This document shows positions 1 to 64,000 of a DNA stretch of 64,000 bases, one piece after another (the first letter of the stretch is position 1; each line of letters opens with the position of its first letter). The stretch comes from a virus (Duplodnaviria > Caudoviricetes). The DNA lies in IMG/VR virus record IMGVR_UViG_3300031994_000013, positions 64,001 to 128,000 of that record; one strand, given 5' to 3'. The translations under genes were made by a program, and so were the position numbers. The notes below the pieces were generated by a model. It was given only the letters and a program-made list of their open reading frames with translations. It ran no database searches and had not been told where the DNA came from.

Positions 1-39
1 TTCATATTTATCGTTTTCATTTAATGTGCGCCAAATCAT
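1..39 (-). CDS. 5' end of intron-encoded putative NUMOD4/HNH homing endonuclease (runs off window)
   Basis: AAGGAGG RBS then MIWRTLNENDKYE, resembling the NUMOD4 N-terminus; lies just after the intron Q element. Confidence 0.55.
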   Translation of the reverse strand, partial: MIWRTLNENDKYE

Positions 40-218
40 TTCATCATTCCTCCTTTTTAAGCTTGGCTGCTGATTGTCCAACCAAAATAATTTTTAAACA
101 TTCACGCTTGCACTCACATACTACGTTGTAGTTTATTTTGGAATAAGGATTTTCCAGCAATTCACGGAATTTTTTGCTCTAGCTTTTTAGGCTACGAGGG
201 GACCTATGGTAAGTTTTA
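1..218 (-). mobile_element. Group I intron (5' part) in major tail protein gene
   Basis: P1 pairing GGGACU/GGUCCC with U-G wobble at 219; P element GAAUUGCUGGAAA and Q element AAUCAGCAGCC on the minus strand; host ORF hits a stop 10 codons into the intron. Confidence 0.8.
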
Positions 219-426
219 AGTCCCAAGATACTAGTTTTGGGTTGCCCCAACCACCAGTAGCATCGGCGGTCTCGGCGGTTGTCTCAATAGTAGATACCTT
301 CAAAGTATCCAAAAATAGTACGATGTCGCCAGCATATACACCAGCAGCCCTATCGTCATCAAGAGCTTCAAAATATACATTAGCAACTTCTTTTATGCCG
401 TACTTATCAAAAATATTAACAGCCAT
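219..426 (-). CDS. Major tail (tube) protein, exon 1
   Basis: YGIKEVANV...LDTLKVSTIE...GGWGNPKLVSWD resembles SPbeta-like tail protein N-termini; follows neck/tail-completion genes. Confidence 0.65.
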
Positions 427-445
427 AAGTTACCTCCAGAATAAA

Positions 446-1225
446 TCATGATTTATCAGAGCTAGCAATTGAACGCATCCAATGCTTGAGCTGATTTTTC
501 TTTAATTTCGCGCCAGCTAAGGCCGCGCGATTGTTTATATCAAACTGGTCACGCCAACCCATTCGTTTTAGTTGGTCATGTACAGCATAATATGTAATAT
601 TCCAAATGTTTTCCATATTTAAACCGCAATTATTAATTGTTATACTTGCAATTAAGTCAGAAAATTTTAAATCATTCTTTTCTTGTGCGGCTTTCTTTGC
701 TTTAGCTTTTTTTACTTTTTCACGGTTTAAAAGCATTTTTTTCTTTAAAGCAACTACCGTAGGTGAATCATCAGGATTAATAGTAATTTCTTCACCCTCT
801 TGTTCAATAAAACACATACGTCGTAAAATTTTTTGGAAATCATAAAATTTTTCTTCATTCATAATGTGTTTTTCACTAGACGGACCTATAATAATTTGTG
901 CGGGTTCTAAAGAAAAAATTACATTTTCATGTGTAAAAAACAAAAAAGCTTCTTTTAATAATATATGTATTTGCGAATCACAACTAGCTAATAAAAGTAT
1001 ATATTGAAAACTAGACATTTTACTAAGCATTTCATTCAATTCTTTGTCTTGAAGATGTTGTGTTAAAGGAGTAGTAAGCGTTAATAATTCTAAATATTGT
1101 TGAAATTTAGAATAGCCAATATCAACAATTTCTCCCATTTTACTAGGATAAATCGCACAAATATCATCAAGTAAAATCGGAGTCCCTCGAAGAAATTTTA
1201 ACGTCTCGTCATCAGTTAAATTCAT
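446..1225 (-). CDS. Virion morphogenesis protein (neck/tail region), function unknown
   Basis: 259 aa ORF coupled to neighbours in the structural operon. Confidence 0.6.
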   Translation of the reverse strand: MNLTDDETLKFLRGTPILLDDICAIYPSKMGEIVDIGYSKFQQYLELLTLTTPLTQHLQDKELNEMLSKMSSFQYILLLASCDSQIHILLKEAFLFFTHENVIFSLEPAQIIIGPSSEKHIMNEEKFYDFQKILRRMCFIEQEGEEITINPDDSPTVVALKKKMLLNREKVKKAKAKKAAQEKNDLKFSDLIASITINNCGLNMENIWNITYYAVHDQLKRMGWRDQFDINNRAALAGAKLKKNQLKHWMRSIASSDKS

Positions 1226-1727
1226 TAATTTTATACCTCATTGAATATCCACCAATCCATGGAGATAGAGTCAGATTGTCTGCTCTCCAGAATTGTAAAG
1301 TGCCAATACCAGCCATTTTGCTCTCATTAAACATTGTATCAATCTCTTGCATAATTAAATACGGTCTTAAAGTTTTATCATTTAAAATCCATTCATCATA
1401 GGGACAAGCTATATCAAAACGGACTGTTGAAACTTTAAATTCCGGATTAAATTGATTTACTACAAAGTCGTCAAAAATAGCAGTGATATATGACATTTTT
1501 TCGGTGGAATCATCAAAAATTTTAGGTACGATTAAAATTTGTTTGTTAATTAAATCTACTCCATCTACATCTGGTTGAGGTTTCCCATTTTCTTCAAGTG
1601 AGAATGGATTCTTAGTTTGATATTTCAATAATCTACAAATAGTTTGATTCTGCATTATTTTATTAGCTATTTTAAAAGTATTGGTGCCCATTACAGCAAA
1701 GCGACGTTGCGTAGGTTTCTCAGCCAT
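1212..1727 (-). CDS. Putative tail completion/terminator protein
   Basis: Size and position between head-closure and tail genes; GAGGTG RBS before MAEKP. Confidence 0.5.
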   Translation of the reverse strand: MAEKPTQRRFAVMGTNTFKIANKIMQNQTICRLLKYQTKNPFSLEENGKPQPDVDGVDLINKQILIVPKIFDDSTEKMSYITAIFDDFVVNQFNPEFKVSTVRFDIACPYDEWILNDKTLRPYLIMQEIDTMFNESKMAGIGTLQFWRADNLTLSPWIGGYSMRYKINEFN

Positions 1728-1737
1728 TCTTTTCACC

Positions 1738-2940
1738 TCACCATAATGGAATTACTTGAATATTTTTTGTATATGTAACATTTTTATAAGTGGCCGATAA
1801 TGTAAAAGAACCAAGCCGATTTAAATCATTTGCACGAATTTCACATTTATTATTACTAATATTTACAATTGAAGCCAAATTACTATCAATCGTAAATATA
1901 ACTTCCTCTTCATTCAAGTCTGTAGTTCCAACTAATTCGTATTTCTCTATTCTATCTAGCCTAATTGTGGCCGCGCCTGATAGATAAGCCGAAAAAGCGG
2001 TATCTTCCTCATCTTTTACTACTATAAATAAATCTTTTTGAATTTGAGGAAATTGTATTGATTGCACTATTATTTTAACTTCTCCGGTATGAACTGCCGT
2101 AAGCCTATTATTAACTTCTGTTACTATACTTCTATCAGTTGATAACAATTTAACGTCTAGACTAATAGGTATGCCATTCTTGGTTAAATTAAAGGCTGGC
2201 GTAATAATGTCCCCCACTTTAAATACCTGTTTTTCTTCGGGGACCACCAATTCATATTGTGCCATTTTATCAGTATCGGCTATATCTTTCTCTAAATCGT
2301 CATAAATCAAATTAACTTTATTCTCTGTTAATGAAAGATATATAATACCAGGAACGCTAGTATGGTCATATTCTACTATAGACCAAGACTCTTGCTCTAT
2401 AATAAAATTAGTAGAGCGCTCTATAGGATAACGTGGCATTAAAATTTCTGCATACTTATTTGGCTGTGGAGTTATCAAGGAATTCCAAGTTCTAAAATTA
2501 CCTTTAATCTTATCATCGGTAGAACTTACTACATAAGCCCAGCTTTGTTGTAAATGCCCAAGCTTATCTATCCATTTTAGTAAATAATTACATTTAACAA
2601 TCCAAAAAGTTCGATATGTGCCATTTACCTTATGCGTTTCTTGAAAAATAATCCATTTTTCTATATTACCATTATCTTGGCGCCAATTAATAATATCTCC
2701 AATAACTAGCGGAATAGTATTAGCAACATTTAAAAACATGATTTTTTGATATTCTTTATCTTTATTAGTTAAAATAATAGCATCAAAATAAATCTGTCTA
2801 TCAGCATATAAACGTCTCACTGTATGAGGAGATTCAGCAAGCCATTTCTCAAAAGAACGAATTCCGCCTTGTCGGATTCGCTCTGCGGTTGTGTTCCCCA
2901 AATGATTAATGCGGGAATAAAAAACATCACGATAATTCAT
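1738..2940 (-). CDS. Putative head-closure/neck protein with C-terminal Ig-like domains
   Basis: 400 aa; position in operon; C-terminal beta-rich repeats (STDRSIVTEV..., SNLASIV...). Confidence 0.5.
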   Translation of the reverse strand: MNYRDVFYSRINHLGNTTAERIRQGGIRSFEKWLAESPHTVRRLYADRQIYFDAIILTNKDKEYQKIMFLNVANTIPLVIGDIINWRQDNGNIEKWIIFQETHKVNGTYRTFWIVKCNYLLKWIDKLGHLQQSWAYVVSSTDDKIKGNFRTWNSLITPQPNKYAEILMPRYPIERSTNFIIEQESWSIVEYDHTSVPGIIYLSLTENKVNLIYDDLEKDIADTDKMAQYELVVPEEKQVFKVGDIITPAFNLTKNGIPISLDVKLLSTDRSIVTEVNNRLTAVHTGEVKIIVQSIQFPQIQKDLFIVVKDEEDTAFSAYLSGAATIRLDRIEKYELVGTTDLNEEEVIFTIDSNLASIVNISNNKCEIRANDLNRLGSFTLSATYKNVTYTKNIQVIPLW

Positions 2941-3202
2941 AAGGAGCCTCTAAATTATCTATTAAGTGCATACATTCAAAAATGGTTTTTCTAAAATAAT
3001 CATAAGATAAAAATCTTATCTCAGACAATTTTCCAATTAAAGAATACCAATTAATTGAATTAGCCTTTAATCCATACATCTCAATTAAGAGCGAATCTAA
3101 AAATTTTTCCCATTCACCATTTTTTTCTTTTTCGCATAGCAAACCATATAAGCGACCTTTTAATTTATTCTTATAGCCTTCAAAAACAGGTTCGTTAAAC
3201 AT
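2927..3202 (-). CDS. Hypothetical structural-operon protein
   Basis: Start MFNEP overlaps the upstream stop. Confidence 0.55.
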   Translation of the reverse strand: MFNEPVFEGYKNKLKGRLYGLLCEKEKNGEWEKFLDSLLIEMYGLKANSINWYSLIGKLSEIRFLSYDYFRKTIFECMHLIDNLEAPYELS

Positions 3203-3641
3203 TTTTACCTGCCAACTTTTTAAATAAATCCGAAGGACGCTTTCCTCTAGACTTATCATAAATTCCTTCAGCACGATGAACTTCTAATTCCACCGCAGAC
3301 TGAAGTTCATTTAATTTACTTAAATGGTTTGCTTCACTAAAATCTTTATCGGCGTATAATGGTCTTATATGCTCCCAACTTGCAATACAGCGTTTAATCC
3401 ATTCATGCTTCATATATAAAGCTAACAATTGAATTTCATCATTCGTTAAATCATTATTAAATTGAGAAGTTTCTTCATTCATCTCTAATTTAACTCGTGG
3501 ATATTTAAATCTGAAAATGGCCATTTTTAGTAGTTCTCTCCAGTCCCGCTCCACTATGGCAAGTTCTTCTTCTAATGTCCATTCGTCTGCGGTTATACGC
3601 GCCAAAAAGGCATCATAAACCTGTAAAAATGGAGTAGCCAT
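3195..3641 (-). CDS. Putative head-tail adaptor
   Basis: 148 aa starting MATPFLQVYDAFL; usual adaptor position two genes after the capsid gene. Confidence 0.55.
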   Translation of the reverse strand: MATPFLQVYDAFLARITADEWTLEEELAIVERDWRELLKMAIFRFKYPRVKLEMNEETSQFNNDLTNDEIQLLALYMKHEWIKRCIASWEHIRPLYADKDFSEANHLSKLNELQSAVELEVHRAEGIYDKSRGKRPSDLFKKLAGKNV

Positions 3642-4072
3642 TATTCCTCTGCCTGATATTGCGCGTGAATTGCTTCCATCACATCAAAATCGCAATATTT
3701 TTTAATTAAAGAAACGATTGCATTATTGGTGACCTTTTTTTGCACCGCTAATTGCACAACCGTATCTTTCTCCCCAGGAGCGGCTGTAGGAATAAATTTA
3801 GCAAAAGCAGTAATATCTTGATTATCAAGCATTTTTGCTATTGCCGAACTATCAAAAAACTTGGTATTACATTCATTATCATCAGGCCCAATAACTTGCA
3901 AATAATGCTCATTTATCATACTTAAGAAACCGGGATCAAAGGCCATTTCTTCATACATTTCCTTATCAACCGTCAAGGAGCGCCCCGGAACAAGTTCGCG
4001 CCTGAACTTTAAATCTTCAAATGATAGAATAATATTTGCAGTACCAATATTTTTAATTACAATCTTTTCCAT
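3641..4072 (-). CDS. Hypothetical protein downstream of capsid gene
   Basis: AAGGAGG RBS before MEKIVIK. Confidence 0.6.
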   Translation of the reverse strand: MEKIVIKNIGTANIILSFEDLKFRRELVPGRSLTVDKEMYEEMAFDPGFLSMINEHYLQVIGPDDNECNTKFFDSSAIAKMLDNQDITAFAKFIPTAAPGEKDTVVQLAVQKKVTNNAIVSLIKKYCDFDVMEAIHAQYQAEE

Positions 4073-4130
4073 AAAATCCTCCTTTATCTCCATCGTGGGG
4101 CTGCAACGCAGCCCCACATTATATTACAAA

Positions 4131-5210
4131 TTACGCATTTAGCGCACTATTATAAGCCGCCCAACCGCTATCAACGTCAAGAGCTTTATTATAATAAATA
4201 CCCCAATAGTTAGGAGTGGATACAATTGCTAGACCTACTTTAGTATATGCCTGCAATGCAATAGAATTGTCGCCCTCATGGTCATCCCACTCACGGAAAT
4301 AAGAACCGCCCTCAAATACCAATTTAATGAGCTTCTCTTTGCCAGTAGGAATTACATACGCAAAGGAAGGATTCATGGCCAACTTGCTATTTGTTTCATC
4401 AGTAAAGGACTGCGGTAAAACAATAACTGGAGTGCCATAGAATACGCCAATATAACCACGGTTGCGTACTTCTGCCATATCCTGGTCAGAAATCTTAATG
4501 GCAGTCTGATATACAATAGCATTAGTCATTTCTGCAGCGAACTCAGGAGAGCAATAAATAGCAGGAGTGCCATAAGCAGCTACAGTAGAACAAAGCTTAC
4601 GCATAGCAGCCGCATCAAAAGTATTGGTTACAACCTTATTGCGGGCGGGACGACCAGTCGCATTCCAAGTAGAAAGTAGTGCTTCCTGCACCATTTCAAA
4701 AATACGCTCGGTCATGCCCTCAGTAATTACTTCATAAATATCAGTAATATTTTCAATACCATCAAGATAACGCTCAAAATCTACATAGCCGGCGCCACCA
4801 ATGGCCTGAATATAAACATCAAAACGGTCACGATCAAGACGGAAAGTCTCATAATTACCAGAAGGTGTAGCACGAGTTACAAACTGGCGACCGCGCTGCT
4901 TGCCGCGAGTTACACGGAATCCAGGATGGTCACCTTGTGGTACGCGTACAATTTCAGTAAAGAAGTCAAGAGCGGCACCAACGCTACGTGGTAAAACTTC
5001 ATCAAGATTTTGCTCAAGAACTTCAAAAAGATCAACCTTATTACGACGATACTTAGAACGACTTAACTTACCCTTATCGTCGCAAAGAAGCTTAACTAGC
5101 TCATCATGGAGAGCAGCTTCATAATCGTAATCGGCGGCTGCGAACTCAGCAGGAACTTTACGACCGAATACGCCATTCATTAGAATTTGTAGATTATTCA
5201 TAGTTCGCAC
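4131..5210 (-). CDS. Major capsid protein
   Basis: 359 aa, biased codon usage, order portal-protease-decoration-capsid; C-terminal GYIGVFYGTPVIVLPQ resembles the HK97-fold capsid motif. Confidence 0.8.
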   Translation of the reverse strand: MRTMNNLQILMNGVFGRKVPAEFAAADYDYEAALHDELVKLLCDDKGKLSRSKYRRNKVDLFEVLEQNLDEVLPRSVGAALDFFTEIVRVPQGDHPGFRVTRGKQRGRQFVTRATPSGNYETFRLDRDRFDVYIQAIGGAGYVDFERYLDGIENITDIYEVITEGMTERIFEMVQEALLSTWNATGRPARNKVVTNTFDAAAMRKLCSTVAAYGTPAIYCSPEFAAEMTNAIVYQTAIKISDQDMAEVRNRGYIGVFYGTPVIVLPQSFTDETNSKLAMNPSFAYVIPTGKEKLIKLVFEGGSYFREWDDHEGDNSIALQAYTKVGLAIVSTPNYWGIYYNKALDVDSGWAAYNSALNA

Positions 5211-5216
5211 CTCCTA

Positions 5217-5777
5217 TTAATTTCCTAGAGAAACAATCTGATACTTAACGCCCTTCTCGCCGTTAGGTACAGTATAATATTTAGTAACAACGCCATAGAA
5301 TGTACCAGCATTTGGCTTAGTAGCAGTTAGCTGTGGTACAGGAGAGCCCTGTACTGGAACAACATATACAGGAGTTGTATTCGCAGCCTTCAAAACAGTT
5401 TCTAGGGCAGCGAAAGTGGCATAAGTGGTCTCATCATACTGTAAGCAATTTGTGGTAACGGTATCGCCAAGACCAAAGATGCCTACACGAGGATAAGTGC
5501 CTTTATAATTACTCATACTATAATTCTTTAGGCCAACGTTATAAGAATCATACTCTTTCTCGGTGGTATATACAATACCAATAGGAGAATGCTTGTTAGC
5601 AGAAGGTGCATTTAGCGCACCGGCGGACTTGTCAGCAACTACCCACATGCCATTCTCGCAAGGAATGTTATTAAAATCACTACCTAGGGGAGTCTGTGAC
5701 ACGACCATACCAGTCTTAGGGAAAGCTACTTGATTTAGCTCTAGACTGGCGTATTTTTCAACAGGAAATCGAGTCAT
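5217..5777 (-). CDS. Putative capsid decoration/stabilising protein
   Basis: 186 aa beta-rich ORF immediately upstream of the capsid gene. Confidence 0.55.
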   Translation of the reverse strand: MTRFPVEKYASLELNQVAFPKTGMVVSQTPLGSDFNNIPCENGMWVVADKSAGALNAPSANKHSPIGIVYTTEKEYDSYNVGLKNYSMSNYKGTYPRVGIFGLGDTVTTNCLQYDETTYATFAALETVLKAANTTPVYVVPVQGSPVPQLTATKPNAGTFYGVVTKYYTVPNGEKGVKYQIVSLGN

Positions 5778-5792
5778 ATTATTATTCCTCCA

Positions 5793-6989
5793 TTATTTTT
5801 TATACTTTTTCATAAGCAAAGCGAATGGTGATTCTTGCGGTTCTGGTAGAGGTACTTTGTCACTTTCTTCCCCGCGAGCAAATTGTTTATTTGCATAAAG
5901 AACAGCCAATTTGCCTTCTAATGCTTCGTAAGAAAAGTCACTTATCTTTCCTTTAATAGCGGCAATCTCTTCAGAATCGTTAAGAATTTTTTCATATTTT
6001 TCAATCAAGAGATTTTTCTTTTCAAGCATGGCTTGTGCTGCGGCTACTTCATAATTATGTACAGTAGCTTGTAATTGCGTGTTAGTATTGCGTAGCTCTT
6101 CATTTTCTGCTTGAAACTGATGAAGCTGTTCAACAGCCTCTTCATATTTTGTTTGTAATTCATTAAATTTATTTTGAAGTTCTTCAAACTCAGAGATGCT
6201 ATCATTAGACTCAGGCTCGGTCTCAGTCTCAGCTTGTTCTACATTCTCCTCTGACTTTTCTTCAAAATTTTCAGTTACAGAAGATTCAATATTTTCATTT
6301 TCCTCAACCGTAACTTCTTTATTTTCTAGCTCATCCATAGAAGAAGTTCCTCCATTTTCTATTTTTTCTACTTGCGCCTTTGCTTCTGCAAGTAAAGAAG
6401 CAAATTTTTGACTTTGTGACTCATAAGTCTCATCTTTTAGGGCGAAGAAAGAAGAAACGGAGAAACAAGGCTCATGAGAACCTATTACACAAAGCCCCTG
6501 TATCGCGGCTTTGGTATAAACAAAATACTCATTGTCTTCAATCGTTGCCCACGTTCCATCAATAGAATTAACATCTAATTCCATTGATTGATTTTGTCCA
6601 ACAATAAGATTAGCTGCTTCAAAATATTTAGTAAATAATATTACTGTAAAAATAGCATAATCCCGTTCTATTCCATCGGTGTCTGTAAGTGGCCGCCACC
6701 CTTCAAAAGATTTGACATATCCATATCCATTAGCTAAAGAAGGCCCAGTATGCCCGGCCCATGTTTTAGTTTCTGGGTCAAAAAAGCCAACTACAGGAGT
6801 ATTACCTTCTATTGCGCTATTAATTAGCATTTCCGCAACTTGGTCTGTAATATAAGAACCATTACGATTCCCATATTTAGTAAATACGCCCACCTGGACC
6901 TTTCCAATATTAGGAGTAGATTCAGAGACAGACTCTAGCGGAGAAGCAATAATAACATTATCAAAATAAATTGGAATTTTCTTTTCCAT
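5793..6989 (-). CDS. Prohead protease/scaffold protein
   Basis: NRNGSYI and QSMEL motifs followed by an acidic coiled-coil scaffold region. Confidence 0.7.
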   Translation of the reverse strand: MEKKIPIYFDNVIIASPLESVSESTPNIGKVQVGVFTKYGNRNGSYITDQVAEMLINSAIEGNTPVVGFFDPETKTWAGHTGPSLANGYGYVKSFEGWRPLTDTDGIERDYAIFTVILFTKYFEAANLIVGQNQSMELDVNSIDGTWATIEDNEYFVYTKAAIQGLCVIGSHEPCFSVSSFFALKDETYESQSQKFASLLAEAKAQVEKIENGGTSSMDELENKEVTVEENENIESSVTENFEEKSEENVEQAETETEPESNDSISEFEELQNKFNELQTKYEEAVEQLHQFQAENEELRNTNTQLQATVHNYEVAAAQAMLEKKNLLIEKYEKILNDSEEIAAIKGKISDFSYEALEGKLAVLYANKQFARGEESDKVPLPEPQESPFALLMKKYKK

Positions 6990-7003
6990 AGTATATCTGC
7001 TCC

Positions 7004-8545
7004 TTATCCTTGAGAATCTATATTTGATTGAGTTTTTTCAGATTTTTGCTCATCTGGAAGTGCAGGTCTCCCGCCTTCATTAGTAATGTCCGTTGTAGTC
7101 TGAGAAGTTGTGGTATTTTCTCCAGTTTTTTTCGATTCTTCTGTTACAGTTTTTCCAGAAGTAGTATAAGAAGATTGCAATGGTATCATATTTTCTGCCA
7201 TTTTTAAGAAATTATTTTCAAAATTCATAAGACTCAACTGACTCATTTGTTTAATACCCATAGCTACGCCCGCAAACATTTTTGAGTATCCATATTGGGC
7301 TCCTCTAAAATATGCTTGTTGCATATCTGTTCTATTAAAGACTGTGGTTGATAAAATTTCAAAATCAAAAGTTAAAGTCTTTTTTGCAAAGCGTTTGTTT
7401 AATAAAAACTTAATCCATGTTTCATAAACATTTAAATAACTTAGCATCAGCGTTTCATCTTTTTTGATACTATAGGCAAGTGAAGAGCTATTAGTTGCGT
7501 TAAATAATACCTCCCCTCTGCCAAGGGCATCCCAAACATTTTTACGATATTTTTCTAATCTATCAGTGGATTGTGATGCGGCGGAAGAATCTTGTAAATT
7601 TTCAAGCGTTGTATCGCCAAAAGTAGTTAAAACTTCAACAGTATCTTCATCTTTAAGCATTTCTGCCACAGATTCATGTATATCGGCTACTTCTTCTAAT
7701 TGGAAAACTAATTCTCCATTGCTGTCTATTGGCATTTTTTGAATTAATAACTTGTATAATTCATTTTCATCACGAGTTTCTTCTCGTTTAGTGGCATCGT
7801 CTAATTTCTTTAATTCAGGAATACTAGCAATCAATAATGGCATTTGGTCTGTCGCAAAACTAAAACTAATGCCCCCGTCTTCCGGACTTATAATAACCCA
7901 GCAATCTTTACTAGTCTTATTTTTCCATTCACGCCAGCCTTGTTGTACGACCTTGGGAAAGGTTGATAAAACTTCTTTTCTTAGTTGTTCATCTTTAAAA
8001 TGTTCAAAATAATGTAAATCAAACTCTAAAATATTTAAATCATTAAAATCCTTAAAACGAGAACGGCAATATTCCAAAGGCAAATCTTGTATAACAATTT
8101 TGTTATCGGTTTCGCGCAGGATTCCATTATAAACACCCACTAATAGCCATTCAGTTGTTATATGCGCCAATACATTTGGACAATCTAACATATCTACAAA
8201 TTTACATGCTGTATAGAAGGCTTTAATAATTTTAGACTCGCTACCTTTTCCTTCTTCAAAGACGGGAATTATTACAGTATCATACAATGGTAGATGCGCC
8301 AAAAAATCTATATTATTTTTATAACTACTATTAGTTCTATAATAATATCTTGATAATTGCCGTATAGACTCCAAATCGCCTTGTCGGATTATATTTAAAA
8401 TTTCTTCTAAACTAAAATCATCTTTTACGCGCTCATTAGAACGATAATTCCATCGATCATAATATGCACGCGTATTAAGCGGCGCCCGCTCTTTCAATTT
8501 TATTTTAAATGAATTAAAATCATGTTTTTGTGACAAATAACTCAC
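7004..8545 (-). CDS. Portal protein
   Basis: 513 aa directly after terminase; C-terminal PLQSSYT...GGRP tail typical of SPbeta-like portals. Confidence 0.75.
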   Translation of the reverse strand: MSYLSQKHDFNSFKIKLKERAPLNTRAYYDRWNYRSNERVKDDFSLEEILNIIRQGDLESIRQLSRYYYRTNSSYKNNIDFLAHLPLYDTVIIPVFEEGKGSESKIIKAFYTACKFVDMLDCPNVLAHITTEWLLVGVYNGILRETDNKIVIQDLPLEYCRSRFKDFNDLNILEFDLHYFEHFKDEQLRKEVLSTFPKVVQQGWREWKNKTSKDCWVIISPEDGGISFSFATDQMPLLIASIPELKKLDDATKREETRDENELYKLLIQKMPIDSNGELVFQLEEVADIHESVAEMLKDEDTVEVLTTFGDTTLENLQDSSAASQSTDRLEKYRKNVWDALGRGEVLFNATNSSSLAYSIKKDETLMLSYLNVYETWIKFLLNKRFAKKTLTFDFEILSTTVFNRTDMQQAYFRGAQYGYSKMFAGVAMGIKQMSQLSLMNFENNFLKMAENMIPLQSSYTTSGKTVTEESKKTGENTTTSQTTTDITNEGGRPALPDEQKSEKTQSNIDSQG

Positions 8546-9447
8546 CCCCTTTTCTTTGGGCTAAAAAAACCATAATTTTTTAGGTTCCGTTTTTTATGTG
8601 CCTGTATATCCTTATCTTCATAATATTTTGTTCGATAAAGTAGATACTCTAACGCTGAAAATCTATCTTTCTCATAGGAACGAGAAATTCTCTCAACTTT
8701 AAATTGATTTTGTACGCCAGTTGGTTTCAGGCGCAGGTTATTTAATTCATCCATAAGTCGAGATGTCATCTCATATGGCATTAAATATACCCTACGATCA
8801 TAGTTTGTCATTCTTTGTCCCTTTTTCGTAGATAATAGTTTATCTTTTACTATTCGTTCATTTGCCAAAAAAGATACGGAGCCGTTATTTATTTGAGAAA
8901 AGAAGCTAGAATGAATTTCATCATCATTATTCGCGCCTGCTTTAATATCATAAATAATGGCATTAAAAGCCGGCTTTGGCTCAGTTGTTTCTTTTTTTAA
9001 TTGCGGCGGTAAATGGTGGTCATTATTAAATACATAATAAGCCGGAAATTGTTCTCCTGTCTTTGGATCAACAGAAGGTAATACCATAGCATCTAAAAGC
9101 CCAATACCGGGGCCATTTCCATCAATAACTACCTCGCGTGGTTTATATAATTGTATTAACTTCTTTATTCGTGGAGCTTGTTCGACAATATAGTTCGCGC
9201 CATGAATAACTTCTGTATAAATTATATTTTTATGATGGCGATCGGCTTGAGGAATTACTTTAGCAACCATAATTGCAGTATTGGCATTATAACGACCAAT
9301 ATCACAGCTCATTATATAGTAAGTATTTTGATTAACTAAGTTTTCTTGTGCCTTCCTTTCACATTTTAATAATTTTCTACATTTATTTAAACGACGCGAG
9401 TCTAGCCAAGCTTCTTTATTGTTGCCTGACCAGATACTGAGACTTTC
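8542..9447 (-). CDS. terL: Terminase large subunit, exon 2 (nuclease domain)
   Basis: YIMSCDIGR, VIDGNGPGIG and KDRFSA RNase H-like motifs; joins exon 1 in frame after intron removal. Confidence 0.85.
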   Translation of the reverse strand, partial: ESLSIWSGNNKEAWLDSRRLNKCRKLLKCERKAQENLVNQNTYYIMSCDIGRYNANTAIMVAKVIPQADRHHKNIIYTEVIHGANYIVEQAPRIKKLIQLYKPREVVIDGNGPGIGLLDAMVLPSVDPKTGEQFPAYYVFNNDHHLPPQLKKETTEPKPAFNAIIYDIKAGANNDDEIHSSFFSQINNGSVSFLANERIVKDKLLSTKKGQRMTNYDRRVYLMPYEMTSRLMDELNNLRLKPTGVQNQFKVERISRSYEKDRFSALEYLLYRTKYYEDKDIQAHKKRNLKNYGFFSPKKRG

Positions 9448-10721
9448 CAAAATTTATTTATATAAAATTCGTGAAATTTTATACCATATGGCTTATATTT
9501 TCATATAAGATTAGACTATATTTTCATCTGTCCTAGATGGATATTCTTCGGTCACTTGACCACTTAGTCGTTGAGCCAATTGTTCTGAATTAATTAAACT
9601 TTCATCATTATATGGAATTATAATTAAATTTATATCATTATTTTTACAATATTCTATTTTATCTAAATCTCGTTCTTGTTGAGCTTGAAAGCCAGCATTT
9701 CCACCAAACCATTCTATAGGTTGATAATGTTGAATACCATTATATTCTATGGCATATTTTCTTCCTTGCTCCTCTAAATAAAAATCTAATTTTAATAAAT
9801 GCTTACCGGTATTAATTGTGTATTGCTGCTGAAATGCAAAATTATGTTGTTGCAAATAATTCATTATTTTTCTTTCGCCATGGCTTTTTTTACATCTGGG
9901 GCAGCCTTGTCCATGGCAAAAATTATATTGACTAGTTTCATATTTAAATCCACAAGCATTATGTTGAACTAAAATTCTACGAGAACCATTTTTATTCTTT
10001 TTTAAATTTTCCGATTGTAATAAAGTATATTCATCGCCCCATAAACGGTAAATTTGTTCTTTAATCATTTCTTCTGTATAAGTACCAGGTCGAGATTCAC
10101 ACCAAGGACAATTAGTAATTCCTAATGCAAACATCACAACTGGAGCTCTTAAAAAAGTATGATTACATTTAATGCATTTCCATCGTGCTTCATCTTGTGA
10201 AGCCCATGATTTTAATCCATCTACTAATTGAATAGTTTCTTTTTTTTGTAAGATATATTCAGCTTTCTTTTGAGCTTCATGTTGTTTTTCTGTAAATGAA
10301 TTATTTTCGCATTTTTTGCATACATTTGTATTTCCTCGCTTCGCCCTACGAGCAATTCTATCTGCACGAGTAAATACATAATGACTTCCACAAATATTAC
10401 AAGTAATTTCGCAAGGTTTCTCAGTAGCAGTATAAACATCTAAAGTAAAATTAGAATCAGGTAATAATTCCATTAAATGAGTATAATAGGTTTCTTTTGT
10501 ATATAACAATTTTCTTCCCATAATTAATTCCTCCATAATTGGTCGCTGATTGTCCATTTGTAATTGTTTAGGCTCTCGCCATGCAATCATCCAAAAACTT
10601 TTTTCCGCTTTCGCACATTCACTTATATTGGAGTAATAAGTTGTAGTATTTTGGCTTTAGGAGTTTCCAGCTTTTAAATATCTTCTTAAATACATATTCC
10701 TATGTATTCACGCAAAAATCT
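9448..10721 (-). mobile_element. Group I intron in terL
   Basis: P1 GCACGU/GCGUG with U-G at 10722; P AAGCUGGAAACUCC, Q AAUCAGCGACC, R CUCAACGACUAA, S GAAAAUAUAGUCU (P7 GACUA/UAGUC); terminal G at 9448; splicing gives SFAR|ESLSIWSG. Confidence 0.88.
9511..10521 (-). CDS. Intron-encoded endonuclease: zinc-ribbon repeats plus Vsr/DUF559-like nuclease domain
   Basis: GGAGG RBS before MGRKLL; several CxxC pairs; SHGE...LDFY...AIEYNGIQHY...RD..K motif; 3' end overlaps intron R/S elements. Confidence 0.75.
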   Translation of the reverse strand: MGRKLLYTKETYYTHLMELLPDSNFTLDVYTATEKPCEITCNICGSHYVFTRADRIARRAKRGNTNVCKKCENNSFTEKQHEAQKKAEYILQKKETIQLVDGLKSWASQDEARWKCIKCNHTFLRAPVVMFALGITNCPWCESRPGTYTEEMIKEQIYRLWGDEYTLLQSENLKKNKNGSRRILVQHNACGFKYETSQYNFCHGQGCPRCKKSHGERKIMNYLQQHNFAFQQQYTINTGKHLLKLDFYLEEQGRKYAIEYNGIQHYQPIEWFGGNAGFQAQQERDLDKIEYCKNNDINLIIIPYNDESLINSEQLAQRLSGQVTEEYPSRTDENIV

Positions 10722-11603
10722 ACGTGCAAATGAGTCTTCGCTAACAGTATTGGAATATCTTTGGTCTAATATAGTTGCTTTATCAATAAGGCCGTAATGT
10801 AGCGGCACTTCATAAGACATGCCCCAGACAAAAGCTTCCCGCGGGCGCAAAACAGCATTTATCGCGCACTCAATTAATTTAGAATACATAAATACAGTGC
10901 GTTCCGCCGCGGTTGTAATGAAAATTTGGGGGCTGGAAGGTTCATCTGGATTTAATGAACCATCCACTTCGCGCCGCTTGACGTTCATTTGCGGCCAAAT
11001 TACTTCATTGAAAGGCGTTTCATCAATGAGGGCGCACTCTTCTAAAATTGCATAGTTCGCGCGCAAACCACGGCTGGTATCTTTTGAGATAACAGAAATA
11101 TGACTACCATTTTTAAAATATAAATCATAATAGTTGTTGCTACTTTTCAAACCAGTCTTGCCATCATCTTCTCTGGTAGCAAGCTCTTTTCGTAGTAAGG
11201 GCCAATGTTGGAATATTTCTTCAAACTTTGCTTGCGCTATTTTAATAACTGTGCCTTTTTGGTCTGATACAATCATTACAGTAGAATTAGGTATTAGAAC
11301 CGCGCGCACTGCTGCCGCTAAATAGGCAGTAAAAGATTTTGAGGTCGCGCGCGTAGCAGTAAGATAGATATAACGATAGCGCATGCAAGCGCGTAACATT
11401 ATGCGTTGAAATGGAAGTAAATGAAAATTTTTCGCGTCAATTGAATCTTGAATTTCGTCTAAGAATAGGTCTGGATTTAATATCCAATAATTTAAATAAT
11501 TAGTAAATAGCTCTTGATTAGAATCTAAAAATTCTTTAGTTAAGACTACACCCTTTTCAATAGGAATGCCGTCTCTTAAAACCATTGCTCTTTCTTCATT
11601 CAT
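10722..11603 (-). CDS. terL: Terminase large subunit, exon 1 (ATPase domain)
   Basis: LLPFQR Q-motif, ATRATSKS Walker A variant, SRGLR, AILEEC Walker B, FITTA motif III. Confidence 0.85.
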
Positions 11604-12528
11604 TTAAATCCTCCTCTAATTCTTTTTCACCTTCATATTCTATTCCCGCTGTGTCATCAAATTCAACTGCTTCATTTTCTATTTCCTCTAGTCGCTCCGT
11701 CATATTGTAGCGTTGCCGCGCATCCTCTACCTGTTCTGCAAAGTTGCCTTCATTTATTACCATTCGTTTAAGATAGTTCTGAATATTTTCCATCATAAAA
11801 TCAATTGAATCTTGTGGTTCATTATGCCATTTTGGGTGCCATCCCTTCTTACCATAATAAACCATTAATTCTCCAACGGACTCAAAGTCTGCTGCGTTTT
11901 TAGCATTAGAGGCATTGAAATTGCAGGTCTTGATAATATTCTCTATCGCGTCCATATCTTTTTTTACATCCAAACCGTCGCGTATGCCTTTTTTCGCGCG
12001 CAAGGTAAGCTCGCATAGGTCGCGCGCCCGCGACTTGAGTATGGGTGTAGAAACATTTTGAGTAGCTAAAATTTGATTATAATAATCGTCGAGAAAAAGT
12101 AATTCTTCGGTTGTATAAACTGGCGACCATTCTTTTTTTAATCGACGCAATTTCGCGCTATTTAATGTATCAATTTCTTCATCAATGATTCCTTCATCGC
12201 GCGCGAGACGCCATCTTTCGTTTTCGTCCGCCCATTGAAGTGATTGATAATGTTCGTCTAATAATGTATTAAAATACGCGGTTAAGGTATGGTCTTTATG
12301 TATAGCATAAAGTTGCGTCCATTTATTTAAATCAAAAGGCACGTCGAGCCAACGACACAATCTATCAACCTCGCCTAAATTGTCTTGTGGCACCATTATT
12401 TCTAAGCATGAGGTGCAGATGTAACAACGATGCGATGGGAAAAATTGTGAAGGCGTATATTGGAAATTATCTTCCGTTTTTTCCTTTTTGCATCTAATGC
12501 ACGTGCGTTTCTTTTTTTCTTCTGTCAT
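11596..12528 (-). CDS. Putative terminase small subunit / zinc-finger protein
   Basis: N-terminal CxxC...CxxC; directly upstream of terL. Confidence 0.5.
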   Translation of the reverse strand: MTEEKKKRTCIRCKKEKTEDNFQYTPSQFFPSHRCYICTSCLEIMVPQDNLGEVDRLCRWLDVPFDLNKWTQLYAIHKDHTLTAYFNTLLDEHYQSLQWADENERWRLARDEGIIDEEIDTLNSAKLRRLKKEWSPVYTTEELLFLDDYYNQILATQNVSTPILKSRARDLCELTLRAKKGIRDGLDVKKDMDAIENIIKTCNFNASNAKNAADFESVGELMVYYGKKGWHPKWHNEPQDSIDFMMENIQNYLKRMVINEGNFAEQVEDARQRYNMTERLEEIENEAVEFDDTAGIEYEGEKELEEDLNE

Positions 12529-13783
12529 ATTGCCCTTGTTCTCCTTTTGCAATACGCGCCTGCCGCTCGCATTCTTTACAACGAGCGGAAAATCCACTAG
12601 CGCGATTATTATTAGTGACATAAAAGTAATTATTTTTTGGAAGCCAACGGCCGCAATCACGACATTTTTGACATTGGGTTTTGGGAGTCTGCCGTAACAT
12701 TCTATCTTTAATTACCGTTTGCGCGATGGCCTCTGGGATTTCTTTACTTATAACGGTATATAAATGACTAATGCCAAACTTTAATCCATATTTTTTTTGA
12801 ACGGAAAATTTAATTTCAGCCTGTGAATATTGTTCCAATTTCATTTGTAAGATAAAATTGCGTAATTCAGAAAAATTTGTTAATTGGCGGTAGCGTTGAA
12901 AATCCATAAGTAAAGTGTGACCGTCCGTGCCTAATTTGTCCCATAAAAGATTATATAAACTTTGGTAATTACAAATTAACGCATAAATATGATTTGGGTC
13001 TTCCCAATTGAAGGTGTGCTGGCGCACCACCCACTTCACTTCTTTTCCTTCATTTCTCACTTCATAATCTTCAATATTTTTTGAAACAGGGAAAAAAGTG
13101 CTATTAACGCGTCTTTCCCATTCGTCGCGCGAAATCCAGTAGAAGGAGTCACTGTTCCAATCTATGTATTGGCGTTTGGGGTGGTCGGCCGCGAGGAAGT
13201 GGATGCAAGGTTTGTAGGCATCTAATAAATAATATTGGTGCCGCCGCAAATCAATTAGTGAATGTTTTAGTTTATATAGACGATAGGGATTATCAAATAG
13301 TGTGTCTTCGGGCTGCGCAGGTATCTTGCCTTCAAGAACGGCTATCCAGTGCTCGTTACGGTCAATGCACTCCCATAATTCTTGCATTCCTGGAATATCA
13401 CCGTCCCCATCATCAATTATTGTGTTTGTTTTTTTATCGTATTTTGGGCGGCGCGGGACACGACGTGGAAGTAAGTAGGGGTCTCTTGTGCCCATCTCAC
13501 GAAATTGCTGTTGGTCAGATAGTGGATTTTCTAAAATTGCGTCAAGTGATACATTTTTATCTTCTTTAGTTTTATAAGAATTGTAACGGGCATCTCTTAT
13601 CATTTCTCCGCGTTGGTAGGCGTTTTTGCCATTTTCGTCTTTACCATATAGTATATAAGAACCCATTTGTTCTAATTCAGCGGGGGAGGGATTTTTATCT
13701 AGTTTATCTAATATATCTTCGACTGCCTTGAGGCGGTCAGTATCTCGTTCAATTGAGTAGTCAAGTGTATAGGGTTTTTTCAT
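12494..13783 (-). CDS. Hypothetical protein with possible HTH and C-terminal zinc finger
   Basis: GGAGG RBS before MKKPY; CRDC...CKEC near the C-terminus; first gene of the packaging operon. Confidence 0.6.
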   Translation of the reverse strand: MKKPYTLDYSIERDTDRLKAVEDILDKLDKNPSPAELEQMGSYILYGKDENGKNAYQRGEMIRDARYNSYKTKEDKNVSLDAILENPLSDQQQFREMGTRDPYLLPRRVPRRPKYDKKTNTIIDDGDGDIPGMQELWECIDRNEHWIAVLEGKIPAQPEDTLFDNPYRLYKLKHSLIDLRRHQYYLLDAYKPCIHFLAADHPKRQYIDWNSDSFYWISRDEWERRVNSTFFPVSKNIEDYEVRNEGKEVKWVVRQHTFNWEDPNHIYALICNYQSLYNLLWDKLGTDGHTLLMDFQRYRQLTNFSELRNFILQMKLEQYSQAEIKFSVQKKYGLKFGISHLYTVISKEIPEAIAQTVIKDRMLRQTPKTQCQKCRDCGRWLPKNNYFYVTNNNRASGFSARCKECERQARIAKGEQGQYDRRKKETHVH

Positions 13784-13839
13784 TTTGGAAACCTCCATAG
13801 TGATTTTGGAGTGAGTATTTTCATACTCTGACCGATTAT

Positions 13840-13868
13840 ATTATAACATATAAATTGAAAAAAGTCAA
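13840..13868 (-). promoter_or_regulatory. Sigma-A-type promoter of the packaging operon
   Basis: TTGACT-17-TATAAT on the minus strand. Confidence 0.6.
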
Positions 13869-13962
13869 GTATTGGATTTAAAAAGTTGGTGGGAAAAGGG
13901 CAGGGCCGGGGTGCGCCAGATGACAACTGTCATCCGCGCCCTAAACTACCGCCCCGCTTTCA

Positions 13963-14489
13963 CACAGTAAAGCGTTAAAGTGTCAATTTATAAAAAAGCA
14001 CTTGAATTTTGCAAAGCGTTTTTATTACAATTTTAGATTATTTTTACAGTCTAAAATCTTTATTTTTAATCGCCCGCAAAATATATCTACTTAACGGATA
14101 CTTAACAAAAAAATTTTCAAATTCTATTGACAGACGTTTTACTATATGATATAATTAAATCATCAAATGAAAGAGAGGAACACACAAATGAAAGACCAGT
14201 TTATTGAGAACATGATACGCGCGACCATTGATAATGGTGGAATGACGGAACGTGAAAAAGACTTTTTTAAGGCAAAAGCGCGCAAGCTTTGGGAAAGTAG
14301 CAAACTAACGGATGAAGAGGTAAATGGTATATTCTACATCATTAACCACATCGTTAAGACGTTAAAAGAAGTCGCATAAAGCGACTTCTTTTTTTTACTA
14401 TAATACTTTATCGCAGTAAAGCATTAAAGTGCTATCATGCAAAAAAGCGCTTGCAGTTTGCAAGCGCTTTTTATTGTAATTTTAGATTG
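13963..14489 (+). repeat. Imperfect ~77-bp direct repeat (about 13963-14039 and 14412-14489) flanking one ORF
   Basis: Both copies read CAGTAAAGCRTTAAAGTG...AAAAAAGCRCTTG...TTTGCAA...TTTTTATTRYAATTTTAGATT. Confidence 0.7.
14188..14379 (+). CDS. Small hypothetical protein
   Basis: TTGACA-17-TATAAT promoter, GAGG RBS, stop inside hairpin GAAGTCGC/GCGACTTC followed by a U-tract. Confidence 0.7.
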   Translation: MKDQFIENMIRATIDNGGMTEREKDFFKAKARKLWESSKLTDEEVNGIFYIINHIVKTLKEVA

Positions 14490-15276
14490 TTTCTAATGAT
14501 ACGATAAAATCATTTTCAAGCGCGGCGATAAACATTTTATAAAATTGCGCGTTATATTGTACCATAATTTTTCCGCTTTTGATTGTTATAATTTTTCCGC
14601 GCCGCAAAGATTGCAGTTTATAAAAGTCGTATTTATCCGCAAATATTGCGCTATATGCTTTTATTATTGCAATCGCCGTTTTTATATCGCCTTGCATACA
14701 AGCGTTATAGACTTGTGCTTTAGTTTCATCGTCAAAAACGCCGTAAATCAATGCTTTATAATCGCCGCTTAAAAAGTCAATTGCGCTTCCTTGATTGAAT
14801 GTTTTGCCGTTATGCCCTATTTCTATTTTTCCGTATTTTTTAGAAATAACGTCGAAGTCGTCAAGTTCCCTAACTGTCAATTGCCTTGACTTGATTAGAT
14901 TAATATTCTTTACAAGCGCGCATTTAACTAACACTTCGTATAAGTCGCCAAACGCGCCAAAATCGCCATCTTTATATATTCCTTGCGCGTTTTGTTCGCC
15001 GTCGGCTTTTTCTTGCGCTAATAGGGCGATATAGTCAAAGACGTTTATAGTCTTTAATTTAATCGCTTTAGCGGCCACTTTAGCGCAAGCATAAGCATAA
15101 TAAAGCGGAGTGTCGGAAGTGGTAAAGATTGCAGGATAATTCGCAATAGCATACGCTATAACACGCTCTGCACACGCGCTAATTGTTGCTTTATCCTTGA
15201 TTAATCCTATATCATGATTAATCAATGCGTCAAGCGTCTTTACTTGTACCATGGTCAATCTGTAGTCGTGTAACAT
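14482..15276 (-). CDS. Hypothetical protein (possible PD-(D/E)xK-like fold)
   Basis: 264 aa ORF with own promoter and AAAGGGG RBS; GDLYE...DFDV...KIEIG pattern. Confidence 0.6.
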   Translation of the reverse strand: MLHDYRLTMVQVKTLDALINHDIGLIKDKATISACAERVIAYAIANYPAIFTTSDTPLYYAYACAKVAAKAIKLKTINVFDYIALLAQEKADGEQNAQGIYKDGDFGAFGDLYEVLVKCALVKNINLIKSRQLTVRELDDFDVISKKYGKIEIGHNGKTFNQGSAIDFLSGDYKALIYGVFDDETKAQVYNACMQGDIKTAIAIIKAYSAIFADKYDFYKLQSLRRGKIITIKSGKIMVQYNAQFYKMFIAALENDFIVSLETI

Positions 15277-15428
15277 GTTCTTTTCCCCTTTTCCGCGCTT
15301 GTTTGCGCTTGTTTTTTTTGTTTCATCGTTTGAAACAAGTACATTATAAAGCAAAATGGCGCATTATTCTATCAAGTTTCTGTTAAGTATTTTTTTTATG
15401 CAATATGCACAAAATTATTATTGTACCA

Positions 15429-15464
15429 AACTTAAAAATCAACTTAAAAATTAACTTAAAAATC
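15429..15464 (+). repeat. Three tandem 12-bp repeats AACTTAAAAATY
   Basis: Read directly. Confidence 0.85.
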
Positions 15465-15526
15465 ACATCCAAAAAGGGGGCTTGATTTTAGTATTTTTTT
15501 AGTTTATTATATGCTTGATAAATGTT

Positions 15527-15553
15527 TTAGCACTCTTATTTAACGAGTGCTAA
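15527..15553. promoter_or_regulatory. CIRCE element (HrcA operator)
   Basis: Exact TTAGCACTC-N9-GAGTGCTAA, downstream of TTGATT-17-TATTAT at 15482-15510. Confidence 0.9.
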
Positions 15554-15833
15554 CAGGAAAGGGAGATTGTAAAAAATGAAACACAAATTTAACACTTTAC
15601 AGTTTAGCGCAAGTTTGGTAAAATTCTGGTTAAGACTAACTTTACGAAATATGCGCAAAAACTTTACAATTTTCGGCTTAACCGAAACTTTACGAAAAAC
15701 AAGCGAAATCTTAATTAATGCAATCTTAACGAAAACTACCGAAAATCTTAACGTCTGGCGAGTGGTCGATGCGTCCGCAGGGCAGATCACGCGCAGCAAC
15801 CAGCACGCACCAGGACTATATACGCACAGGACG

Positions 15834-15901
15834 AGCTGGAAGCTGGAAGCTGGAAGCGAGCTGGAAGCTGGAAGCGAGCTGGAAGCAAGCTGAAAGCTGG
15901 A
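15834..15901 (+). repeat. AGCTGGA tandem cluster, left of the cassette array
   Basis: 7 perfect copies plus 1 variant. Confidence 0.85.
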
Positions 15902-15980
15902 GAAATTAACACAAAAATAACTTGCATCTGCAAGCTGAAACGAGTATAATATAATCATAAAAAACAAGGAGGTTGCTACT

Positions 15981-16133
15981 ATGTACGACATTTTCCACAT
16001 CGGCAAAGTTTTTGAGGTCTGGAAGCAAGACGGATGCGGCGGCAGCGAGAAAAAAGCAAGCTTCAAATCAGAAGCAGCAGCACGCAACTACATCAAGCGT
16101 CAAGGCGGCGAGCTTAATAAAATCTACGGCTAA
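15981..16133 (+). CDS. Small hypothetical protein (50 aa)
   Basis: AAGGAGG RBS, MYDIFHIGKVF...; followed by GCAA-loop terminator AAGGACGC/GCGTCCTT. Confidence 0.7.
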   Translation: MYDIFHIGKVFEVWKQDGCGGSEKKASFKSEAAARNYIKRQGGELNKIYG

Positions 16134-16402
16134 GGACGCGCAAGCGTCCTTTTGGGATTTGGATGTTACACATCCAATTTCCTAACGCAGAAGCAATGTT
16201 AAATCTTTGTAAAGCCTATTGACTTTACAACTTAATGGGTATATAATAGTAGGTAAAAGTCGCAAGCGCAAGCGCACAATAAGGAATAAACCTCATTGTT
16301 GATTTTTTGAATACTTAATATCCAACTTAACCAACAATTAACTTGACTATTTATATAGATAGTGATATAATGATACCATCAAAAGAGAGGAGATAAACAA
16401 CT

Positions 16403-16672
16403 ATGAAGATTGTAGTAAATAGGTGCTTTGGTGGGTTCAGCGTGAGCGATGAAGCTTGCGAAGCGTTAGGACTGGATAGCATATACGGCGCAGACAGATA
16501 CGATGAGCGCTTGATTCACATGGTAGAAGATAACGCATACGAAACAAGTGGCTGGGCTGCGAAGCTGGCAGTGGTAGAAATACCAGACGAAGCAACAGAC
16601 CATATTATTATTGACTACGATGGTTGTGAGTCAGTGTGCTATGTAGTAGATGGCAAAATCTACAGGACGTGA
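16403..16672 (+). CDS. Conserved phage hypothetical protein (MKIVVNRCFGGF type)
   Basis: Promoter, RBS, recognisable phage-family motifs GGF and YDGCE. Confidence 0.8.
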   Translation: MKIVVNRCFGGFSVSDEACEALGLDSIYGADRYDERLIHMVEDNAYETSGWAAKLAVVEIPDEATDHIIIDYDGCESVCYVVDGKIYRT

Positions 16673-16803
16673 AAACGTCCTAAGCTTTTTTTGGATGTTA
16701 AACATCCAACTTATATTGCTATGTTAAATATATGTTAATGCACTTGACAAGTATGTATGTATATGGTATAATAGGACTATCAAAAGCAAAGGAGAACAAA
16801 ATC

Positions 16804-17028
16804 ATGGCGCTTCAAAAAATTAATAAGTCTCGCGCCCGTAAAGCGTTCAACGCTAATCAACCCATTTGGATAACAGCATGTTACATGCGTCCCGAAACTG
16901 GCATTCGTTTGAATAGTGAATGTTATGCAGATTTAGAACATGATTTTGATAAAATTGTAAATGCATTTCAATACTACAATTGTAGTAATGAGACTGGGCG
17001 TTATCCCGCATACTACATTGAAACTTAA
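16804..17028 (+). CDS. Phage hypothetical protein
   Basis: AAGGAG RBS; FQYYNC..ETGRYPAYY motif. Confidence 0.75.
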   Translation: MALQKINKSRARKAFNANQPIWITACYMRPETGIRLNSECYADLEHDFDKIVNAFQYYNCSNETGRYPAYYIET

Positions 17029-17180
17029 CAGAGTGGCGCATACGCGCCTTTCTACTTATATTTTGGATGTTAAACATCCAACTTTTTCTGCCTTTTCTTC
17101 AAAACTTAACATAAAAAACTCTTGCTTTTATTCCGACACTATGATATAATTACATCATCAAATGAAGGAGGGGTTATCCT

Positions 17181-17432
17181 ATGAAAAACTACTACATCAA
17201 GTTCTACGGCAACGCGCGTGACCTTGCTATTGCAATCAGCACCTTTGAAACTGTTTGCATGTTAGTTTTCAATGTGCGCCCATTAAAAATATATACGCAC
17301 AACGGCGGGCGCGTTGTAGAGTATCCCGCAACAATGAAAAAATTCAATGAATTTTACAAAGTTGCAATACAGCGCTTGCAGGAAGAACGCGACTTTCGCG
17401 GAAAAATTCCGCGCATCGTCGTCCCAGTATAA
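17181..17432 (+). CDS. Hypothetical protein
   Basis: Cassette promoter, GGAGG RBS, stop in hairpin loop. Confidence 0.75.
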   Translation: MKNYYIKFYGNARDLAIAISTFETVCMLVFNVRPLKIYTHNGGRVVEYPATMKKFNEFYKVAIQRLQEERDFRGKIPRIVVPV

Positions 17433-17557
17433 CTGGGGCGATAAGAATTGGATGTTAAACATCCAATATAGCGCATGACTATTTAATATAATCTTAACTT
17501 GACTTATTATATCCTATATGATATAATTATATCATCAAATGAAAGAGAGGAAAACTT

Positions 17558-17851
17558 ATGGAACTTATGAACGCCGAAGTTGCCCGCGCGAATGTCTCGG
17601 AACTTTATAACAACGTCCGCAAATGTATTTTACATACAGAGATTCCAAACTACATTGCCGAACTTAATAAAGCAATAGAAGAAGCAAGTAAAAAAGGCCG
17701 TCAGTCCATAGGGCGCAATTTGCCGCCATTTGATAATACAGACTTGGGGCAATTTGCTTCCAGATGCTTTATAGACGAACTCACAAAGATTGTACGAAAC
17801 GCAGGTTATACTATGCAATATCAATCAACACGCATAACATTAGGGTGGTAA
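17558..17851 (+). CDS. Hypothetical protein
   Basis: Cassette promoter, RBS, stop in hairpin loop. Confidence 0.75.
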   Translation: MELMNAEVARANVSELYNNVRKCILHTEIPNYIAELNKAIEEASKKGRQSIGRNLPPFDNTDLGQFASRCFIDELTKIVRNAGYTMQYQSTRITLGW

Positions 17852-18015
17852 TACCACTCTTATTGTTTTGGATGTTAAACATCCAACTTATCAACTCTTG
17901 CAATTTCATTTTTGTTTTTTATATAAAATTAACAAATTTTAATTTGATTTTCTATTGACAAAACTAACCCCATATGGTATAATTTCAATATCAAATGAAA
18001 GGAGAAAACAAGGTT

Positions 18016-18276
18016 ATGTGGTTGTTCTACGAGTACGGAAACTATATCCCTATGGGTAGTGATGGCGAATGGAAGTTACCCAGCGATGTTAAGTCTATGA
18101 AAAAATTGCGCGAAATGGCAACAAGCTTTCTCGGGCATAGATCAGGGCGCGTATATTGTATGCGGGCATGGACGCAGGAAATGTGCGAATTAACACCAGA
18201 TAATTTTGTCGCGTACATTATGCGTCACGGGCAACTACTTGCGTGGAGTCCAGGGTGCGCGCCGCAGGGGAGATAA
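18016..18276 (+). CDS. Hypothetical protein
   Basis: Cassette promoter, AAAGGAG RBS. Confidence 0.7.
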   Translation: MWLFYEYGNYIPMGSDGEWKLPSDVKSMKKLREMATSFLGHRSGRVYCMRAWTQEMCELTPDNFVAYIMRHGQLLAWSPGCAPQGR

Positions 18277-18410
18277 ATCCCCTTACGGGATTTGGATGTT
18301 AAACATCCAATTTCATTTTCCGCTTTAATCTATAATTAACATAAAAAACTATTGACAGTATCCCGAAACTATGTTATAATTATATCATCAAAAGAGAGGA
18401 GAAAAAAACA

Positions 18411-18638
18411 ATGACTATCAAGCAAGAAATCAGCATCCGCGACTTTGAATTCTGGGGCAACGCCGAAACAAACGCAAGCAAATTTACAGAAGAAGAGTGG
18501 GACGCAATTGAATTTGAATTAGAAGAACTTTATCCCGAAGGAATAGACTGCACCGAATTGAACGACAAATTTTCATTCTACATTGAAGATATTCTAAATA
18601 TAATCGGCATTACTGAAGAAGAATGGGAGGCGCGTTGA
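18411..18638 (+). CDS. Small acidic hypothetical protein
   Basis: Cassette promoter, RBS; strongly D/E-rich 75 aa. Confidence 0.8.
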   Translation: MTIKQEISIRDFEFWGNAETNASKFTEEEWDAIEFELEELYPEGIDCTELNDKFSFYIEDILNIIGITEEEWEAR

Positions 18639-18764
18639 GCGCCTCCGAGAAATTTGGATGTTAAACATCCAACTTTTACCATGGCGGCATTAACCGAAAC
18701 TTAACTTGACTTCTTACCCCTTGTGTGATACACTTATATCATCAAGTGAAGGGAGACAAAAACC

Positions 18765-18941
18765 ATGTTTGATATCATCGTTGTATATTCCAGCCTCATC
18801 AGCGCCAAATACTCCTTTACCTCCGAGCGCGCAGCTTGGGAAGCCGTTTCTATTCTTCAAAATAAAGACGCGGCTGCCGCGATTTTCGTCTATGACGACC
18901 ATCATCTCATATGGTCGTGTAACGACCCATTCGAGGAATAA
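18765..18941 (+). CDS. Small hypothetical protein (58 aa, not in ORF track)
   Basis: MFDIIVVYSS...NDPFEE; GGGAG RBS; stop in hairpin ATTCGAGGA/TCCTCGAAT. Confidence 0.7.
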   Translation: MFDIIVVYSSLISAKYSFTSERAAWEAVSILQNKDAAAAIFVYDDHHLIWSCNDPFEE

Positions 18942-19100
18942 TCCTCGAATGAAAAAAGTTGGATGTTAAACATCCAAATTATTTTCCGCGCGAATTTACC
19001 GCAACTTAACATAAAAAACTATTGACAAAATAGACCCCCTATGATATAATATAATTGTTCCAAAGGAAAGGAACAAATAAAAATTATGGAGGCTGCTACA

Positions 19101-19418
19101 ATGTACAGCAAGAAGATTCTTGATGGATACCGCTACATCACCATTAACTACGATCGCAATCTTAAATATTGTCCCTACGGTAGCGCGGGCGTGGATATTT
19201 ACCGCGATGGCACAATAGCGCTAATAAGCTACACCACCCGCGTTATTGAGATTAACAGGGCTGGATACTTGACTTGCACGGGTACATACAGCCCCACCAC
19301 GCGCAAACACATTAGAGCTTTTCTGAAAGAATACGCGCCGTCTCTCTGTTACGCCGATGTTAAGAGTATTGCATGCACGAATCAAAAAATTAACACTCGG
19401 ACGGGCGAACGGGATTAA
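19101..19418 (+). CDS. Phage hypothetical protein, paralog of 20481-20753
   Basis: LISYTT..YSPTTRKHI motif. Confidence 0.8.
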   Translation: MYSKKILDGYRYITINYDRNLKYCPYGSAGVDIYRDGTIALISYTTRVIEINRAGYLTCTGTYSPTTRKHIRAFLKEYAPSLCYADVKSIACTNQKINTRTGERD

Positions 19419-19557
19419 AATCCCGTTCAACTTTTTTGGATGTTAAACATCCAAATTCTTCTTGCGATGATTTACAATAACTTAACACAAAAAGGTATTG
19501 ACATAATAGGCGCGCAGTGCTATAATATAACCATCAAATGAAAGGGGACTAAAACTC

Positions 19558-19869
19558 ATGTACGAACTTCTGAAAGCTCTCAAAAACAACGATGGACTCA
19601 CGCTAAAAGCAGGTAAAGCTATATCCTACAAGACTGGTTATCAAGTCGCGGATTATGGCGTCGAGCGCAAGACTCTGAAAGCTGCTGTGCGAGCTGTGGA
19701 AAAGATGCAGGGAAGCTGCGGCATCTGGTATAGTGAAGGCGTCTATTATATCGACCATTCCTTCCGCGTCAGCACAAAAAGGGAAGCGTTAAGAATAGGT
19801 AAAGAACATAACCAAATCAGTGTGCTTAAATGGTCTGACATGAGTTTAGTTTATGTAAAGGAGGCGTAA
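19558..19869 (+). CDS. Hypothetical protein
   Basis: Cassette promoter, RBS. Confidence 0.75.
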   Translation: MYELLKALKNNDGLTLKAGKAISYKTGYQVADYGVERKTLKAAVRAVEKMQGSCGIWYSEGVYYIDHSFRVSTKREALRIGKEHNQISVLKWSDMSLVYVKEA

Positions 19870-19870
19870 A

Positions 19871-19957
19871 ATGAAAACGATAATGTTTGTTATAGCAATG
19901 TTAATTATCATAAGCGCCTTCATTAACTTCGTGTTAATAGCATATAAACGGCAGTGA
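19871..19957 (+). CDS. Small hydrophobic peptide (28 aa)
   Basis: GGAGG RBS; MKTIMFVIAMLIIISAFINFVLIAYKRQ; stop in hairpin loop. Confidence 0.55.
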   Translation: MKTIMFVIAMLIIISAFINFVLIAYKRQ

Positions 19958-20084
19958 CGCCGTTTATAAAAAAGTTGGATGTTAAACATCCAAATTATAT
20001 TTTCGCGTCTTAACAAACACTTAACTTGACACTTCGCGCGCTTTATGTTATAATACAAGCATCAAAGGAAAGGAAGTAAAAAAC

Positions 20085-20321
20085 ATGACACAGCTAATTT
20101 ACATCGTTACCTTCAAGGGGCTCACTCCCCAAGCTACCAACCTTTACGGCGGCGTTTGGGGTGCTTTTACCAGCTTCGATAAAGCTCGTAATCAAATTGA
20201 ATGCTGGATAGAAGATTACGAAGAAACCAAGCTGGATTATATAGAACAGGATAACGGCTTGCATGTCTATATCACTAATAAAGGCCGTTGGATAATTGAA
20301 CCGACTCTTTTGGACGATTAG
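20085..20321 (+). CDS. Hypothetical protein
   Basis: Cassette promoter, RBS, stop in hairpin loop. Confidence 0.75.
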   Translation: MTQLIYIVTFKGLTPQATNLYGGVWGAFTSFDKARNQIECWIEDYEETKLDYIEQDNGLHVYITNKGRWIIEPTLLDD

Positions 20322-20480
20322 CATCGTCCTTTAAAAAAGTTGGATGTTAAACATCCAAAAATCACCCAGCCGATTTAACACACTCTTAATACAAAAAACT
20401 ATTGACATATTGCCTCATATGTAGTATAATATAATTGTTCTTGAGGGAACGAAATAAAACAATTTTCGGAGGGTACAACA

Positions 20481-20753
20481 ATGACAAGGAAACTGAACGG
20501 CCATGAATACGCGCAAGCCCATGTAATTACTGACAGCGGTATTACTAAACTGATTAGCTACCACACCAAAGTAATTAGCATCGATAGTAAAGGTTGGCTA
20601 ACCTGCTATGGCCTGTATAGCCGCACGACTATTAAGCATATCGGCTGGTTTATGCGTGAGCTGGGGCTGAGCTACTATGACGCAAAGCAATGCTACCTTA
20701 ACCGTATGCAAATGAACATCAAAACCGGAGAGGTTCGTAAGCGCTGGCAATAA
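20481..20753 (+). CDS. Phage hypothetical protein, paralog of 19101-19418
   Basis: LISYHT..YSRTTIKHI motif. Confidence 0.8.
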   Translation: MTRKLNGHEYAQAHVITDSGITKLISYHTKVISIDSKGWLTCYGLYSRTTIKHIGWFMRELGLSYYDAKQCYLNRMQMNIKTGEVRKRWQ

Positions 20754-20877
20754 GCCAGCTTATTGATTTTGGATGTTAGACATCCAACTTTCCCATTTCG
20801 GCTTAACACAAACTTAACTTGACTTTATGAGCGTTTCGTGTTATAATTATACCATCAAAAGAAAGGAAGTAATCATT

Positions 20878-21134
20878 ATGAGTAAGAAAGATTTTGAAAC
20901 CGATGGCACTCGCAACGGCCTGAACGTGTTCTGCCCTATTGCTGACATGACATGCCCCTACTGTGATAAGGATGGGCTGTGCCACATCAGCGACCCGCTG
21001 GAAGAGTGCTCTGACTTTGGTGCCTACTATGAGAGCTGGGAAGAATATGAGAACAGCTGTAGCTACGACATTGAAGATGATGTTGATGAAATGGGCTTCA
21101 ACCCCTACGAGGCGGCTATGACTACGACTGCTAA
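20878..21134 (+). CDS. Acidic Cys-rich protein with probable 1-bp frameshift near 21111
   Basis: Restoring one G gives ...GFNPYEGGYDYDC* with TAA in the hairpin loop, as in other cassettes. Confidence 0.6.
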
Positions 21135-21272
21135 CGCAGTCGTTTTAGGAATTTGGATGTTAAACATCCAATTTCATTTTAAATGATTTAACTTTTATTT
21201 AATATAAAAATATATTGACAAACTCCCGAAACTATGATATAATGATATTATCAAAGAAAGGAGAGAATGTCT

Positions 21273-21428
21273 ATGAAGGTCTATATAGTATGGTATGAAT
21301 TAATAACAGTTACAAATAAAGTCGTAACTGCTATGTGGGGTATTTATGCAACTAAGGAAAAGGCACAAAATGAATTAAAAAAGTTAAAAATGTCTGATGC
21401 TTGGATAGAAGAAGAAATAGTGCAATAG
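21273..21428 (+). CDS. Small hypothetical protein (51 aa)
   Basis: MKVYIV...GIYATKEKA motif common in small phage proteins; stop in hairpin loop. Confidence 0.7.
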   Translation: MKVYIVWYELITVTNKVVTAMWGIYATKEKAQNELKKLKMSDAWIEEEIVQ

Positions 21429-21560
21429 CACTATTTTCTATATGACAATTTGGATGTTAAACATCCAAATTTCCTCTCCTACTTTAACAAACAATTAACT
21501 TGACAATTATCCCCTCTTATGCTATAATTTAATTGTAAAAAAGAAAGGAGAGAAAAAACA

Positions 21561-21914
21561 ATGAAGCAACTACTTAACGCTGAATTAACCCGCCATGTTG
21601 AAGTCTATCGCGCCGACCGCGTTCAACACATTATTAACGATATTGGTTTAGGGCAGGTCGTTAAGGAAGTTTATCGCCGTGGGCACGAGAAAGCACTTGC
21701 GGGACAAGCTGGTGTATATATCTGTATTACAGATACTGGCATCACCATCATCAAGGACGAGCTAAAACAAAAGATAATTACTATGTATGTTACAACCTTC
21801 CGTGAGCTGGTACAATGTTATAAGGGAGTAAATCGTATTCCAAGTTACTTACGGAAGAAAGTGGATAGAAATCAAATTAAGTTTATCAAAGCTGGAAAGA
21901 CAATTTGGCGCTAA
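21561..21914 (+). CDS. Hypothetical protein
   Basis: Cassette promoter, AAAGGAG RBS. Confidence 0.75.
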   Translation: MKQLLNAELTRHVEVYRADRVQHIINDIGLGQVVKEVYRRGHEKALAGQAGVYICITDTGITIIKDELKQKIITMYVTTFRELVQCYKGVNRIPSYLRKKVDRNQIKFIKAGKTIWR

Positions 21915-22056
21915 TCGCGCCAATTCATAATTTGGATGTTAAACATCCAAATATATTTATCGCATTTAACGCATTCTTAACTTGACATATCATACCCCGT
22001 GTGATATAATTTATACATCAAGTGAGGGAAAACCTCATAGAAAAGGAGAAAGAAAA

Positions 22057-23034
22057 ATGTTTGGAGTAATTGGTGCGATCATTGTACTTCTCGTAGGTTT
22101 CATTGGAACGGGCTTTATCAGGGATTATGATAGCAAGCCCATCAAGGGCGCACGAATTGGCTTGCGTATTGGAGCTGTCATTCTCGCCACCATTTTCATC
22201 CTGCTCGCGTGCGGCACACAGGTAAGAACAGGGCATACTGGTATTCCTGTAAAGTTCGGGCAGGTGCAGGACTACACTATGGAAAGTGGCCTTAACTGGC
22301 ACTCGCCGTTTATCAATGTAGTAGAAATGGATAACCGCGAACAGCGTTATCACTTTGAGTTGCTTGCTTTTAGTGCTGATTTGCAGGAAGTACAGGTTAA
22401 GGGCAGCGTAAATTACTGTATTGATAGCGCTAAGGCTATGAACCTGTATAAGACAGTAGGCGTTAATTATGAAACTATCCTTATTGTGCCCCGCACACAG
22501 GAAGCAGTTAAGAGCACATTTGGAGACTATACCGCCGAAGGACTGATTGAAAATCGTTCTGCCCTGTCAGAAAATATCGGTGCCGTACTGCGCGCCGACC
22601 TGTCTAAGTCTGGTATCAATGTAATCTCTATCTCTATTGAAGATATTGACTTTACTGACGCATTTACACAGGCGGTAGAAGCAAAGCAGGTAGCAACACA
22701 GGAGAAGTTGAGGGCGCAGACCGAGCAGGAGCGTCTAACTATGGAAGCCGAAGCTAAGGCAAAGCGTGATGTAATTAATGCTAATGCCGAAGCAGAGAAG
22801 GCTAAAATCGCAGCCGAAGCAGACCTTGAAGTTACGAAAATTCAGGCGGACGCCGCCGAATATGCGGGTTTGAAGGAAGCCGCTAAGAATAAGGCTATTG
22901 CGGAATGGCTGTCTGCTGACCTCCTTGATTATTACCGTATCCTTCAGTGGGATGGTAGGATGCCTGTAGTATATGGCAGTGAAACAATGTCGCTGATGGA
23001 CGTAGGCGGTCTGTTGGGAGAAGAGGGGAAATAA
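22057..23034 (+). CDS. SPFH/band 7/prohibitin-family membrane protein
   Basis: Two N-terminal TM helices, GLNWHSPF, coiled coil, C-terminal WDGRMP. Confidence 0.9.
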   Translation: MFGVIGAIIVLLVGFIGTGFIRDYDSKPIKGARIGLRIGAVILATIFILLACGTQVRTGHTGIPVKFGQVQDYTMESGLNWHSPFINVVEMDNREQRYHFELLAFSADLQEVQVKGSVNYCIDSAKAMNLYKTVGVNYETILIVPRTQEAVKSTFGDYTAEGLIENRSALSENIGAVLRADLSKSGINVISISIEDIDFTDAFTQAVEAKQVATQEKLRAQTEQERLTMEAEAKAKRDVINANAEAEKAKIAAEADLEVTKIQADAAEYAGLKEAAKNKAIAEWLSADLLDYYRILQWDGRMPVVYGSETMSLMDVGGLLGEEGK

Positions 23035-23212
23035 CCCCTCTTCTTTTTTGTGTAGAATTTGGATGTTAAACATCCAACTTTCTATTTTCCTCTTAACATA
23101 AATTTAACTTGACAATTCAACCCCTCTATGATATAATTTTAAACAAATTAAATAAAATGACATAAATGGGACTTAATCAACTTACTTTTATAACAGTAAG
23201 GAGGTGATAAAC

Positions 23213-23962
23213 ATGTCTGATAAAATATATTATGTTTATCTAACTACCAATTTAATTAACAATAAAAAATATATAGGGCAGCATAAAGGAACCTTAACAG
23301 ATTCTTATTTAGGAAGCGGTATAGTTTTAACTAAAGCTATCCAAAAATATGGAAAAGAAAATTTTAACAAAACCATTTTAGAAATATGCGATGAAGATAC
23401 GATTGATGAACGAGAAAAATACTGGATTGCATATTATAATGCCGTTCAAAACGATGATTATTATAATCAAGCAGAAGGAGGCCAGGGCGGTGATGGTTGG
23501 AAAGCTTGCCAAACCTATTTACAACAGCACCGCGATATTGCAGAACAATTATATAAAGAAAATGGCGCTCGAATTCAACAGTGGCTTGATAATCACCCAG
23601 ATATAAAGCAATTAAATATACAAAAAATGATTGATGGTTCTAAGAAATACTACACTGATAATCCAGAAAAGCGGGCAGAAGTTATTCAAAAAATGAATAA
23701 AGGAAAAGAAAAATGGCAGCAAGAGCATCCCGATGAGCACCAAGCCCAAATAGATAAATGGCGCGCAGCCGGTTCAGAAGCAAATAGTAAAAAAATTATT
23801 TGTTTAAATACACGAGAAGTATTTTCTTCGATAAGCGAAGGGGCAAGACATTATAATACACACGAATCAAATATTAGTAAAGTTTTACGCGGAGAAAGGC
23901 AAAGCGCAGGAAAGCACCCTATAACAGGAGAAAAATTAAAATGGGCGTATGCTAATGAATAA
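23213..23962 (+). CDS. Free-standing GIY-YIG (Seg-like) homing endonuclease
   Basis: YYVYLTTNLINNKKYIGQH, YLGSG, EKYWI, YN..EGG; C-terminal NUMOD1-like FSSISEGAR. Confidence 0.85.
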   Translation: MSDKIYYVYLTTNLINNKKYIGQHKGTLTDSYLGSGIVLTKAIQKYGKENFNKTILEICDEDTIDEREKYWIAYYNAVQNDDYYNQAEGGQGGDGWKACQTYLQQHRDIAEQLYKENGARIQQWLDNHPDIKQLNIQKMIDGSKKYYTDNPEKRAEVIQKMNKGKEKWQQEHPDEHQAQIDKWRAAGSEANSKKIICLNTREVFSSISEGARHYNTHESNISKVLRGERQSAGKHPITGEKLKWAYANE

Positions 23963-24068
23963 TTTTGGATGTTTAACATCCAAAATGTATCATAAATAAT
24001 AAAATCTTAACTTGACTTTTTATACTTTTAGTAGTATAATTAAACCATCAAATGAAGGGAGAATAAAA

Positions 24069-24515
24069 ATGAGTAAAACAATTTTCTTCGATTTGGATGG
24101 TTGTCTTGCGGATTTGTATAGCGTTCCCGACTGGCTCGCCAAGTTGCGTGCTTTCGACCCATCCCCCTATATCGAAGCGCGCACGATGATAAACATGAGC
24201 CTGCTTGCCCGCTATCTTAATAAGGTGCAAGCTGGCGGCTGGCGCATTGCCGTGATAAGCTGGCTAAGCAAAGAGCCGCGCGAGGACTATGACAAAGCCG
24301 TTACCCGCGCCAAAATAAGCTGGCTTCAACGCCACCTTTCAAGTGTAGTATGGGATGATATCTACATTGTCGCGCATGGCACGCCAAAGGAATCGTTTAT
24401 GACTTCTCCCGATGATATTCTGTTTGATGATGAACAAAAGAACAGAATTAATTGGTTGGGAACTTCCTACAAACCCGAAAAAATTCTTCAAGTTTTGAAG
24501 GACTTGTGCCCGTAA
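24069..24515 (+). CDS. HAD-family 5'(3')-deoxyribonucleotidase-like protein
   Basis: IFFDLDGCLAD motif I and ILFDD motif IV. Confidence 0.8.
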   Translation: MSKTIFFDLDGCLADLYSVPDWLAKLRAFDPSPYIEARTMINMSLLARYLNKVQAGGWRIAVISWLSKEPREDYDKAVTRAKISWLQRHLSSVVWDDIYIVAHGTPKESFMTSPDDILFDDEQKNRINWLGTSYKPEKILQVLKDLCP

Positions 24516-24922
24516 GGGCACTTTGACAATTTGGATGTTAAACATCCAAATTACACTCTGCGCGTTTAACCGAATCTTAACACTCTAAACTATTGACAAA
24601 ATCCCGAATCTATGATATACTTATATTGTTCTTGAGGGAACGGAACAAAAAAGTGCTTTCCATTATGAGGATTGCGATTGGACTTCTGCAGTTCGCCAAT
24701 CAAAGTTCCCAAATCTTAACAAAAGAAACTCTTGACAAAATCCCAAATCTATGATATACTATTATTGTTGAGAGGGGATAGGGTGAAATGAGAATCGGCC
24801 GTACATTTCTTATGATTCTCTCTCAACATAACAAACTCTTAACTTGACATTATACGCACTTCGTGCTATAATATAATCACAAAAGGGAAAGGAAAATCCC
24901 AAACACCAGAAAGGTAACCGAT

Positions 24923-25255
24923 ATGACGAAGAACACTCTGAACGCACTCGTAACCTACCTGACCGCGCACGACATTCCCGAACTGGCTGATGCTACTGCT
25001 GAGCTTGTAGCCGAGCAGACCAAGAACATCGAAAAGGCTAACGCCAACCGTGAGCTGTATGACAAGTCGCATGACATTGTAATGGCAGTCATTGACGACA
25101 CGCCGCGCACCGTTGCCGAGATTTTCGATGCTTGCACGGGTCTGCCCGCCGACTTCACCAAGTCCAAGCTTCAGTACGCCCTCCGCGCAATGTGGGCTTC
25201 CGAAGTCAATAAGATTGAAAACACCAAGGGCCCGAACCAGTACACCAAGGCATAA
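24923..25255 (+). CDS. Putative winged-helix DNA-binding protein, paralog of 30119-30523
   Basis: Shared T..E/D.FD...LPADF...K.Q..L pattern; strongly biased codons. Confidence 0.65.
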   Translation: MTKNTLNALVTYLTAHDIPELADATAELVAEQTKNIEKANANRELYDKSHDIVMAVIDDTPRTVAEIFDACTGLPADFTKSKLQYALRAMWASEVNKIENTKGPNQYTKA

Positions 25256-25402
25256 AAACAAGGGGACGCAAGTCCCCTTTCCTTTTATCAAAAATTGGAT
25301 GTTAAACATCCAAATTCCATCTCACTTAACAGAAACTTAACTTGACAAAACAAACCGACTTTGGTATAATTTATACATCAAATGAAAGGGGAAAAGTCGG
25401 TT

Positions 25403-25570
25403 ATGGCAAAAATACTTTGGGGGATTTTTCACGCGCTTGCTTTGGTATGTTTCATTTCATTTTTACTTTGGGCTTTCACAGAAGAAACGAAATTTAAGGT
25501 GATATTTCTCGTAACATTCGCCCTCCAAATTTACGGAATTTTAACAAAGGAAAAGATAAAAAAGTCTTGA
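25403..25570 (+). CDS. Small two-TM membrane protein
   Basis: Hydrophobic 55 aa; cassette promoter. Confidence 0.6.
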   Translation: MAKILWGIFHALALVCFISFLLWAFTEETKFKVIFLVTFALQIYGILTKEKIKKS

Positions 25571-25624
25571 CATTTTTCAAATTTGTGATATAATAGAACT
25601 ATCAAAAGAAAGGAAGTCAAAGAT

Positions 25625-26041
25625 ATGAGTAAAGCCAGCTTGGAAACTGCCCTCCGCGTTGAAGCACTTCAAGTCGTTAAAGAAGCACTCTCCGCACATT
25701 ACGACCTTGACATTGACAAGCAAATTTGCGTAGTAAGCGCCAGCGAAATTGCTATCCCTGTAGTTGATGCAGATGGAAATGATAAGTTTGTGTTAATCAA
25801 AATTACCATTCCTCGTGGCACTCGTAACGGCAAAGGCGGCTATGACGATTATGACGGATACGCCGCCGCAGAAGATTACAAACTTGATTGCGAAAGAACC
25901 CAAGCAAAGAAAGAAGCCAGCGCCGCGAAAAAGGAAGCGGCAGCCAAGGAGCGCGAAGCCAAACGCGAAGCAAAGAAAACTATCAAGGAACTTAACAAAA
26001 AGGGACTTGACAGAATGATACACGAACAGGAGGGCGAGTAA
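25625..26041 (+). CDS. Hypothetical protein with K/A/E-rich helical tail
   Basis: Promoter, RBS, stop in hairpin; architecture like 34850-35212. Confidence 0.75.
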   Translation: MSKASLETALRVEALQVVKEALSAHYDLDIDKQICVVSASEIAIPVVDADGNDKFVLIKITIPRGTRNGKGGYDDYDGYAAAEDYKLDCERTQAKKEASAAKKEAAAKEREAKREAKKTIKELNKKGLDRMIHEQEGE

Positions 26042-26158
26042 TCGCCCTTTTAGAAATTTGGATGTTTAACATCCAATAACCACTTCATCAAATCTTAACT
26101 TGACATTTATGGTATAAGATGTTATAATACATATACAAAGTAAAGGAGAACTAACATT

Positions 26159-26437
26159 ATGACTATTGAACGAATGATAAAGGTTACAGATAATTGGTGT
26201 CCCTGTTATCCAAATCATCAAATTAAACTTATATTAAATCTAAACTTTTATAATGGTTTATATTATACTCGTCTAAGTGCTTGGGGTTATGATGATTTCG
26301 GTTTAGAGCTATATTTTGAATCTCGAAATGAAGAAGAAACTAAAAAAAAGTATAAAGAATTTTATGAATTATATTGCAGCATCCCCGATGGAGTAGATCA
26401 AGACTTTTTCTACGAATTAGGTTTTACACAGTTTTAA
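26159..26437 (+). CDS. Hypothetical protein (AT-rich)
   Basis: Cassette promoter, AAAGGAG RBS. Confidence 0.7.
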   Translation: MTIERMIKVTDNWCPCYPNHQIKLILNLNFYNGLYYTRLSAWGYDDFGLELYFESRNEEETKKKYKEFYELYCSIPDGVDQDFFYELGFTQF

Positions 26438-26517
26438 CTTGACATACCGTCCCTCATATGATATAATTACATCATCAAGTGAAGGAAAACACAAACAAAC
26501 CAGAGAGGAACAAAAAA

Positions 26518-26850
26518 ATGTTTGAAGATACTCGTGATTATTTCAACCATCTTCTTGACGAAGCCGGCATCAAATACACCGTAGCCCCTTGCTTCGACGG
26601 CTACCAGTGGCGCTTCCCCGCCTTTCCTCTTGGGGATATTATCTGTCATAGCGGCAGCTATCACAATAACGAAGGCTATGTAGAGAGCTATGGCTTTGAA
26701 TGGGATGAAGGCGATGTAACGGCGCTTCCGCCCGAAGAGATGATAGACTATCTGTTGGGTGAGAGAACAGAACACCAGCAGACCTATGACATCTTTGACC
26801 TATTCAACAGCATTGCAGCAATCGCCGAAGCAGAGGAGGAGGAGGAGTAA
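26518..26850 (+). CDS. Acidic hypothetical protein
   Basis: Promoter, leader AAACCAGAGAGG, stop in hairpin. Confidence 0.75.
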   Translation: MFEDTRDYFNHLLDEAGIKYTVAPCFDGYQWRFPAFPLGDIICHSGSYHNNEGYVESYGFEWDEGDVTALPPEEMIDYLLGERTEHQQTYDIFDLFNSIAAIAEAEEEEE

Positions 26851-27084
26851 TCCTCCCCTTTTCATAATTTGGATGTTAAACATCCAACTTCCCTCCCCGC
26901 CACTTAACGCAATCTTAACTTGACATATATGCCCCTACATGGTATAATGTTATTGTTGATTGAGGGACGGAAGCAAGGAAAGAAACCAAGATAACAAAAT
27001 CTTAACTTGACAAACTTCCCACCTTATGATATAATCTAATCACAAAGTTGAAGGAAAACAACAACAAACCAGAAAGGCAACGCT

Positions 27085-28083
27085 ATGTTCGTATCTTCTG
27101 ACCTGTCTATCTCTCGTTCTGTCAAGGGTTCTCCTGTCGTCATTCAGTACAAGGGCAAAGTTATGATTATCCCGCCTACCGCGCCCGACTATAACGAAGC
27201 TGTCAATCTGTATAACGCTTGCCGTTGTATTCCTGTTCTCAATAGAGAAAAGTATATTGTTGACGGCCGTATTACCCTGCCAAGCTGGCTGATTGGTGAG
27301 CATGTCGAAGCTGTAGCCGATGTAGTAGAAGCCGCCGCAGAGCTGCCTGTAGATAAAAAGGCGCAGCTGCTGGAAGGGCTGGGCGAACTGCTGAAATTCT
27401 TTACAGAGTTTGACTTCGTACCCTCCTTCCGTTTCACCAACACTCTCGCGCAAAAGGCAGTAAAAAGCCAAACCGAAGCAAAGAACTATATCAACCATTA
27501 CTTTGCGCTGACTGGTTCTTCCTTTGCCAACGATGTAGAGCAGAAAATTCGTAGCAAGGAATTTACCGAACTTCTCAAAAAGATTAAGGAATACGGCGCG
27601 CCCACGCAGGTAATTAATAACCGCTTCAAAGTTTATTATGGCTCTGCTGGCACTGGCAAGACCACTCTCGCGCAGTCCGAAACGGATAACCGCTGTATCG
27701 TATGTAATTCTTCTATGCTGCCCGCCGACTTGATGGAAAACTTCATTTTCAAGGATGGCAAGCCCGACTTCAACCCTTCTATGCTTTGGGAATGTATGGA
27801 ACAGGGAAAGCCCATTGTGCTTGATGAAATCAACCTTCTTCCCTTTGATAGTCTCCGCTTCTTGCAGGGCATTGTAGATGGCAAAAAGTCCTTCTTCTAC
27901 AAAAACCGTGAAGTCCATATCAATGATGGTTTTGAAATCATCGGCACTATGAACTTGACCCTTGGCGGTGTAACTTATGGCTTGCCAGAGCCGCTTGTCG
28001 ATAGGTGTGAAGATATTCGTGAATTTGTGCTTAGTGCCGAACAGCTTGCGGGCGCAATCACTGGTGAATTTGTTGCGGGTTAA
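27085..28083 (+). CDS. MoxR/CbbQ-like AAA+ ATPase
   Basis: Walker A GSAGTGKT, Walker B IVLDEIN, GTMN sensor, LPEPLVDR. Confidence 0.85.
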   Translation: MFVSSDLSISRSVKGSPVVIQYKGKVMIIPPTAPDYNEAVNLYNACRCIPVLNREKYIVDGRITLPSWLIGEHVEAVADVVEAAAELPVDKKAQLLEGLGELLKFFTEFDFVPSFRFTNTLAQKAVKSQTEAKNYINHYFALTGSSFANDVEQKIRSKEFTELLKKIKEYGAPTQVINNRFKVYYGSAGTGKTTLAQSETDNRCIVCNSSMLPADLMENFIFKDGKPDFNPSMLWECMEQGKPIVLDEINLLPFDSLRFLQGIVDGKKSFFYKNREVHINDGFEIIGTMNLTLGGVTYGLPEPLVDRCEDIREFVLSAEQLAGAITGEFVAG

Positions 28084-28222
28084 TCCCGCAACATTTTTTT
28101 AACAAATGGAATTTGGATGTTAAACATCCAAATACCAGCACTCTGACTTTACACAATCTTAACTTGACAATATAGGGGTATAGTGCTATAATTATATCAT
28201 CAAATGAAGGGAGAACAAAATA

Positions 28223-29749
28223 ATGTTCGTGAGTATCAATACCATTGACGCAATCTTGAAAACCCTACCTATCGGCTACTACTGCGGAAAGCAAGTCCCT
28301 GTTTCTCTTGATACGGAAGCACCCACCAGCTATTATTCGCCTATGGAAAACAAGATTGTTATTTCCTACCCTATTATTGCCAAAGGGCTGGAAGCAGTAA
28401 TGGATGAAAGCTATACAGAAACGGCTGTTCGTTCTATGCTCTATCACGAAATCAGCCATGTTATTTTGACTCCCGATGATTTACTTGAAGTGGCACGCAA
28501 TGAGCAGGAGTGCAATATTTTCAATATCTTTGAAGATGAACGCATTGAAACCCTTCTTAGCGATTATTACCTTGATACTGACTTCAAACAGCAGCTCCGT
28601 AATATTTGCCAGCTTGACCCCGCCGCGACTGACCCCATTCAACGCTTTTTCAATATTGTGCGTTTTCGCTATGGTAAAGCAGGATATATTGAAGAAGTAA
28701 AGAGAATAATTAACAAATATAACAATCTTACTGCTTTGGATGATTATGACAAATGTTGGGAATATTCCCGCGAAATAAGAGATTTATTTAGAAAAATCGC
28801 GGGTGACCCTGACGCTTGCAAGGTAGAAACCCCGCCGCAGAGTAAAAGCGGCGAAGGCGAAAAAGGTGACAAGGCCGATAAAAAAACCGCTACAACAGGC
28901 TTTGATGATGTTATAAAGAATGACGAAGCCGAAAAGACAGAAGAAGCCGAAGCCAAAGAAGCCGAAAGTGGTGAAGAAAATACAACTTGTGAAGCCCTTA
29001 GTCGCGCAATTGTCCGCGAAATAGCAAAGCAAGCCCTTTCTGCTGATAAAATGCTTAACGATAATGCTAAACAACAATTGGCGGGCGCAGAAAATATTAT
29101 TGAACGACTTATTTCTAATTTCAATAAAAAGAACTCAAACGGCTCTGGCTTTAATGCTTATAGCGGCGTATTTAATCCCCGCGCCGTGGTACGAGATGAT
29201 TATAAATATTTTGAGCGTTCAGCCGTGACAAATGGTAACACAAAATATGGAACTTGCCGCTTAAATCTGTTTCTTGACCGCTCTGGTAGCTTTAGGAATA
29301 ATGAAAGCATTGTAAATGCTTTACTGGCTTTCTTGTCCGAAGTCGAGAGAAAAAACCCCAATTTCTCTTTAAGCGTTTCATTTATCAATGATGAATTTGT
29401 AACCTGCCAAAGCGTTAAAGAGCGACAAATGCATTGTACTAATGGAAACGACTTGCCCAAAAACCTAACCGAGATTTTCAACAATCTTCAAAAAAAGGAC
29501 AGTTATAATTATAATATTTTCCTGTTTGATGGTGACGCTTTAAGTGATAATTCCGGCAGTGTAGAAACTTGCAGTGAGCTATTCAAACAGATAGACCAGC
29601 CCCATACTTGCCTTATTACCGATGTCGATAATAAACGGTATATGCGTAATGATTATCAATTCACTAAAGCAAAAGTTATTGTAACCAGTCAATACACCGA
29701 AAAGTTAATTGAAAATATTACAAAAGCTTTCCATATCATGTTCTCCTAA
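28223..29749 (+). CDS. VWA-domain protein with N-terminal HExxH domain (partner of the AAA+ ATPase)
   Basis: YHEISH...FEDERIE; MIDAS-like DRSGS and FDGD. Confidence 0.75.
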   Translation: MFVSINTIDAILKTLPIGYYCGKQVPVSLDTEAPTSYYSPMENKIVISYPIIAKGLEAVMDESYTETAVRSMLYHEISHVILTPDDLLEVARNEQECNIFNIFEDERIETLLSDYYLDTDFKQQLRNICQLDPAATDPIQRFFNIVRFRYGKAGYIEEVKRIINKYNNLTALDDYDKCWEYSREIRDLFRKIAGDPDACKVETPPQSKSGEGEKGDKADKKTATTGFDDVIKNDEAEKTEEAEAKEAESGEENTTCEALSRAIVREIAKQALSADKMLNDNAKQQLAGAENIIERLISNFNKKNSNGSGFNAYSGVFNPRAVVRDDYKYFERSAVTNGNTKYGTCRLNLFLDRSGSFRNNESIVNALLAFLSEVERKNPNFSLSVSFINDEFVTCQSVKERQMHCTNGNDLPKNLTEIFNNLQKKDSYNYNIFLFDGDALSDNSGSVETCSELFKQIDQPHTCLITDVDNKRYMRNDYQFTKAKVIVTSQYTEKLIENITKAFHIMFS

Positions 29750-29902
29750 ATCGAAGCGGGACGCCCAGCGTCCCGCCTTCCCCTATGAGAATTTGGATGT
29801 TAAACATCCAAGTTCCTCTATCCCAGCTTAACAAACTCTTAACTTGACAAATAACCCCTTGCATAGTATAATGTAGTTACAAAAGCAAAGGAGAAAAGAA
29901 AA

Positions 29903-30019
29903 ATGCTTACTGCTATTTCAATCGGAATTATAATCGCTATATTCGCAAGCGCAGTAATTCGAGCTTATGGATGGCAGGATATTAAGCAAAGAATAAAAAT
30001 GATGTTAATGAAAAAGTGA
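29903..30019 (+). CDS. Small membrane peptide
   Basis: AAAGGAG RBS; MLTAISIGIIIAIFASAV... Confidence 0.5.
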   Translation: MLTAISIGIIIAIFASAVIRAYGWQDIKQRIKMMLMKK

Positions 30020-30118
30020 TATAACAAACTCTTAACTTGACAATCTCCCGAATCTATGATATAATTACAGCGTAATCAAGGGAAGGAAAACCCTTACAAA
30101 CCAGAAAGGTAGAAAAGT

Positions 30119-30523
30119 ATGACTAAGAAGAACGCCCTGACTATCGTTGCCCAGACCATCAACGCTTGCGACCTCTCCAGCTTCACCGATGACCAGCAGA
30201 ACACGATTAAGGACGCGCTTGATGTTGTCAGCGGCATGATTGACCAGCTCTCCGCTACCCGCGCTTCCTCTCCCGAAGCCAAGGAAAAGCGCAAGGAAGC
30301 CACCGCAGCCGCGCGTGCTGAACTCGTTGCCAAGGTTGCTCCTGTCCTCCGCAAGCACCTTGCTTCCGACATTACCGCCAAGGACTTGTATGACGCCGCG
30401 AAAGCCGAACTGCCCGCCGACTTTAATTGGCAGAAGGTTCAGAACATCTTGCTTCGTGAAATGGCAACCGAGCTTGTTAAGACCGAAGCCAAGGGCAAGG
30501 CAAATGTGTATCGCTTGAAGTAA
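30119..30523 (+). CDS. Putative winged-helix DNA-binding protein, paralog of 24923-25255
   Basis: MTKKNAL vs MTKNTL starts; LPADF motif; followed by terminator AAAGCCCGCC/GGCGGGCTTTTT. Confidence 0.65.
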   Translation: MTKKNALTIVAQTINACDLSSFTDDQQNTIKDALDVVSGMIDQLSATRASSPEAKEKRKEATAAARAELVAKVAPVLRKHLASDITAKDLYDAAKAELPADFNWQKVQNILLREMATELVKTEAKGKANVYRLK

Positions 30524-30662
30524 TCCAAAGCCCGCCACACGGCGGGCTTTTTCTTAAAAGAAAATTGGATGTTTAACATCCAGTTTGGTCTTAACCCACT
30601 TTTAACTTGACAACTGCAATTATTATGATATAATAAGTATATCAAACAAAGGAGAAACACAA

Positions 30663-31103
30663 ATGATTTATTGCGGTTATCAAGGTTGCGGCAAATCCAC
30701 CTATTGTAAGGCGCACCCCGACACAACTATTGATTTAGATAGTTCTAACTTTCCCAAAATTGATAGATGGGAATATAATTATATAGCAGTCGCGCACAAG
30801 TTAGAGCTAACCACAAATAAAGCCGTATTTATTTCGGCGCATCAATGTGTTATCAATGCGTTAATGGCTTTACATATCCCCTTTGAAGTATTCGTACCCG
30901 CGCACGATAAAGAAGCATGGCGGCATCGTTTAGCTTTTCGGTATAACAACGCGCCGCATCAATGTAATTTCAATGCGCTTGCTGACTTTGAAAAGAATTT
31001 TGAAAAAGATATGGCATTTTATCTTACCCTCCCCGCCGAAATAGTTCATTATGTATCGGCAAAAATCATAACCGATATGAGCGATTACATAACACAATCT
31101 TAA
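30663..31103 (+). CDS. P-loop NTPase (kinase-like)
   Basis: GYQGCGKST and IDLDSS. Confidence 0.7.
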   Translation: MIYCGYQGCGKSTYCKAHPDTTIDLDSSNFPKIDRWEYNYIAVAHKLELTTNKAVFISAHQCVINALMALHIPFEVFVPAHDKEAWRHRLAFRYNNAPHQCNFNALADFEKNFEKDMAFYLTLPAEIVHYVSAKIITDMSDYITQS

Positions 31104-31163
31104 CTTGACAAATTGCCTAACTCACGGTATAATAGATACATAAAGAGCAAGGAGAGTAAGCCA

Positions 31164-31829
31164 ATGAAACCTATTATCTACTATGTTATCTATTGCGGAG
31201 CGGCAGTTAGTTCTATCCACTATGAAAGTCGGTCTGCGGCAGAAAAGGCGGCAAAGCTTTACACTCGTATTAGCGGTTGTGAATGGAAAGTGCGGATGAT
31301 GGTTGGGAGTGTGGCAAATGACTAAGATATATTACAAAGTTGTTAAGTATGATGAAGATGGCAGAAAAATCTCAATACTTTTTACAAGTCGTCAAAGCAC
31401 GGAAAATTACATTCTCTCACACAATCCACCGCTACTTTCTTACACCATAATAGACGAAGAAGAAGAAGATTTAGAAAGTGAGGAATAAAATATGACAGAC
31501 TACAAAAAAATAATTGAAATTCTACGCAAAACAGAAAGCACAAGCCCCGAAGCATTTTATCTTATGGAAGATAGTAAATATAAATACATTGTTTTCACTT
31601 GTAATGATGAATGGTATGAAACACAAATTGCATTTGATAAAGAAACAGAAGAGATAAGGGAGATACAATAATGAAGAAGCAAAAAGAAACCAACCCCATG
31701 TATGATGCTTGGCGCAAACAGCGCGGTGATTGGGGCGCAATATCACCAATTACTCGCATCATCCGCAACAAGAAGCGCGACACCAAATTAAAATATCCAA
31801 AGCAAGAAAAAGAAAGGGATGGAGAATAG
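31164..31829 (+). CDS. Four small coupled ORFs (31164-31325, 31318-31488, 31492-31671, 31671-31829)
   Basis: Overlapping or abutting start/stop codons with RBSs after one cassette promoter. Confidence 0.6.
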
Positions 31830-31972
31830 CCGCCCTTCACTTATTTGGATGTTAAACATCCAAAATAGGGTCGCCGCCACTTTACACAAACTTAACTTGA
31901 CAAATTACCCCTATAGTGATATACTATACCCAAGAAGTGAAGGAAAACACTGCAAACCGAAAGGAATAAAGA

Positions 31973-32962
31973 ATGAAGAAGAAAACCTATCTTGTGCTTG
32001 ACAGCGAAACAGCTACCCTTGACTTTGCGGATGAACTTGCCGCAGGTGACGCAGAAAAGAAAAAGAAAATCGCTATTGCTCGCCCGCTTATTTATGATAT
32101 CGGATGGACTATTTGCGACCGCCAAGGTAACATCATCAAAAAAGCACAATATCTTATTAGCGAAATCTTTAGTATTCCTGCTATTTTTAATACTGCCTAC
32201 TACGCCAGTAAGCGTCCTATATATATTGATATGCTCGCAAAGGGCGAAACAAGCATTAAGCCGTGGCGCGAAGTAATGAAGGAACTTGTTATTGATATGG
32301 GCGCAGTCGATGCCGTGGGCGCGTATAATGCTATGTTTGATTTTAAGAAAGCAATTCCATTTACTGAACTGTATATCAATAAGTTGTATAGCGCAGATTA
32401 TTATAATTGGTATAATCAGCAGAAAAAACTTTGTGCCTATATCATTAGCCACCCTTATGTCAAGCCCGAAGATAAAGAATTTGACCCTAACAATTTTCTT
32501 TTCCGTGGTGTAAATTATCCTCTATTCGATATTTGGGGATTAGCAACTACTCATTTACTTGATAGGGTTTCTTATCGTGAAGAATGCCTAAAGCATGGCT
32601 TGCTTACTGCCAGCGGTATTTATTTTAAGTCCAGCGCAGAAAGCACCTATCAGTATTTAGCAAAAAAGTATAGCTTTGTGGAAGCCCATACTGCCCTTGA
32701 TGATGCGACAATTGAGACTTTTATTCTGTCTAAAATCGCAACAAGGCATAAAGTCAGTATTGGAATTAAGTATTTCCCTTTCCGTGATTTAGGATATACT
32801 ACAGATTTTGTTTTAACCCGCCCGCGCCTTAATATCGATTACATTCATATTGTGCGCGATGCAATTCAAACATACATTGACGCGCAAGCCGAAGAAACGA
32901 CCTATGTTAAAGGTTTGTTAAATCGAATCGCGCAACTTGATGCGATTCTCGCGGTGGCATAG
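31973..32962 (+). CDS. DEDDh 3'-5' exonuclease
   Basis: LDSET, AYNAMFD, HTALDDA. Confidence 0.85.
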   Translation: MKKKTYLVLDSETATLDFADELAAGDAEKKKKIAIARPLIYDIGWTICDRQGNIIKKAQYLISEIFSIPAIFNTAYYASKRPIYIDMLAKGETSIKPWREVMKELVIDMGAVDAVGAYNAMFDFKKAIPFTELYINKLYSADYYNWYNQQKKLCAYIISHPYVKPEDKEFDPNNFLFRGVNYPLFDIWGLATTHLLDRVSYREECLKHGLLTASGIYFKSSAESTYQYLAKKYSFVEAHTALDDATIETFILSKIATRHKVSIGIKYFPFRDLGYTTDFVLTRPRLNIDYIHIVRDAIQTYIDAQAEETTYVKGLLNRIAQLDAILAVA

Positions 32963-33092
32963 TACCACCGCAGGGGTTTTGGATGTTAAACATCCAACTT
33001 TACAAACTTTTAACTTGACAATTCACTCACCTCGTGCTATAATACATACATAAAGTGAAGGTCACACTTACAAACCAGAAAGGAACGAAATT

Positions 33093-33536
33093 ATGAAGAT
33101 TTACACCCTGACTTGGTTCTCCTCCAACAGCAGCTCTGTTCTTGGCGTTTATTCTACCTTTAACATTGCCGAACAGACTATGCATACTCTACTCGATAAA
33201 GACGAAGTCCTTGATTTAGAAAACGCTCATTCCTGCGGCGGCACTACCCGTTATCCTATACTGCGTCCCGACAATGTTACGGAATATTTTGAGATTCGCT
33301 TATTCTACCTTGACGATGATGAAGAAGAGGAAGAAGATTGGGACGAAGATGATGATGAAGATAATTGGGATGATGATGAAGAAGATGAAGAAGAGGATGA
33401 CTGGGATGATGATGATTGGAACGAAGACGATGAAGATGAGGATGAAGATTCTGATACCCTCACAATCTTGCAGGAACTTTTGAAGCATGGCGGCGATGTT
33501 AAGGTAGAACTTGAAATCGTCATTGAGGGGGAGTAA
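33093..33536 (+). CDS. Extremely acidic protein with D/E-W repeats
   Basis: About 48-residue D/E tract punctuated by Trp. Confidence 0.75.
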   Translation: MKIYTLTWFSSNSSSVLGVYSTFNIAEQTMHTLLDKDEVLDLENAHSCGGTTRYPILRPDNVTEYFEIRLFYLDDDEEEEEDWDEDDDEDNWDDDEEDEEEDDWDDDDWNEDDEDEDEDSDTLTILQELLKHGGDVKVELEIVIEGE

Positions 33537-33789
33537 TCCCCCTTTTCTTTTGTGCGCCTTTTTGGATGTTTAACATCCAACTTAATTATAAATTAACTTG
33601 ACTATCATGATATTGTATGATATAATATATTTATCAAATGAAGGGAGAGAAAAAAATGACTATTGTATTTGTTCTTGTTATCCTGTTAGTAGCTTACCTT
33701 ATCTTTGCAGATTGGATGATGTAACAAATTTTTAACTTGACAAATTTCAAAATCTGTGATATAATATATATAGAAATTAAGAAAGGGGA

Positions 33790-34038
33790 ATGAAAATGAT
33801 TGAGAAGTATGAACGCGACCTTCCCACTCTAACCGATGACGATTTGGAAACACTCATTGATATGTTTCAAGCCGAATTGCAAATGAGACAAGAGGAACAT
33901 GATAAGGTTAGACGGCAATATCAAGACGAACTTGACCGACTACTCACGGCAATGGAAGGCGATGGTTTCTACATCACTACTCCCGATAACCCCGCTGGTC
34001 TTACTGATTATATTGTCGAAGAAATAAAGGAGCACTAA
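33790..34038 (+). CDS. Acidic hypothetical protein
   Basis: Promoter, RBS. Confidence 0.7.
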   Translation: MKMIEKYERDLPTLTDDDLETLIDMFQAELQMRQEEHDKVRRQYQDELDRLLTAMEGDGFYITTPDNPAGLTDYIVEEIKEH

Positions 34039-34039
34039 A

Positions 34040-34432
34040 ATGAAGATAGTATATATTGCTGATGATGGCAAAGAGTTTGAGACGGAAAAAGAGTGCAAGG
34101 AATACGAAGATAACCGTCCCGATATAAAAAAGCTAATTTGGGACGAGGTACTAATCGGCTATGACCAAAATGGGGTTATTTTAGAGTATAACTTGGCTGA
34201 CCCCGATTTTACCGATGAGGACTGGCTTGAAAAAGCGTTTTATATGCGCGTCACGCGCGGTCTAACGAAGAAGGAAATTAACGATTTTTATATAGAATAT
34301 GGCTTCAATCTTCCTTTTACTACCAAAGGACTTTACCGTTATGATTGGGAAAGCAGTAGTTGGATTTCGTATGAGGAAGATTATGCGAACTTCAAAAAGA
34401 AATGGAAACGATTTGAGGAAGGCGGGAATTAA
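34040..34432 (+). CDS. Hypothetical protein
   Basis: YIADDGKEFETEKECKEYE N-terminal motif common in phages; stop in hairpin. Confidence 0.75.
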   Translation: MKIVYIADDGKEFETEKECKEYEDNRPDIKKLIWDEVLIGYDQNGVILEYNLADPDFTDEDWLEKAFYMRVTRGLTKKEINDFYIEYGFNLPFTTKGLYRYDWESSSWISYEEDYANFKKKWKRFEEGGN

Positions 34433-34556
34433 CCCGTCTTACCAAACTTGGATGTTAAACATCCAAATAGTCCTCGCGCCACTTAACAAAGTTTTAACTT
34501 GACAAAATACCCCCGATGCGATATAATACCTATAGAAAAGCAAAGGAGATAAGAAT

Positions 34557-34754
34557 ATGAAAAAGACTGACGCCGATACCATTGTTTGGTCTGTATACGA
34601 CCAAGATTTTGTTGAATGGCTTTTCTATTACTTTGAAACAGTAGAACAAATGCCAAGCAAGAGAATAATCAATCTTATGGCGGCAGCGTTTAACAAAGGC
34701 AAGAAAAGCGGATATAACGAAGGATATGCTAAAGCGCGTGAAGATTGTTGGTAA
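34557..34754 (+). CDS. Hypothetical protein
   Basis: Cassette promoter, RBS. Confidence 0.65.
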   Translation: MKKTDADTIVWSVYDQDFVEWLFYYFETVEQMPSKRIINLMAAAFNKGKKSGYNEGYAKAREDCW

Positions 34755-34849
34755 GTTAAAAATCTCTTAACTTGACAATTCATCAACTCTGTGCTATAAT
34801 ATAATCAACAAGTGAAGGAAAACACTTCAAAACCAGAAAGGCAAATGTT

Positions 34850-35212
34850 ATGGCTAAGATTTCTAAGAATGTTGTTGATGCTGACCTCCGCAAGCAGGTA
34901 TTTACTGACCTCATCACCGATACCCCCACCGAGCTTGACCTTGACGATCCTCGTAAAAATTACATTAAGATTAACGACCGCCAGTATGGTGTTATTCTTA
35001 CCGACCTTAACGGCGTGGAGCGCTATGTGCGCGTTGGCGCGATTGTAGCAGAGGAACGCGAAGATATGACCGCGCGCAAGCTTATGGAAAGTGAAATCAA
35101 GGCATACAATGACGCGCAGGCAGAAAAGGCACGCAAGGCGGCAGAACACGCTAAGAAAGCCGAAGCCGACAAGGCAAAGCGCGAAGCTAAGGCAAAGAAG
35201 GAAGCGGAGTAA
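34850..35212 (+). CDS. Hypothetical protein with K/A/E-rich helical tail
   Basis: Leader AAACCAGAAAGG; stop in hairpin GAAGCGGA/TCCGCTTC. Confidence 0.75.
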   Translation: MAKISKNVVDADLRKQVFTDLITDTPTELDLDDPRKNYIKINDRQYGVILTDLNGVERYVRVGAIVAEEREDMTARKLMESEIKAYNDAQAEKARKAAEHAKKAEADKAKREAKAKKEAE

Positions 35213-35493
35213 TCCGCTTCTTCGCATTATTGGATGTTTAACATCCAATTTTACAAATATTTAACTTGACAACTTGGCGCGTCAGTGATATAATATAACT
35301 ACAAAAAGCAAAGTGGAGTAAATCAATGGACTGTAAGACTTGGAGAATTATTGTTGCTGTAATAGCTATCGCCCTTGCTATTGAAATAGCGTGTGAAATA
35401 ACAGGGATACCAATCTATTAACAGACTCTTAACTTGACAGAACGCACATGGTATGTTATAATGTAATTACAAAAAGCAAAGGAGAACAAAAGT

Positions 35494-35706
35494 ATGTGGA
35501 ATCTTGGGCGTTGGAATAACTTCTATCAAATCGTTGAATTGGTTGATTGGCGAGATACCGAAGAAGAAGTGCGCGAAACCTTGCAGATTTGGATTAGCGA
35601 TGAATACGCGAACAAGGATATTGAAAGCTTTTCCGAAGAACAGGATGGCGATACGACCATTATTACCATTGATGGTGATGAATATTGTATTTGGGAGGAA
35701 GAATAA
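35494..35706 (+). CDS. Small acidic protein
   Basis: Promoter, AAAGGAG RBS. Confidence 0.7.
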   Translation: MWNLGRWNNFYQIVELVDWRDTEEEVRETLQIWISDEYANKDIESFSEEQDGDTTIITIDGDEYCIWEEE

Positions 35707-35707
35707 A

Positions 35708-35896
35708 ATGAAGTGCCCCGATTGTAACACGAAGCTAACCGCTAATGAGACCTTTGACTTTGGTTGGGAAACTGGCAAAGAAGATAAGATAGTGGTTAAT
35801 GTTGCTGGTTTCTGTCCCGCCTGCGGGCGCAAGTTCCTTTGGACGCAGCACTACACTTTGGTAAGTGAAGATGAGTTGGAGGATGATGTATATTAA
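35708..35896 (+). CDS. Small zinc-ribbon protein
   Basis: MKCPDC...CPAC; GGAGG RBS. Confidence 0.7.
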   Translation: MKCPDCNTKLTANETFDFGWETGKEDKIVVNVAGFCPACGRKFLWTQHYTLVSEDELEDDVY

Positions 35897-36167
35897 GGGC
35901 GCGTAAGCGCCCTTGTTTTTTTTTGGATGTTAGACATCCAAATTCCCCTCTTGACAAATCTCAAAAAATATGGTATATTTTATATTTTATATTTTCCCTA
36001 TTCATTATATCACACCCCGTGTTAAGATTCAAGCAATTTTGTATGAAATAAATATTAAATTTATATTAACTTTACCTAATTTTAACATAATAAATTTTTG
36101 ACTTTTAGTGAAATTTGTGGTATAATAAATATAGAAAGAAAGGAAAGGACATATATAATATCAAATA

Positions 36168-36290
36168 AGCTGGAAGCTGGAAATTTAAATAAGCTGGAAT
36201 TATAAGCTGGAAATTGGAGGAGCTGGGGCCGGAGCAGCTAGAATTGAAGTTAGGGGTTGGCGTGATTAGATATTTGACTTGAGCTGGAAA
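36168..36290 (+). repeat. AGCTGGA cluster, right of the cassette array
   Basis: 5 perfect copies plus 2 variants, same orientation as the left cluster. Confidence 0.8.
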
Positions 36291-36297
36291 TTGTGGT

Positions 36298-36472
<175 letters not shown>

Positions 36473-36486
36473 ACAAAAAGGAACCT

Positions 36487-37866
36487 TTACGGTTCCTCTC
36501 CATTTTTTGCCTGCGCCAATTGCATAAAATCATTATCTAACACGACCTCTACGTCGTGCCATTCACCACTAATATAATAAGCTGTAACCGCATTTGTCGC
36601 GCCATTTAGCCGTTTGCGACTTTTCTTTATCTCATATCCAAAATCAGGTAGTATTTCTTGTAATTTATTCCAAGACATAATACGATTGTTATTATGAGCG
36701 TTTGCGCTGTTTGGCTCTATATCAGGCACTGCCATGTATTCTGCAAGCTCTTTACATTCACCTACCGATAGCCATTTATTTAAATATTCTTTAGGAATTT
36801 CTCCACTTAAAACCTTTACATGACGTTGATAAGGAAAAAGCTGCCGCCCCGCTTGTATGCGGTCTGTCTGATAATAGGAATCGATAATAAGATTCTTAAA
36901 GCGTGCATCGACAATATCTATGCCACGTTCATATGCACGGGTAACAACCACAAAATCATATTCTAGAGGCACAATATGCAGTTTATCTATACAATCAATA
37001 ACACGTATCTGCTCGGGCGTCAAAGGTTTGTCGGTGTTATTTTTTGAATGTATCTCTATTGCATGAAATCCCTTACTATTCGCGCGTTCTACAATCGCGC
37101 GATTATGTTCTATTGAAGGCGAGAAACACCAATAGGCATTACCAGGAATAGGCGTCAAGTTATTGATGTGTTCTAATATATTCTTAAAATATATATCATT
37201 TGCCGCGCGGAAACCAGCATCTATCTTACCTTGATAAGCTGCATGAACCAGACTCTGATAATACGCGCGAGCGCGTTCTGGAGAAGCTGAAAGTCCTACG
37301 CATAATATACGCTGGCTATTTATAATTCGTTCCCAAGTGCCAAGTAATACAAGGGGCATATATTCTTTTTTAGAGGAATACTGCTGTATAATAGCTAGTA
37401 TCTCTTCATTAGTTTTATCCTTTCTAGCAAAATCAAACTTCCTAGCTTTTGCAAAAGCTGAGGCTGCAAAATCAAATATGCTATCGCACTCATCCCAGCA
37501 TATGACATCTATCGTATCTAAAAAGTCAAGTTCTTCTCTCAGGGCGCGCATACCTAAAGCTTGATAGCACATGATTCCTATTTTATTTTCACTTTCTATA
37601 CTCCACTCGTTTGGGTTACGCGTCCAAAAATCATCCACTTCACAGCACTGTTCTCCATACTGTTCTATGATAGAATCTTTAAGGGCGGTTGTATCCGTTA
37701 AAAATAAAATACGATTAAGCTGACCGTCACGAGTAAATTGACGTAAATTATTTATAGCCCAATATGTTTTACCGGTGCGCACGCCACAATCTAAAATATT
37801 ATAGCGGCCACGGAAGAATTGTAATTGACCAGTAGTCTGTAGGTCTGTTACAGTAGTATAATTCAT
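36487..37866 (-). CDS. Superfamily 2 helicase-like protein (candidate origin-binding protein)
   Basis: Walker A CGVRTGKT, Walker B ICWDECD, motif III LSASP, motif V ERGID, motif VI QAGR. Confidence 0.75.
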   Translation of the reverse strand: MNYTTVTDLQTTGQLQFFRGRYNILDCGVRTGKTYWAINNLRQFTRDGQLNRILFLTDTTALKDSIIEQYGEQCCEVDDFWTRNPNEWSIESENKIGIMCYQALGMRALREELDFLDTIDVICWDECDSIFDFAASAFAKARKFDFARKDKTNEEILAIIQQYSSKKEYMPLVLLGTWERIINSQRILCVGLSASPERARAYYQSLVHAAYQGKIDAGFRAANDIYFKNILEHINNLTPIPGNAYWCFSPSIEHNRAIVERANSKGFHAIEIHSKNNTDKPLTPEQIRVIDCIDKLHIVPLEYDFVVVTRAYERGIDIVDARFKNLIIDSYYQTDRIQAGRQLFPYQRHVKVLSGEIPKEYLNKWLSVGECKELAEYMAVPDIEPNSANAHNNNRIMSWNKLQEILPDFGYEIKKSRKRLNGATNAVTAYYISGEWHDVEVVLDNDFMQLAQAKNGEEP

Positions 37867-37982
37867 AGCATATATGTAAGCTCCTTTTCTTTCTTCTTTT
37901 TAATTATATCACGAATTTAGAAAAAAGTCAAATACTTGGCGGCGCGCGATACTTTAATAATACTTATATTTTTTGTATCATT

Positions 37983-38240
37983 TTTTGACTACACCCTTCA
38001 CGAAAGACTATCATTTTTTTGTAGTAAAAAATTTGTGTCAGTTTTTGACTACCCCCCTCCCCCCTATATATGTAGTCAAAAATAAACACACTTTTTTTAC
38101 TATAATTAATTTATAGTCTATCGCCTATATATATAAAAAATTGACTACGGAGTGAGGACGCGAAGCGTCCGAACGCAGTTGTCAATTTTTTATAGGCGGA
38201 GCGTAGCGAGCGACGCGAAGCGTCGGGAGCCTAGCGAACG
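37983..38240. other. Candidate replication origin: TTTTGACTAC iteron-like repeats and GCGAAGC hairpins
   Basis: Direct copies 37983 and 38043, partial 38141; inverted 38072, variant 38021; hairpins GGACGCGAAGCGTCC and CGACGCGAAGCGTCG. Confidence 0.5.
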
Positions 38241-38625
38241 CAACATCAAGGCAAAACTGCAATTTCATTTTAAAACAAATAACTATTTGGGTAGTACAAA
38301 ATATTATACAAAATGCCCAAAAACAACCCCTCGTTTTATTTGAAAATATAAAAATTTTAAAAAAAATTACTTGACAAAAGTCAAAATTTGACGCAATCCC
38401 CTACTTTCCCCTCCCCTCCCCTCTCCAAATTTTTACTCCATTTTTCTCCCCTACCCCCGGTATGCAGTATTTTTCGCCTATCTCGCTAGCCCTTTCCTCT
38501 TTCTTTTCTTTTCTTTAAAGTATCAGAGATGTATCGTCATTTTATTTTTATAATGTTTTTTTCTTTGACTTTTCTCAATTTTTGTGATATAATTATTATA
38601 GAAAAAAGGAAAGGACGCAAAGTAT

Positions 38626-39237
38626 ATGCTTGACCTTCTTCAACATTACGGCGCGATTATCGATGAGATTTTAGATAACGATGATGACCACGACGCATTG
38701 GAGTTTGTTGATTATGAAGAAAACTATCAGTGCGCGAATGGCGTCTGGTTGTGTAGTGGTGCTACCCGCTGTGCCATTGTTGATGATGACTGCGATTGGA
38801 TTGTTAAGTTTGATTTGGATGGCAATCACGAAGACTATTGCGAACGCGAAGCCAGGATTTATAGGGAAGCAAAAGACTATGGTGTGCAGGATATGCTAGT
38901 GCCTTGCATCGATTTAGGCTTCTGGCGCGGTCGTTGGCATCTTTACGCCTATAAGCGAGTTGAAGATAGGTTTTGCGGTGTTGGCGTATTCTCTGACGAA
39001 GAAAGCAAAATCGCCAATAAGTATAGCTCGTCTCCACTTGGTTCCAAAAGTAAGAGCGTTACGATTGGTCTTTTGCGCGATTGGGGTTCAGAGATGATGG
39101 AGAGACTTAATGAGCTTTGTATTGACTGGCGTATTAACGATTTACACGGTGGTAATGTTGGCTATTTAGATAATAAACTTGTAATTATAGATTACGCGGG
39201 TTATTTGGAGGATGACTATAGTAGTGAAGAAGAGTAG
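38626..39237 (+). CDS. Protein-kinase-like fold protein
   Basis: SGATR, IVK, E in C-helix position, catalytic loop DLHGGN, IIDY. Confidence 0.7.
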   Translation: MLDLLQHYGAIIDEILDNDDDHDALEFVDYEENYQCANGVWLCSGATRCAIVDDDCDWIVKFDLDGNHEDYCEREARIYREAKDYGVQDMLVPCIDLGFWRGRWHLYAYKRVEDRFCGVGVFSDEESKIANKYSSSPLGSKSKSVTIGLLRDWGSEMMERLNELCIDWRINDLHGGNVGYLDNKLVIIDYAGYLEDDYSSEEE

Positions 39238-39610
39238 TCAGGAACTTATATTAAGTTTGAAGCAAATGGAAGGCTCGCAACTTTTTATTATAGTAAAATT
39301 TATTAAAGAGAAGTATCAATTAAACGAAAGTCAAGTTTTTATGACTGATGTAAAAAGAGTCGTGCGCGAAACTGTACTTGATTATTTGATAAGTTGCGAC
39401 TATATTGAAAATGAGGTACGCCGTCTATTTGACGCGCAGAACTATATTGCTGGTCTTGATAATTCCAACCTTTCTATACTTTGTAGATTCTTAGTGAATA
39501 TACGGGTAAGAGATAAGGATGGCAACTATATAAATGACTTTGATGAAGAAATAGTAAAGAAATTTGAAGAGCGTAAATTTCATTTTAAAATTCCATTTCT
39601 TAAGAGGTAA
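39212..39610 (+). CDS. Hypothetical protein
   Basis: GGAGG RBS, 132 aa. Confidence 0.6.
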   Translation: MTIVVKKSSQELILSLKQMEGSQLFIIVKFIKEKYQLNESQVFMTDVKRVVRETVLDYLISCDYIENEVRRLFDAQNYIAGLDNSNLSILCRFLVNIRVRDKDGNYINDFDEEIVKKFEERKFHFKIPFLKR

Positions 39611-39616
39611 TAAGAT

Positions 39617-39835
39617 ATGAACCGTACTGAATTAATTAATACCCTGGCTCGGCGCGATAACATTACATTTGAAGAAGCATATCAAAGTGTAATGGAGTGC
39701 GCCGACATCATTAATGCTATATTGGAAGATAGCGATAATATACCCCCTTATCAACTTTATGAACTTGCTGTTGAAATTCTTGCTGATGAATTAGGATTAG
39801 AACCTGATTATCTAGATGCAGTATTAGATTTATGA
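39617..39835 (+). CDS. Small acidic phage protein
   Basis: RRDNIT..EA...LGLEPDY motif. Confidence 0.7.
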   Translation: MNRTELINTLARRDNITFEEAYQSVMECADIINAILEDSDNIPPYQLYELAVEILADELGLEPDYLDAVLDL

Positions 39836-40074
39836 CACATATTACATACTATATTGTAGATGCTTACAACAAGTATGAACGCAATAATAATGTAGTATAT
39901 CGCTTTGAATATAATAGGCGTGAATGGTGTATAAGAAAAGTTGATAGCTTTGAATGGGGTAAGCCACAATTTGATGAATTGCCGCTTGACAGTGAGTTTA
40001 TAGAGTATAAGATTTATGACAATTTGGATGATGCAATTAAATATTGTAGAAGTTTGAAAGGAGTAATTATATGA
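39832..40074 (+). CDS. Hypothetical protein
   Basis: Coupled ORF. Confidence 0.6.
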   Translation: MTHITYYIVDAYNKYERNNNVVYRFEYNRREWCIRKVDSFEWGKPQFDELPLDSEFIEYKIYDNLDDAIKYCRSLKGVII

Positions 40075-40613
40075 GTAAAGTTCTTGTAGTTGTAGATGTA
40101 CAAAATGATTTTATTACTGGTGCTCTAGCTAATCCTGCGGCAGAAAAAGCGTTGCCGCAAGTAAAGAAGTTAGTGGAACAGGCGCGAGCCAATCAAGATG
40201 AAATTATTTTTACTATGGATACGCACGAAAAAAATTATTTAGAAACGCACGAAGGCAAACTACTACCTATCCCTCATTGTATTAGTGGTAGTTGGGGTTG
40301 GAAGCTTGCAGATGGTTTGCGACGCAAGGATCTTATTTCTGATAAGGAGCGTGTAATTTTGAAGTGGCAATTTGGCGCAGAACCTGGAGACTTTTTTGCA
40401 AGAATTGATAGAGATGTAGAACAAATTGATATTTGTGGCTTTGTTTCCTCTATTTGCGTAGTTTCTAACGCTCTAATTTTGCGCGCACTTTATCCTGAAG
40501 CAGACATTGCCTTCCATGCCTACGCTTCCGCGGGACTAACCCCTGAAGACCACGAAGCAGCTTGTAAAGTAATGGAATGCTGTCAGATTAAGGTTATCAG
40601 AGAAGCCGAATAA
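40071..40613 (+). CDS. pncA: Nicotinamidase (isochorismatase family)
   Basis: VVVDVQNDF, DTH, PHC, catalytic K and CV; adjacent to pncB. Confidence 0.8.
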   Translation: MSKVLVVVDVQNDFITGALANPAAEKALPQVKKLVEQARANQDEIIFTMDTHEKNYLETHEGKLLPIPHCISGSWGWKLADGLRRKDLISDKERVILKWQFGAEPGDFFARIDRDVEQIDICGFVSSICVVSNALILRALYPEADIAFHAYASAGLTPEDHEAACKVMECCQIKVIREAE

Positions 40614-40671
40614 TTTGACTTTTTTCTGAAATTATAGTATAATTTATATATAAAAGAAAGGAAGTAAAATT

Positions 40672-41871
40672 ATGAAATACCAGAGAATCGTGCGAGGACT
40701 TACAGATACCGACCTATATAAGTTCAATATGCTACAGGTTATTTTTAATCGCCATACCGACCTCACGGGTGTTTATGAGTTTGTATGCCGCAATAAGGGT
40801 GTGAAATTCACTGACGCAATGGTGGATGAAATCGAGCAACAGGTCAATGCGCTGTGTAACCTGCGCTTTACTGACACAGAAATTGACTACCTACGCACAA
40901 TTCGCTTTCTGAAGCCTGGCTTTGTTGAGTTCCTGCGTTTCTGGTATCCGCGCCGCGAGTATGTAGAAATTAGCCGAGATGCAGATTGCGGCTTGAAGAT
41001 TGAGGTGCGCGGGCCCCTCTTCGCGGCGATGATGTTTGAAATTTACTTGCTTGAAATCGTTAGTGAAGTTTATTACCGTGAAACCTATGATTGGGAAAAG
41101 TTAAGTGCTGACTTTATGGCGCTAACTGATGAAAAGGTACAAAAGTTCCAGAATGGCATTTATACTTTTAAGTTTGCCGATTTTGGTTGCCGCCGCAGAT
41201 TCTCTTATGACCTTGAAGAATACGCAGTTAATGAATATGCTAAATGCGGAGCACTAATTGGTACTTCCAATGTAATGCTCGCAATGAATTATAATTTGAA
41301 ACCAATCGGCACAATGGCACACGAGATGTTCCAGATGTATCAAGGCATTCCCTCCATTCCCCTTGCTTATACCACTAAAGCTTGCCTTGATGAATGGTAT
41401 GATGTGTATCAGGGTGATAACGGCGTGGCACTAACCGACACACTTACCACAGACCTCTTCCTTCTTGATTTTGACCGTAAGATGGCGGCAACCTTTACTG
41501 GTGTAAGAAATGATAGCGGCGACCCCTACGAATGGGGCGAGCGCATGATTAAGCACTGGAAGACCCTAAATATTGACCCCAAGACAAAGACGCTATTGTT
41601 TTCTAACTCCCTTACTCTTGATGAAGCACAGGCTCTATATGAATATTTTAAAGATAAGGCAATGGTAGGCTTTGGTATTGGCGGTCACATCTGCACTGAG
41701 GCACCCGGCGTAACGCCGCTAAATATTGTTATCAAACTTCAGTATGTTGATAATCAGCCTGTTGCGAAGATTTCGGACGATGAAGGCAAAACGCTTTGTC
41801 AGGATAAGGAATATATTGAATACTTGAAGAACGCAATTAACTTTAGATTGAATAGAGAAAGGAAACGGTAA
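40672..41871 (+). CDS. pncB: Nicotinate phosphoribosyltransferase
   Basis: DTDLYKFNM, DFGCRRR, GTSNV, GTMAHE (phospho-His), RNDSGDP, FGIG, KISDDEGK. Confidence 0.9.
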   Translation: MKYQRIVRGLTDTDLYKFNMLQVIFNRHTDLTGVYEFVCRNKGVKFTDAMVDEIEQQVNALCNLRFTDTEIDYLRTIRFLKPGFVEFLRFWYPRREYVEISRDADCGLKIEVRGPLFAAMMFEIYLLEIVSEVYYRETYDWEKLSADFMALTDEKVQKFQNGIYTFKFADFGCRRRFSYDLEEYAVNEYAKCGALIGTSNVMLAMNYNLKPIGTMAHEMFQMYQGIPSIPLAYTTKACLDEWYDVYQGDNGVALTDTLTTDLFLLDFDRKMAATFTGVRNDSGDPYEWGERMIKHWKTLNIDPKTKTLLFSNSLTLDEAQALYEYFKDKAMVGFGIGGHICTEAPGVTPLNIVIKLQYVDNQPVAKISDDEGKTLCQDKEYIEYLKNAINFRLNRERKR

Positions 41872-41876
41872 TAGGT

Positions 41877-43232
41877 ATGAAAAGGATTGGCTATTTTGGT
41901 GGCACATTCGACCCCATTCATAACGGGCATTTGAAACTTGCTAAAACTGTTATGGATAAGATGTTTCTTGATGCTGTAGTATTCATTCCTTCCGGCGAAT
42001 CGTATCAAAAAACTAATGTTACTCCTGCGATATATCGCGTTGAAATGGTACAGAAAGCTATTGCTCCCTATTATGATTTTATCTGTGATACTATGGATGT
42101 TAATCGTGATGGTCCAACTTACACAGTTGATACAGTAAAGTATATCATGTATAACTATATCCGTGATGATGAGATTACTCCATATTGGATTATGGGCGCA
42201 GACGCATTCTTAAATATTAAAACTTATAAAAATTATGAAAAGATTCTTAGTATGATTAATATTATTATCGTAGATCGCGGCGATAGATGGGAAGAGATTA
42301 AGAAACTTACAGACGAGTTACGCAGTGAGCGGTATTGCGAAGGATTTGATTATGTGACCTTTAATGATAATACTTCTTCCACTGAAGTTCGAGAGCTAAT
42401 TAATCAGGGCAGGATTGCGGAAGCCAACATTCCCACAAGCGTATATGACTACATTCTTACTAACGGGCTATATAAATCTTTCAATGGCTGTGTCGCCGCC
42501 CAGTATGTTGTTAATTGGATTCGCAATAAAATGAATGGGTTTAACGAAAATAGTAAGGCTGTTATTGGAATTAGTGGCGGCAAAGACAGCACGGTTATAG
42601 CAGCACTGTGTGTAAGGGCATTAGGTAAAGATAGAGTAATTGGTGTGCGACTTCCTAATGGCATTCAGTCTGACCTTGCTGATGCCCATCGAGTATGCGA
42701 TCTATTAGGTATTAGAAGTTTTGAGATGAATATCGAAAAAACTTATTATCATACCATTTATGATATAGAAAGATATGTACCAGTTGATACAACAGAAGCC
42801 TGTAGAATTAATATCGCTCCTCGCCTTCGTATGACTTATCTCTATGCAGTTGCACAAACCATTGGTAATGCTTTTGTAATCAATACTTGTAATCTAAGTG
42901 AAGATTGGGTTGGTTATAGCACATGGCACGGTGACAGCGCAGGTGATTTCAGTCCTCTTGCTAAATATACTAGTGAAGAAGTAGTAGCTATTGGTGATGC
43001 TCTTGGGCTGCCTTACGACCTTACACATAAAACGCCTGCAGACGGTCTGTGCGGAAAAACAGATGAAGATAATCTTGGTTTTACCTATCACGAACTAAAC
43101 GAATATATTCGCGGCCGTGAAGAACCCGCGCCCGAAATTAAGGCATTGATTGACAAGAAGCATAAGGCGAATCTCTTTAAGCTTCAGCCGCTAGATACCT
43201 GCCCTTACTATAAAGGAGAAGAAAACCAATGA
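41877..43232 (+). CDS. nadD-nadE: Fused nicotinate-nucleotide adenylyltransferase (NadD) and NH3-dependent NAD+ synthetase (NadE)
   Basis: N-half FGGTFDPIHNGH...SSTEVR...NGLY; C-half GISGGKDS, NIAPRLRM, TCNLSE..VGYST.HGD, KTPADGL..KTDE. Confidence 0.9.
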   Translation: MKRIGYFGGTFDPIHNGHLKLAKTVMDKMFLDAVVFIPSGESYQKTNVTPAIYRVEMVQKAIAPYYDFICDTMDVNRDGPTYTVDTVKYIMYNYIRDDEITPYWIMGADAFLNIKTYKNYEKILSMINIIIVDRGDRWEEIKKLTDELRSERYCEGFDYVTFNDNTSSTEVRELINQGRIAEANIPTSVYDYILTNGLYKSFNGCVAAQYVVNWIRNKMNGFNENSKAVIGISGGKDSTVIAALCVRALGKDRVIGVRLPNGIQSDLADAHRVCDLLGIRSFEMNIEKTYYHTIYDIERYVPVDTTEACRINIAPRLRMTYLYAVAQTIGNAFVINTCNLSEDWVGYSTWHGDSAGDFSPLAKYTSEEVVAIGDALGLPYDLTHKTPADGLCGKTDEDNLGFTYHELNEYIRGREEPAPEIKALIDKKHKANLFKLQPLDTCPYYKGEENQ

Positions 43233-43756
43233 AAATGAAAGATGTAAGGCCATATAGCGTATGGACTTATCCATACTCGCGCCGCTACTACTGGCGGCAT
43301 CCTTGGGTCTTATTGAAAGATTTTTGGTGGAATCTTAAAGCAGCTTATTGGAGAAGCAAGTATGGTTTTGCACCACGAGATGTTTGGGAGCTTGGTTATA
43401 CCTTTCTAGAGGTCATGCCACAGATGTTAAAATATTTGGCAGAAAATGGTAGCGGCTATCCCGGTGATGATGAATTTCCAACTCCTGAAAGTTGGTATAA
43501 TCATCTAATGTCAATTGCTAATCTACTTGAAAATGCGCGTGATGCAGTTAGAGATGAGAAAAATGAATACTATCCCGCGTATAGAGATAAAATCAATGGC
43601 AACTGGCGTCCAGATAATGCAAAGACTTTTACTCCTGACGATATTGTAAAGCGCTATATCAATCGTGATAATGAACTTGCGCGCGAACAAGATATTATGA
43701 TTGAGGAAGCATTAGAGCTTCTTAAAAAGACACAACTTAAAGCACTTTGGGATTAG
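43229..43756 (+). CDS. Hypothetical protein
   Basis: 175 aa coupled ORF. Confidence 0.65.
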   Translation: MKMKDVRPYSVWTYPYSRRYYWRHPWVLLKDFWWNLKAAYWRSKYGFAPRDVWELGYTFLEVMPQMLKYLAENGSGYPGDDEFPTPESWYNHLMSIANLLENARDAVRDEKNEYYPAYRDKINGNWRPDNAKTFTPDDIVKRYINRDNELAREQDIMIEEALELLKKTQLKALWD

Positions 43757-43771
43757 AAATGGATAAATAAA

Positions 43772-44065
43772 ATGAGTTGGATTTATGAAAATATCGAATT
43801 TATTGCTGGCTTGCTAATTGGTCTTTGTACTACTATCCTTATTTGTTTGGGTGCTTCTCTATATATGTGGAAGCACGACCATACGGATATGTGCTTGGTA
43901 GAAGAAGTAGAAGAAAATAAGAATGTATATGAGTGTAAGTGTTGTGGCGCCAAGACTCTTCATGATGAAACCATTGCCTTCCCACGTTATTGTGCTGGTT
44001 GCGGCCGCGAGGTAGAATATATTTACAATAAAGACGAAGGAAAGCAGGTAACATGGAACTCATAA
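43772..44065 (+). CDS. Membrane-anchored zinc-ribbon protein
   Basis: N-terminal TM; CKCC...CAGC. Confidence 0.6.
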   Translation: MSWIYENIEFIAGLLIGLCTTILICLGASLYMWKHDHTDMCLVEEVEENKNVYECKCCGAKTLHDETIAFPRYCAGCGREVEYIYNKDEGKQVTWNS

Positions 44066-44148
44066 TTTATTGCTGTGTTATAAGTATAATAAAAGTTGGC
44101 GTTATTATTTGGTATCTAAAACAGCATAATGCACTTTAAGGAGAAAAA

Positions 44149-44439
44149 ATGGTTATTTATTCTGCTACCTACCCCGGCTGTATTAAAATTTGTGAAAATT
44201 GCGGCTGTCTTTTTGGTTTTAATCCTTCACAAGATATATATGAAGGAAATGTAGTATATTGTCCGTTGTGCCACTACAAAATGAATAGCGGTATATATAA
44301 TGCAGAATGGCGTTATGCAATCGAACACCGCGAGGAGGCACAACCAAATGTTGAAGAAAACTCTAATAGTAATGGCGGTGCTGATTCTTCTTCTACTACT
44401 AGCCAGCAAGACGGGAGCAACGGAGCAGGAAATATATAG
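44149..44439 (+). CDS. Zinc-ribbon protein
   Basis: CENC...CPLC; AAGGAG RBS. Confidence 0.55.
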   Translation: MVIYSATYPGCIKICENCGCLFGFNPSQDIYEGNVVYCPLCHYKMNSGIYNAEWRYAIEHREEAQPNVEENSNSNGGADSSSTTSQQDGSNGAGNI

Positions 44440-45049
44440 CTTCGGTAATTACTGGCAGACTTATGAATTAGATGGCGAGAAATCGCCGCTTGAATGGCTC
44501 ATTTTAGACGAAACAGATGATGCTTATCTTTTAATAACTAAATATAGCATAGATGCTAATATTTTTAATCATAATAACGCATACACTACTTGGAGCAATA
44601 GTGCTATGCGTAAATTTTTGAATTCTTATTTCTATAATGAATGTTTTACAGAAGAAGAAAAAGAACGCATACTTTTAACAACTGTTGAACCCGATGTTAA
44701 TGATGAATATAAAAAGGTGCAGCAGGGACCGACTACTAAGGATTATGTTTTTCTACTTAGTGCGCGCGAAGCAATACAATATTTTGCTACCAACGACAGT
44801 CGTGTAGCATATGCTACATCCTTCGCTACTATAGGTCATGCTCGTATTATAGGTAATAAATGGGCGGGTGTATATACCAGCTTTGCTACTGGCGCGACCT
44901 GTTGGCGCTTGAGAACTATGGGTATGGATAATTATCATGCCTGCGCCGTGCATGAAAACGGCACAATTTCTATGGGCGGCGATATTCTTTTTGCGCCACA
45001 TTATGCAGTGCGTCCATGCATTTGGATAAGAAAAGGTGAATTGCAATGA
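44348..45049 (+). CDS. Secreted DUF6273-like (C-type lectin/FGE-fold) protein
   Basis: Signal peptide; PLEWLILD, WSNSAMR.FLN, DYVFLLS, WRLRT, VRPCIW. Confidence 0.65.
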   Translation: MLKKTLIVMAVLILLLLLASKTGATEQEIYSFGNYWQTYELDGEKSPLEWLILDETDDAYLLITKYSIDANIFNHNNAYTTWSNSAMRKFLNSYFYNECFTEEEKERILLTTVEPDVNDEYKKVQQGPTTKDYVFLLSAREAIQYFATNDSRVAYATSFATIGHARIIGNKWAGVYTSFATGATCWRLRTMGMDNYHACAVHENGTISMGGDILFAPHYAVRPCIWIRKGELQ

Positions 45050-45399
45050 TTGCCTTTATTTTCTTATTATGTGCTTGGTTTGGTATAGGCGCAATATACA
45101 ATGTATATAAATTTTGTATCAAAGAGCATCAGGGATTCAGAGGATTATTAGACTGGTTTAAGGAGTCTTGGAAATAATGATTACATATATTGTAAGAAAG
45201 AATAATGAAATGCTATGCGGCAATTGCCGACTGCGGCTGCCACGCCTTTCGTCTATCTGTCCCTTTTGTGGCGGAATTTTTTCAAATTTTCAAATTATTT
45301 TAAGAGAACTTTTTCATGATTATGAAGTCGGACATTTGACTTACGATGAAATTTGTGATATAATTTTATTAGAAGAAAGAGAGAGCGAGGAAATTTTAG

Positions 45400-45948
45400 A
45401 TGCTTCAGATAAGAAAGAATGTTTTTGAAACCAATTCATCTTCCTCCCATTCACTTTGTGTTTTAAAGGAAAATAAGCCGCTTGGAGAAGTTGATTCAAA
45501 TTGGCGTGTAGATGGCTATGGAATTTTACGCTTTTACAGTGAAGATAACCTCCAATTTGGTAGATGGCCTTTTTGTATTCTAGATAATTGGTATGACCGT
45601 CTATGTTACGCGCTTGCCAGCTATGCGGATGATAATCAAAAAAGAAAAGAAATTACTGAAATTTGTCGTAAGCATATTGAATTTTTCGTAGATTTTGAGT
45701 TCCCGAAAAATCCTTGGTGGAATGAAGATAAAGACCCAGCAGAAGAGAAATATTTTTATGGCTGTATAGACCATCAATCTATGAGTTTATTGTCTAGTTT
45801 TCTTCAAACTCATAATATTTCTCTTGAAGATTTTATCTTCAATGATAGATATTTAGTTATTATTGATGGCGATGAGTATCATTACTTTGATAGATTACAA
45901 GCATTGCCCGTTTGGAACGCAAAAGCAGTGGAGGAAATTTATGATTAA
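45400..45948 (+). CDS. ETNSSSxHS-motif protein
   Basis: IRKNVFETNSSSSHSL; IDHQS. Confidence 0.7.
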   Translation: MLQIRKNVFETNSSSSHSLCVLKENKPLGEVDSNWRVDGYGILRFYSEDNLQFGRWPFCILDNWYDRLCYALASYADDNQKRKEITEICRKHIEFFVDFEFPKNPWWNEDKDPAEEKYFYGCIDHQSMSLLSSFLQTHNISLEDFIFNDRYLVIIDGDEYHYFDRLQALPVWNAKAVEEIYD

Positions 45949-46333
45949 CATTAGAACAGGTGTATGGGAAACTAATTCGTCAAGCGTTCATTCTCTTATT
46001 ATGACAGATGAAGATACATATAAGAAGTTGGGGCGCGGCGACCTGCTAATTGGTGGCTATAATACCGACTTTGAGGACGAATTTATTACTTACGAACAAG
46101 CATATCAGGCTTTAAAAGAGTTGTTTGAAAAGTATCCCGACTTTTATGCAAGGTATGATATTACAAATTTGGACGACTGTGATCGTGATTACATAGAAAC
46201 AATCATGGGACAAGAAGATATTGCCTATACTCTAGAGACTTATGGCGGAACCTATTATGAGAAGTTTGAAGATTTTTATACTACTCCAAAGGGCGAAAAG
46301 ATAGTTGCATTCGGATATTACGGGCATGACTAA
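45941..46333 (+). CDS. ETNSSSxHS-motif protein (paralog)
   Basis: IRTGVWETNSSSVHSL; C-terminal TPKGEKIVAFGYYG. Confidence 0.7.
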   Translation: MINIRTGVWETNSSSVHSLIMTDEDTYKKLGRGDLLIGGYNTDFEDEFITYEQAYQALKELFEKYPDFYARYDITNLDDCDRDYIETIMGQEDIAYTLETYGGTYYEKFEDFYTTPKGEKIVAFGYYGHD

Positions 46334-46488
46334 AATGGACTGTTGTGATAACTGTAAATACTACGATTGGTATTATGATTGGTGCGATAAGTGGAAATGT
46401 AAAGTAGATACTAGAAAAATTCATAACTGCTTTGAAAAATACGATACTCCAATTTATGACATGATGGTTGGAGTAGAAAGGAAAGACA

Positions 46489-47382
46489 ATGATTGGAAGC
46501 AAGATAATTGGGAAATATAGGAACGGAAATTATAATTGCATTATTTGTGATGATGGAACAAAAATTAGATACAATGATGCTGAATACTTCGCGCCTGAAT
46601 TTCCCGAATCTATGGATGTGAAAATTTCTAATAAATGCGATATGGGTTGTCCTATGTGTCACGAGCGTTCTACGCCCGATGGTGATTTAGCTAATCTAAA
46701 TCATCCTATTTTTGATTCATTGCCAAAATTTACCGAGCTCGCGCTCGGCGGCGGCAATGTACTAGAGCATCCAGACCTCGTACCATTCCTTGAGCGTATG
46801 CGCGAGCGCCATGTCATTTGTAATATGACGCTTCATCTCTCTCATTTCGAGCAGGCGGCCGCGAAAGTTAAGTTATGGCATGATAATGGTTTAGTTCATG
46901 GCGTAGGTATTTCCGTAAATACCGTTCCCACCGACTATCAGCTTACGCTTCTTCGTTCTAACTCTGACTTCGTAGTTCATGTAATTGCTGGTGTCGTGCC
47001 CGTTGAAGCTATGATGAAAATGTATGATTGCGGCCTTAAACTGCTTATTCTTGGCTATAAAAATTATGGTCGTGGTGAGCATTATCTTGAACTTCATCCT
47101 GAAACAATGGCTAGGATAGCACAATTTGAAGCGCTTATTCCTGAATTTAAAGAGCATTTTAAACTTCTTAGCTTTGATAATCTCGCTCTTTCTCAACTTC
47201 ATATAAAGAAGTATGTATCCGAGGAAGAATGGAATACTTCCTATATGGGCGATGACGGTCAATTTACTATGTATCTTGATATGGTAAAGGAAGAATATGC
47301 CAAGTCCTCTATTTCAGACAGAAAGCCTATTTTTTCCAACGATATCCGTGATTTGTTTTCTAAAGTAAGGAAAGAAATATGA
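46489..47382 (+). CDS. Radical SAM protein
   Basis: CDMGCPMC (CxxxCxxC) and LGGGN. Confidence 0.85.
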   Translation: MIGSKIIGKYRNGNYNCIICDDGTKIRYNDAEYFAPEFPESMDVKISNKCDMGCPMCHERSTPDGDLANLNHPIFDSLPKFTELALGGGNVLEHPDLVPFLERMRERHVICNMTLHLSHFEQAAAKVKLWHDNGLVHGVGISVNTVPTDYQLTLLRSNSDFVVHVIAGVVPVEAMMKMYDCGLKLLILGYKNYGRGEHYLELHPETMARIAQFEALIPEFKEHFKLLSFDNLALSQLHIKKYVSEEEWNTSYMGDDGQFTMYLDMVKEEYAKSSISDRKPIFSNDIRDLFSKVRKEI

Positions 47383-47624
47383 GTGTAATTAGTGATGTAA
47401 GTATTTTAGCCGCGGGATTAGAATACGACCATAAGAATGGTTGTCTTGCTAAATGTCATGAATGTCCTTATGGAATCGCGGCTAAAGTTGAAGTAGAAAA
47501 TTTTGACGATTGTCCTATATGCAATGATATAATTGAAGCATTAAGAAATGCAGAAAACAACGATAATGGTAATAAGAAATTTTTTTCCGGTTATAGACTG
47601 GGAGCGTCATTAAAAAATTATTAA
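47379..47624 (+). CDS. Small Cys-containing hypothetical protein
   Basis: CHECPY motif. Confidence 0.55.
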   Translation: MSVISDVSILAAGLEYDHKNGCLAKCHECPYGIAAKVEVENFDDCPICNDIIEALRNAENNDNGNKKFFSGYRLGASLKNY

Positions 47625-47643
47625 ATTGAAAGGATTGAAAGAA

Positions 47644-48066
47644 ATGAGAATTAATGTTAAGCCCGAAGATTGTAAGTTTGTTATTAATCCAGAGAAACGA
47701 AAGGTAGTTTGTATATACGAAGGAACGGCTTATGACGCTCTAGATTATATTGCAGAGCATATTGATAATATCGTAATGCTTACTCCAAAAACGCAACATT
47801 TGCAGATGCCTGGTCGTTTTGTAGGAATTGCTACATGTTCGGAAGAAGATACTTGGAATGAAGAGTTCGGCCGCAAGGTTGCATTTACGAAGATGCGAAA
47901 GAAGTATTATACTAGCTTCTTTAAGAAATTAAACTCTTTTATTGATTATGTAGATAAGCGTATTGCAACTTTTGTAGAAGATACAAATAAGTTTGGTGAT
48001 AAGGTAGGCTACAATATCGCTAATGAAACAGAATATATTGAAAATTATCTAAAGGAGCACAATTAA
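47644..48066 (+). CDS. Phage hypothetical protein
   Basis: GIATCSEEDTWNEEFGRKVA motif; stop in terminator hairpin. Confidence 0.7.
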   Translation: MRINVKPEDCKFVINPEKRKVVCIYEGTAYDALDYIAEHIDNIVMLTPKTQHLQMPGRFVGIATCSEEDTWNEEFGRKVAFTKMRKKYYTSFFKKLNSFIDYVDKRIATFVEDTNKFGDKVGYNIANETEYIENYLKEHN

Positions 48067-48204
48067 GTGCTCTTTTTTTATTTGGAGGAATAAAAATGCT
48101 GTTTAAGGAAAAGCAAGAAATTGAGTTAGAAGCGCTCGTCCCTTCAATTGAAGAAACTTATATGCTTATAAATGGCGAATTAAAGATACAGGAGGTTGAA
48201 AACA

Positions 48205-49164
48205 ATGACAGAAATATTGATAAAGGGAATGACAAATAAAGAAGTTGCCATACTAAAATATCTAATTGGTTTCTCTGAAATAAAACAGGCTACTGAAATT
48301 TTCGATGACGATTTTGACGCAGCCGTAAGGAAATTTCAAAGTGAGAATAATTTGGCCGTAGATGGAAAGATTGGTAAACAAACAAAGAAGGCTATTGCAT
48401 TAAAGGCGCCAACAACCTCTATATTAAGAAATAGAAAAAGCCGTGAAGCTTGTGCTTTACAGCTTTTTTTTAATTTAACCGTAGATGGTATTTATGGTTC
48501 TAAAACAAAGGCCGCGGTAAAAGCTTATCAAGCAGAGAAGGGTCTAAAAGCAGATGGCGTCTGCGGCCCCAAGACTTGGTTAATGATTCTTACAAACGAA
48601 CAAGAAGCCTCTATCCCAAGCGGTGATTTAAATCCTGGAGCAATTAAACCAGTTGATTATAAGCAAGGGGATAAGCGTTGGGGTAAAAAGATGTATAGTA
48701 ACCATGGTGATAAAAGTCAGACAATGGCGAGTTCTGCTTGCGGCCCTACCTCGATGGCAGATATTGTTGCTACTTGGTGGGATGAAAAGGTTACTCCTTA
48801 CGATTTAGCATTAAAGTCTATGAGTTGGGGCACCCGTACTTATAACAGCGGCACATCAGCTACTTTTTTCCGCAGATGTGCTGAATTGTATAAAGCATCT
48901 AAATATAGCACTACTGCTAATATCGACAATGCAATTAAGTGTCTAAATGAAGGCGGATATGTTATTGTGTGCTTTGGCGTTGGCACAAAAGGTAAGAGTT
49001 CTTATAAAAAATGGACCGCAGGCGGGCACTATTGCTGTATATGGAAGTGGGATGGTAAATATTTTTATATTAATGACCCCGCTAGTAGCAAAGCCGCCCG
49101 CGCGAAGGGCACCTATGATGAAGTAAAAGATGCTCGTAAGGGCTTCTATTGCTTCTGGAAATAA
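48205..49164 (+). CDS. Endolysin: two peptidoglycan-binding domains plus C39-like cysteine peptidase
   Basis: AVRKFQ..NNL.VDG.IG and AVKAYQ..KGL.ADG.CG; YKQ...ACGP...GHY...NDP. Confidence 0.8.
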   Translation: MTEILIKGMTNKEVAILKYLIGFSEIKQATEIFDDDFDAAVRKFQSENNLAVDGKIGKQTKKAIALKAPTTSILRNRKSREACALQLFFNLTVDGIYGSKTKAAVKAYQAEKGLKADGVCGPKTWLMILTNEQEASIPSGDLNPGAIKPVDYKQGDKRWGKKMYSNHGDKSQTMASSACGPTSMADIVATWWDEKVTPYDLALKSMSWGTRTYNSGTSATFFRRCAELYKASKYSTTANIDNAIKCLNEGGYVIVCFGVGTKGKSSYKKWTAGGHYCCIWKWDGKYFYINDPASSKAARAKGTYDEVKDARKGFYCFWK

Positions 49165-49167
49165 AAA

Positions 49168-49192
49168 TAAGCCGATAGCCATAGGCTATCGG
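49168..49192. terminator. Terminator hairpin between convergent genes
   Basis: GCCGATAGCC-ATA-GGCTATCGGC. Confidence 0.7.
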
Positions 49193-49194
49193 CG

Positions 49195-49608
49195 CTATTT
49201 AAAACGCTCTTCAACATAACTGTCGTTACCAGTATAGCAAACAACTTTTACTCCTAAATCACGCAACAATTTTTCACAACCTTCACAAGGTTTAGAAATC
49301 GCGCGCGTTCCATCTTTTAGCTCTCGATAAATATAAACAACTACATCTTTAAAGTCTATATCTAAATATCGAATTTTGCGAAACAATTGAGTTTCTGCAT
49401 GACTGCGAGGCGGCTTAAGCATAATATCACTCTTGCCTTTTATTCTATAACGATTATAAAAATACTGTGTAGGATTAGTTTTATCTGTATTATGCGCGCG
49501 GGCTAGTATAAATTTATTCTTATAAACTGCTACTGCACCCAGGTGCGCGCCATCGTAATCAGACAAATAACTTTCTTTTTTGGCTTCTTCAAAAAATCTA
49601 TCTTTCAT
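49195..49608 (-). CDS. Zinc-dependent cytidine/dCMP deaminase-like protein
   Basis: HAE and PCEGC motifs. Confidence 0.8.
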   Translation of the reverse strand: MKDRFFEEAKKESYLSDYDGAHLGAVAVYKNKFILARAHNTDKTNPTQYFYNRYRIKGKSDIMLKPPRSHAETQLFRKIRYLDIDFKDVVVYIYRELKDGTRAISKPCEGCEKLLRDLGVKVVCYTGNDSYVEERFK

Positions 49609-49700
49609 TATATTACCTCACTTTATAAATATATTATAACATAAATTTTAGAAAAAGTCAAAAAAAATAGAGGACACTGTAAAGTGTCCTCTTTATTTTT

Positions 49701-50111
49701 TTATTCTTGAACAAGACGCCATCCCGCGGGATAGGCTTCTGGCGACCAAATATTATTAGCAATTGTGCTTTCATAAATTTGACCGTTATATCTAACTTTG
49801 TCACCGATTTGATATGCATTAGTTGAATCGGGTTGTTTCCATTCAGGAATAACCGTTGGGTCTGGTATCAAAACTTTAGCAAATAAACTGGGTGCATCTT
49901 TTGGCGTCCAATTAGGTTGTGAGGTATGGTCTTGTAATACTCTATATAGCGTATTATCATATTTAACTCTATAATCTTTTTGATAAGCAATTCCATTACC
50001 ATCCCAAGTAGGATAAAGGGTGATAGCTTCTAACGCATCCTTATCGTCTAAAAATTCTACGCTTTTTTCAATTAAAGGGCGTAATTTGTTAGCCAATTCA
50101 ATTAATGTCAT
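49701..50111 (-). CDS. CBM5/12-like carbohydrate-binding tail accessory protein
   Basis: YRVLQDHTSQ..WTP...W.QP...AY..GD.V; one of four paralogs. Confidence 0.7.
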   Translation of the reverse strand: MTLIELANKLRPLIEKSVEFLDDKDALEAITLYPTWDGNGIAYQKDYRVKYDNTLYRVLQDHTSQPNWTPKDAPSLFAKVLIPDPTVIPEWKQPDSTNAYQIGDKVRYNGQIYESTIANNIWSPEAYPAGWRLVQE

Positions 50112-50112
50112 G

Positions 50113-50358
50113 TTAATCTACCCCCAAGATAATTTTGGTGGCGGCAAGCTCTTCTTCTAATTCTTTACTACGCTGCGCTAAAAGCAATATATATTCATCT
50201 TTGCTATAACTTTTATAATTATATTTAAATCCAGTTATTTCTTTTCCTTCATACTGCTGTGTGAAAGGTTGAATTTCATCAGCAACAAAAACCATACTGT
50301 CGGTCATTTGAATCGTGGGAGGTACAACCTTCCCATAAATAACTCCGTAATTAGTCAT
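50113..50358 (-). CDS. Small tail-fibre-associated protein
   Basis: Between fibre and CBM gene; helical C-terminus ending ILGVD. Confidence 0.55.
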   Translation of the reverse strand: MTNYGVIYGKVVPPTIQMTDSMVFVADEIQPFTQQYEGKEITGFKYNYKSYSKDEYILLLAQRSKELEEELAATKIILGVD

Positions 50359-50362
50359 TGTG

Positions 50363-52252
50363 TTATTCCCCCATAATATTTTCCCAAGATTGGATATTAG
50401 AACGATAAGTGCTATTTACAGTAGGAATATACATTAAGCGTGCAGATAAAGAACGATAAGTTTGTGTTATTGGTTGGTCAAAGCCATAATAAAACATTCC
50501 ATTGTTTTGTTCATAATACCACAAGCCGCCAGCAATTGCTAGATTGGTGCCATTAAGTCTAGCGGTAGTCCATAAGTTATCACCAACGGGCACAGCACTA
50601 TTCGCGCCGGTGCATTGTATTGGGATATAAACCCAATCAAATTCCTCCGTGCCTTTGCCAAAAGCAGAAATCCAATCAGAAGTAGAGGGGACAGGGAAAC
50701 CTATGGCCTTATAATTGTTTGCGTCGATTGTAGCACTATAATTGAAACTAGTGCAAATATATGGAACGCCGCCATTATACTCACCATTACCTACGACATC
50801 TACGCCGCCTATCATACGCCAGATATTGCCCCAAGGATTTTCTACTCCACGGTAAGAAATTGCTCTTTTCCCTTCTTCGCTATAAGAAGTTCCATTATTA
50901 ATTGTGCTATTTGCAGCGCCTGTAATATTGCCAAGACTTGCAGTAGAACCAGTGATAGAAGCACAGTTTTCGCCATTACGATTAGGAATTGTGCTAATAC
51001 CTTCTTCCAATGCGGCTTGTCCATTGAGCATGCCATACTCAACTAATTGTAACATTTGCATTGCACTTTCATAAGCCAAGTTAGTAATATGCCAATCGGC
51101 GCCACGATTCTGTGCGATTTGTTCAGCATCAAAGACTGTAAAGTTTTTACCTGCACCACTGACTGGTTTAACATTAGCAATAGAAGATAATTTAGAACTA
51201 TTAACAGCAAAAGTCTCATCATTTTCTAAATAACTATTGCCAACCTGCGCGCTGCCTTCATAAGCAGAAATTAAAACATAATCTAGCTCGGTGCCATCGG
51301 GGCGCTTAAATAAGGGGTGAAGTTTAAAGCCAGGGGTGGCGGTATAAGATAATAAAAGTGTTTCTTTATTTATTATGTTGTCAGTTACATCATTAAAACT
51401 TCTTAAGTAATAAAATTTAGGTTGATAGACCATAACTTGGCCATTGCTGCCATCATCTTTATAATTATTGTCTCCATACCAAGCAACGATTTGACCGCTG
51501 TCATTAACATTACACCTGCGGCGGCCGCCATACATTTTATATTCATCAAAGTCAGTGCCCTGACTTTTATTTTTAGCATCTTGCACTCGTATAAAAGTCC
51601 TATTGGGGTAATCAATTTCCAAGCCTACTACATCCTGTAAATGATAATCACCGCTTTTAATAAGTGCAGACACGATATCTTCTTCCTTAACAGACCCATT
51701 GGTAACATAACCATCATTTCCAACTACTACAATTTGTCCAGCATATTGTGTGCCAATATAACTAGCACTTTCGCCGCTAGTTTCCTCTTTAATTTCATCA
51801 ATTTGAGATTGTAAATCTCCTATTGTGTCCGTAAAAGATTGTTCGATTGTATTAAAGTTATCAGTAATAGCTTTTTGTGTCATACTGCCATCTTCAGCAT
51901 TACCAATGTCTTTATAATATTTAGTAATATTAGCAATCTCACTAATGCTATTATCAGGATAAGTGGTCTTAAGCGAAATGGTTGAACTATCATTACCCGT
52001 ATCTACAACTTTATCAATCGTTAGCTTTTTTATTTCTGTGTCGGCGGTCGCAGTTATATCATTTAAAGCGGCAGTAACATTATTAAGTGCGGCGATTGAA
52101 TTTTGATTATTGGTATTGGTTTGTTCTGTAATAGTTTCAATGTTCTCGGCCGCGGTAGTAGCAATTTGGGTGGCTTCTTGTGCCTGTGCTACATATGCCG
52201 CCAACTGTTGTGGAGTCAATGATTTTGCTAATATAATATCAATTATATCCAT
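50363..52252 (-). CDS. Tail fibre / receptor-binding protein with C-terminal CLec(FGE)-like domain
   Basis: Coiled-coil N-terminus; GQVMVYQPKFY, YRGVENPWGNIW, GG.W...SARL. Confidence 0.65.
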   Translation of the reverse strand: MDIIDIILAKSLTPQQLAAYVAQAQEATQIATTAAENIETITEQTNTNNQNSIAALNNVTAALNDITATADTEIKKLTIDKVVDTGNDSSTISLKTTYPDNSISEIANITKYYKDIGNAEDGSMTQKAITDNFNTIEQSFTDTIGDLQSQIDEIKEETSGESASYIGTQYAGQIVVVGNDGYVTNGSVKEEDIVSALIKSGDYHLQDVVGLEIDYPNRTFIRVQDAKNKSQGTDFDEYKMYGGRRRCNVNDSGQIVAWYGDNNYKDDGSNGQVMVYQPKFYYLRSFNDVTDNIINKETLLLSYTATPGFKLHPLFKRPDGTELDYVLISAYEGSAQVGNSYLENDETFAVNSSKLSSIANVKPVSGAGKNFTVFDAEQIAQNRGADWHITNLAYESAMQMLQLVEYGMLNGQAALEEGISTIPNRNGENCASITGSTASLGNITGAANSTINNGTSYSEEGKRAISYRGVENPWGNIWRMIGGVDVVGNGEYNGGVPYICTSFNYSATIDANNYKAIGFPVPSTSDWISAFGKGTEEFDWVYIPIQCTGANSAVPVGDNLWTTARLNGTNLAIAGGLWYYEQNNGMFYYGFDQPITQTYRSLSARLMYIPTVNSTYRSNIQSWENIMGE

Positions 52253-52254
52253 TA

Positions 52255-52659
52255 TTATACCTCCATATTCCAGCCATATACATCTGGTGCCCAGATATTG
52301 TTATCCATATTACTTACATATATATGTCCTTCTTTATCTGGATAATACACTTTATCACCAGTTTGGTATGCGTCATGTGCTCCTGCGGGCTGTTTCCATA
52401 CTGGAATTACACCAGGTAATGCGACTTCTGTATATAGAGATGTCGCTATATCGGGCGTCCAATCTGCCTGAGAAGCATGAGATTGTATAACTTTATATAG
52501 TTTATTTAAATAACTAATGCGTTCTCCCGCCTCATATTCCTTACGCGGTTTCCACACAGGAAATAATTCAATGCCACTTAAGGCTTGTTCGTCTGATAGG
52601 GCGGCCGCAGCTTCTTCAATAAGCGCTCGCAGCTGTCTTGCTTTAGCTAAATTAATCAT
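52255..52659 (-). CDS. CBM5/12-like tail accessory protein
   Basis: Paralog of 49701-50111. Confidence 0.7.
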   Translation of the reverse strand: MINLAKARQLRALIEEAAAALSDEQALSGIELFPVWKPRKEYEAGERISYLNKLYKVIQSHASQADWTPDIATSLYTEVALPGVIPVWKQPAGAHDAYQTGDKVYYPDKEGHIYVSNMDNNIWAPDVYGWNMEV

Positions 52660-52870
52660 TATTCTCACCACCTAAAAGTATGGTTAAGATTTCTTCTGCT
52701 GTATGATTTTCTTCAGGAATGGGCTCTCCTTCGATATATGTTCTACCAGAATTTATTGGGTCATATGCTTCAATATAGTTTTGCCTATCTCTAGTAACAT
52801 AATATCCAGCATCAGAAAAAGTGTGTGTAAATTCACGCCCATTAATTGTTACATTTTCAACTTGTATCAT
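52652..52870 (-). CDS. Small tail-fibre-associated protein
   Basis: MIQVENVTING; paralog of 58622-58846. Confidence 0.65.
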   Translation of the reverse strand: MIQVENVTINGREFTHTFSDAGYYVTRDRQNYIEAYDPINSGRTYIEGEPIPEENHTAEEILTILLGGENND

Positions 52871-52874
52871 TTTT

Positions 52875-54494
52875 TTATCCTCCATATTCTACCATTTTAT
52901 CAGCATAAAGCGTCCAGTTTGTTGCGTTTTGATAAGCATTTAGTATGGAGTGGTCTGAACTATAAGGAACATAAATAATAAAATCATTTAAATATTCTGT
53001 TCTAAAAGAGTTAGCTTGTGCGGTTGGAGGTTGAGAACTTTCACAGACAAAAGCAGCAATACAATGGTCGCTAGAGAAACTAGGAAGTGATGTAGTAGTA
53101 GAATTAAAAATGAATTTATCAAGTTGTAACAGAGAAAAAGTTCCAATGCCCGCATTCGTCAAATCGCAATAAAAATCTTTATTCCAAGTATATGATTTAA
53201 ATGAAGATAAGAAATTACCTGCTATAGTAGTAACACTACTTGGTATAACAATTATCTCAAAAATTCCGGCAGTTGTAAAAGCATTTACTCCTAAAGTAGT
53301 GCATCTATCTGGTATTAAACAGTGCGTAAGATTGCGGCAACCGTTAAATGTATTTTGTTCTATGGAGGTTAAATCCTGCGGCAACACTATATATAAAGCA
53401 TCTCTACAATAATAAAAAGAATTTCTTGGTATGCTCGTTATCGTTTTAGGTAAAACTACACATTTTAAGCTATGGCAATATGCAAAGTATTCTATTGAAG
53501 AGTTATTACCAGACTCAAAACTGACAGTAGTTGGTAATGAGATTTGTTGTAAATCTGGAAATTTATAAAAAACTTTACCATATAATTTTGTAAAATTACC
53601 AATATTAACACGCCTTATTAACTCTTTTTCAGTTATACTTTCGTAACCAATATAAATAACTGTATTATTAACAGAAAGTATTTTAACCGTATATTCCCCT
53701 GCGGCCGCATAAGTATGCGTATATGTATTAGAAATATTTACTGCACTACTTGTGCCTGTTTCTGTTGTGGAATCGCCCCAATCAATAGAAATAGAGCCTT
53801 GGAACCATAGTTTTAAGGTTAAATTAGTGTTTGGCTGTTCCGTCACAACAAGAAGTTCTGTTGCTCCTGAACTTGTAGTATAGCTTTGCCCAATGTCTAG
53901 ATGTTCGTACTTCTGCACGTAGGCTTTTGCTCTATCTAAATCCCAGTTCCATCCTTGTGCGATTAAGTTAGAGTGAGTTGGATTGGCGGGCATAGCATTT
54001 AAAGCTAAAAATTCATCCTTATCATAACTATATACTACAGTGCCATCATAATCTATAAAATTAACTTGTTTAGTATCAGATACAGTTATAGGAACAGTTA
54101 CATCATTCTGATACCAGCCGCCGCTTACGGTGACGGTCTGCCCATTACTATTAATATCTGATGCACTTCTTTGAGGAATTGCTCCTGTAATTGGTAATCC
54201 TTGAGAATTATGTGCGGTATATCCCTCAATCATATGTAAAGCATCGATTGTATCTTGTGATAAATCTATATCAATTGAGCCGCCACCAGACCCGGCAGTC
54301 AATAAAATCCATTCATGATTTGAATTTGCCATATATACTTCAAGGCCGCCGCTTTCACCTACTAAAACAATTGCGGTTGAGCCTAAAGTTGATTGGTCGT
54401 AAGGAATACTTGCTAAATCTGCGGTGGAGTCACATATATGCTCGTAAGTAATAACATTATCTTGTTGCCCTTGTTTAGTCATTATATGAGCCAT
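52875..54494 (-). CDS. BspA-type leucine-rich repeat adhesin/tail protein
   Basis: LP..ITSI...F..C repeats; VNFIDYDGT module shared with 58843-60168. Confidence 0.75.
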   Translation of the reverse strand: MAHIMTKQGQQDNVITYEHICDSTADLASIPYDQSTLGSTAIVLVGESGGLEVYMANSNHEWILLTAGSGGGSIDIDLSQDTIDALHMIEGYTAHNSQGLPITGAIPQRSASDINSNGQTVTVSGGWYQNDVTVPITVSDTKQVNFIDYDGTVVYSYDKDEFLALNAMPANPTHSNLIAQGWNWDLDRAKAYVQKYEHLDIGQSYTTSSGATELLVVTEQPNTNLTLKLWFQGSISIDWGDSTTETGTSSAVNISNTYTHTYAAAGEYTVKILSVNNTVIYIGYESITEKELIRRVNIGNFTKLYGKVFYKFPDLQQISLPTTVSFESGNNSSIEYFAYCHSLKCVVLPKTITSIPRNSFYYCRDALYIVLPQDLTSIEQNTFNGCRNLTHCLIPDRCTTLGVNAFTTAGIFEIIVIPSSVTTIAGNFLSSFKSYTWNKDFYCDLTNAGIGTFSLLQLDKFIFNSTTTSLPSFSSDHCIAAFVCESSQPPTAQANSFRTEYLNDFIIYVPYSSDHSILNAYQNATNWTLYADKMVEYGG

Positions 54495-54532
54495 TTTTTT
54501 CACCTCTTATGATTTATTATTTCAAAATACGG

Positions 54533-54568
54533 AAAAAAGGGGTGAAGCCATTATGATGACTTCACCCC
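54533..54568 (-). terminator. Intrinsic terminator
   Basis: GGGGTGAAG...CTTCACCCC followed by TTTTTT on the minus strand. Confidence 0.7.
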
Positions 54569-54640
54569 TAACGGACAGAAGTTTCTGACATATCATATTT
54601 CAATACCATGTCATCCTTTCAGTCAATATCTTCCGCAGTA

Positions 54641-55033
54641 TTAAGGGTTTGTATCTTCAATAAGTAAGCTACGAATTGGAAGATATACATCGGAAAAATA
54701 ATAGAGAATTCCTGTTTCTCGGTCAAGATATAAATAATCTTCTTGGCCGTTCTCTGGAAAAGTAGCAATAGTGCCGACGATTATTTCCTTTTCATTTGAG
54801 TCATTGCTAAATTTCTTTAAGAAATTTTCTTCCGTCCCCGAAAAACCATTTTGTAACGCTATTTCATATAGTTGATGTGATAAAATAGATAATGTAACAT
54901 TTTCCCAAGGATAAACTGCTGGTAGCGCGGCACCTCCGCTATAAGGATGCGGCGGCATAATAGAAAAATCATAGCCTAAAAGCCTATCTCTAGTGCGCCA
55001 TCTCTCTTTATTCCAATTTGGAATTAAGCTCAT
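54641..55033 (-). CDS. Hypothetical tail-region protein
   Basis: YEIALQNGFSGTEENFL motif typical of fibre proteins. Confidence 0.55.
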   Translation of the reverse strand: MSLIPNWNKERWRTRDRLLGYDFSIMPPHPYSGGAALPAVYPWENVTLSILSHQLYEIALQNGFSGTEENFLKKFSNDSNEKEIIVGTIATFPENGQEDYLYLDRETGILYYFSDVYLPIRSLLIEDTNP

Positions 55034-55034
55034 T

Positions 55035-55445
55035 TTATCCCTCCTTTAGAACCCAGAGATTACTTGTTCCAGGAGCCCATACATTATTATCAATAGTGCT
55101 TTCCCAAACTTGCCCGTTATAGCGGACTAGGTCGCCAGTATTATACGCGTCTTGCGCGCCGGTAGGCTGCCGCCACTCGGGAATCTCGCCGGGCTTAGCA
55201 ATTTCAGTGAATAGCGCGGGCACCTTATCTGGTTCCCAGCCTTCTTGACTTATATGTGCTTGGACTACACGATATAGTTTATTTAAATAGCGTAGCCGTT
55301 GGCCGACTTCATACGCTTTATTTGGACTCCATTTTTCAAATAGGGCAACTACGGCAGTTGCATCTTCATCTGCTATGTTATTTAAACTATCGTTGATTTC
55401 TTTAAGCCTTGCATCTAATGCTATACGCAATTCTTCTTTCGTCAT
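55035..55445 (-). CDS. CBM5/12-like tail accessory protein
   Basis: Paralog; WRQPTGAQDAY. Confidence 0.7.
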   Translation of the reverse strand: MTKEELRIALDARLKEINDSLNNIADEDATAVVALFEKWSPNKAYEVGQRLRYLNKLYRVVQAHISQEGWEPDKVPALFTEIAKPGEIPEWRQPTGAQDAYNTGDLVRYNGQVWESTIDNNVWAPGTSNLWVLKEG

Positions 55446-55918
55446 ATACTCACCCCAAGTTCAGTAAGAGCAGCTTCATAATCCGCGGCCGTAGCTTCTT
55501 CAGAAATTGGTAAATCTTGTGCTTCACCATTGGTTAGAGCAATTCCGCTATAAAAGCTTTCAAAAACATCCTTTGATAGGCTATATTTGCCGCGGTCGGG
55601 ATTACAGATTACTACCTTGTCATCCTCATCTATTCCACAAAAAACACAGAAGTGTTCCCATTTCCACCAAATAATTGCTGGTCTATCTTGCTTATATAGG
55701 CTGTCCGCGGTTTCTTTGTAAGCGCGCATATCTAAGCCATATTTTCTTCCTACTGTAAGTATATCTTTTGCAGAGCAGCCAATTAAACGGGTGTTACATT
55801 CTTCTATTAGAGTTTGTAAATCTGCTTCTATGTTATAAAAATCGCACAACATTTTAAGGCAGGTCGCGCCGCAATCTGTCGGCTTAACAGAAGTAATTGG
55901 AGTTATATTATATACCAT
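55442..55918 (-). CDS. Stand-alone C39 cysteine peptidase with tail-chaperone-like C-terminus
   Basis: TDCGATCL..M, PAIIWW..EHFCV, NP; ends EATAADYEAALTELGVSI. Confidence 0.75.
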   Translation of the reverse strand: MVYNITPITSVKPTDCGATCLKMLCDFYNIEADLQTLIEECNTRLIGCSAKDILTVGRKYGLDMRAYKETADSLYKQDRPAIIWWKWEHFCVFCGIDEDDKVVICNPDRGKYSLSKDVFESFYSGIALTNGEAQDLPISEEATAADYEAALTELGVSI

Positions 55919-56087
55919 AATTATCCTCCTTAACGCAATGGGTCACTAGGCGTATCTGCTATGTCAAAGGTAAAACGCTTGCCAGATGCCAACATAGAAC
56001 CTTCTTTATCCAGATTAAGTAGTGATTCATTTGCTAATTCTTTTTCTTTTTGAATCATAATTTGTGACATTACCATCAAGTCTCTTT

Positions 56088-56495
56088 TTAATTCCATCCC
56101 GCTATTACGCCTCCTGCATCATCAATTTGGACAATTTTGTCGGCTGTATATAATCCCATTGTTTCCATTAGTTCTTCTAATGTCATTTGCTCGGATGATT
56201 TATCAGAAATATGGAATTCATCTTCAATGGTGTATTCATCAATTTGTTTAAGAGTGGTGAATAAATTTTGAGTTTGTGGATTATAATCGGGAAATTTTTC
56301 TTTAATTTCTTTAGCATCGTATTTAATATGTTTTGTCCATCCTAAGCGATGGGCTTCTTCTGGGTTTTCGTCAAAATATAATTTAAGACCCATTATAATT
56401 TTACCAGTAATTTTACCGTCAAAATCATGCGCGGGAAGATACTTGATTTTCCCGTTTTCATCTAATTTTTCATAATCCCATCTCATAATTAACAT
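56088..56495 (-). CDS. Hypothetical protein
   Basis: 135 aa, AAGGAG RBS. Confidence 0.6.
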   Translation of the reverse strand: MLIMRWDYEKLDENGKIKYLPAHDFDGKITGKIIMGLKLYFDENPEEAHRLGWTKHIKYDAKEIKEKFPDYNPQTQNLFTTLKQIDEYTIEDEFHISDKSSEQMTLEELMETMGLYTADKIVQIDDAGGVIAGWN

Positions 56496-56503
56496 CTCCT
56501 TCG

Positions 56504-57574
56504 TCAGGCAGGAATAGTGCTATGAGTGTTAAGGAAACGCCATAGTTTTACGCCATCTATATTATTATAGTGTAAATCAATTGTATTAAAGCCCGCGGTT
56601 TCAGCTTGTGTATGTTCTGTTGCCACTTTGACTCCCGCGGGTGGTGTTAAAGTCATACTATACGCGCCCGCATGTCTAAACCTCATTTCAAACCAGCAGC
56701 CATGTGTTTCATCTTCAATTTCGGGAAGAATGAATTCCATCGGGCAATCTATAATGGTATCTAGTTTATAAGTTACATTTCTGGCCGCTCCTTGGATTAT
56801 AATTTTAGAATGGTTATAATAGGTGTTTTCGGGGATTGCTTCGCCCACTGTTACTTCCGCTAGATTGTAACTGCCGTCAGATAGAGTATAGTAATTTTTA
56901 TTGGCGGCAAAAGTAGTATCAGAAGTTAATGCATATTCCCAAGTAACGAACTCATCCAGGTCATAAACATAGAAAGTAGTTCTATAGTCTAAATTGCGTA
57001 TTGCCAAATCAGTTGCTTTAAATACAAATGATTCTGTTACTTGTGAATTCCATTTAATTGTAACAACTCGTGATGTCGCCGCGACATCAAATTGAATTGC
57101 CAAATCAACATAGGTATCTCCAATATGAGCGATATAATTTGCTCCAGTTACTTGCGTTTCGGCGGAGACTCCATATAAATTTTCAATGCGTGCAAAAGCA
57201 TACCAGCCAGTTTCTGTAATTCCATAATTGGAATATTTATTTATATTATCTACATATTCTGGAATACCAACAATTTCAATAATATTGCCTTGTGCGAAAG
57301 CGGTATTATCTAAAGAAGAAACCGTAGAAACATGGTTATTAGAGCTCCCACTGCCGCTATCGCTATTGCCGGCGCCGGAGAGCAATAGCCATTGTTTTAA
57401 GCTATTGGCCATATATACTTCTAGGCTACCGCTTGCCCCGTACAGCACAGTGCAAACAGAGCCAAGTGTTATATATTTTGGGTCAATCGCTCTCATATCT
57501 GCAATGGTATCACAAACATGTTCGTATGCTACTATATTATCATGGCTACCTTTTTTTGTCATTATTGTTGCCAT
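56504..57574 (-). CDS. Tail-region protein sharing its N-terminal module with 52875-54494
   Basis: MATIMTKKGSHDNIVAYEHVCDT...LEVYMANS vs MAHIMTKQGQQDNVITYEHICDS...LEVYMANS. Confidence 0.7.
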   Translation of the reverse strand: MATIMTKKGSHDNIVAYEHVCDTIADMRAIDPKYITLGSVCTVLYGASGSLEVYMANSLKQWLLLSGAGNSDSGSGSSNNHVSTVSSLDNTAFAQGNIIEIVGIPEYVDNINKYSNYGITETGWYAFARIENLYGVSAETQVTGANYIAHIGDTYVDLAIQFDVAATSRVVTIKWNSQVTESFVFKATDLAIRNLDYRTTFYVYDLDEFVTWEYALTSDTTFAANKNYYTLSDGSYNLAEVTVGEAIPENTYYNHSKIIIQGAARNVTYKLDTIIDCPMEFILPEIEDETHGCWFEMRFRHAGAYSMTLTPPAGVKVATEHTQAETAGFNTIDLHYNNIDGVKLWRFLNTHSTIPA

Positions 57575-57625
57575 ATAGAATTTCACCTCATTAAAGGAGG
57601 GCTTAAAAAGCCCTCCTTATATTAT

Positions 57626-57892
57626 TTATGCCTGCTCTTCAGGCTCATCTGGCTCGGTAGGTGCAATTGCGTGTTTATAGCATTGATTCATAATTGCACG
57701 GCCATCAGCAGTCAGCAAGGTTGCTGCATGAGATTGAAGTTCAGATACGGCTGCGGCGGCAAGAACTTCGTGATATTTAGATTCAGCCTTTAGACGAGCT
57801 TTAGCCGCATCTTCGTCATAAGCAAAATGAACGATATGGCCGTATTCGCCGTTTGCATATTGTTGGATTTCGATAATGTAATATTGGTTCAT
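57626..57892 (-). CDS. Small tail-associated protein
   Basis: AESKYHEVLAAAAVS motif; P/E tail; followed by terminator. Confidence 0.65.
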   Translation of the reverse strand: MNQYYIIEIQQYANGEYGHIVHFAYDEDAAKARLKAESKYHEVLAAAAVSELQSHAATLLTADGRAIMNQCYKHAIAPTEPDEPEEQA

Positions 57893-58214
57893 AATGAGTT
57901 CCTCCTTTTAATGTTTCCAGTAAGCAATTTTAGTATTATCTCCACCGTTATTACTTATTGGACTAACAGACATTACTATATTTCCATCAGTAGTTTCTTT
58001 GTATATCATCAATAAATCTCCTTATCTGTTTCTAACATCTTGAAAAACTGCCGGGTGGTTTGCACAGTATTGTCATACTGTATTTGCATGAACTGTTCGA
58101 CATTTATTATTTCAAGATTTTGGGTTTTTCCCCAGATTCTTTCGACTATTTCGTCACTTTTTCGATCTTAGGTGTTATGTCGAGGAATGCGCAAAATTTG
58201 CGTCCAGTTATTAT

Positions 58215-58625
58215 TCATTCTATTTCCCATCCATATACTCCCGGTTGCCATACATTGTTATCTACCGTACTGCGATAAATCGGATCAGTTATTGTCGGAA
58301 AATGTACCTTGTCGCCTGTCATGTAAGCATCCTGCGCGCCTGTTGGCTGTTTCCAGACCGGGATTTCACCCGGTTTTGCGATTTCGGTAAACAGTGCAGG
58401 CGTGTTGGCGGGTCTCCAGTTTGACTGGCTGTGATGAGACTGCACAACTCGGTAGAGCCTGTCGCCGTTCTTGAGCCGCTGTCCTGCCGTGTAGTCGCGG
58501 TCGGGTTGCCATTGCTCAAAGAGCACGGTCACATCTACGGCAGTTTCGTCCGTGAGCTTTGCCAAAGCGTTTCTACGCTCGGAAATCCATGCTTCCACGG
58601 CGCGTTTGAGCTGTTCCTTAGTCAT
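58215..58625 (-). CDS. CBM5/12-like tail accessory protein
   Basis: Paralog; PALFTEIAKPGEIP shared with 55035-55445. Confidence 0.7.
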   Translation of the reverse strand: MTKEQLKRAVEAWISERRNALAKLTDETAVDVTVLFEQWQPDRDYTAGQRLKNGDRLYRVVQSHHSQSNWRPANTPALFTEIAKPGEIPVWKQPTGAQDAYMTGDKVHFPTITDPIYRSTVDNNVWQPGVYGWEIE

Positions 58626-58846
58626 ACGCTCACCCCCAATTCGGAAAGCGCGGCAGCGTAGTCTTCGGGGGTCGCTTCATCCGATGGCGATATAGGAATG
58701 CTGCTTTCTTCATACACCCGCCCGCTGTCTGCGGGGTCAATCGCTTCATCGTACATGATGCCGTCACGAATGATCTTCATGCCTGCGTTGCTATAGGTGC
58801 GCGTATAGGTATTGCCGTTTATCTCAATGTTTTCTGTTTGTATCAT
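58622..58846 (-). CDS. Small tail-fibre-associated protein
   Basis: MIQTENIEING; GGAGG RBS. Confidence 0.65.
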   Translation of the reverse strand: MIQTENIEINGNTYTRTYSNAGMKIIRDGIMYDEAIDPADSGRVYEESSIPISPSDEATPEDYAAALSELGVSV

Positions 58847-60168
58847 GGCTCCGCCTCCTGTATCATGCTTGACAGCGCCGACCAATTTGTCGCCGTTTTA
58901 TATGCATTCAGAATGCTGTGATCTGCTGAATACGGCACTTCAATTACTGCGCCGGATTTACCATTTCCAAATGCGTTTGAGTTATCCAGCGTTGGCGGGG
59001 TAGTTGGCAGCAGAACGAATTTCGGGCAACCGCGCATGAAATAGAATGCCTGTGCGCCGATATGCGTGACGGTTGCAGGTATCATCATTTCACTGAGCGC
59101 CCAGCAGGAATTAAATGCGCTTTGACCAATAGACGTAATACCGCTTGGGATGACAACTTGCTGCAATATGTCGCATCCAAGACATGTAGCATTTGGTATG
59201 GCACTCATTTGCTCAGGCAGACAAATGCGTTTTATAAGTGTATTATTGTGCATAAAATTAGTCCCCGTTATGTCCGTGAGTGTTTCCGGAATGCAGATTG
59301 CTTTTCTTGGACTATTCATAAAATTATTAATACTTATGTTTGTTATTCCATATGGCAATATCGCAGCACTAAGGTTTAATGAGTTCGCCAAACCAGTATT
59401 GATGTTTGTCAAACCTCGCGGGAAGGTAATTTCTTGAAGCGCACGTCCAACGCTAAATGTAGGGCCAATGTTTGTTTCTATATTTTTTCCGTAATTGACA
59501 GCAGTAATCTTGTTAGCCCACATATAATTAGTGTTGCCAGCACCCCAAATTGCATAATTTCCACTATTGCCAAACGAAAATGTGCAGTCGTCATCTGGCA
59601 TAAGCGATATGACATAATTGCCCTTTACAGCATAAATATGTTCAAGATATTTGACGCCAGTTCCTGCACTGCTGACGGTTTCTATTGTACTTCCATCGCC
59701 CCAACTTACTTTTACGCCATCTGCTTTGTCCTGCGTCCAGTAAATGCGCATGGACAAATCGCCGTCCGTGAGAAAACTGACGGTTATGCGGGTTGCGCCA
59801 TCATCTGTAATATATGTTTGTCCGATGTCCAGTATGCCATATTTTGTGACATACGCTTTTGCGCCTTGAAGCGTCCAGTTCCAGCCCTGAGAAATAAAGC
59901 CGTCATGAGTGGGATTTTCCGGCAGCTCGTCCAGCGTGAGAAATTCTGCTTTGCTGTAGCTGTAGACGATGGTTCCGTCCTTATCGTAGAAGTTCACATC
60001 ATTGAACGGCGCGGGTTCTCTGCCTGTAGATATTGCCACAACTGCGTCCACAAACCCCTGTGGAAAGCTCAACTCTGCGCTTGTGCCGCCCTTTGTGCGT
60101 ATTGCGTTGGCAACACTGGTGAGGTCTGCGTCAAGCTGCGCGCTGTCAACCAGTTTATCAACTGCCAT
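58843..60168 (-). CDS. BspA-type leucine-rich repeat adhesin/tail protein
   Basis: IPSGITSIGQSAFNSC repeats; N-terminal LTSVANAIRTKGG. Confidence 0.75.
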   Translation of the reverse strand: MAVDKLVDSAQLDADLTSVANAIRTKGGTSAELSFPQGFVDAVVAISTGREPAPFNDVNFYDKDGTIVYSYSKAEFLTLDELPENPTHDGFISQGWNWTLQGAKAYVTKYGILDIGQTYITDDGATRITVSFLTDGDLSMRIYWTQDKADGVKVSWGDGSTIETVSSAGTGVKYLEHIYAVKGNYVISLMPDDDCTFSFGNSGNYAIWGAGNTNYMWANKITAVNYGKNIETNIGPTFSVGRALQEITFPRGLTNINTGLANSLNLSAAILPYGITNISINNFMNSPRKAICIPETLTDITGTNFMHNNTLIKRICLPEQMSAIPNATCLGCDILQQVVIPSGITSIGQSAFNSCWALSEMMIPATVTHIGAQAFYFMRGCPKFVLLPTTPPTLDNSNAFGNGKSGAVIEVPYSADHSILNAYKTATNWSALSSMIQEAEP

Positions 60169-61034
60169 CAGTAGTTACCCCCTTGCCATGTACTGAGCGT
60201 CTGCGCCACCCACGCTGAGCCATTATAAACAAGGAATGCACCTGTCGCCGGGGAGGATGGAGCTGTTATCGCGCCAACTGATGCGGCGTTTGTAGGAACG
60301 GAGACATTTGCGACCCCATTCGTCACAACGCTTACTCCATTAACTTGTACATCATGCGGAAATCCCTCACTAACGCTCGTCTCAATCGCATTCGCCCCAC
60401 TAATAGTCTCACCCTCATTCTGCAAAACAATAGCTTCATCCGCGGCAATTGCCGCAGTTGCCTTGTAGAGTTTGCCGTTGGCCGTAAATATGTCACCGAC
60501 TGCGTAAGCCTTTGACGCGACAAGTGAGTTTTCCGCGGTCGCGATTAGGTCGGAAACACCAAGCATTTGTTGGATGGCGGATTTTTGTTCATCAGGATAA
60601 GTACCAACAGTTGTATTGGCAATATTTTTCATATCTGCACCAGCAACTTTAGCAAGGCCAAAGAATGTTGCCCTATCTACACACTCTGGCACAATAGGTC
60701 TATACAAATCTGTTCCAGCTTTAATTTGAAATTCATAAGCTCTGTTAATGTTAATATTGCCATTAGTTCCTATAATCAACCCGTCAGAACCGGATGCCGA
60801 TGTTTTTACAAGCCCAAGACTATTTCCTGATGCAATCGGCACATTCGCCACACCATCACTACTTACACTCGTCCCCGCCACTCTAACATCCGTAACCGGC
60901 TCCGCCTGCGGCGTAACGTAAATATCATTCTCATCGTATGTAACGGTGACACCATTAACGGTTATGGTGCCATTGACTATAAGTTCGGCGTATTGCGCCT
61001 GAGATAAGTAAACTATTTGCTTTGAATTAGGCAT
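60168..61034 (-). CDS. Tail fibre-like protein
   Basis: PV.DV.V.G.SV...GVAN.P modules shared with 61550-63226. Confidence 0.6.
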   Translation of the reverse strand: MPNSKQIVYLSQAQYAELIVNGTITVNGVTVTYDENDIYVTPQAEPVTDVRVAGTSVSSDGVANVPIASGNSLGLVKTSASGSDGLIIGTNGNININRAYEFQIKAGTDLYRPIVPECVDRATFFGLAKVAGADMKNIANTTVGTYPDEQKSAIQQMLGVSDLIATAENSLVASKAYAVGDIFTANGKLYKATAAIAADEAIVLQNEGETISGANAIETSVSEGFPHDVQVNGVSVVTNGVANVSVPTNAASVGAITAPSSPATGAFLVYNGSAWVAQTLSTWQGGNY

Positions 61035-61049
61035 TAGGTGTCACCTCCT

Positions 61050-61553
61050 TTAATCCCAAGCTATCCAATGATAGGGGATATTATATTTAAAATCATAGTC
61101 ACCTTGCGAGGTGGTAAAATAACGTAATCTTAAAGTTTTAGTAGTTTCATTAAAAAGATAAATTCCTCTACCAGAATCATTTAATCCAGTTCTTGCTTGG
61201 GGATAACCTGCACCAGTACCATTTCCCCAATTTATTACATAACAGTTTACGCCAGATAAAATAGTCCATCCATTAGTTTGATTTAAATTTTCTGCGTCGG
61301 CCGGTCTTATATACATTGTAGCAAAAGCCCCAAGTAACGGTTTTTCACTTTTTGCATCAAGGCAGTTAAGTGAATGAGTAAAAACAATAATTCCTTGTGG
61401 TTTTGTTATTGTCGATAATTGTATATCATATTCCCCATTTGCAGTAATATTATCTTTAGTGGCTATAAAGGAACCACTTTCTAAATTATTAAAAAAAGAT
61501 GGTAAAGGCGTATTATTTACTAAACCAACCGCCTTATCTCCCAAATACATCAT
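61050..61553 (-). CDS. Hypothetical tail-region protein
   Basis: 167 aa coupled ORF. Confidence 0.55.
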   Translation of the reverse strand: MMYLGDKAVGLVNNTPLPSFFNNLESGSFIATKDNITANGEYDIQLSTITKPQGIIVFTHSLNCLDAKSEKPLLGAFATMYIRPADAENLNQTNGWTILSGVNCYVINWGNGTGAGYPQARTGLNDSGRGIYLFNETTKTLRLRYFTTSQGDYDFKYNIPYHWIAWD

Positions 61554-63226
61554 ATCAACCTCACCACCTTTAATCCATCTTGCACGCCAAGCATAGACTT
61601 GATGGCGGCCTTAGAAGTTTCTGGATATGTGCCAAGAGTTACTGTTTCATTGGCAAGGTCTACGCCTGCGACTTTAGATAGGCCATAAAAGACTGAGGTA
61701 TGCTGTACAGATGGTGTTATTGCTTTTGAAATAACTGTTCCACGCTTAACATCATTATTTGATATTAACGTAAGTGTCAATGCACCATTTGAAAGTATAT
61801 CTATACCTAATGCGTTTATTATTTTAACAACGCCAAAATCAAATCCTCCAGCAACTGGAATATTTGCAACCCCATTCTCTACAATACTTACACTATTTAC
61901 CTGCACATCATTCACCGGCACTTCAATCGCCGCGATATCGTCTACTGTGGCTACCTTTGTGCCGCCGCTACTGTCGGCGTTCGCGCCAACATATACATCA
62001 CCCATGTAATGGCCGTTGCCATCCCAATCGAGGGCGTAGGCATTAGAGCGGGCAGCATCAGACGCACCATTACCAATAATCCGTGCGTAGTTTATATAAT
62101 CATCAGCTGTCCATTTTGAAGCGGTAAAAGTTGTATCATTATTGGCAGTTTTACATATATATCCTTTGACAACAGTTTCATTATTTTCTACTGTTGTAAC
62201 TTTTACTTTATCTCCTACCGTATAAGAAGTTTCCGATACCCATTCTGGCCAATTATCATAAGAATCTGCAATGTTATATTTGCCACCAGCATGAGAATCT
62301 TTAGCATTAGCTATTGTATTTAATCCTTCAGCGTGACTATGTACTCCATTAGCATTTGTCTTCCAGCCTTCGCTGTGAGATGACATTCCGTTTGCTTTTG
62401 TTGCACAGCCTTCAGCATGAGAACTCATACCCGAAGCAATTGTTTCAAATCCAACTGCGTTTATTCCATTTTCTGCATGAGAACACAGACCTGAAGCAAT
62501 GCTGCCAAAACCTTCGGCATGAGAAACAGGACCACTTGCTTTAGTGCCTTGCCCTTCTGCATGAGCACTAAAACCGTTTGCAAGAGTACTACTACCTTCA
62601 GCATGGGCGCAATCAGAGCTAGCTTCTACTTCATTACCAAAAGCAAAGCTTCTTTCACCGACTATGCTACCTTCTTTTCTTCCCCTACTCAAAGTAGTCT
62701 CAAGCACCGTATCCGCCTTCGTCGCATACCCGCTCAAATCAATAACCTGCGCGCCAAATCTCTCCCACGCACCATTTGCATAAAGCCACTCTGTATAAGC
62801 ATTCGATGCGCCCGAATCTTCATTTGGCACCAAGTAAAAAGTGCGCGAATCAGGGTTTTGAATTGTTGGCACGCGAGTTGTACTATCATATTCTCCTTGC
62901 GCGCAAATATGTAAATCAATTGAAGCACCATTTGTAACTTGGAAGGTGCTAATTGTATTATCGTCAAAAGTAATTGTATATGTATCTACTAAACCACTTG
63001 TGTTCGTCTTTTCTACAGACCGAATCCCAACGCCCTGCGCGCCGCGAATCGAATTGATTGTGGTAGAAGTTCCGTCTGTAAATGTTATGGTAAGGGTATA
63101 ATCATTATTTAACTCTACCGATGATATACCCCTACCTGGATTGCCCGAAATGCCGATAATATCAATGTAGTTACCGGTATTTGGGTCTTTATATTTCATC
63201 GGAGATGAATAGAGTTGAATTGACAT
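61550..63226 (-). CDS. Tail fibre with YadA-head-like SHAEG repeats
   Basis: About eight A.G..SHAEG repeats; IIGNG....RSNA; N-terminal GRGISSVELN..YTL.ITFTDG. Confidence 0.7.
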   Translation of the reverse strand: MSIQLYSSPMKYKDPNTGNYIDIIGISGNPGRGISSVELNNDYTLTITFTDGTSTTINSIRGAQGVGIRSVEKTNTSGLVDTYTITFDDNTISTFQVTNGASIDLHICAQGEYDSTTRVPTIQNPDSRTFYLVPNEDSGASNAYTEWLYANGAWERFGAQVIDLSGYATKADTVLETTLSRGRKEGSIVGERSFAFGNEVEASSDCAHAEGSSTLANGFSAHAEGQGTKASGPVSHAEGFGSIASGLCSHAENGINAVGFETIASGMSSHAEGCATKANGMSSHSEGWKTNANGVHSHAEGLNTIANAKDSHAGGKYNIADSYDNWPEWVSETSYTVGDKVKVTTVENNETVVKGYICKTANNDTTFTASKWTADDYINYARIIGNGASDAARSNAYALDWDGNGHYMGDVYVGANADSSGGTKVATVDDIAAIEVPVNDVQVNSVSIVENGVANIPVAGGFDFGVVKIINALGIDILSNGALTLTLISNNDVKRGTVISKAITPSVQHTSVFYGLSKVAGVDLANETVTLGTYPETSKAAIKSMLGVQDGLKVVRLI

Positions 63227-63273
63227 GTGTATTCATCCTCCATTTTTGGTTTTAAATTAAGTAATGATGATTA

Positions 63274-63648
63274 TCATTTGTTCTCACCCTGTTCCTCGCT
63301 CGATTCTTCGGGTTCTTCAGGTTCAGGTTCAGGTTGCGGTGCGGGTGTCATATCTGGGAACGCGCCGAAAGACTTGCGCTCCACCAGCACGCCGTCTGCG
63401 CGGGTCAGGGTAACAGCCCACATCACGCGGTTGTGCGCAAGGGAAATCTGCTTGACTACATCAGCAAAGTCTGCCTGCGCTACGATGAGCGCAATCTCGG
63501 CGTTGCCGTTGGGGTTCTCGGCAGTCGCTTCATAGTCGCGGCTGTCGAAGGTCTTGGGATAATTGGTGACGTTGCTGTAAACACCTTGAGGGTTGGATTC
63601 AGATGTTACCACCTGAGTTGCAGTTACGATGTAGAGTTGTCTGAGCAT
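63274..63648 (-). CDS. Small tail-associated protein with P/E-rich tail
   Basis: AAAGGAG RBS; architecture like 57626-57892. Confidence 0.6.
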   Translation of the reverse strand: MLRQLYIVTATQVVTSESNPQGVYSNVTNYPKTFDSRDYEATAENPNGNAEIALIVAQADFADVVKQISLAHNRVMWAVTLTRADGVLVERKSFGAFPDMTPAPQPEPEPEEPEESSEEQGENK

Positions 63649-63661
63649 GGTAAACTCCTTT

Positions 63662-64000
63662 CTAACTGTTCATGTCAATCATAAGAATTACAGTGTCGGT
63701 CGGTGCAAGCTGTAAATCGTAAGTTACCGTCCAGTAACTCAAAGAAAAAGAATTATTGGTTTGAGCAGCTGTGCTGCTATTGGCCCTTGTCCATTGCGAA
63801 TTATCAAATCCGTAGTACCAAACAGCGCTCAAAAACTGCCGTGCAACCGATGGGTATCCGGCACTGAAGTCAGTGTCAAGAATGGCAAAGGCGCGTTTGT
63901 GCGTTCCAATATAAGGTTCAAAGAACGCTTTAACTTGACCCGCGTTTGTACATTGTGACGCGGGATTTATCGTGAATTTTTTCCAGTTGTTACTTGCCAT
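63662..64000 (-). CDS. 3' part of a tail-region gene, probably truncated by the window edge
   Basis: Open frame to the window end. Confidence 0.5.
   Translation of the reverse strand: MASNNWKKFTINPASQCTNAGQVKAFFEPYIGTHKRAFAILDTDFSAGYPSVARQFLSAVWYYGFDNSQWTRANSSTAAQTNNSFSLSYWTVTYDLQLAPTDTVILMIDMNS

Follow-up and report, generated by a model that had tools for sequence, protein, structure and literature searches.

A repeated 19-bp palindrome as a putative shared operator and exchange joint of early-gene cassettes in a clade of large phages

What is the function of a 19-bp palindrome that a phage genome carries in 30 copies, all of them between the small genes of one 20-kb region? The question is raised by an array within a 64,000-nucleotide stretch of phage DNA (termed here the window), which belongs to a genome of 167,250 bp:

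16159..35941 (+): array of 30 units, each consisting of a GC-rich terminator hairpin, a 19-bp palindrome and a sigma-A-type promoter, which separate co-oriented small-gene cassettes

The answer favored here, with moderate confidence, is that the palindrome is a symmetric operator common to about 30 early promoters and, at the same time, a crossover joint for cassette exchange. In other words, these phages probably control their cassettes through this common site, and it is there that they gain and lose genes.

The palindrome has the form TTGGATGTT-W-AACATCCAA, and its 30 copies all lie at positions 16159-35941 of the window. A scan with TTGGATGTTWAACATCCAA that allows up to two mismatches returns 30 matches, 26 of them exact and 4 with one mismatch; shuffled sequences yield a mean of 0.01 matches, and none of 100 shuffles reaches 30. 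Scanning the whole genome added no copy to these 30 (a reversed-pattern control gave 0), and TTGGATGTT by itself likewise occurs 30 times genome-wide, every time inside the array. An earlier, sequence-only reading of the window had counted 30 palindromes and none elsewhere, with arms that are constant save at position 30583 and with a varying center; this description holds for the window and, as regards the count, for the full genome as well. The centers are TTAAA (22 copies), TTTAA (5), TTAGA (2) and TTACA (1), and the sole arm change is the terminal G at 30583. The copies, located by motif scan and given with no strand, are as follows:

16159..16177: copy 1, center TTACA
16691..16709: copy 2
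17063..17081: copy 3
17448..17466: copy 4
17868..17886: copy 5, 68 nt to the -35 box
18292..18310: copy 6
18654..18672: copy 7
18959..18977: copy 8
19436..19454: copy 9
19975..19993: copy 10
20340..20358: copy 11
20769..20787: copy 12, center TTAGA
21153..21171: copy 13
21450..21468: copy 14
21932..21950: copy 15
23059..23077: copy 16
23965..23983: copy 17, weak upstream hairpin (-3.7 kcal/mol)
24531..24549: copy 18
25295..25313: copy 19
26058..26076: copy 20
26869..26887: copy 21
28113..28131: copy 22
29793..29811: copy 23
30565..30583: copy 24, terminal G
31845..31863: copy 25
32979..32997: copy 26
33562..33580: copy 27
34448..34466: copy 28
35230..35248: copy 29
35923..35941: copy 30, with the -35 box 9 nt away, as is standard among the relatives

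Each copy had been placed between the end of one gene and the promoter of the next, and the anatomy agrees: a hairpin of -9.9 kcal/mol or lower lies 0-17 nt upstream of 27 of the 30 copies (median upstream hairpin -14.6 kcal/mol, versus -6.7 for 40 random 55-nt stretches of the array), and 29 in-array promoters that fit a strict pattern lie at most 70 nt downstream of a palindrome (promoter and motif calls here being based on regular expressions). These promoters are near the sigma-A-type consensus, with TTGACA, a 17-nt spacer and TG-n-TATAAT. The distance from palindrome to -35 box, already described as variable, ranges in this genome from 9 to 68 nt, with 31-34 nt in 13 units and 40-44 nt in 8; the rarer gaps are 17 nt (three units), 23 nt (two), 28 nt (two), 9 nt (one) and 68 nt (one). 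One unit illustrates the arrangement around copy 11:

20312..20329 (+): terminator hairpin, ending 10 nt before copy 11
20402..20430 (+): promoter with TTGACA, a 17-nt spacer and TATAAT, 43 nt after copy 11
20481..20753 (+): cassette gene of 90 aa for which no family was found; a paralogue lies at 19086-19418

Eleven more in-array promoters, which had gone unremarked before, carry no palindrome, and a hairpin is likewise lacking upstream of them (median -7.2 kcal/mol). Thus in this genome the element tracks cassette boundaries, not promoters as such.

Cargo genes of the array, together with genes on either side of it, are these:

12494..13798 (-): 434-aa protein with a PHROG sigma factor match (4e-15) and a C-terminal endonuclease VII match (8e-5); no Pfam match
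14482..15276 (-): 264-aa gene divergent from the array, at the same position in genomes G001 and G002
19558..19869 (+): 103 aa, from a strongly conserved family (columns 69% identical on average; 15 of 34 contigs)
21561..21914 (+): 117 aa, from a conserved family (columns 66% identical on average; 17 of 34 contigs)
22057..23034 (+): lipoprotein-like protein, phrog_200
23213..23962 (+): GIY-YIG/NUMOD-like, homing-endonuclease-like protein, with matches below the Pfam cut-offs
24069..24515 (+): NT5C-type 5' nucleotidase-like protein, 22 of 34 contigs
25625..26041 (+): 138-aa protein with a K/E-rich tail, 23 of 34 contigs
27085..28083 (+): AAA_5-type ATPase
30119..30523 (+): DUF6958-like family, 1-3 paralogues per array, possible winged-helix protein
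31973..32962 (+): present in 28 of 34 contigs, more than any other cassette; phrog_20187, weakly matching a DNA polymerase exonuclease subunit
36487..37866 (-): ResIII/helicase-like gene that forms the right bound of the array; a homologue bounds the array of G001

The product of 31973..32962 has DEDD-like motifs, as read by eye.

Is the element peculiar to this genome? Equivalent arrays, filled with the pattern TTRGATGT-N3-ACATCYAA, occur in 33 further contigs of uncultured phages, giving 740 sites across all 34. Motif positions 4-8 and 12-16 were fixed by the search pattern, so that their invariance is not a result; positions 1, 2, 18 and 19 were free, yet they are TT and AA in at least 98% of the sites. 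The position of the element relative to the promoter is conserved as well: in 528 of 616 oriented units of the relatives (this genome being left out) the palindrome ends 8-10 bp upstream of the -35 box, and in 447 it does so at exactly 9 bp, although the sequence of this 9-nt spacer is itself not conserved. The exceptional spacings cluster near 19, 29 and 40 bp (none at 11-16 bp, 24 at 17-21, 2 at 22-27, 16 at 28-31, 2 at 32-38 and 6 at 39-41). The spacings are thus in helical phase with the -35 box, as a protein sitting near -54 would require, although part of the regularity at 9 bp could stem from a single ancestor of all palindrome-promoter modules. The palindrome marks one promoter subset: within the arrays 442 of 541 strict promoters carry it, and about 35 similar promoters elsewhere in this genome do not. 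That the palindrome is the site of a homodimeric protein, as had been proposed, fits both its symmetry and its phasing in the relatives, with binding as such remaining putative.

Where, then, are cassettes gained and lost? The flanks of the array are syntenic with G001, and only 12 of the 33 array ORFs have a homologue there. Among relatives at 85-98% identity, 118 of 525 homology-block ends lie within 12 bp of a palindrome center, a fivefold excess over the 4.5% expected by chance, and 239 lie within 30 bp, versus 11% by chance. In 15 of 26 clean cassette insertions a palindrome occupies the empty site, and in 12 of the 26 there are palindromes at both ends of the insert and one at the empty site; in one example followed in detail, the crossover falls within the palindrome's right arm. 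Breakpoints of gain and loss in the close relatives map to the palindrome, and this comparison supports that part of the first model of the sequence-only reading, a homology or recombination joint. In this genome itself there is a hint that breakpoints may fall at the palindrome: a single relative's contig from run X4 begins to match the window at 20769 (copy 12) and resumes at 24528 (copy 18), both times at palindromes.

These junctions also bear on the best of the alternatives, which is nevertheless unlikely: that the palindrome is a dedicated recombination site, the core of a cassette-exchange system with its own enzyme, any effect on transcription being secondary. Precise flanking of insertions by palindromes, with one at the empty site, is what such a system would produce; moreover, the overlaps at insertion junctions are only 23-30 bp. 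RecA, RecT and ERF domains were sought in two complete genomes and none was found, nuclease-like genes occur in or beside the array, and palindromes stand at cassette boundaries rather than at internal promoters. The central triplet, moreover, is uniform inside one genome and differs from genome to genome, which suggests frequent exchange among copies. The enzyme would be either a recombinase of a new type or a nuclease that recognizes a sequence or a structure. Against such a system, a search of two complete genomes (G000 and G001) for tyrosine and serine recombinases (PF00589, Phage_integrase; PF00239, Resolvase), profiles that a very divergent recombinase fold could escape, found none, in line with the earlier statement that no recombinase is recognizable. 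Nor would a dedicated site need phasing with the -35 box in 10-bp steps, and in 11 of the 26 clean insertions the junctions lie elsewhere, some of them in the -10/RBS region, as homology-driven exchange predicts. Because no integrase was found, the phage is probably virulent, as is probably the clade of array-bearing phages.

Also unlikely, and ranked behind it, is a role purely as a roadblock or insulator, in which a bound protein would halt read-through from weak terminators, in the manner of the stoperators of cluster A mycobacteriophages, and shield the next promoter while leaving initiation untouched. The palindrome always follows a hairpin, several of these hairpins having no clear T-tract, and it is missing from internal promoters without a terminator; in the 447 units with 9-bp spacing, the most frequent base 6-9 nt before the palindrome is T (fraction 0.49-0.64). 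A roadblock, however, does not need helical phasing with the -35 box, and stoperators, as described in PMC9283540, are asymmetric and follow the direction of transcription, whereas the palindrome is symmetric. Another unlikely alternative is an activator site, at which a dimer on the palindrome would draw in host RNA polymerase, for example via the alpha C-terminal domain in class I style: the site lies upstream of the -35 box at a fixed spacing with 10-bp alternatives. That the cassette promoters are already near consensus, and that about 35 similar promoters outside the array in this genome have no palindrome, speaks against activation.

Might the palindrome act instead as a hairpin of RNA or single-stranded DNA, whether to mark a processing site, to contribute to the terminator or to affect the stability of transcripts that read through? 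It does fold into an 8-11 bp stem beside the terminator hairpin, but this reading is very improbable. Lying after the terminator and before the next promoter, the palindrome is expected to be absent from most transcripts; 493 of 645 sites keep positions 9 and 11 complementary, though these would fall in the loop and cannot pair across 1 nt; and the often asymmetric pair 3/17 combines A with C in 23 sites and G with T in only 9, so that, in gene orientation, A-C mismatches outnumber G-U pairs. Symmetry at 9/11 together with asymmetry at 3/17 would fit a protein, not a hairpin. A search of window positions 14000-38000 against Rfam 15 at the gathering score returned 0 matches. Just as improbable is the third of the earlier models, in which the sites would titrate a host protein as decoys or serve to coat the DNA that enters first: many clustered copies of one site might suit it, but a decoy gives no reason for phasing with promoters, and among the matches listed in a 596-Gb genome scan no candidate host is enriched for the motif, nearly all being single sites in unrelated taxa, as by chance, and the few multi-copy ones phage-like fragments or an unrelated repeat.

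The reading favored here, a shared operator that doubles as an exchange joint, may be put as follows. The palindrome is the common boundary element of the hyperplastic early-gene region in a clade of large ruminant-gut Firmicutes-type phages, a region in which every cassette has a sigma-A-type promoter and a terminator hairpin to itself, with one or a few small genes in between. A dimeric DNA-binding protein would occupy all of the roughly 30 two-fold symmetric operator sites, whose center lies, in most of the clade, at about -54 relative to the promoter, and would thereby run the cassettes as one regulon. A site near -54 is outside the core promoter, so plain steric repression is unlikely; shut-off or insulation of very strong early promoters is favored here over activation. 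The master operator of the sequence-only reading therefore survives as the best functional reading, its basis being geometry. The palindrome is also the only sequence common to all cassettes, which would make it the place where co-infecting relatives trade cassettes, acquire new ones and lose others. Several observations count against this reading: the loose spacing to the -35 box in this genome, the 11 in-array promoters that lack the palindrome, the failure to find RecA, RecT or ERF domains in two complete genomes, and the fact that general homologous recombination usually needs more than 19-30 bp. Protein binding, the direction of regulation, and exchange by general homologous recombination as against a dedicated enzyme are what we infer from these patterns.

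Which protein might bind? A conserved phage protein is the most likely binder. One possibility is a MarR_2/HTH_24-like protein of 116 aa, present in G000 and G001 (61% identity) and in all five further near-complete relatives searched (36-68% identity); another is a 58-aa HTH_3 protein. The DUF6958-like product of 30119..30523 is a candidate as a lead only.

How does this element compare with known systems? Integrons, too, have arrays of co-oriented small cassettes with palindromic separators at which cassettes are gained and lost; integron cassettes, however, are promoterless, and their recombination takes place at long imperfect palindromes (attC) through IntI, a tyrosine recombinase encoded next to the array. 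Here each cassette has its own promoter and terminator, the separator is a perfect 19-mer palindrome, and neither a Phage_integrase (PF00589) nor a Resolvase match was found in the two complete genomes; an attC/cassette system was rejected on the grounds of the cassettes' own promoters and the missing PF00589 match, and with it goes the integron-like part of the first earlier model.

Stoperators of cluster A mycobacteriophages, as described in PMC9283540, resemble the palindrome in that a single site recurs tens of times in the short gaps between genes, and in being repeated repressor sites that act on transcription across a phage genome (a repressor role being, for the palindrome, a proposal). 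They are, however, asymmetric, transcription-oriented, genome-wide and bound by the monomeric immunity repressor of temperate phages, whereas the palindrome has perfect inverted-repeat arms, shows its center as TAA or TTA in either orientation within one co-oriented array, and is confined to 20 kb. SPBRE, identified by ChAP-seq and EMSA as the site of the SPbeta master repressor MrpR (PMC10516654), is likewise a short repeat in many early-gene promoter regions of a large Firmicutes phage, a likeness in general description; that account gives about 10 sites in a temperate phage, versus 30 sites in an array of a probably virulent one, and MrpR has a tyrosine-recombinase fold, whereas neither G000 nor G001 has a PF00589 or PF00239 match. 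For a small phage DNA-binding protein that shuts off its own phage's early host-type promoters, T7 Gp5.7 is a precedent: small and winged-helix-like, it represses those promoters of the phage genome that the host polymerase uses (PMC5569994), but it offers no repeated palindromic operator array for comparison.

The closest likeness is to the promoter-early stem-loop (PeSL) cassettes of T4-type phages, for which PMC2839356 and PMC4122927 describe indel and replacement breakpoints within a repeated intergenic element. In both systems the genes are small, mostly unknown early genes of a hyperplastic region, each has a strong host-type promoter and a stem-loop terminator, and breakpoints between related phages fall in the repeated intergenic element, here as seen in the relatives; in this genome, too, a terminator stem-loop lies beside a strong host-type early promoter between small genes of the hyperplastic region. 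The phages here are Firmicutes-type rather than T4-like, and the repeated homology that those papers describe is the promoter and stem-loop, whereas here the hairpins all differ and the repeat is a separate, perfect 19-bp palindrome, which the clade has conserved and which, in the relatives, keeps phase with the -35 box. We read the palindrome, accordingly, as a Firmicutes-phage variant of the T4-type PeSL elements.

At a tolerance of two mismatches or fewer, TTGGATGTTWAACATCCAA matches the window 30 times, always within 16159-35941, and dinucleotide shuffles of the window give a chance expectation of 0.01 matches. The sequence-only reading, which had claimed 30 copies between cassettes and none elsewhere in the window, therefore stands; and the full-genome scan that it proposed recovers the same 30 copies, all in the array and none outside it, from the entire 167,250-bp record (termed here G000; the window spans its bases 64001-128000), which ends in an exact terminal repeat of 127 bp. 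The palindrome centres are TTAAA (22 copies), TTTAA (5), TTAGA (2) and TTACA (1), and among the 30 copies the arms, described earlier as invariant except for one terminal base, indeed change only once, to a terminal G at 30583.

Inspection of the flanks of these 30 sites shows a common order: after the stop of one gene comes a GC-rich hairpin and, 0-17 nt further on, the palindrome; a spacer then leads to a promoter (TTGACA, 17 nt, TG-n-TATAAT), which is followed by a strong Shine-Dalgarno sequence and a small plus-strand gene. The sequence of the terminator hairpin differs at each of the 30 sites; a hairpin of -9.9 kcal/mol or lower precedes 27 of the 30 palindromes, with a median of -14.6 kcal/mol versus -6.7 for random array stretches. 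The distance from palindrome to -35 box within G000 is as variable as had been noted, running from 9 to 68 nt (13 units at 31-34 nt, 8 at 40-44, 3 at 17, 2 each at 23 and 28, and single units at 9 and 68). A second module, TTAAC-N6-TTAAC, takes up much of this spacer and abuts the -35 box; the 40-44-nt class carries in addition an A-rich 11-nt insert. Eleven more array promoters have the TTAAC module and lack both the palindrome and the upstream hairpin (median -7.2 kcal/mol). Contigs of the X3 metatranscriptome span palindromes and terminators; because these contigs may come from DNA, they are uninformative on transcript ends.

Two host-type promoter classes occur in this one genome. Those inside the array combine TTGACA with a GC-richer spacer and TTAAC-N6-TTAAC ahead, and about 35 similar promoters outside the array, of the form TTGACTTTT-nnnn-AAAnTTATGnTATAAT (in the window, for example, at 36098, 38565, 40615 and 45336), have a conserved T/A-rich spacer and neither TTAAC module nor palindrome; the array promoters of relatives resemble the latter class. 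A stretch of ATA repeats (about 36303-36335) just past the array's end comes straight after a consensus promoter at 36274.

The palindrome observation, thus confirmed, extends to a clade. A megablast query of 10 kb from the array matched no DNA relatives among 50,697 phage records, and the exact motif is almost confined to G000, occurring in only two IMG/VR contigs; one such match led to G001, a related phage genome of 189,572 bp with 34 copies of TTAGATGTTAAACATCTAA at the same genomic position. A degenerate pattern, TTRGATGTNNNACATCYAA, was needed to reveal further relatives, and it occurs in at least 113 IMG/VR stretches. Among the matches listed, and with adjacent loci stitched together, 34 contigs (G000 and 33 relatives, several of 130-190 kb) carry arrays with 740 sites in all. 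(The 112 loci L020-L131 comprise 81 that were stitched, from 31 contigs; 4 from G001 and another relative, G002, that were replaced by fuller sequences; and 27, mostly single-site contigs, that were left out.) Positions 4-8 and 12-16 of the palindrome are fixed by the search pattern and hence constant by design. Positions 1, 2, 18 and 19, although left free, remain at least 98% TT/AA at the sites in arrays; position 3 has A at 570 sites and G at 74, and position 17 has T at 556 and C at 89. Each genome has a typical central triplet, for example AAT at 19 of 21 sites in one contig, TCA at 23 of 38 in another and TAA in G000. The window's own array has about 75% identity, at best, to its nearest relative. 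Enterococcus phage EF1, among the nearest cultured phages, has a comparable small-gene array from which this palindrome is absent. The EF1 array (L252:11766-18109) carries another palindrome, TGTGAA-N4-TTCACA, four times; it resembles a Rex box.

Across this clade the palindrome is phased with the promoter. Each site was oriented by its nearest promoter call, and the counts of spacing and symmetry disregard the 95 of 740 sites without a call on either side. Excluding G000, which is a spacing outlier within the clade, there are 616 orientable sites in 33 contigs, and 528 of them end 8-10 bp upstream of the -35 box, 447 at exactly 9 bp; the other distances include 11-16 bp (no sites), 17-21 (24), 22-27 (2), 28-31 (16), 32-38 (2) and 39-41 (6). 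Conversely, 442 of 541 strict promoters inside arrays have a palindrome within 70 nt upstream. Given a 17-nt promoter spacer, the palindrome is centred near -54. The 9-nt spacer between palindrome and -35 box has no strong consensus; this base-exact spacing over non-conserved sequence, with exceptions displaced in steps of a helical turn, is the pattern expected of a protein that has to face RNA polymerase.

Read as RNA, the palindrome is predicted to form a stem of 8-11 bp; but, since its place is between a terminator and the promoter that follows, most transcripts should exclude it. In 493 of 645 sites, positions 9 and 11 are complementary to each other, although they would fall in the loop of any hairpin, and the mismatched combinations of positions 3 and 17, taken in gene orientation, are A with C (23 times) more often than G with T (9 times), which is the opposite of what RNA pairing tolerates. 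No Rfam family matches the palindrome region. Taken together, these data are evidence for what would be a two-fold recognition of duplex DNA.

It had also been proposed that breakpoints in relatives be compared with the motif, and here the two coincide more often than by chance. Relatives include pairs at 85-98% identity, and 118 of 525 homology-block ends inside arrays fall within 12 bp of a palindrome centre (4.5% expected by chance) and 239 within 30 bp (11% by chance), with peaks at exactly +/-9 to 12, where the 19-mer has its outer edge. (For these counts and for those of indels and insertions below, HSPs shorter than 120-150 bp were set aside, as were block ends lying off the arrays or at most 30 bp from the end of a segment.) Among 99 neighbouring block pairs are 28 clean indels, 14 of them with all four ends within 30 bp of a palindrome. 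When merged, these give 26 insertion events of 161-1055 bp; in 15 of them a palindrome falls within the short overlap where the insert is missing, and 12 of these 15 have one at both ends of the insert as well. Neither the indels nor the insertion events are all independent, since some cassettes recur across contigs. The junctions of the other 11 events lie elsewhere, some in the -10/RBS region. For one 586-bp cassette, present in one contig and absent from another, a three-way comparison locates the crossover within the right arm. Within this window, a relative's contig from run X4 (about 95% alike) matches from 20769 and again from 24528, both of them palindromes, and between these points the GIY-YIG and nucleotidase cassettes have been replaced; this is a hint, not a count, from a run-contig comparison in which joints with short sides were left out. 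The GIY-YIG cassette (23337-24003) has the lowest summed contig depth in the array over runs X4, X7 and X10 and is among the array's lowest in X3. The order of cassettes between contigs follows a loose shared backbone, along which there are local permutations and duplications, and many cassettes are private. Homologues of 20 of the 33 array ORFs in G000 occur in at least one other contig, and of 12 in G001; 13 ORFs have none.

Most of the cargo remained without a name after Pfam and PHROGs searches, and profile searches against solved structures gave no significant match for conserved cargo or for a neighbouring 264-aa gene. The named cargo and the candidate binding proteins are these:

Array cargo: DEDD-like exonuclease, the most widespread cassette
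Array cargo: NT5C-like nucleotidase
Array cargo: GIY-YIG endonuclease-like protein
Array cargo: AAA_5 ATPase
Array cargo: lipoprotein-like protein
G000:C1:19018-19368, outside the window: MarR_2/HTH_24-like protein, 116 aa (E 3.6e-4, under the Pfam cut-off; atlas score 0.96)
G000:C1:9753-9929, outside the window: HTH_3 protein, 58 aa (above the cut-off)
Window 39617-39835: HU-like protein (weak match)

None of the cargo proteins shows a clear DNA-binding domain; in the family to which the gene at 30119-30523 belongs, 12 of 23 members match DUF6958 (best E 1.9e-5), and there are scattered weak winged-helix matches. The MarR-like protein has a homologue in G001 (61% identity) and in all five further near-complete relatives (36-68%), and the HTH_3 protein is present in three of the five near-complete relatives searched. 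The MarR-like, HTH_3 or HU-like protein could be the palindrome binder, and the DUF6958-like protein of 30119-30523 is a further candidate.

The portal protein has distant counterparts, at 23-30% identity, in large Firmicutes phages (Enterococcus EF1-like, Phass-1, SPbeta-like and Lactococcus 949-like). To the left of the array, on the minus strand, lie portal, terminase and further structural genes; to the right lie a ResIII helicase-like gene and NAD-salvage genes. The earlier statement that no recombinase is recognisable in the window holds for all of G000 and for the complete relative G001, in which a domain search found neither Phage_integrase nor Resolvase domains; the phage is therefore probably virulent. 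RecA, RecT and ERF domains are likewise absent from both genomes. Sequencing runs with at least a fifth of the sampled words are labelled as sheep, goat or gut metagenomes.

Several observations concern other parts of these genomes. Isochorismatase/nicotinamidase-like, nicotinamide phosphoribosyltransferase-like and NAD synthetase-like genes at window 40071-43232 may form an NAD salvage module. An HNH homing-endonuclease-like gene (9511-10590) lies amid matches to the terminase large subunit and related PHROGs (window 8542-12660), where the terminase gene may be interrupted. A single 4146-aa ORF stands among structural genes outside the window (G000:C1:49229-61669, minus strand). G001 (loci L009-L019) reads TAG as sense, for example at L018:13547-13631: its alignments to G000 proteins contain 144 in-frame TAG codons, 58 of them opposite Q and mainly in structural genes, and no TGA or TAA; and it has one tRNA with anticodon CTA besides 24 others. 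Its array genes stop at TAA (24), TGA (3) or TAG (1), which fits expression ahead of a code switch. G000 shows no TAG recoding and has 10 tRNAs, none a suppressor.

The best reading, which we somewhat favour, is that the palindrome is a putative shared operator that doubles as a cassette joint. That it is the core site of a dedicated, unrecognised cassette-exchange machinery--a phage integron without a tyrosine or serine recombinase--appears improbable. Integron cassettes are promoterless and IntI-dependent. The driver of the supposed phage machinery might be a nuclease specific for sequence or structure; candidates would be the 434-aa protein next to the array, which is sigma-like/endonuclease-VII-like, or the nucleases of GIY-YIG and HNH type. 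If this were true, a virulent gut phage clade would be actively shuffling its host-takeover genes at defined sites, and the same palindrome would also be the master operator of those genes.

A host regulon was dropped as an explanation, since the scan of genome contigs, including candidate hosts as had been suggested, yielded, among the matches listed, mostly single sites at chance level. Two recurrent bacterial contexts were seen. In several Neobacillus and Bacillus genomes (L188:667-685, L178, L200, L205, L208, L211) a conserved TTAGATGTATGACATCTAA, adjoining a CodY-box-like AATTTTCTGAAAATT, lies upstream of a small DeoR-like HTH gene; this lead was dropped, the gene having no homologue in G000 or G001. 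In Lachnospiraceae/Acetatifactor MAGs (L133, L164, L168, L170, L204) a dispersed repeat carries TTGGATGT-N3-ACATCCAA between conserved GC-rich hairpins; it was set aside as an element unrelated to the phage array.

For a shared operator that doubles as a joint, some 30 host-takeover or accessory genes would constitute one predicted regulon, whose regulator a single DNA probe could serve to fish out, and the 10-bp phasing would provide a clean test of a factor acting at -54, -64, -74 or -85 on sigma-A polymerase. Cassette boundaries could be read straight from sequence, the joint being a distinct, sharply defined 19-bp site rather than a promoter or terminator; and modular shuffling at regulatory cassettes would reach beyond T4-type coliphages to uncultured Firmicutes-type gut phages of 130-190 kb.

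Searched as words, four 19-mer forms of the motif yielded no mention in the literature, and a literature search on palindromic intergenic repeats of phage early-gene cassettes returned no related paper. As outlined for SPbeta, the SPBRE element, repeated at early promoters, can serve one master repressor, MrpR (PMC10516654); that system, however, is temperate and its repressor has a recombinase fold, and no such repressor was found in G000 or G001. Stoperators, as outlined in PMC9283540, are asymmetric, whereas this palindrome is symmetric. The closest known system is the promoter-early stem-loop (PeSL) of T4-type phages, composite motifs of promoter and stem-loop in hyperplastic regions, where, on the outline given in PMC2839356 and PMC4122927, ORFans are inserted, deleted and swapped. 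The phage array shares this logic; unlike the PeSL so described, however, its repeated sequence is a separate, perfectly symmetric 19-mer that is clade-wide, phased with the promoter and carried by Firmicutes-type phages.
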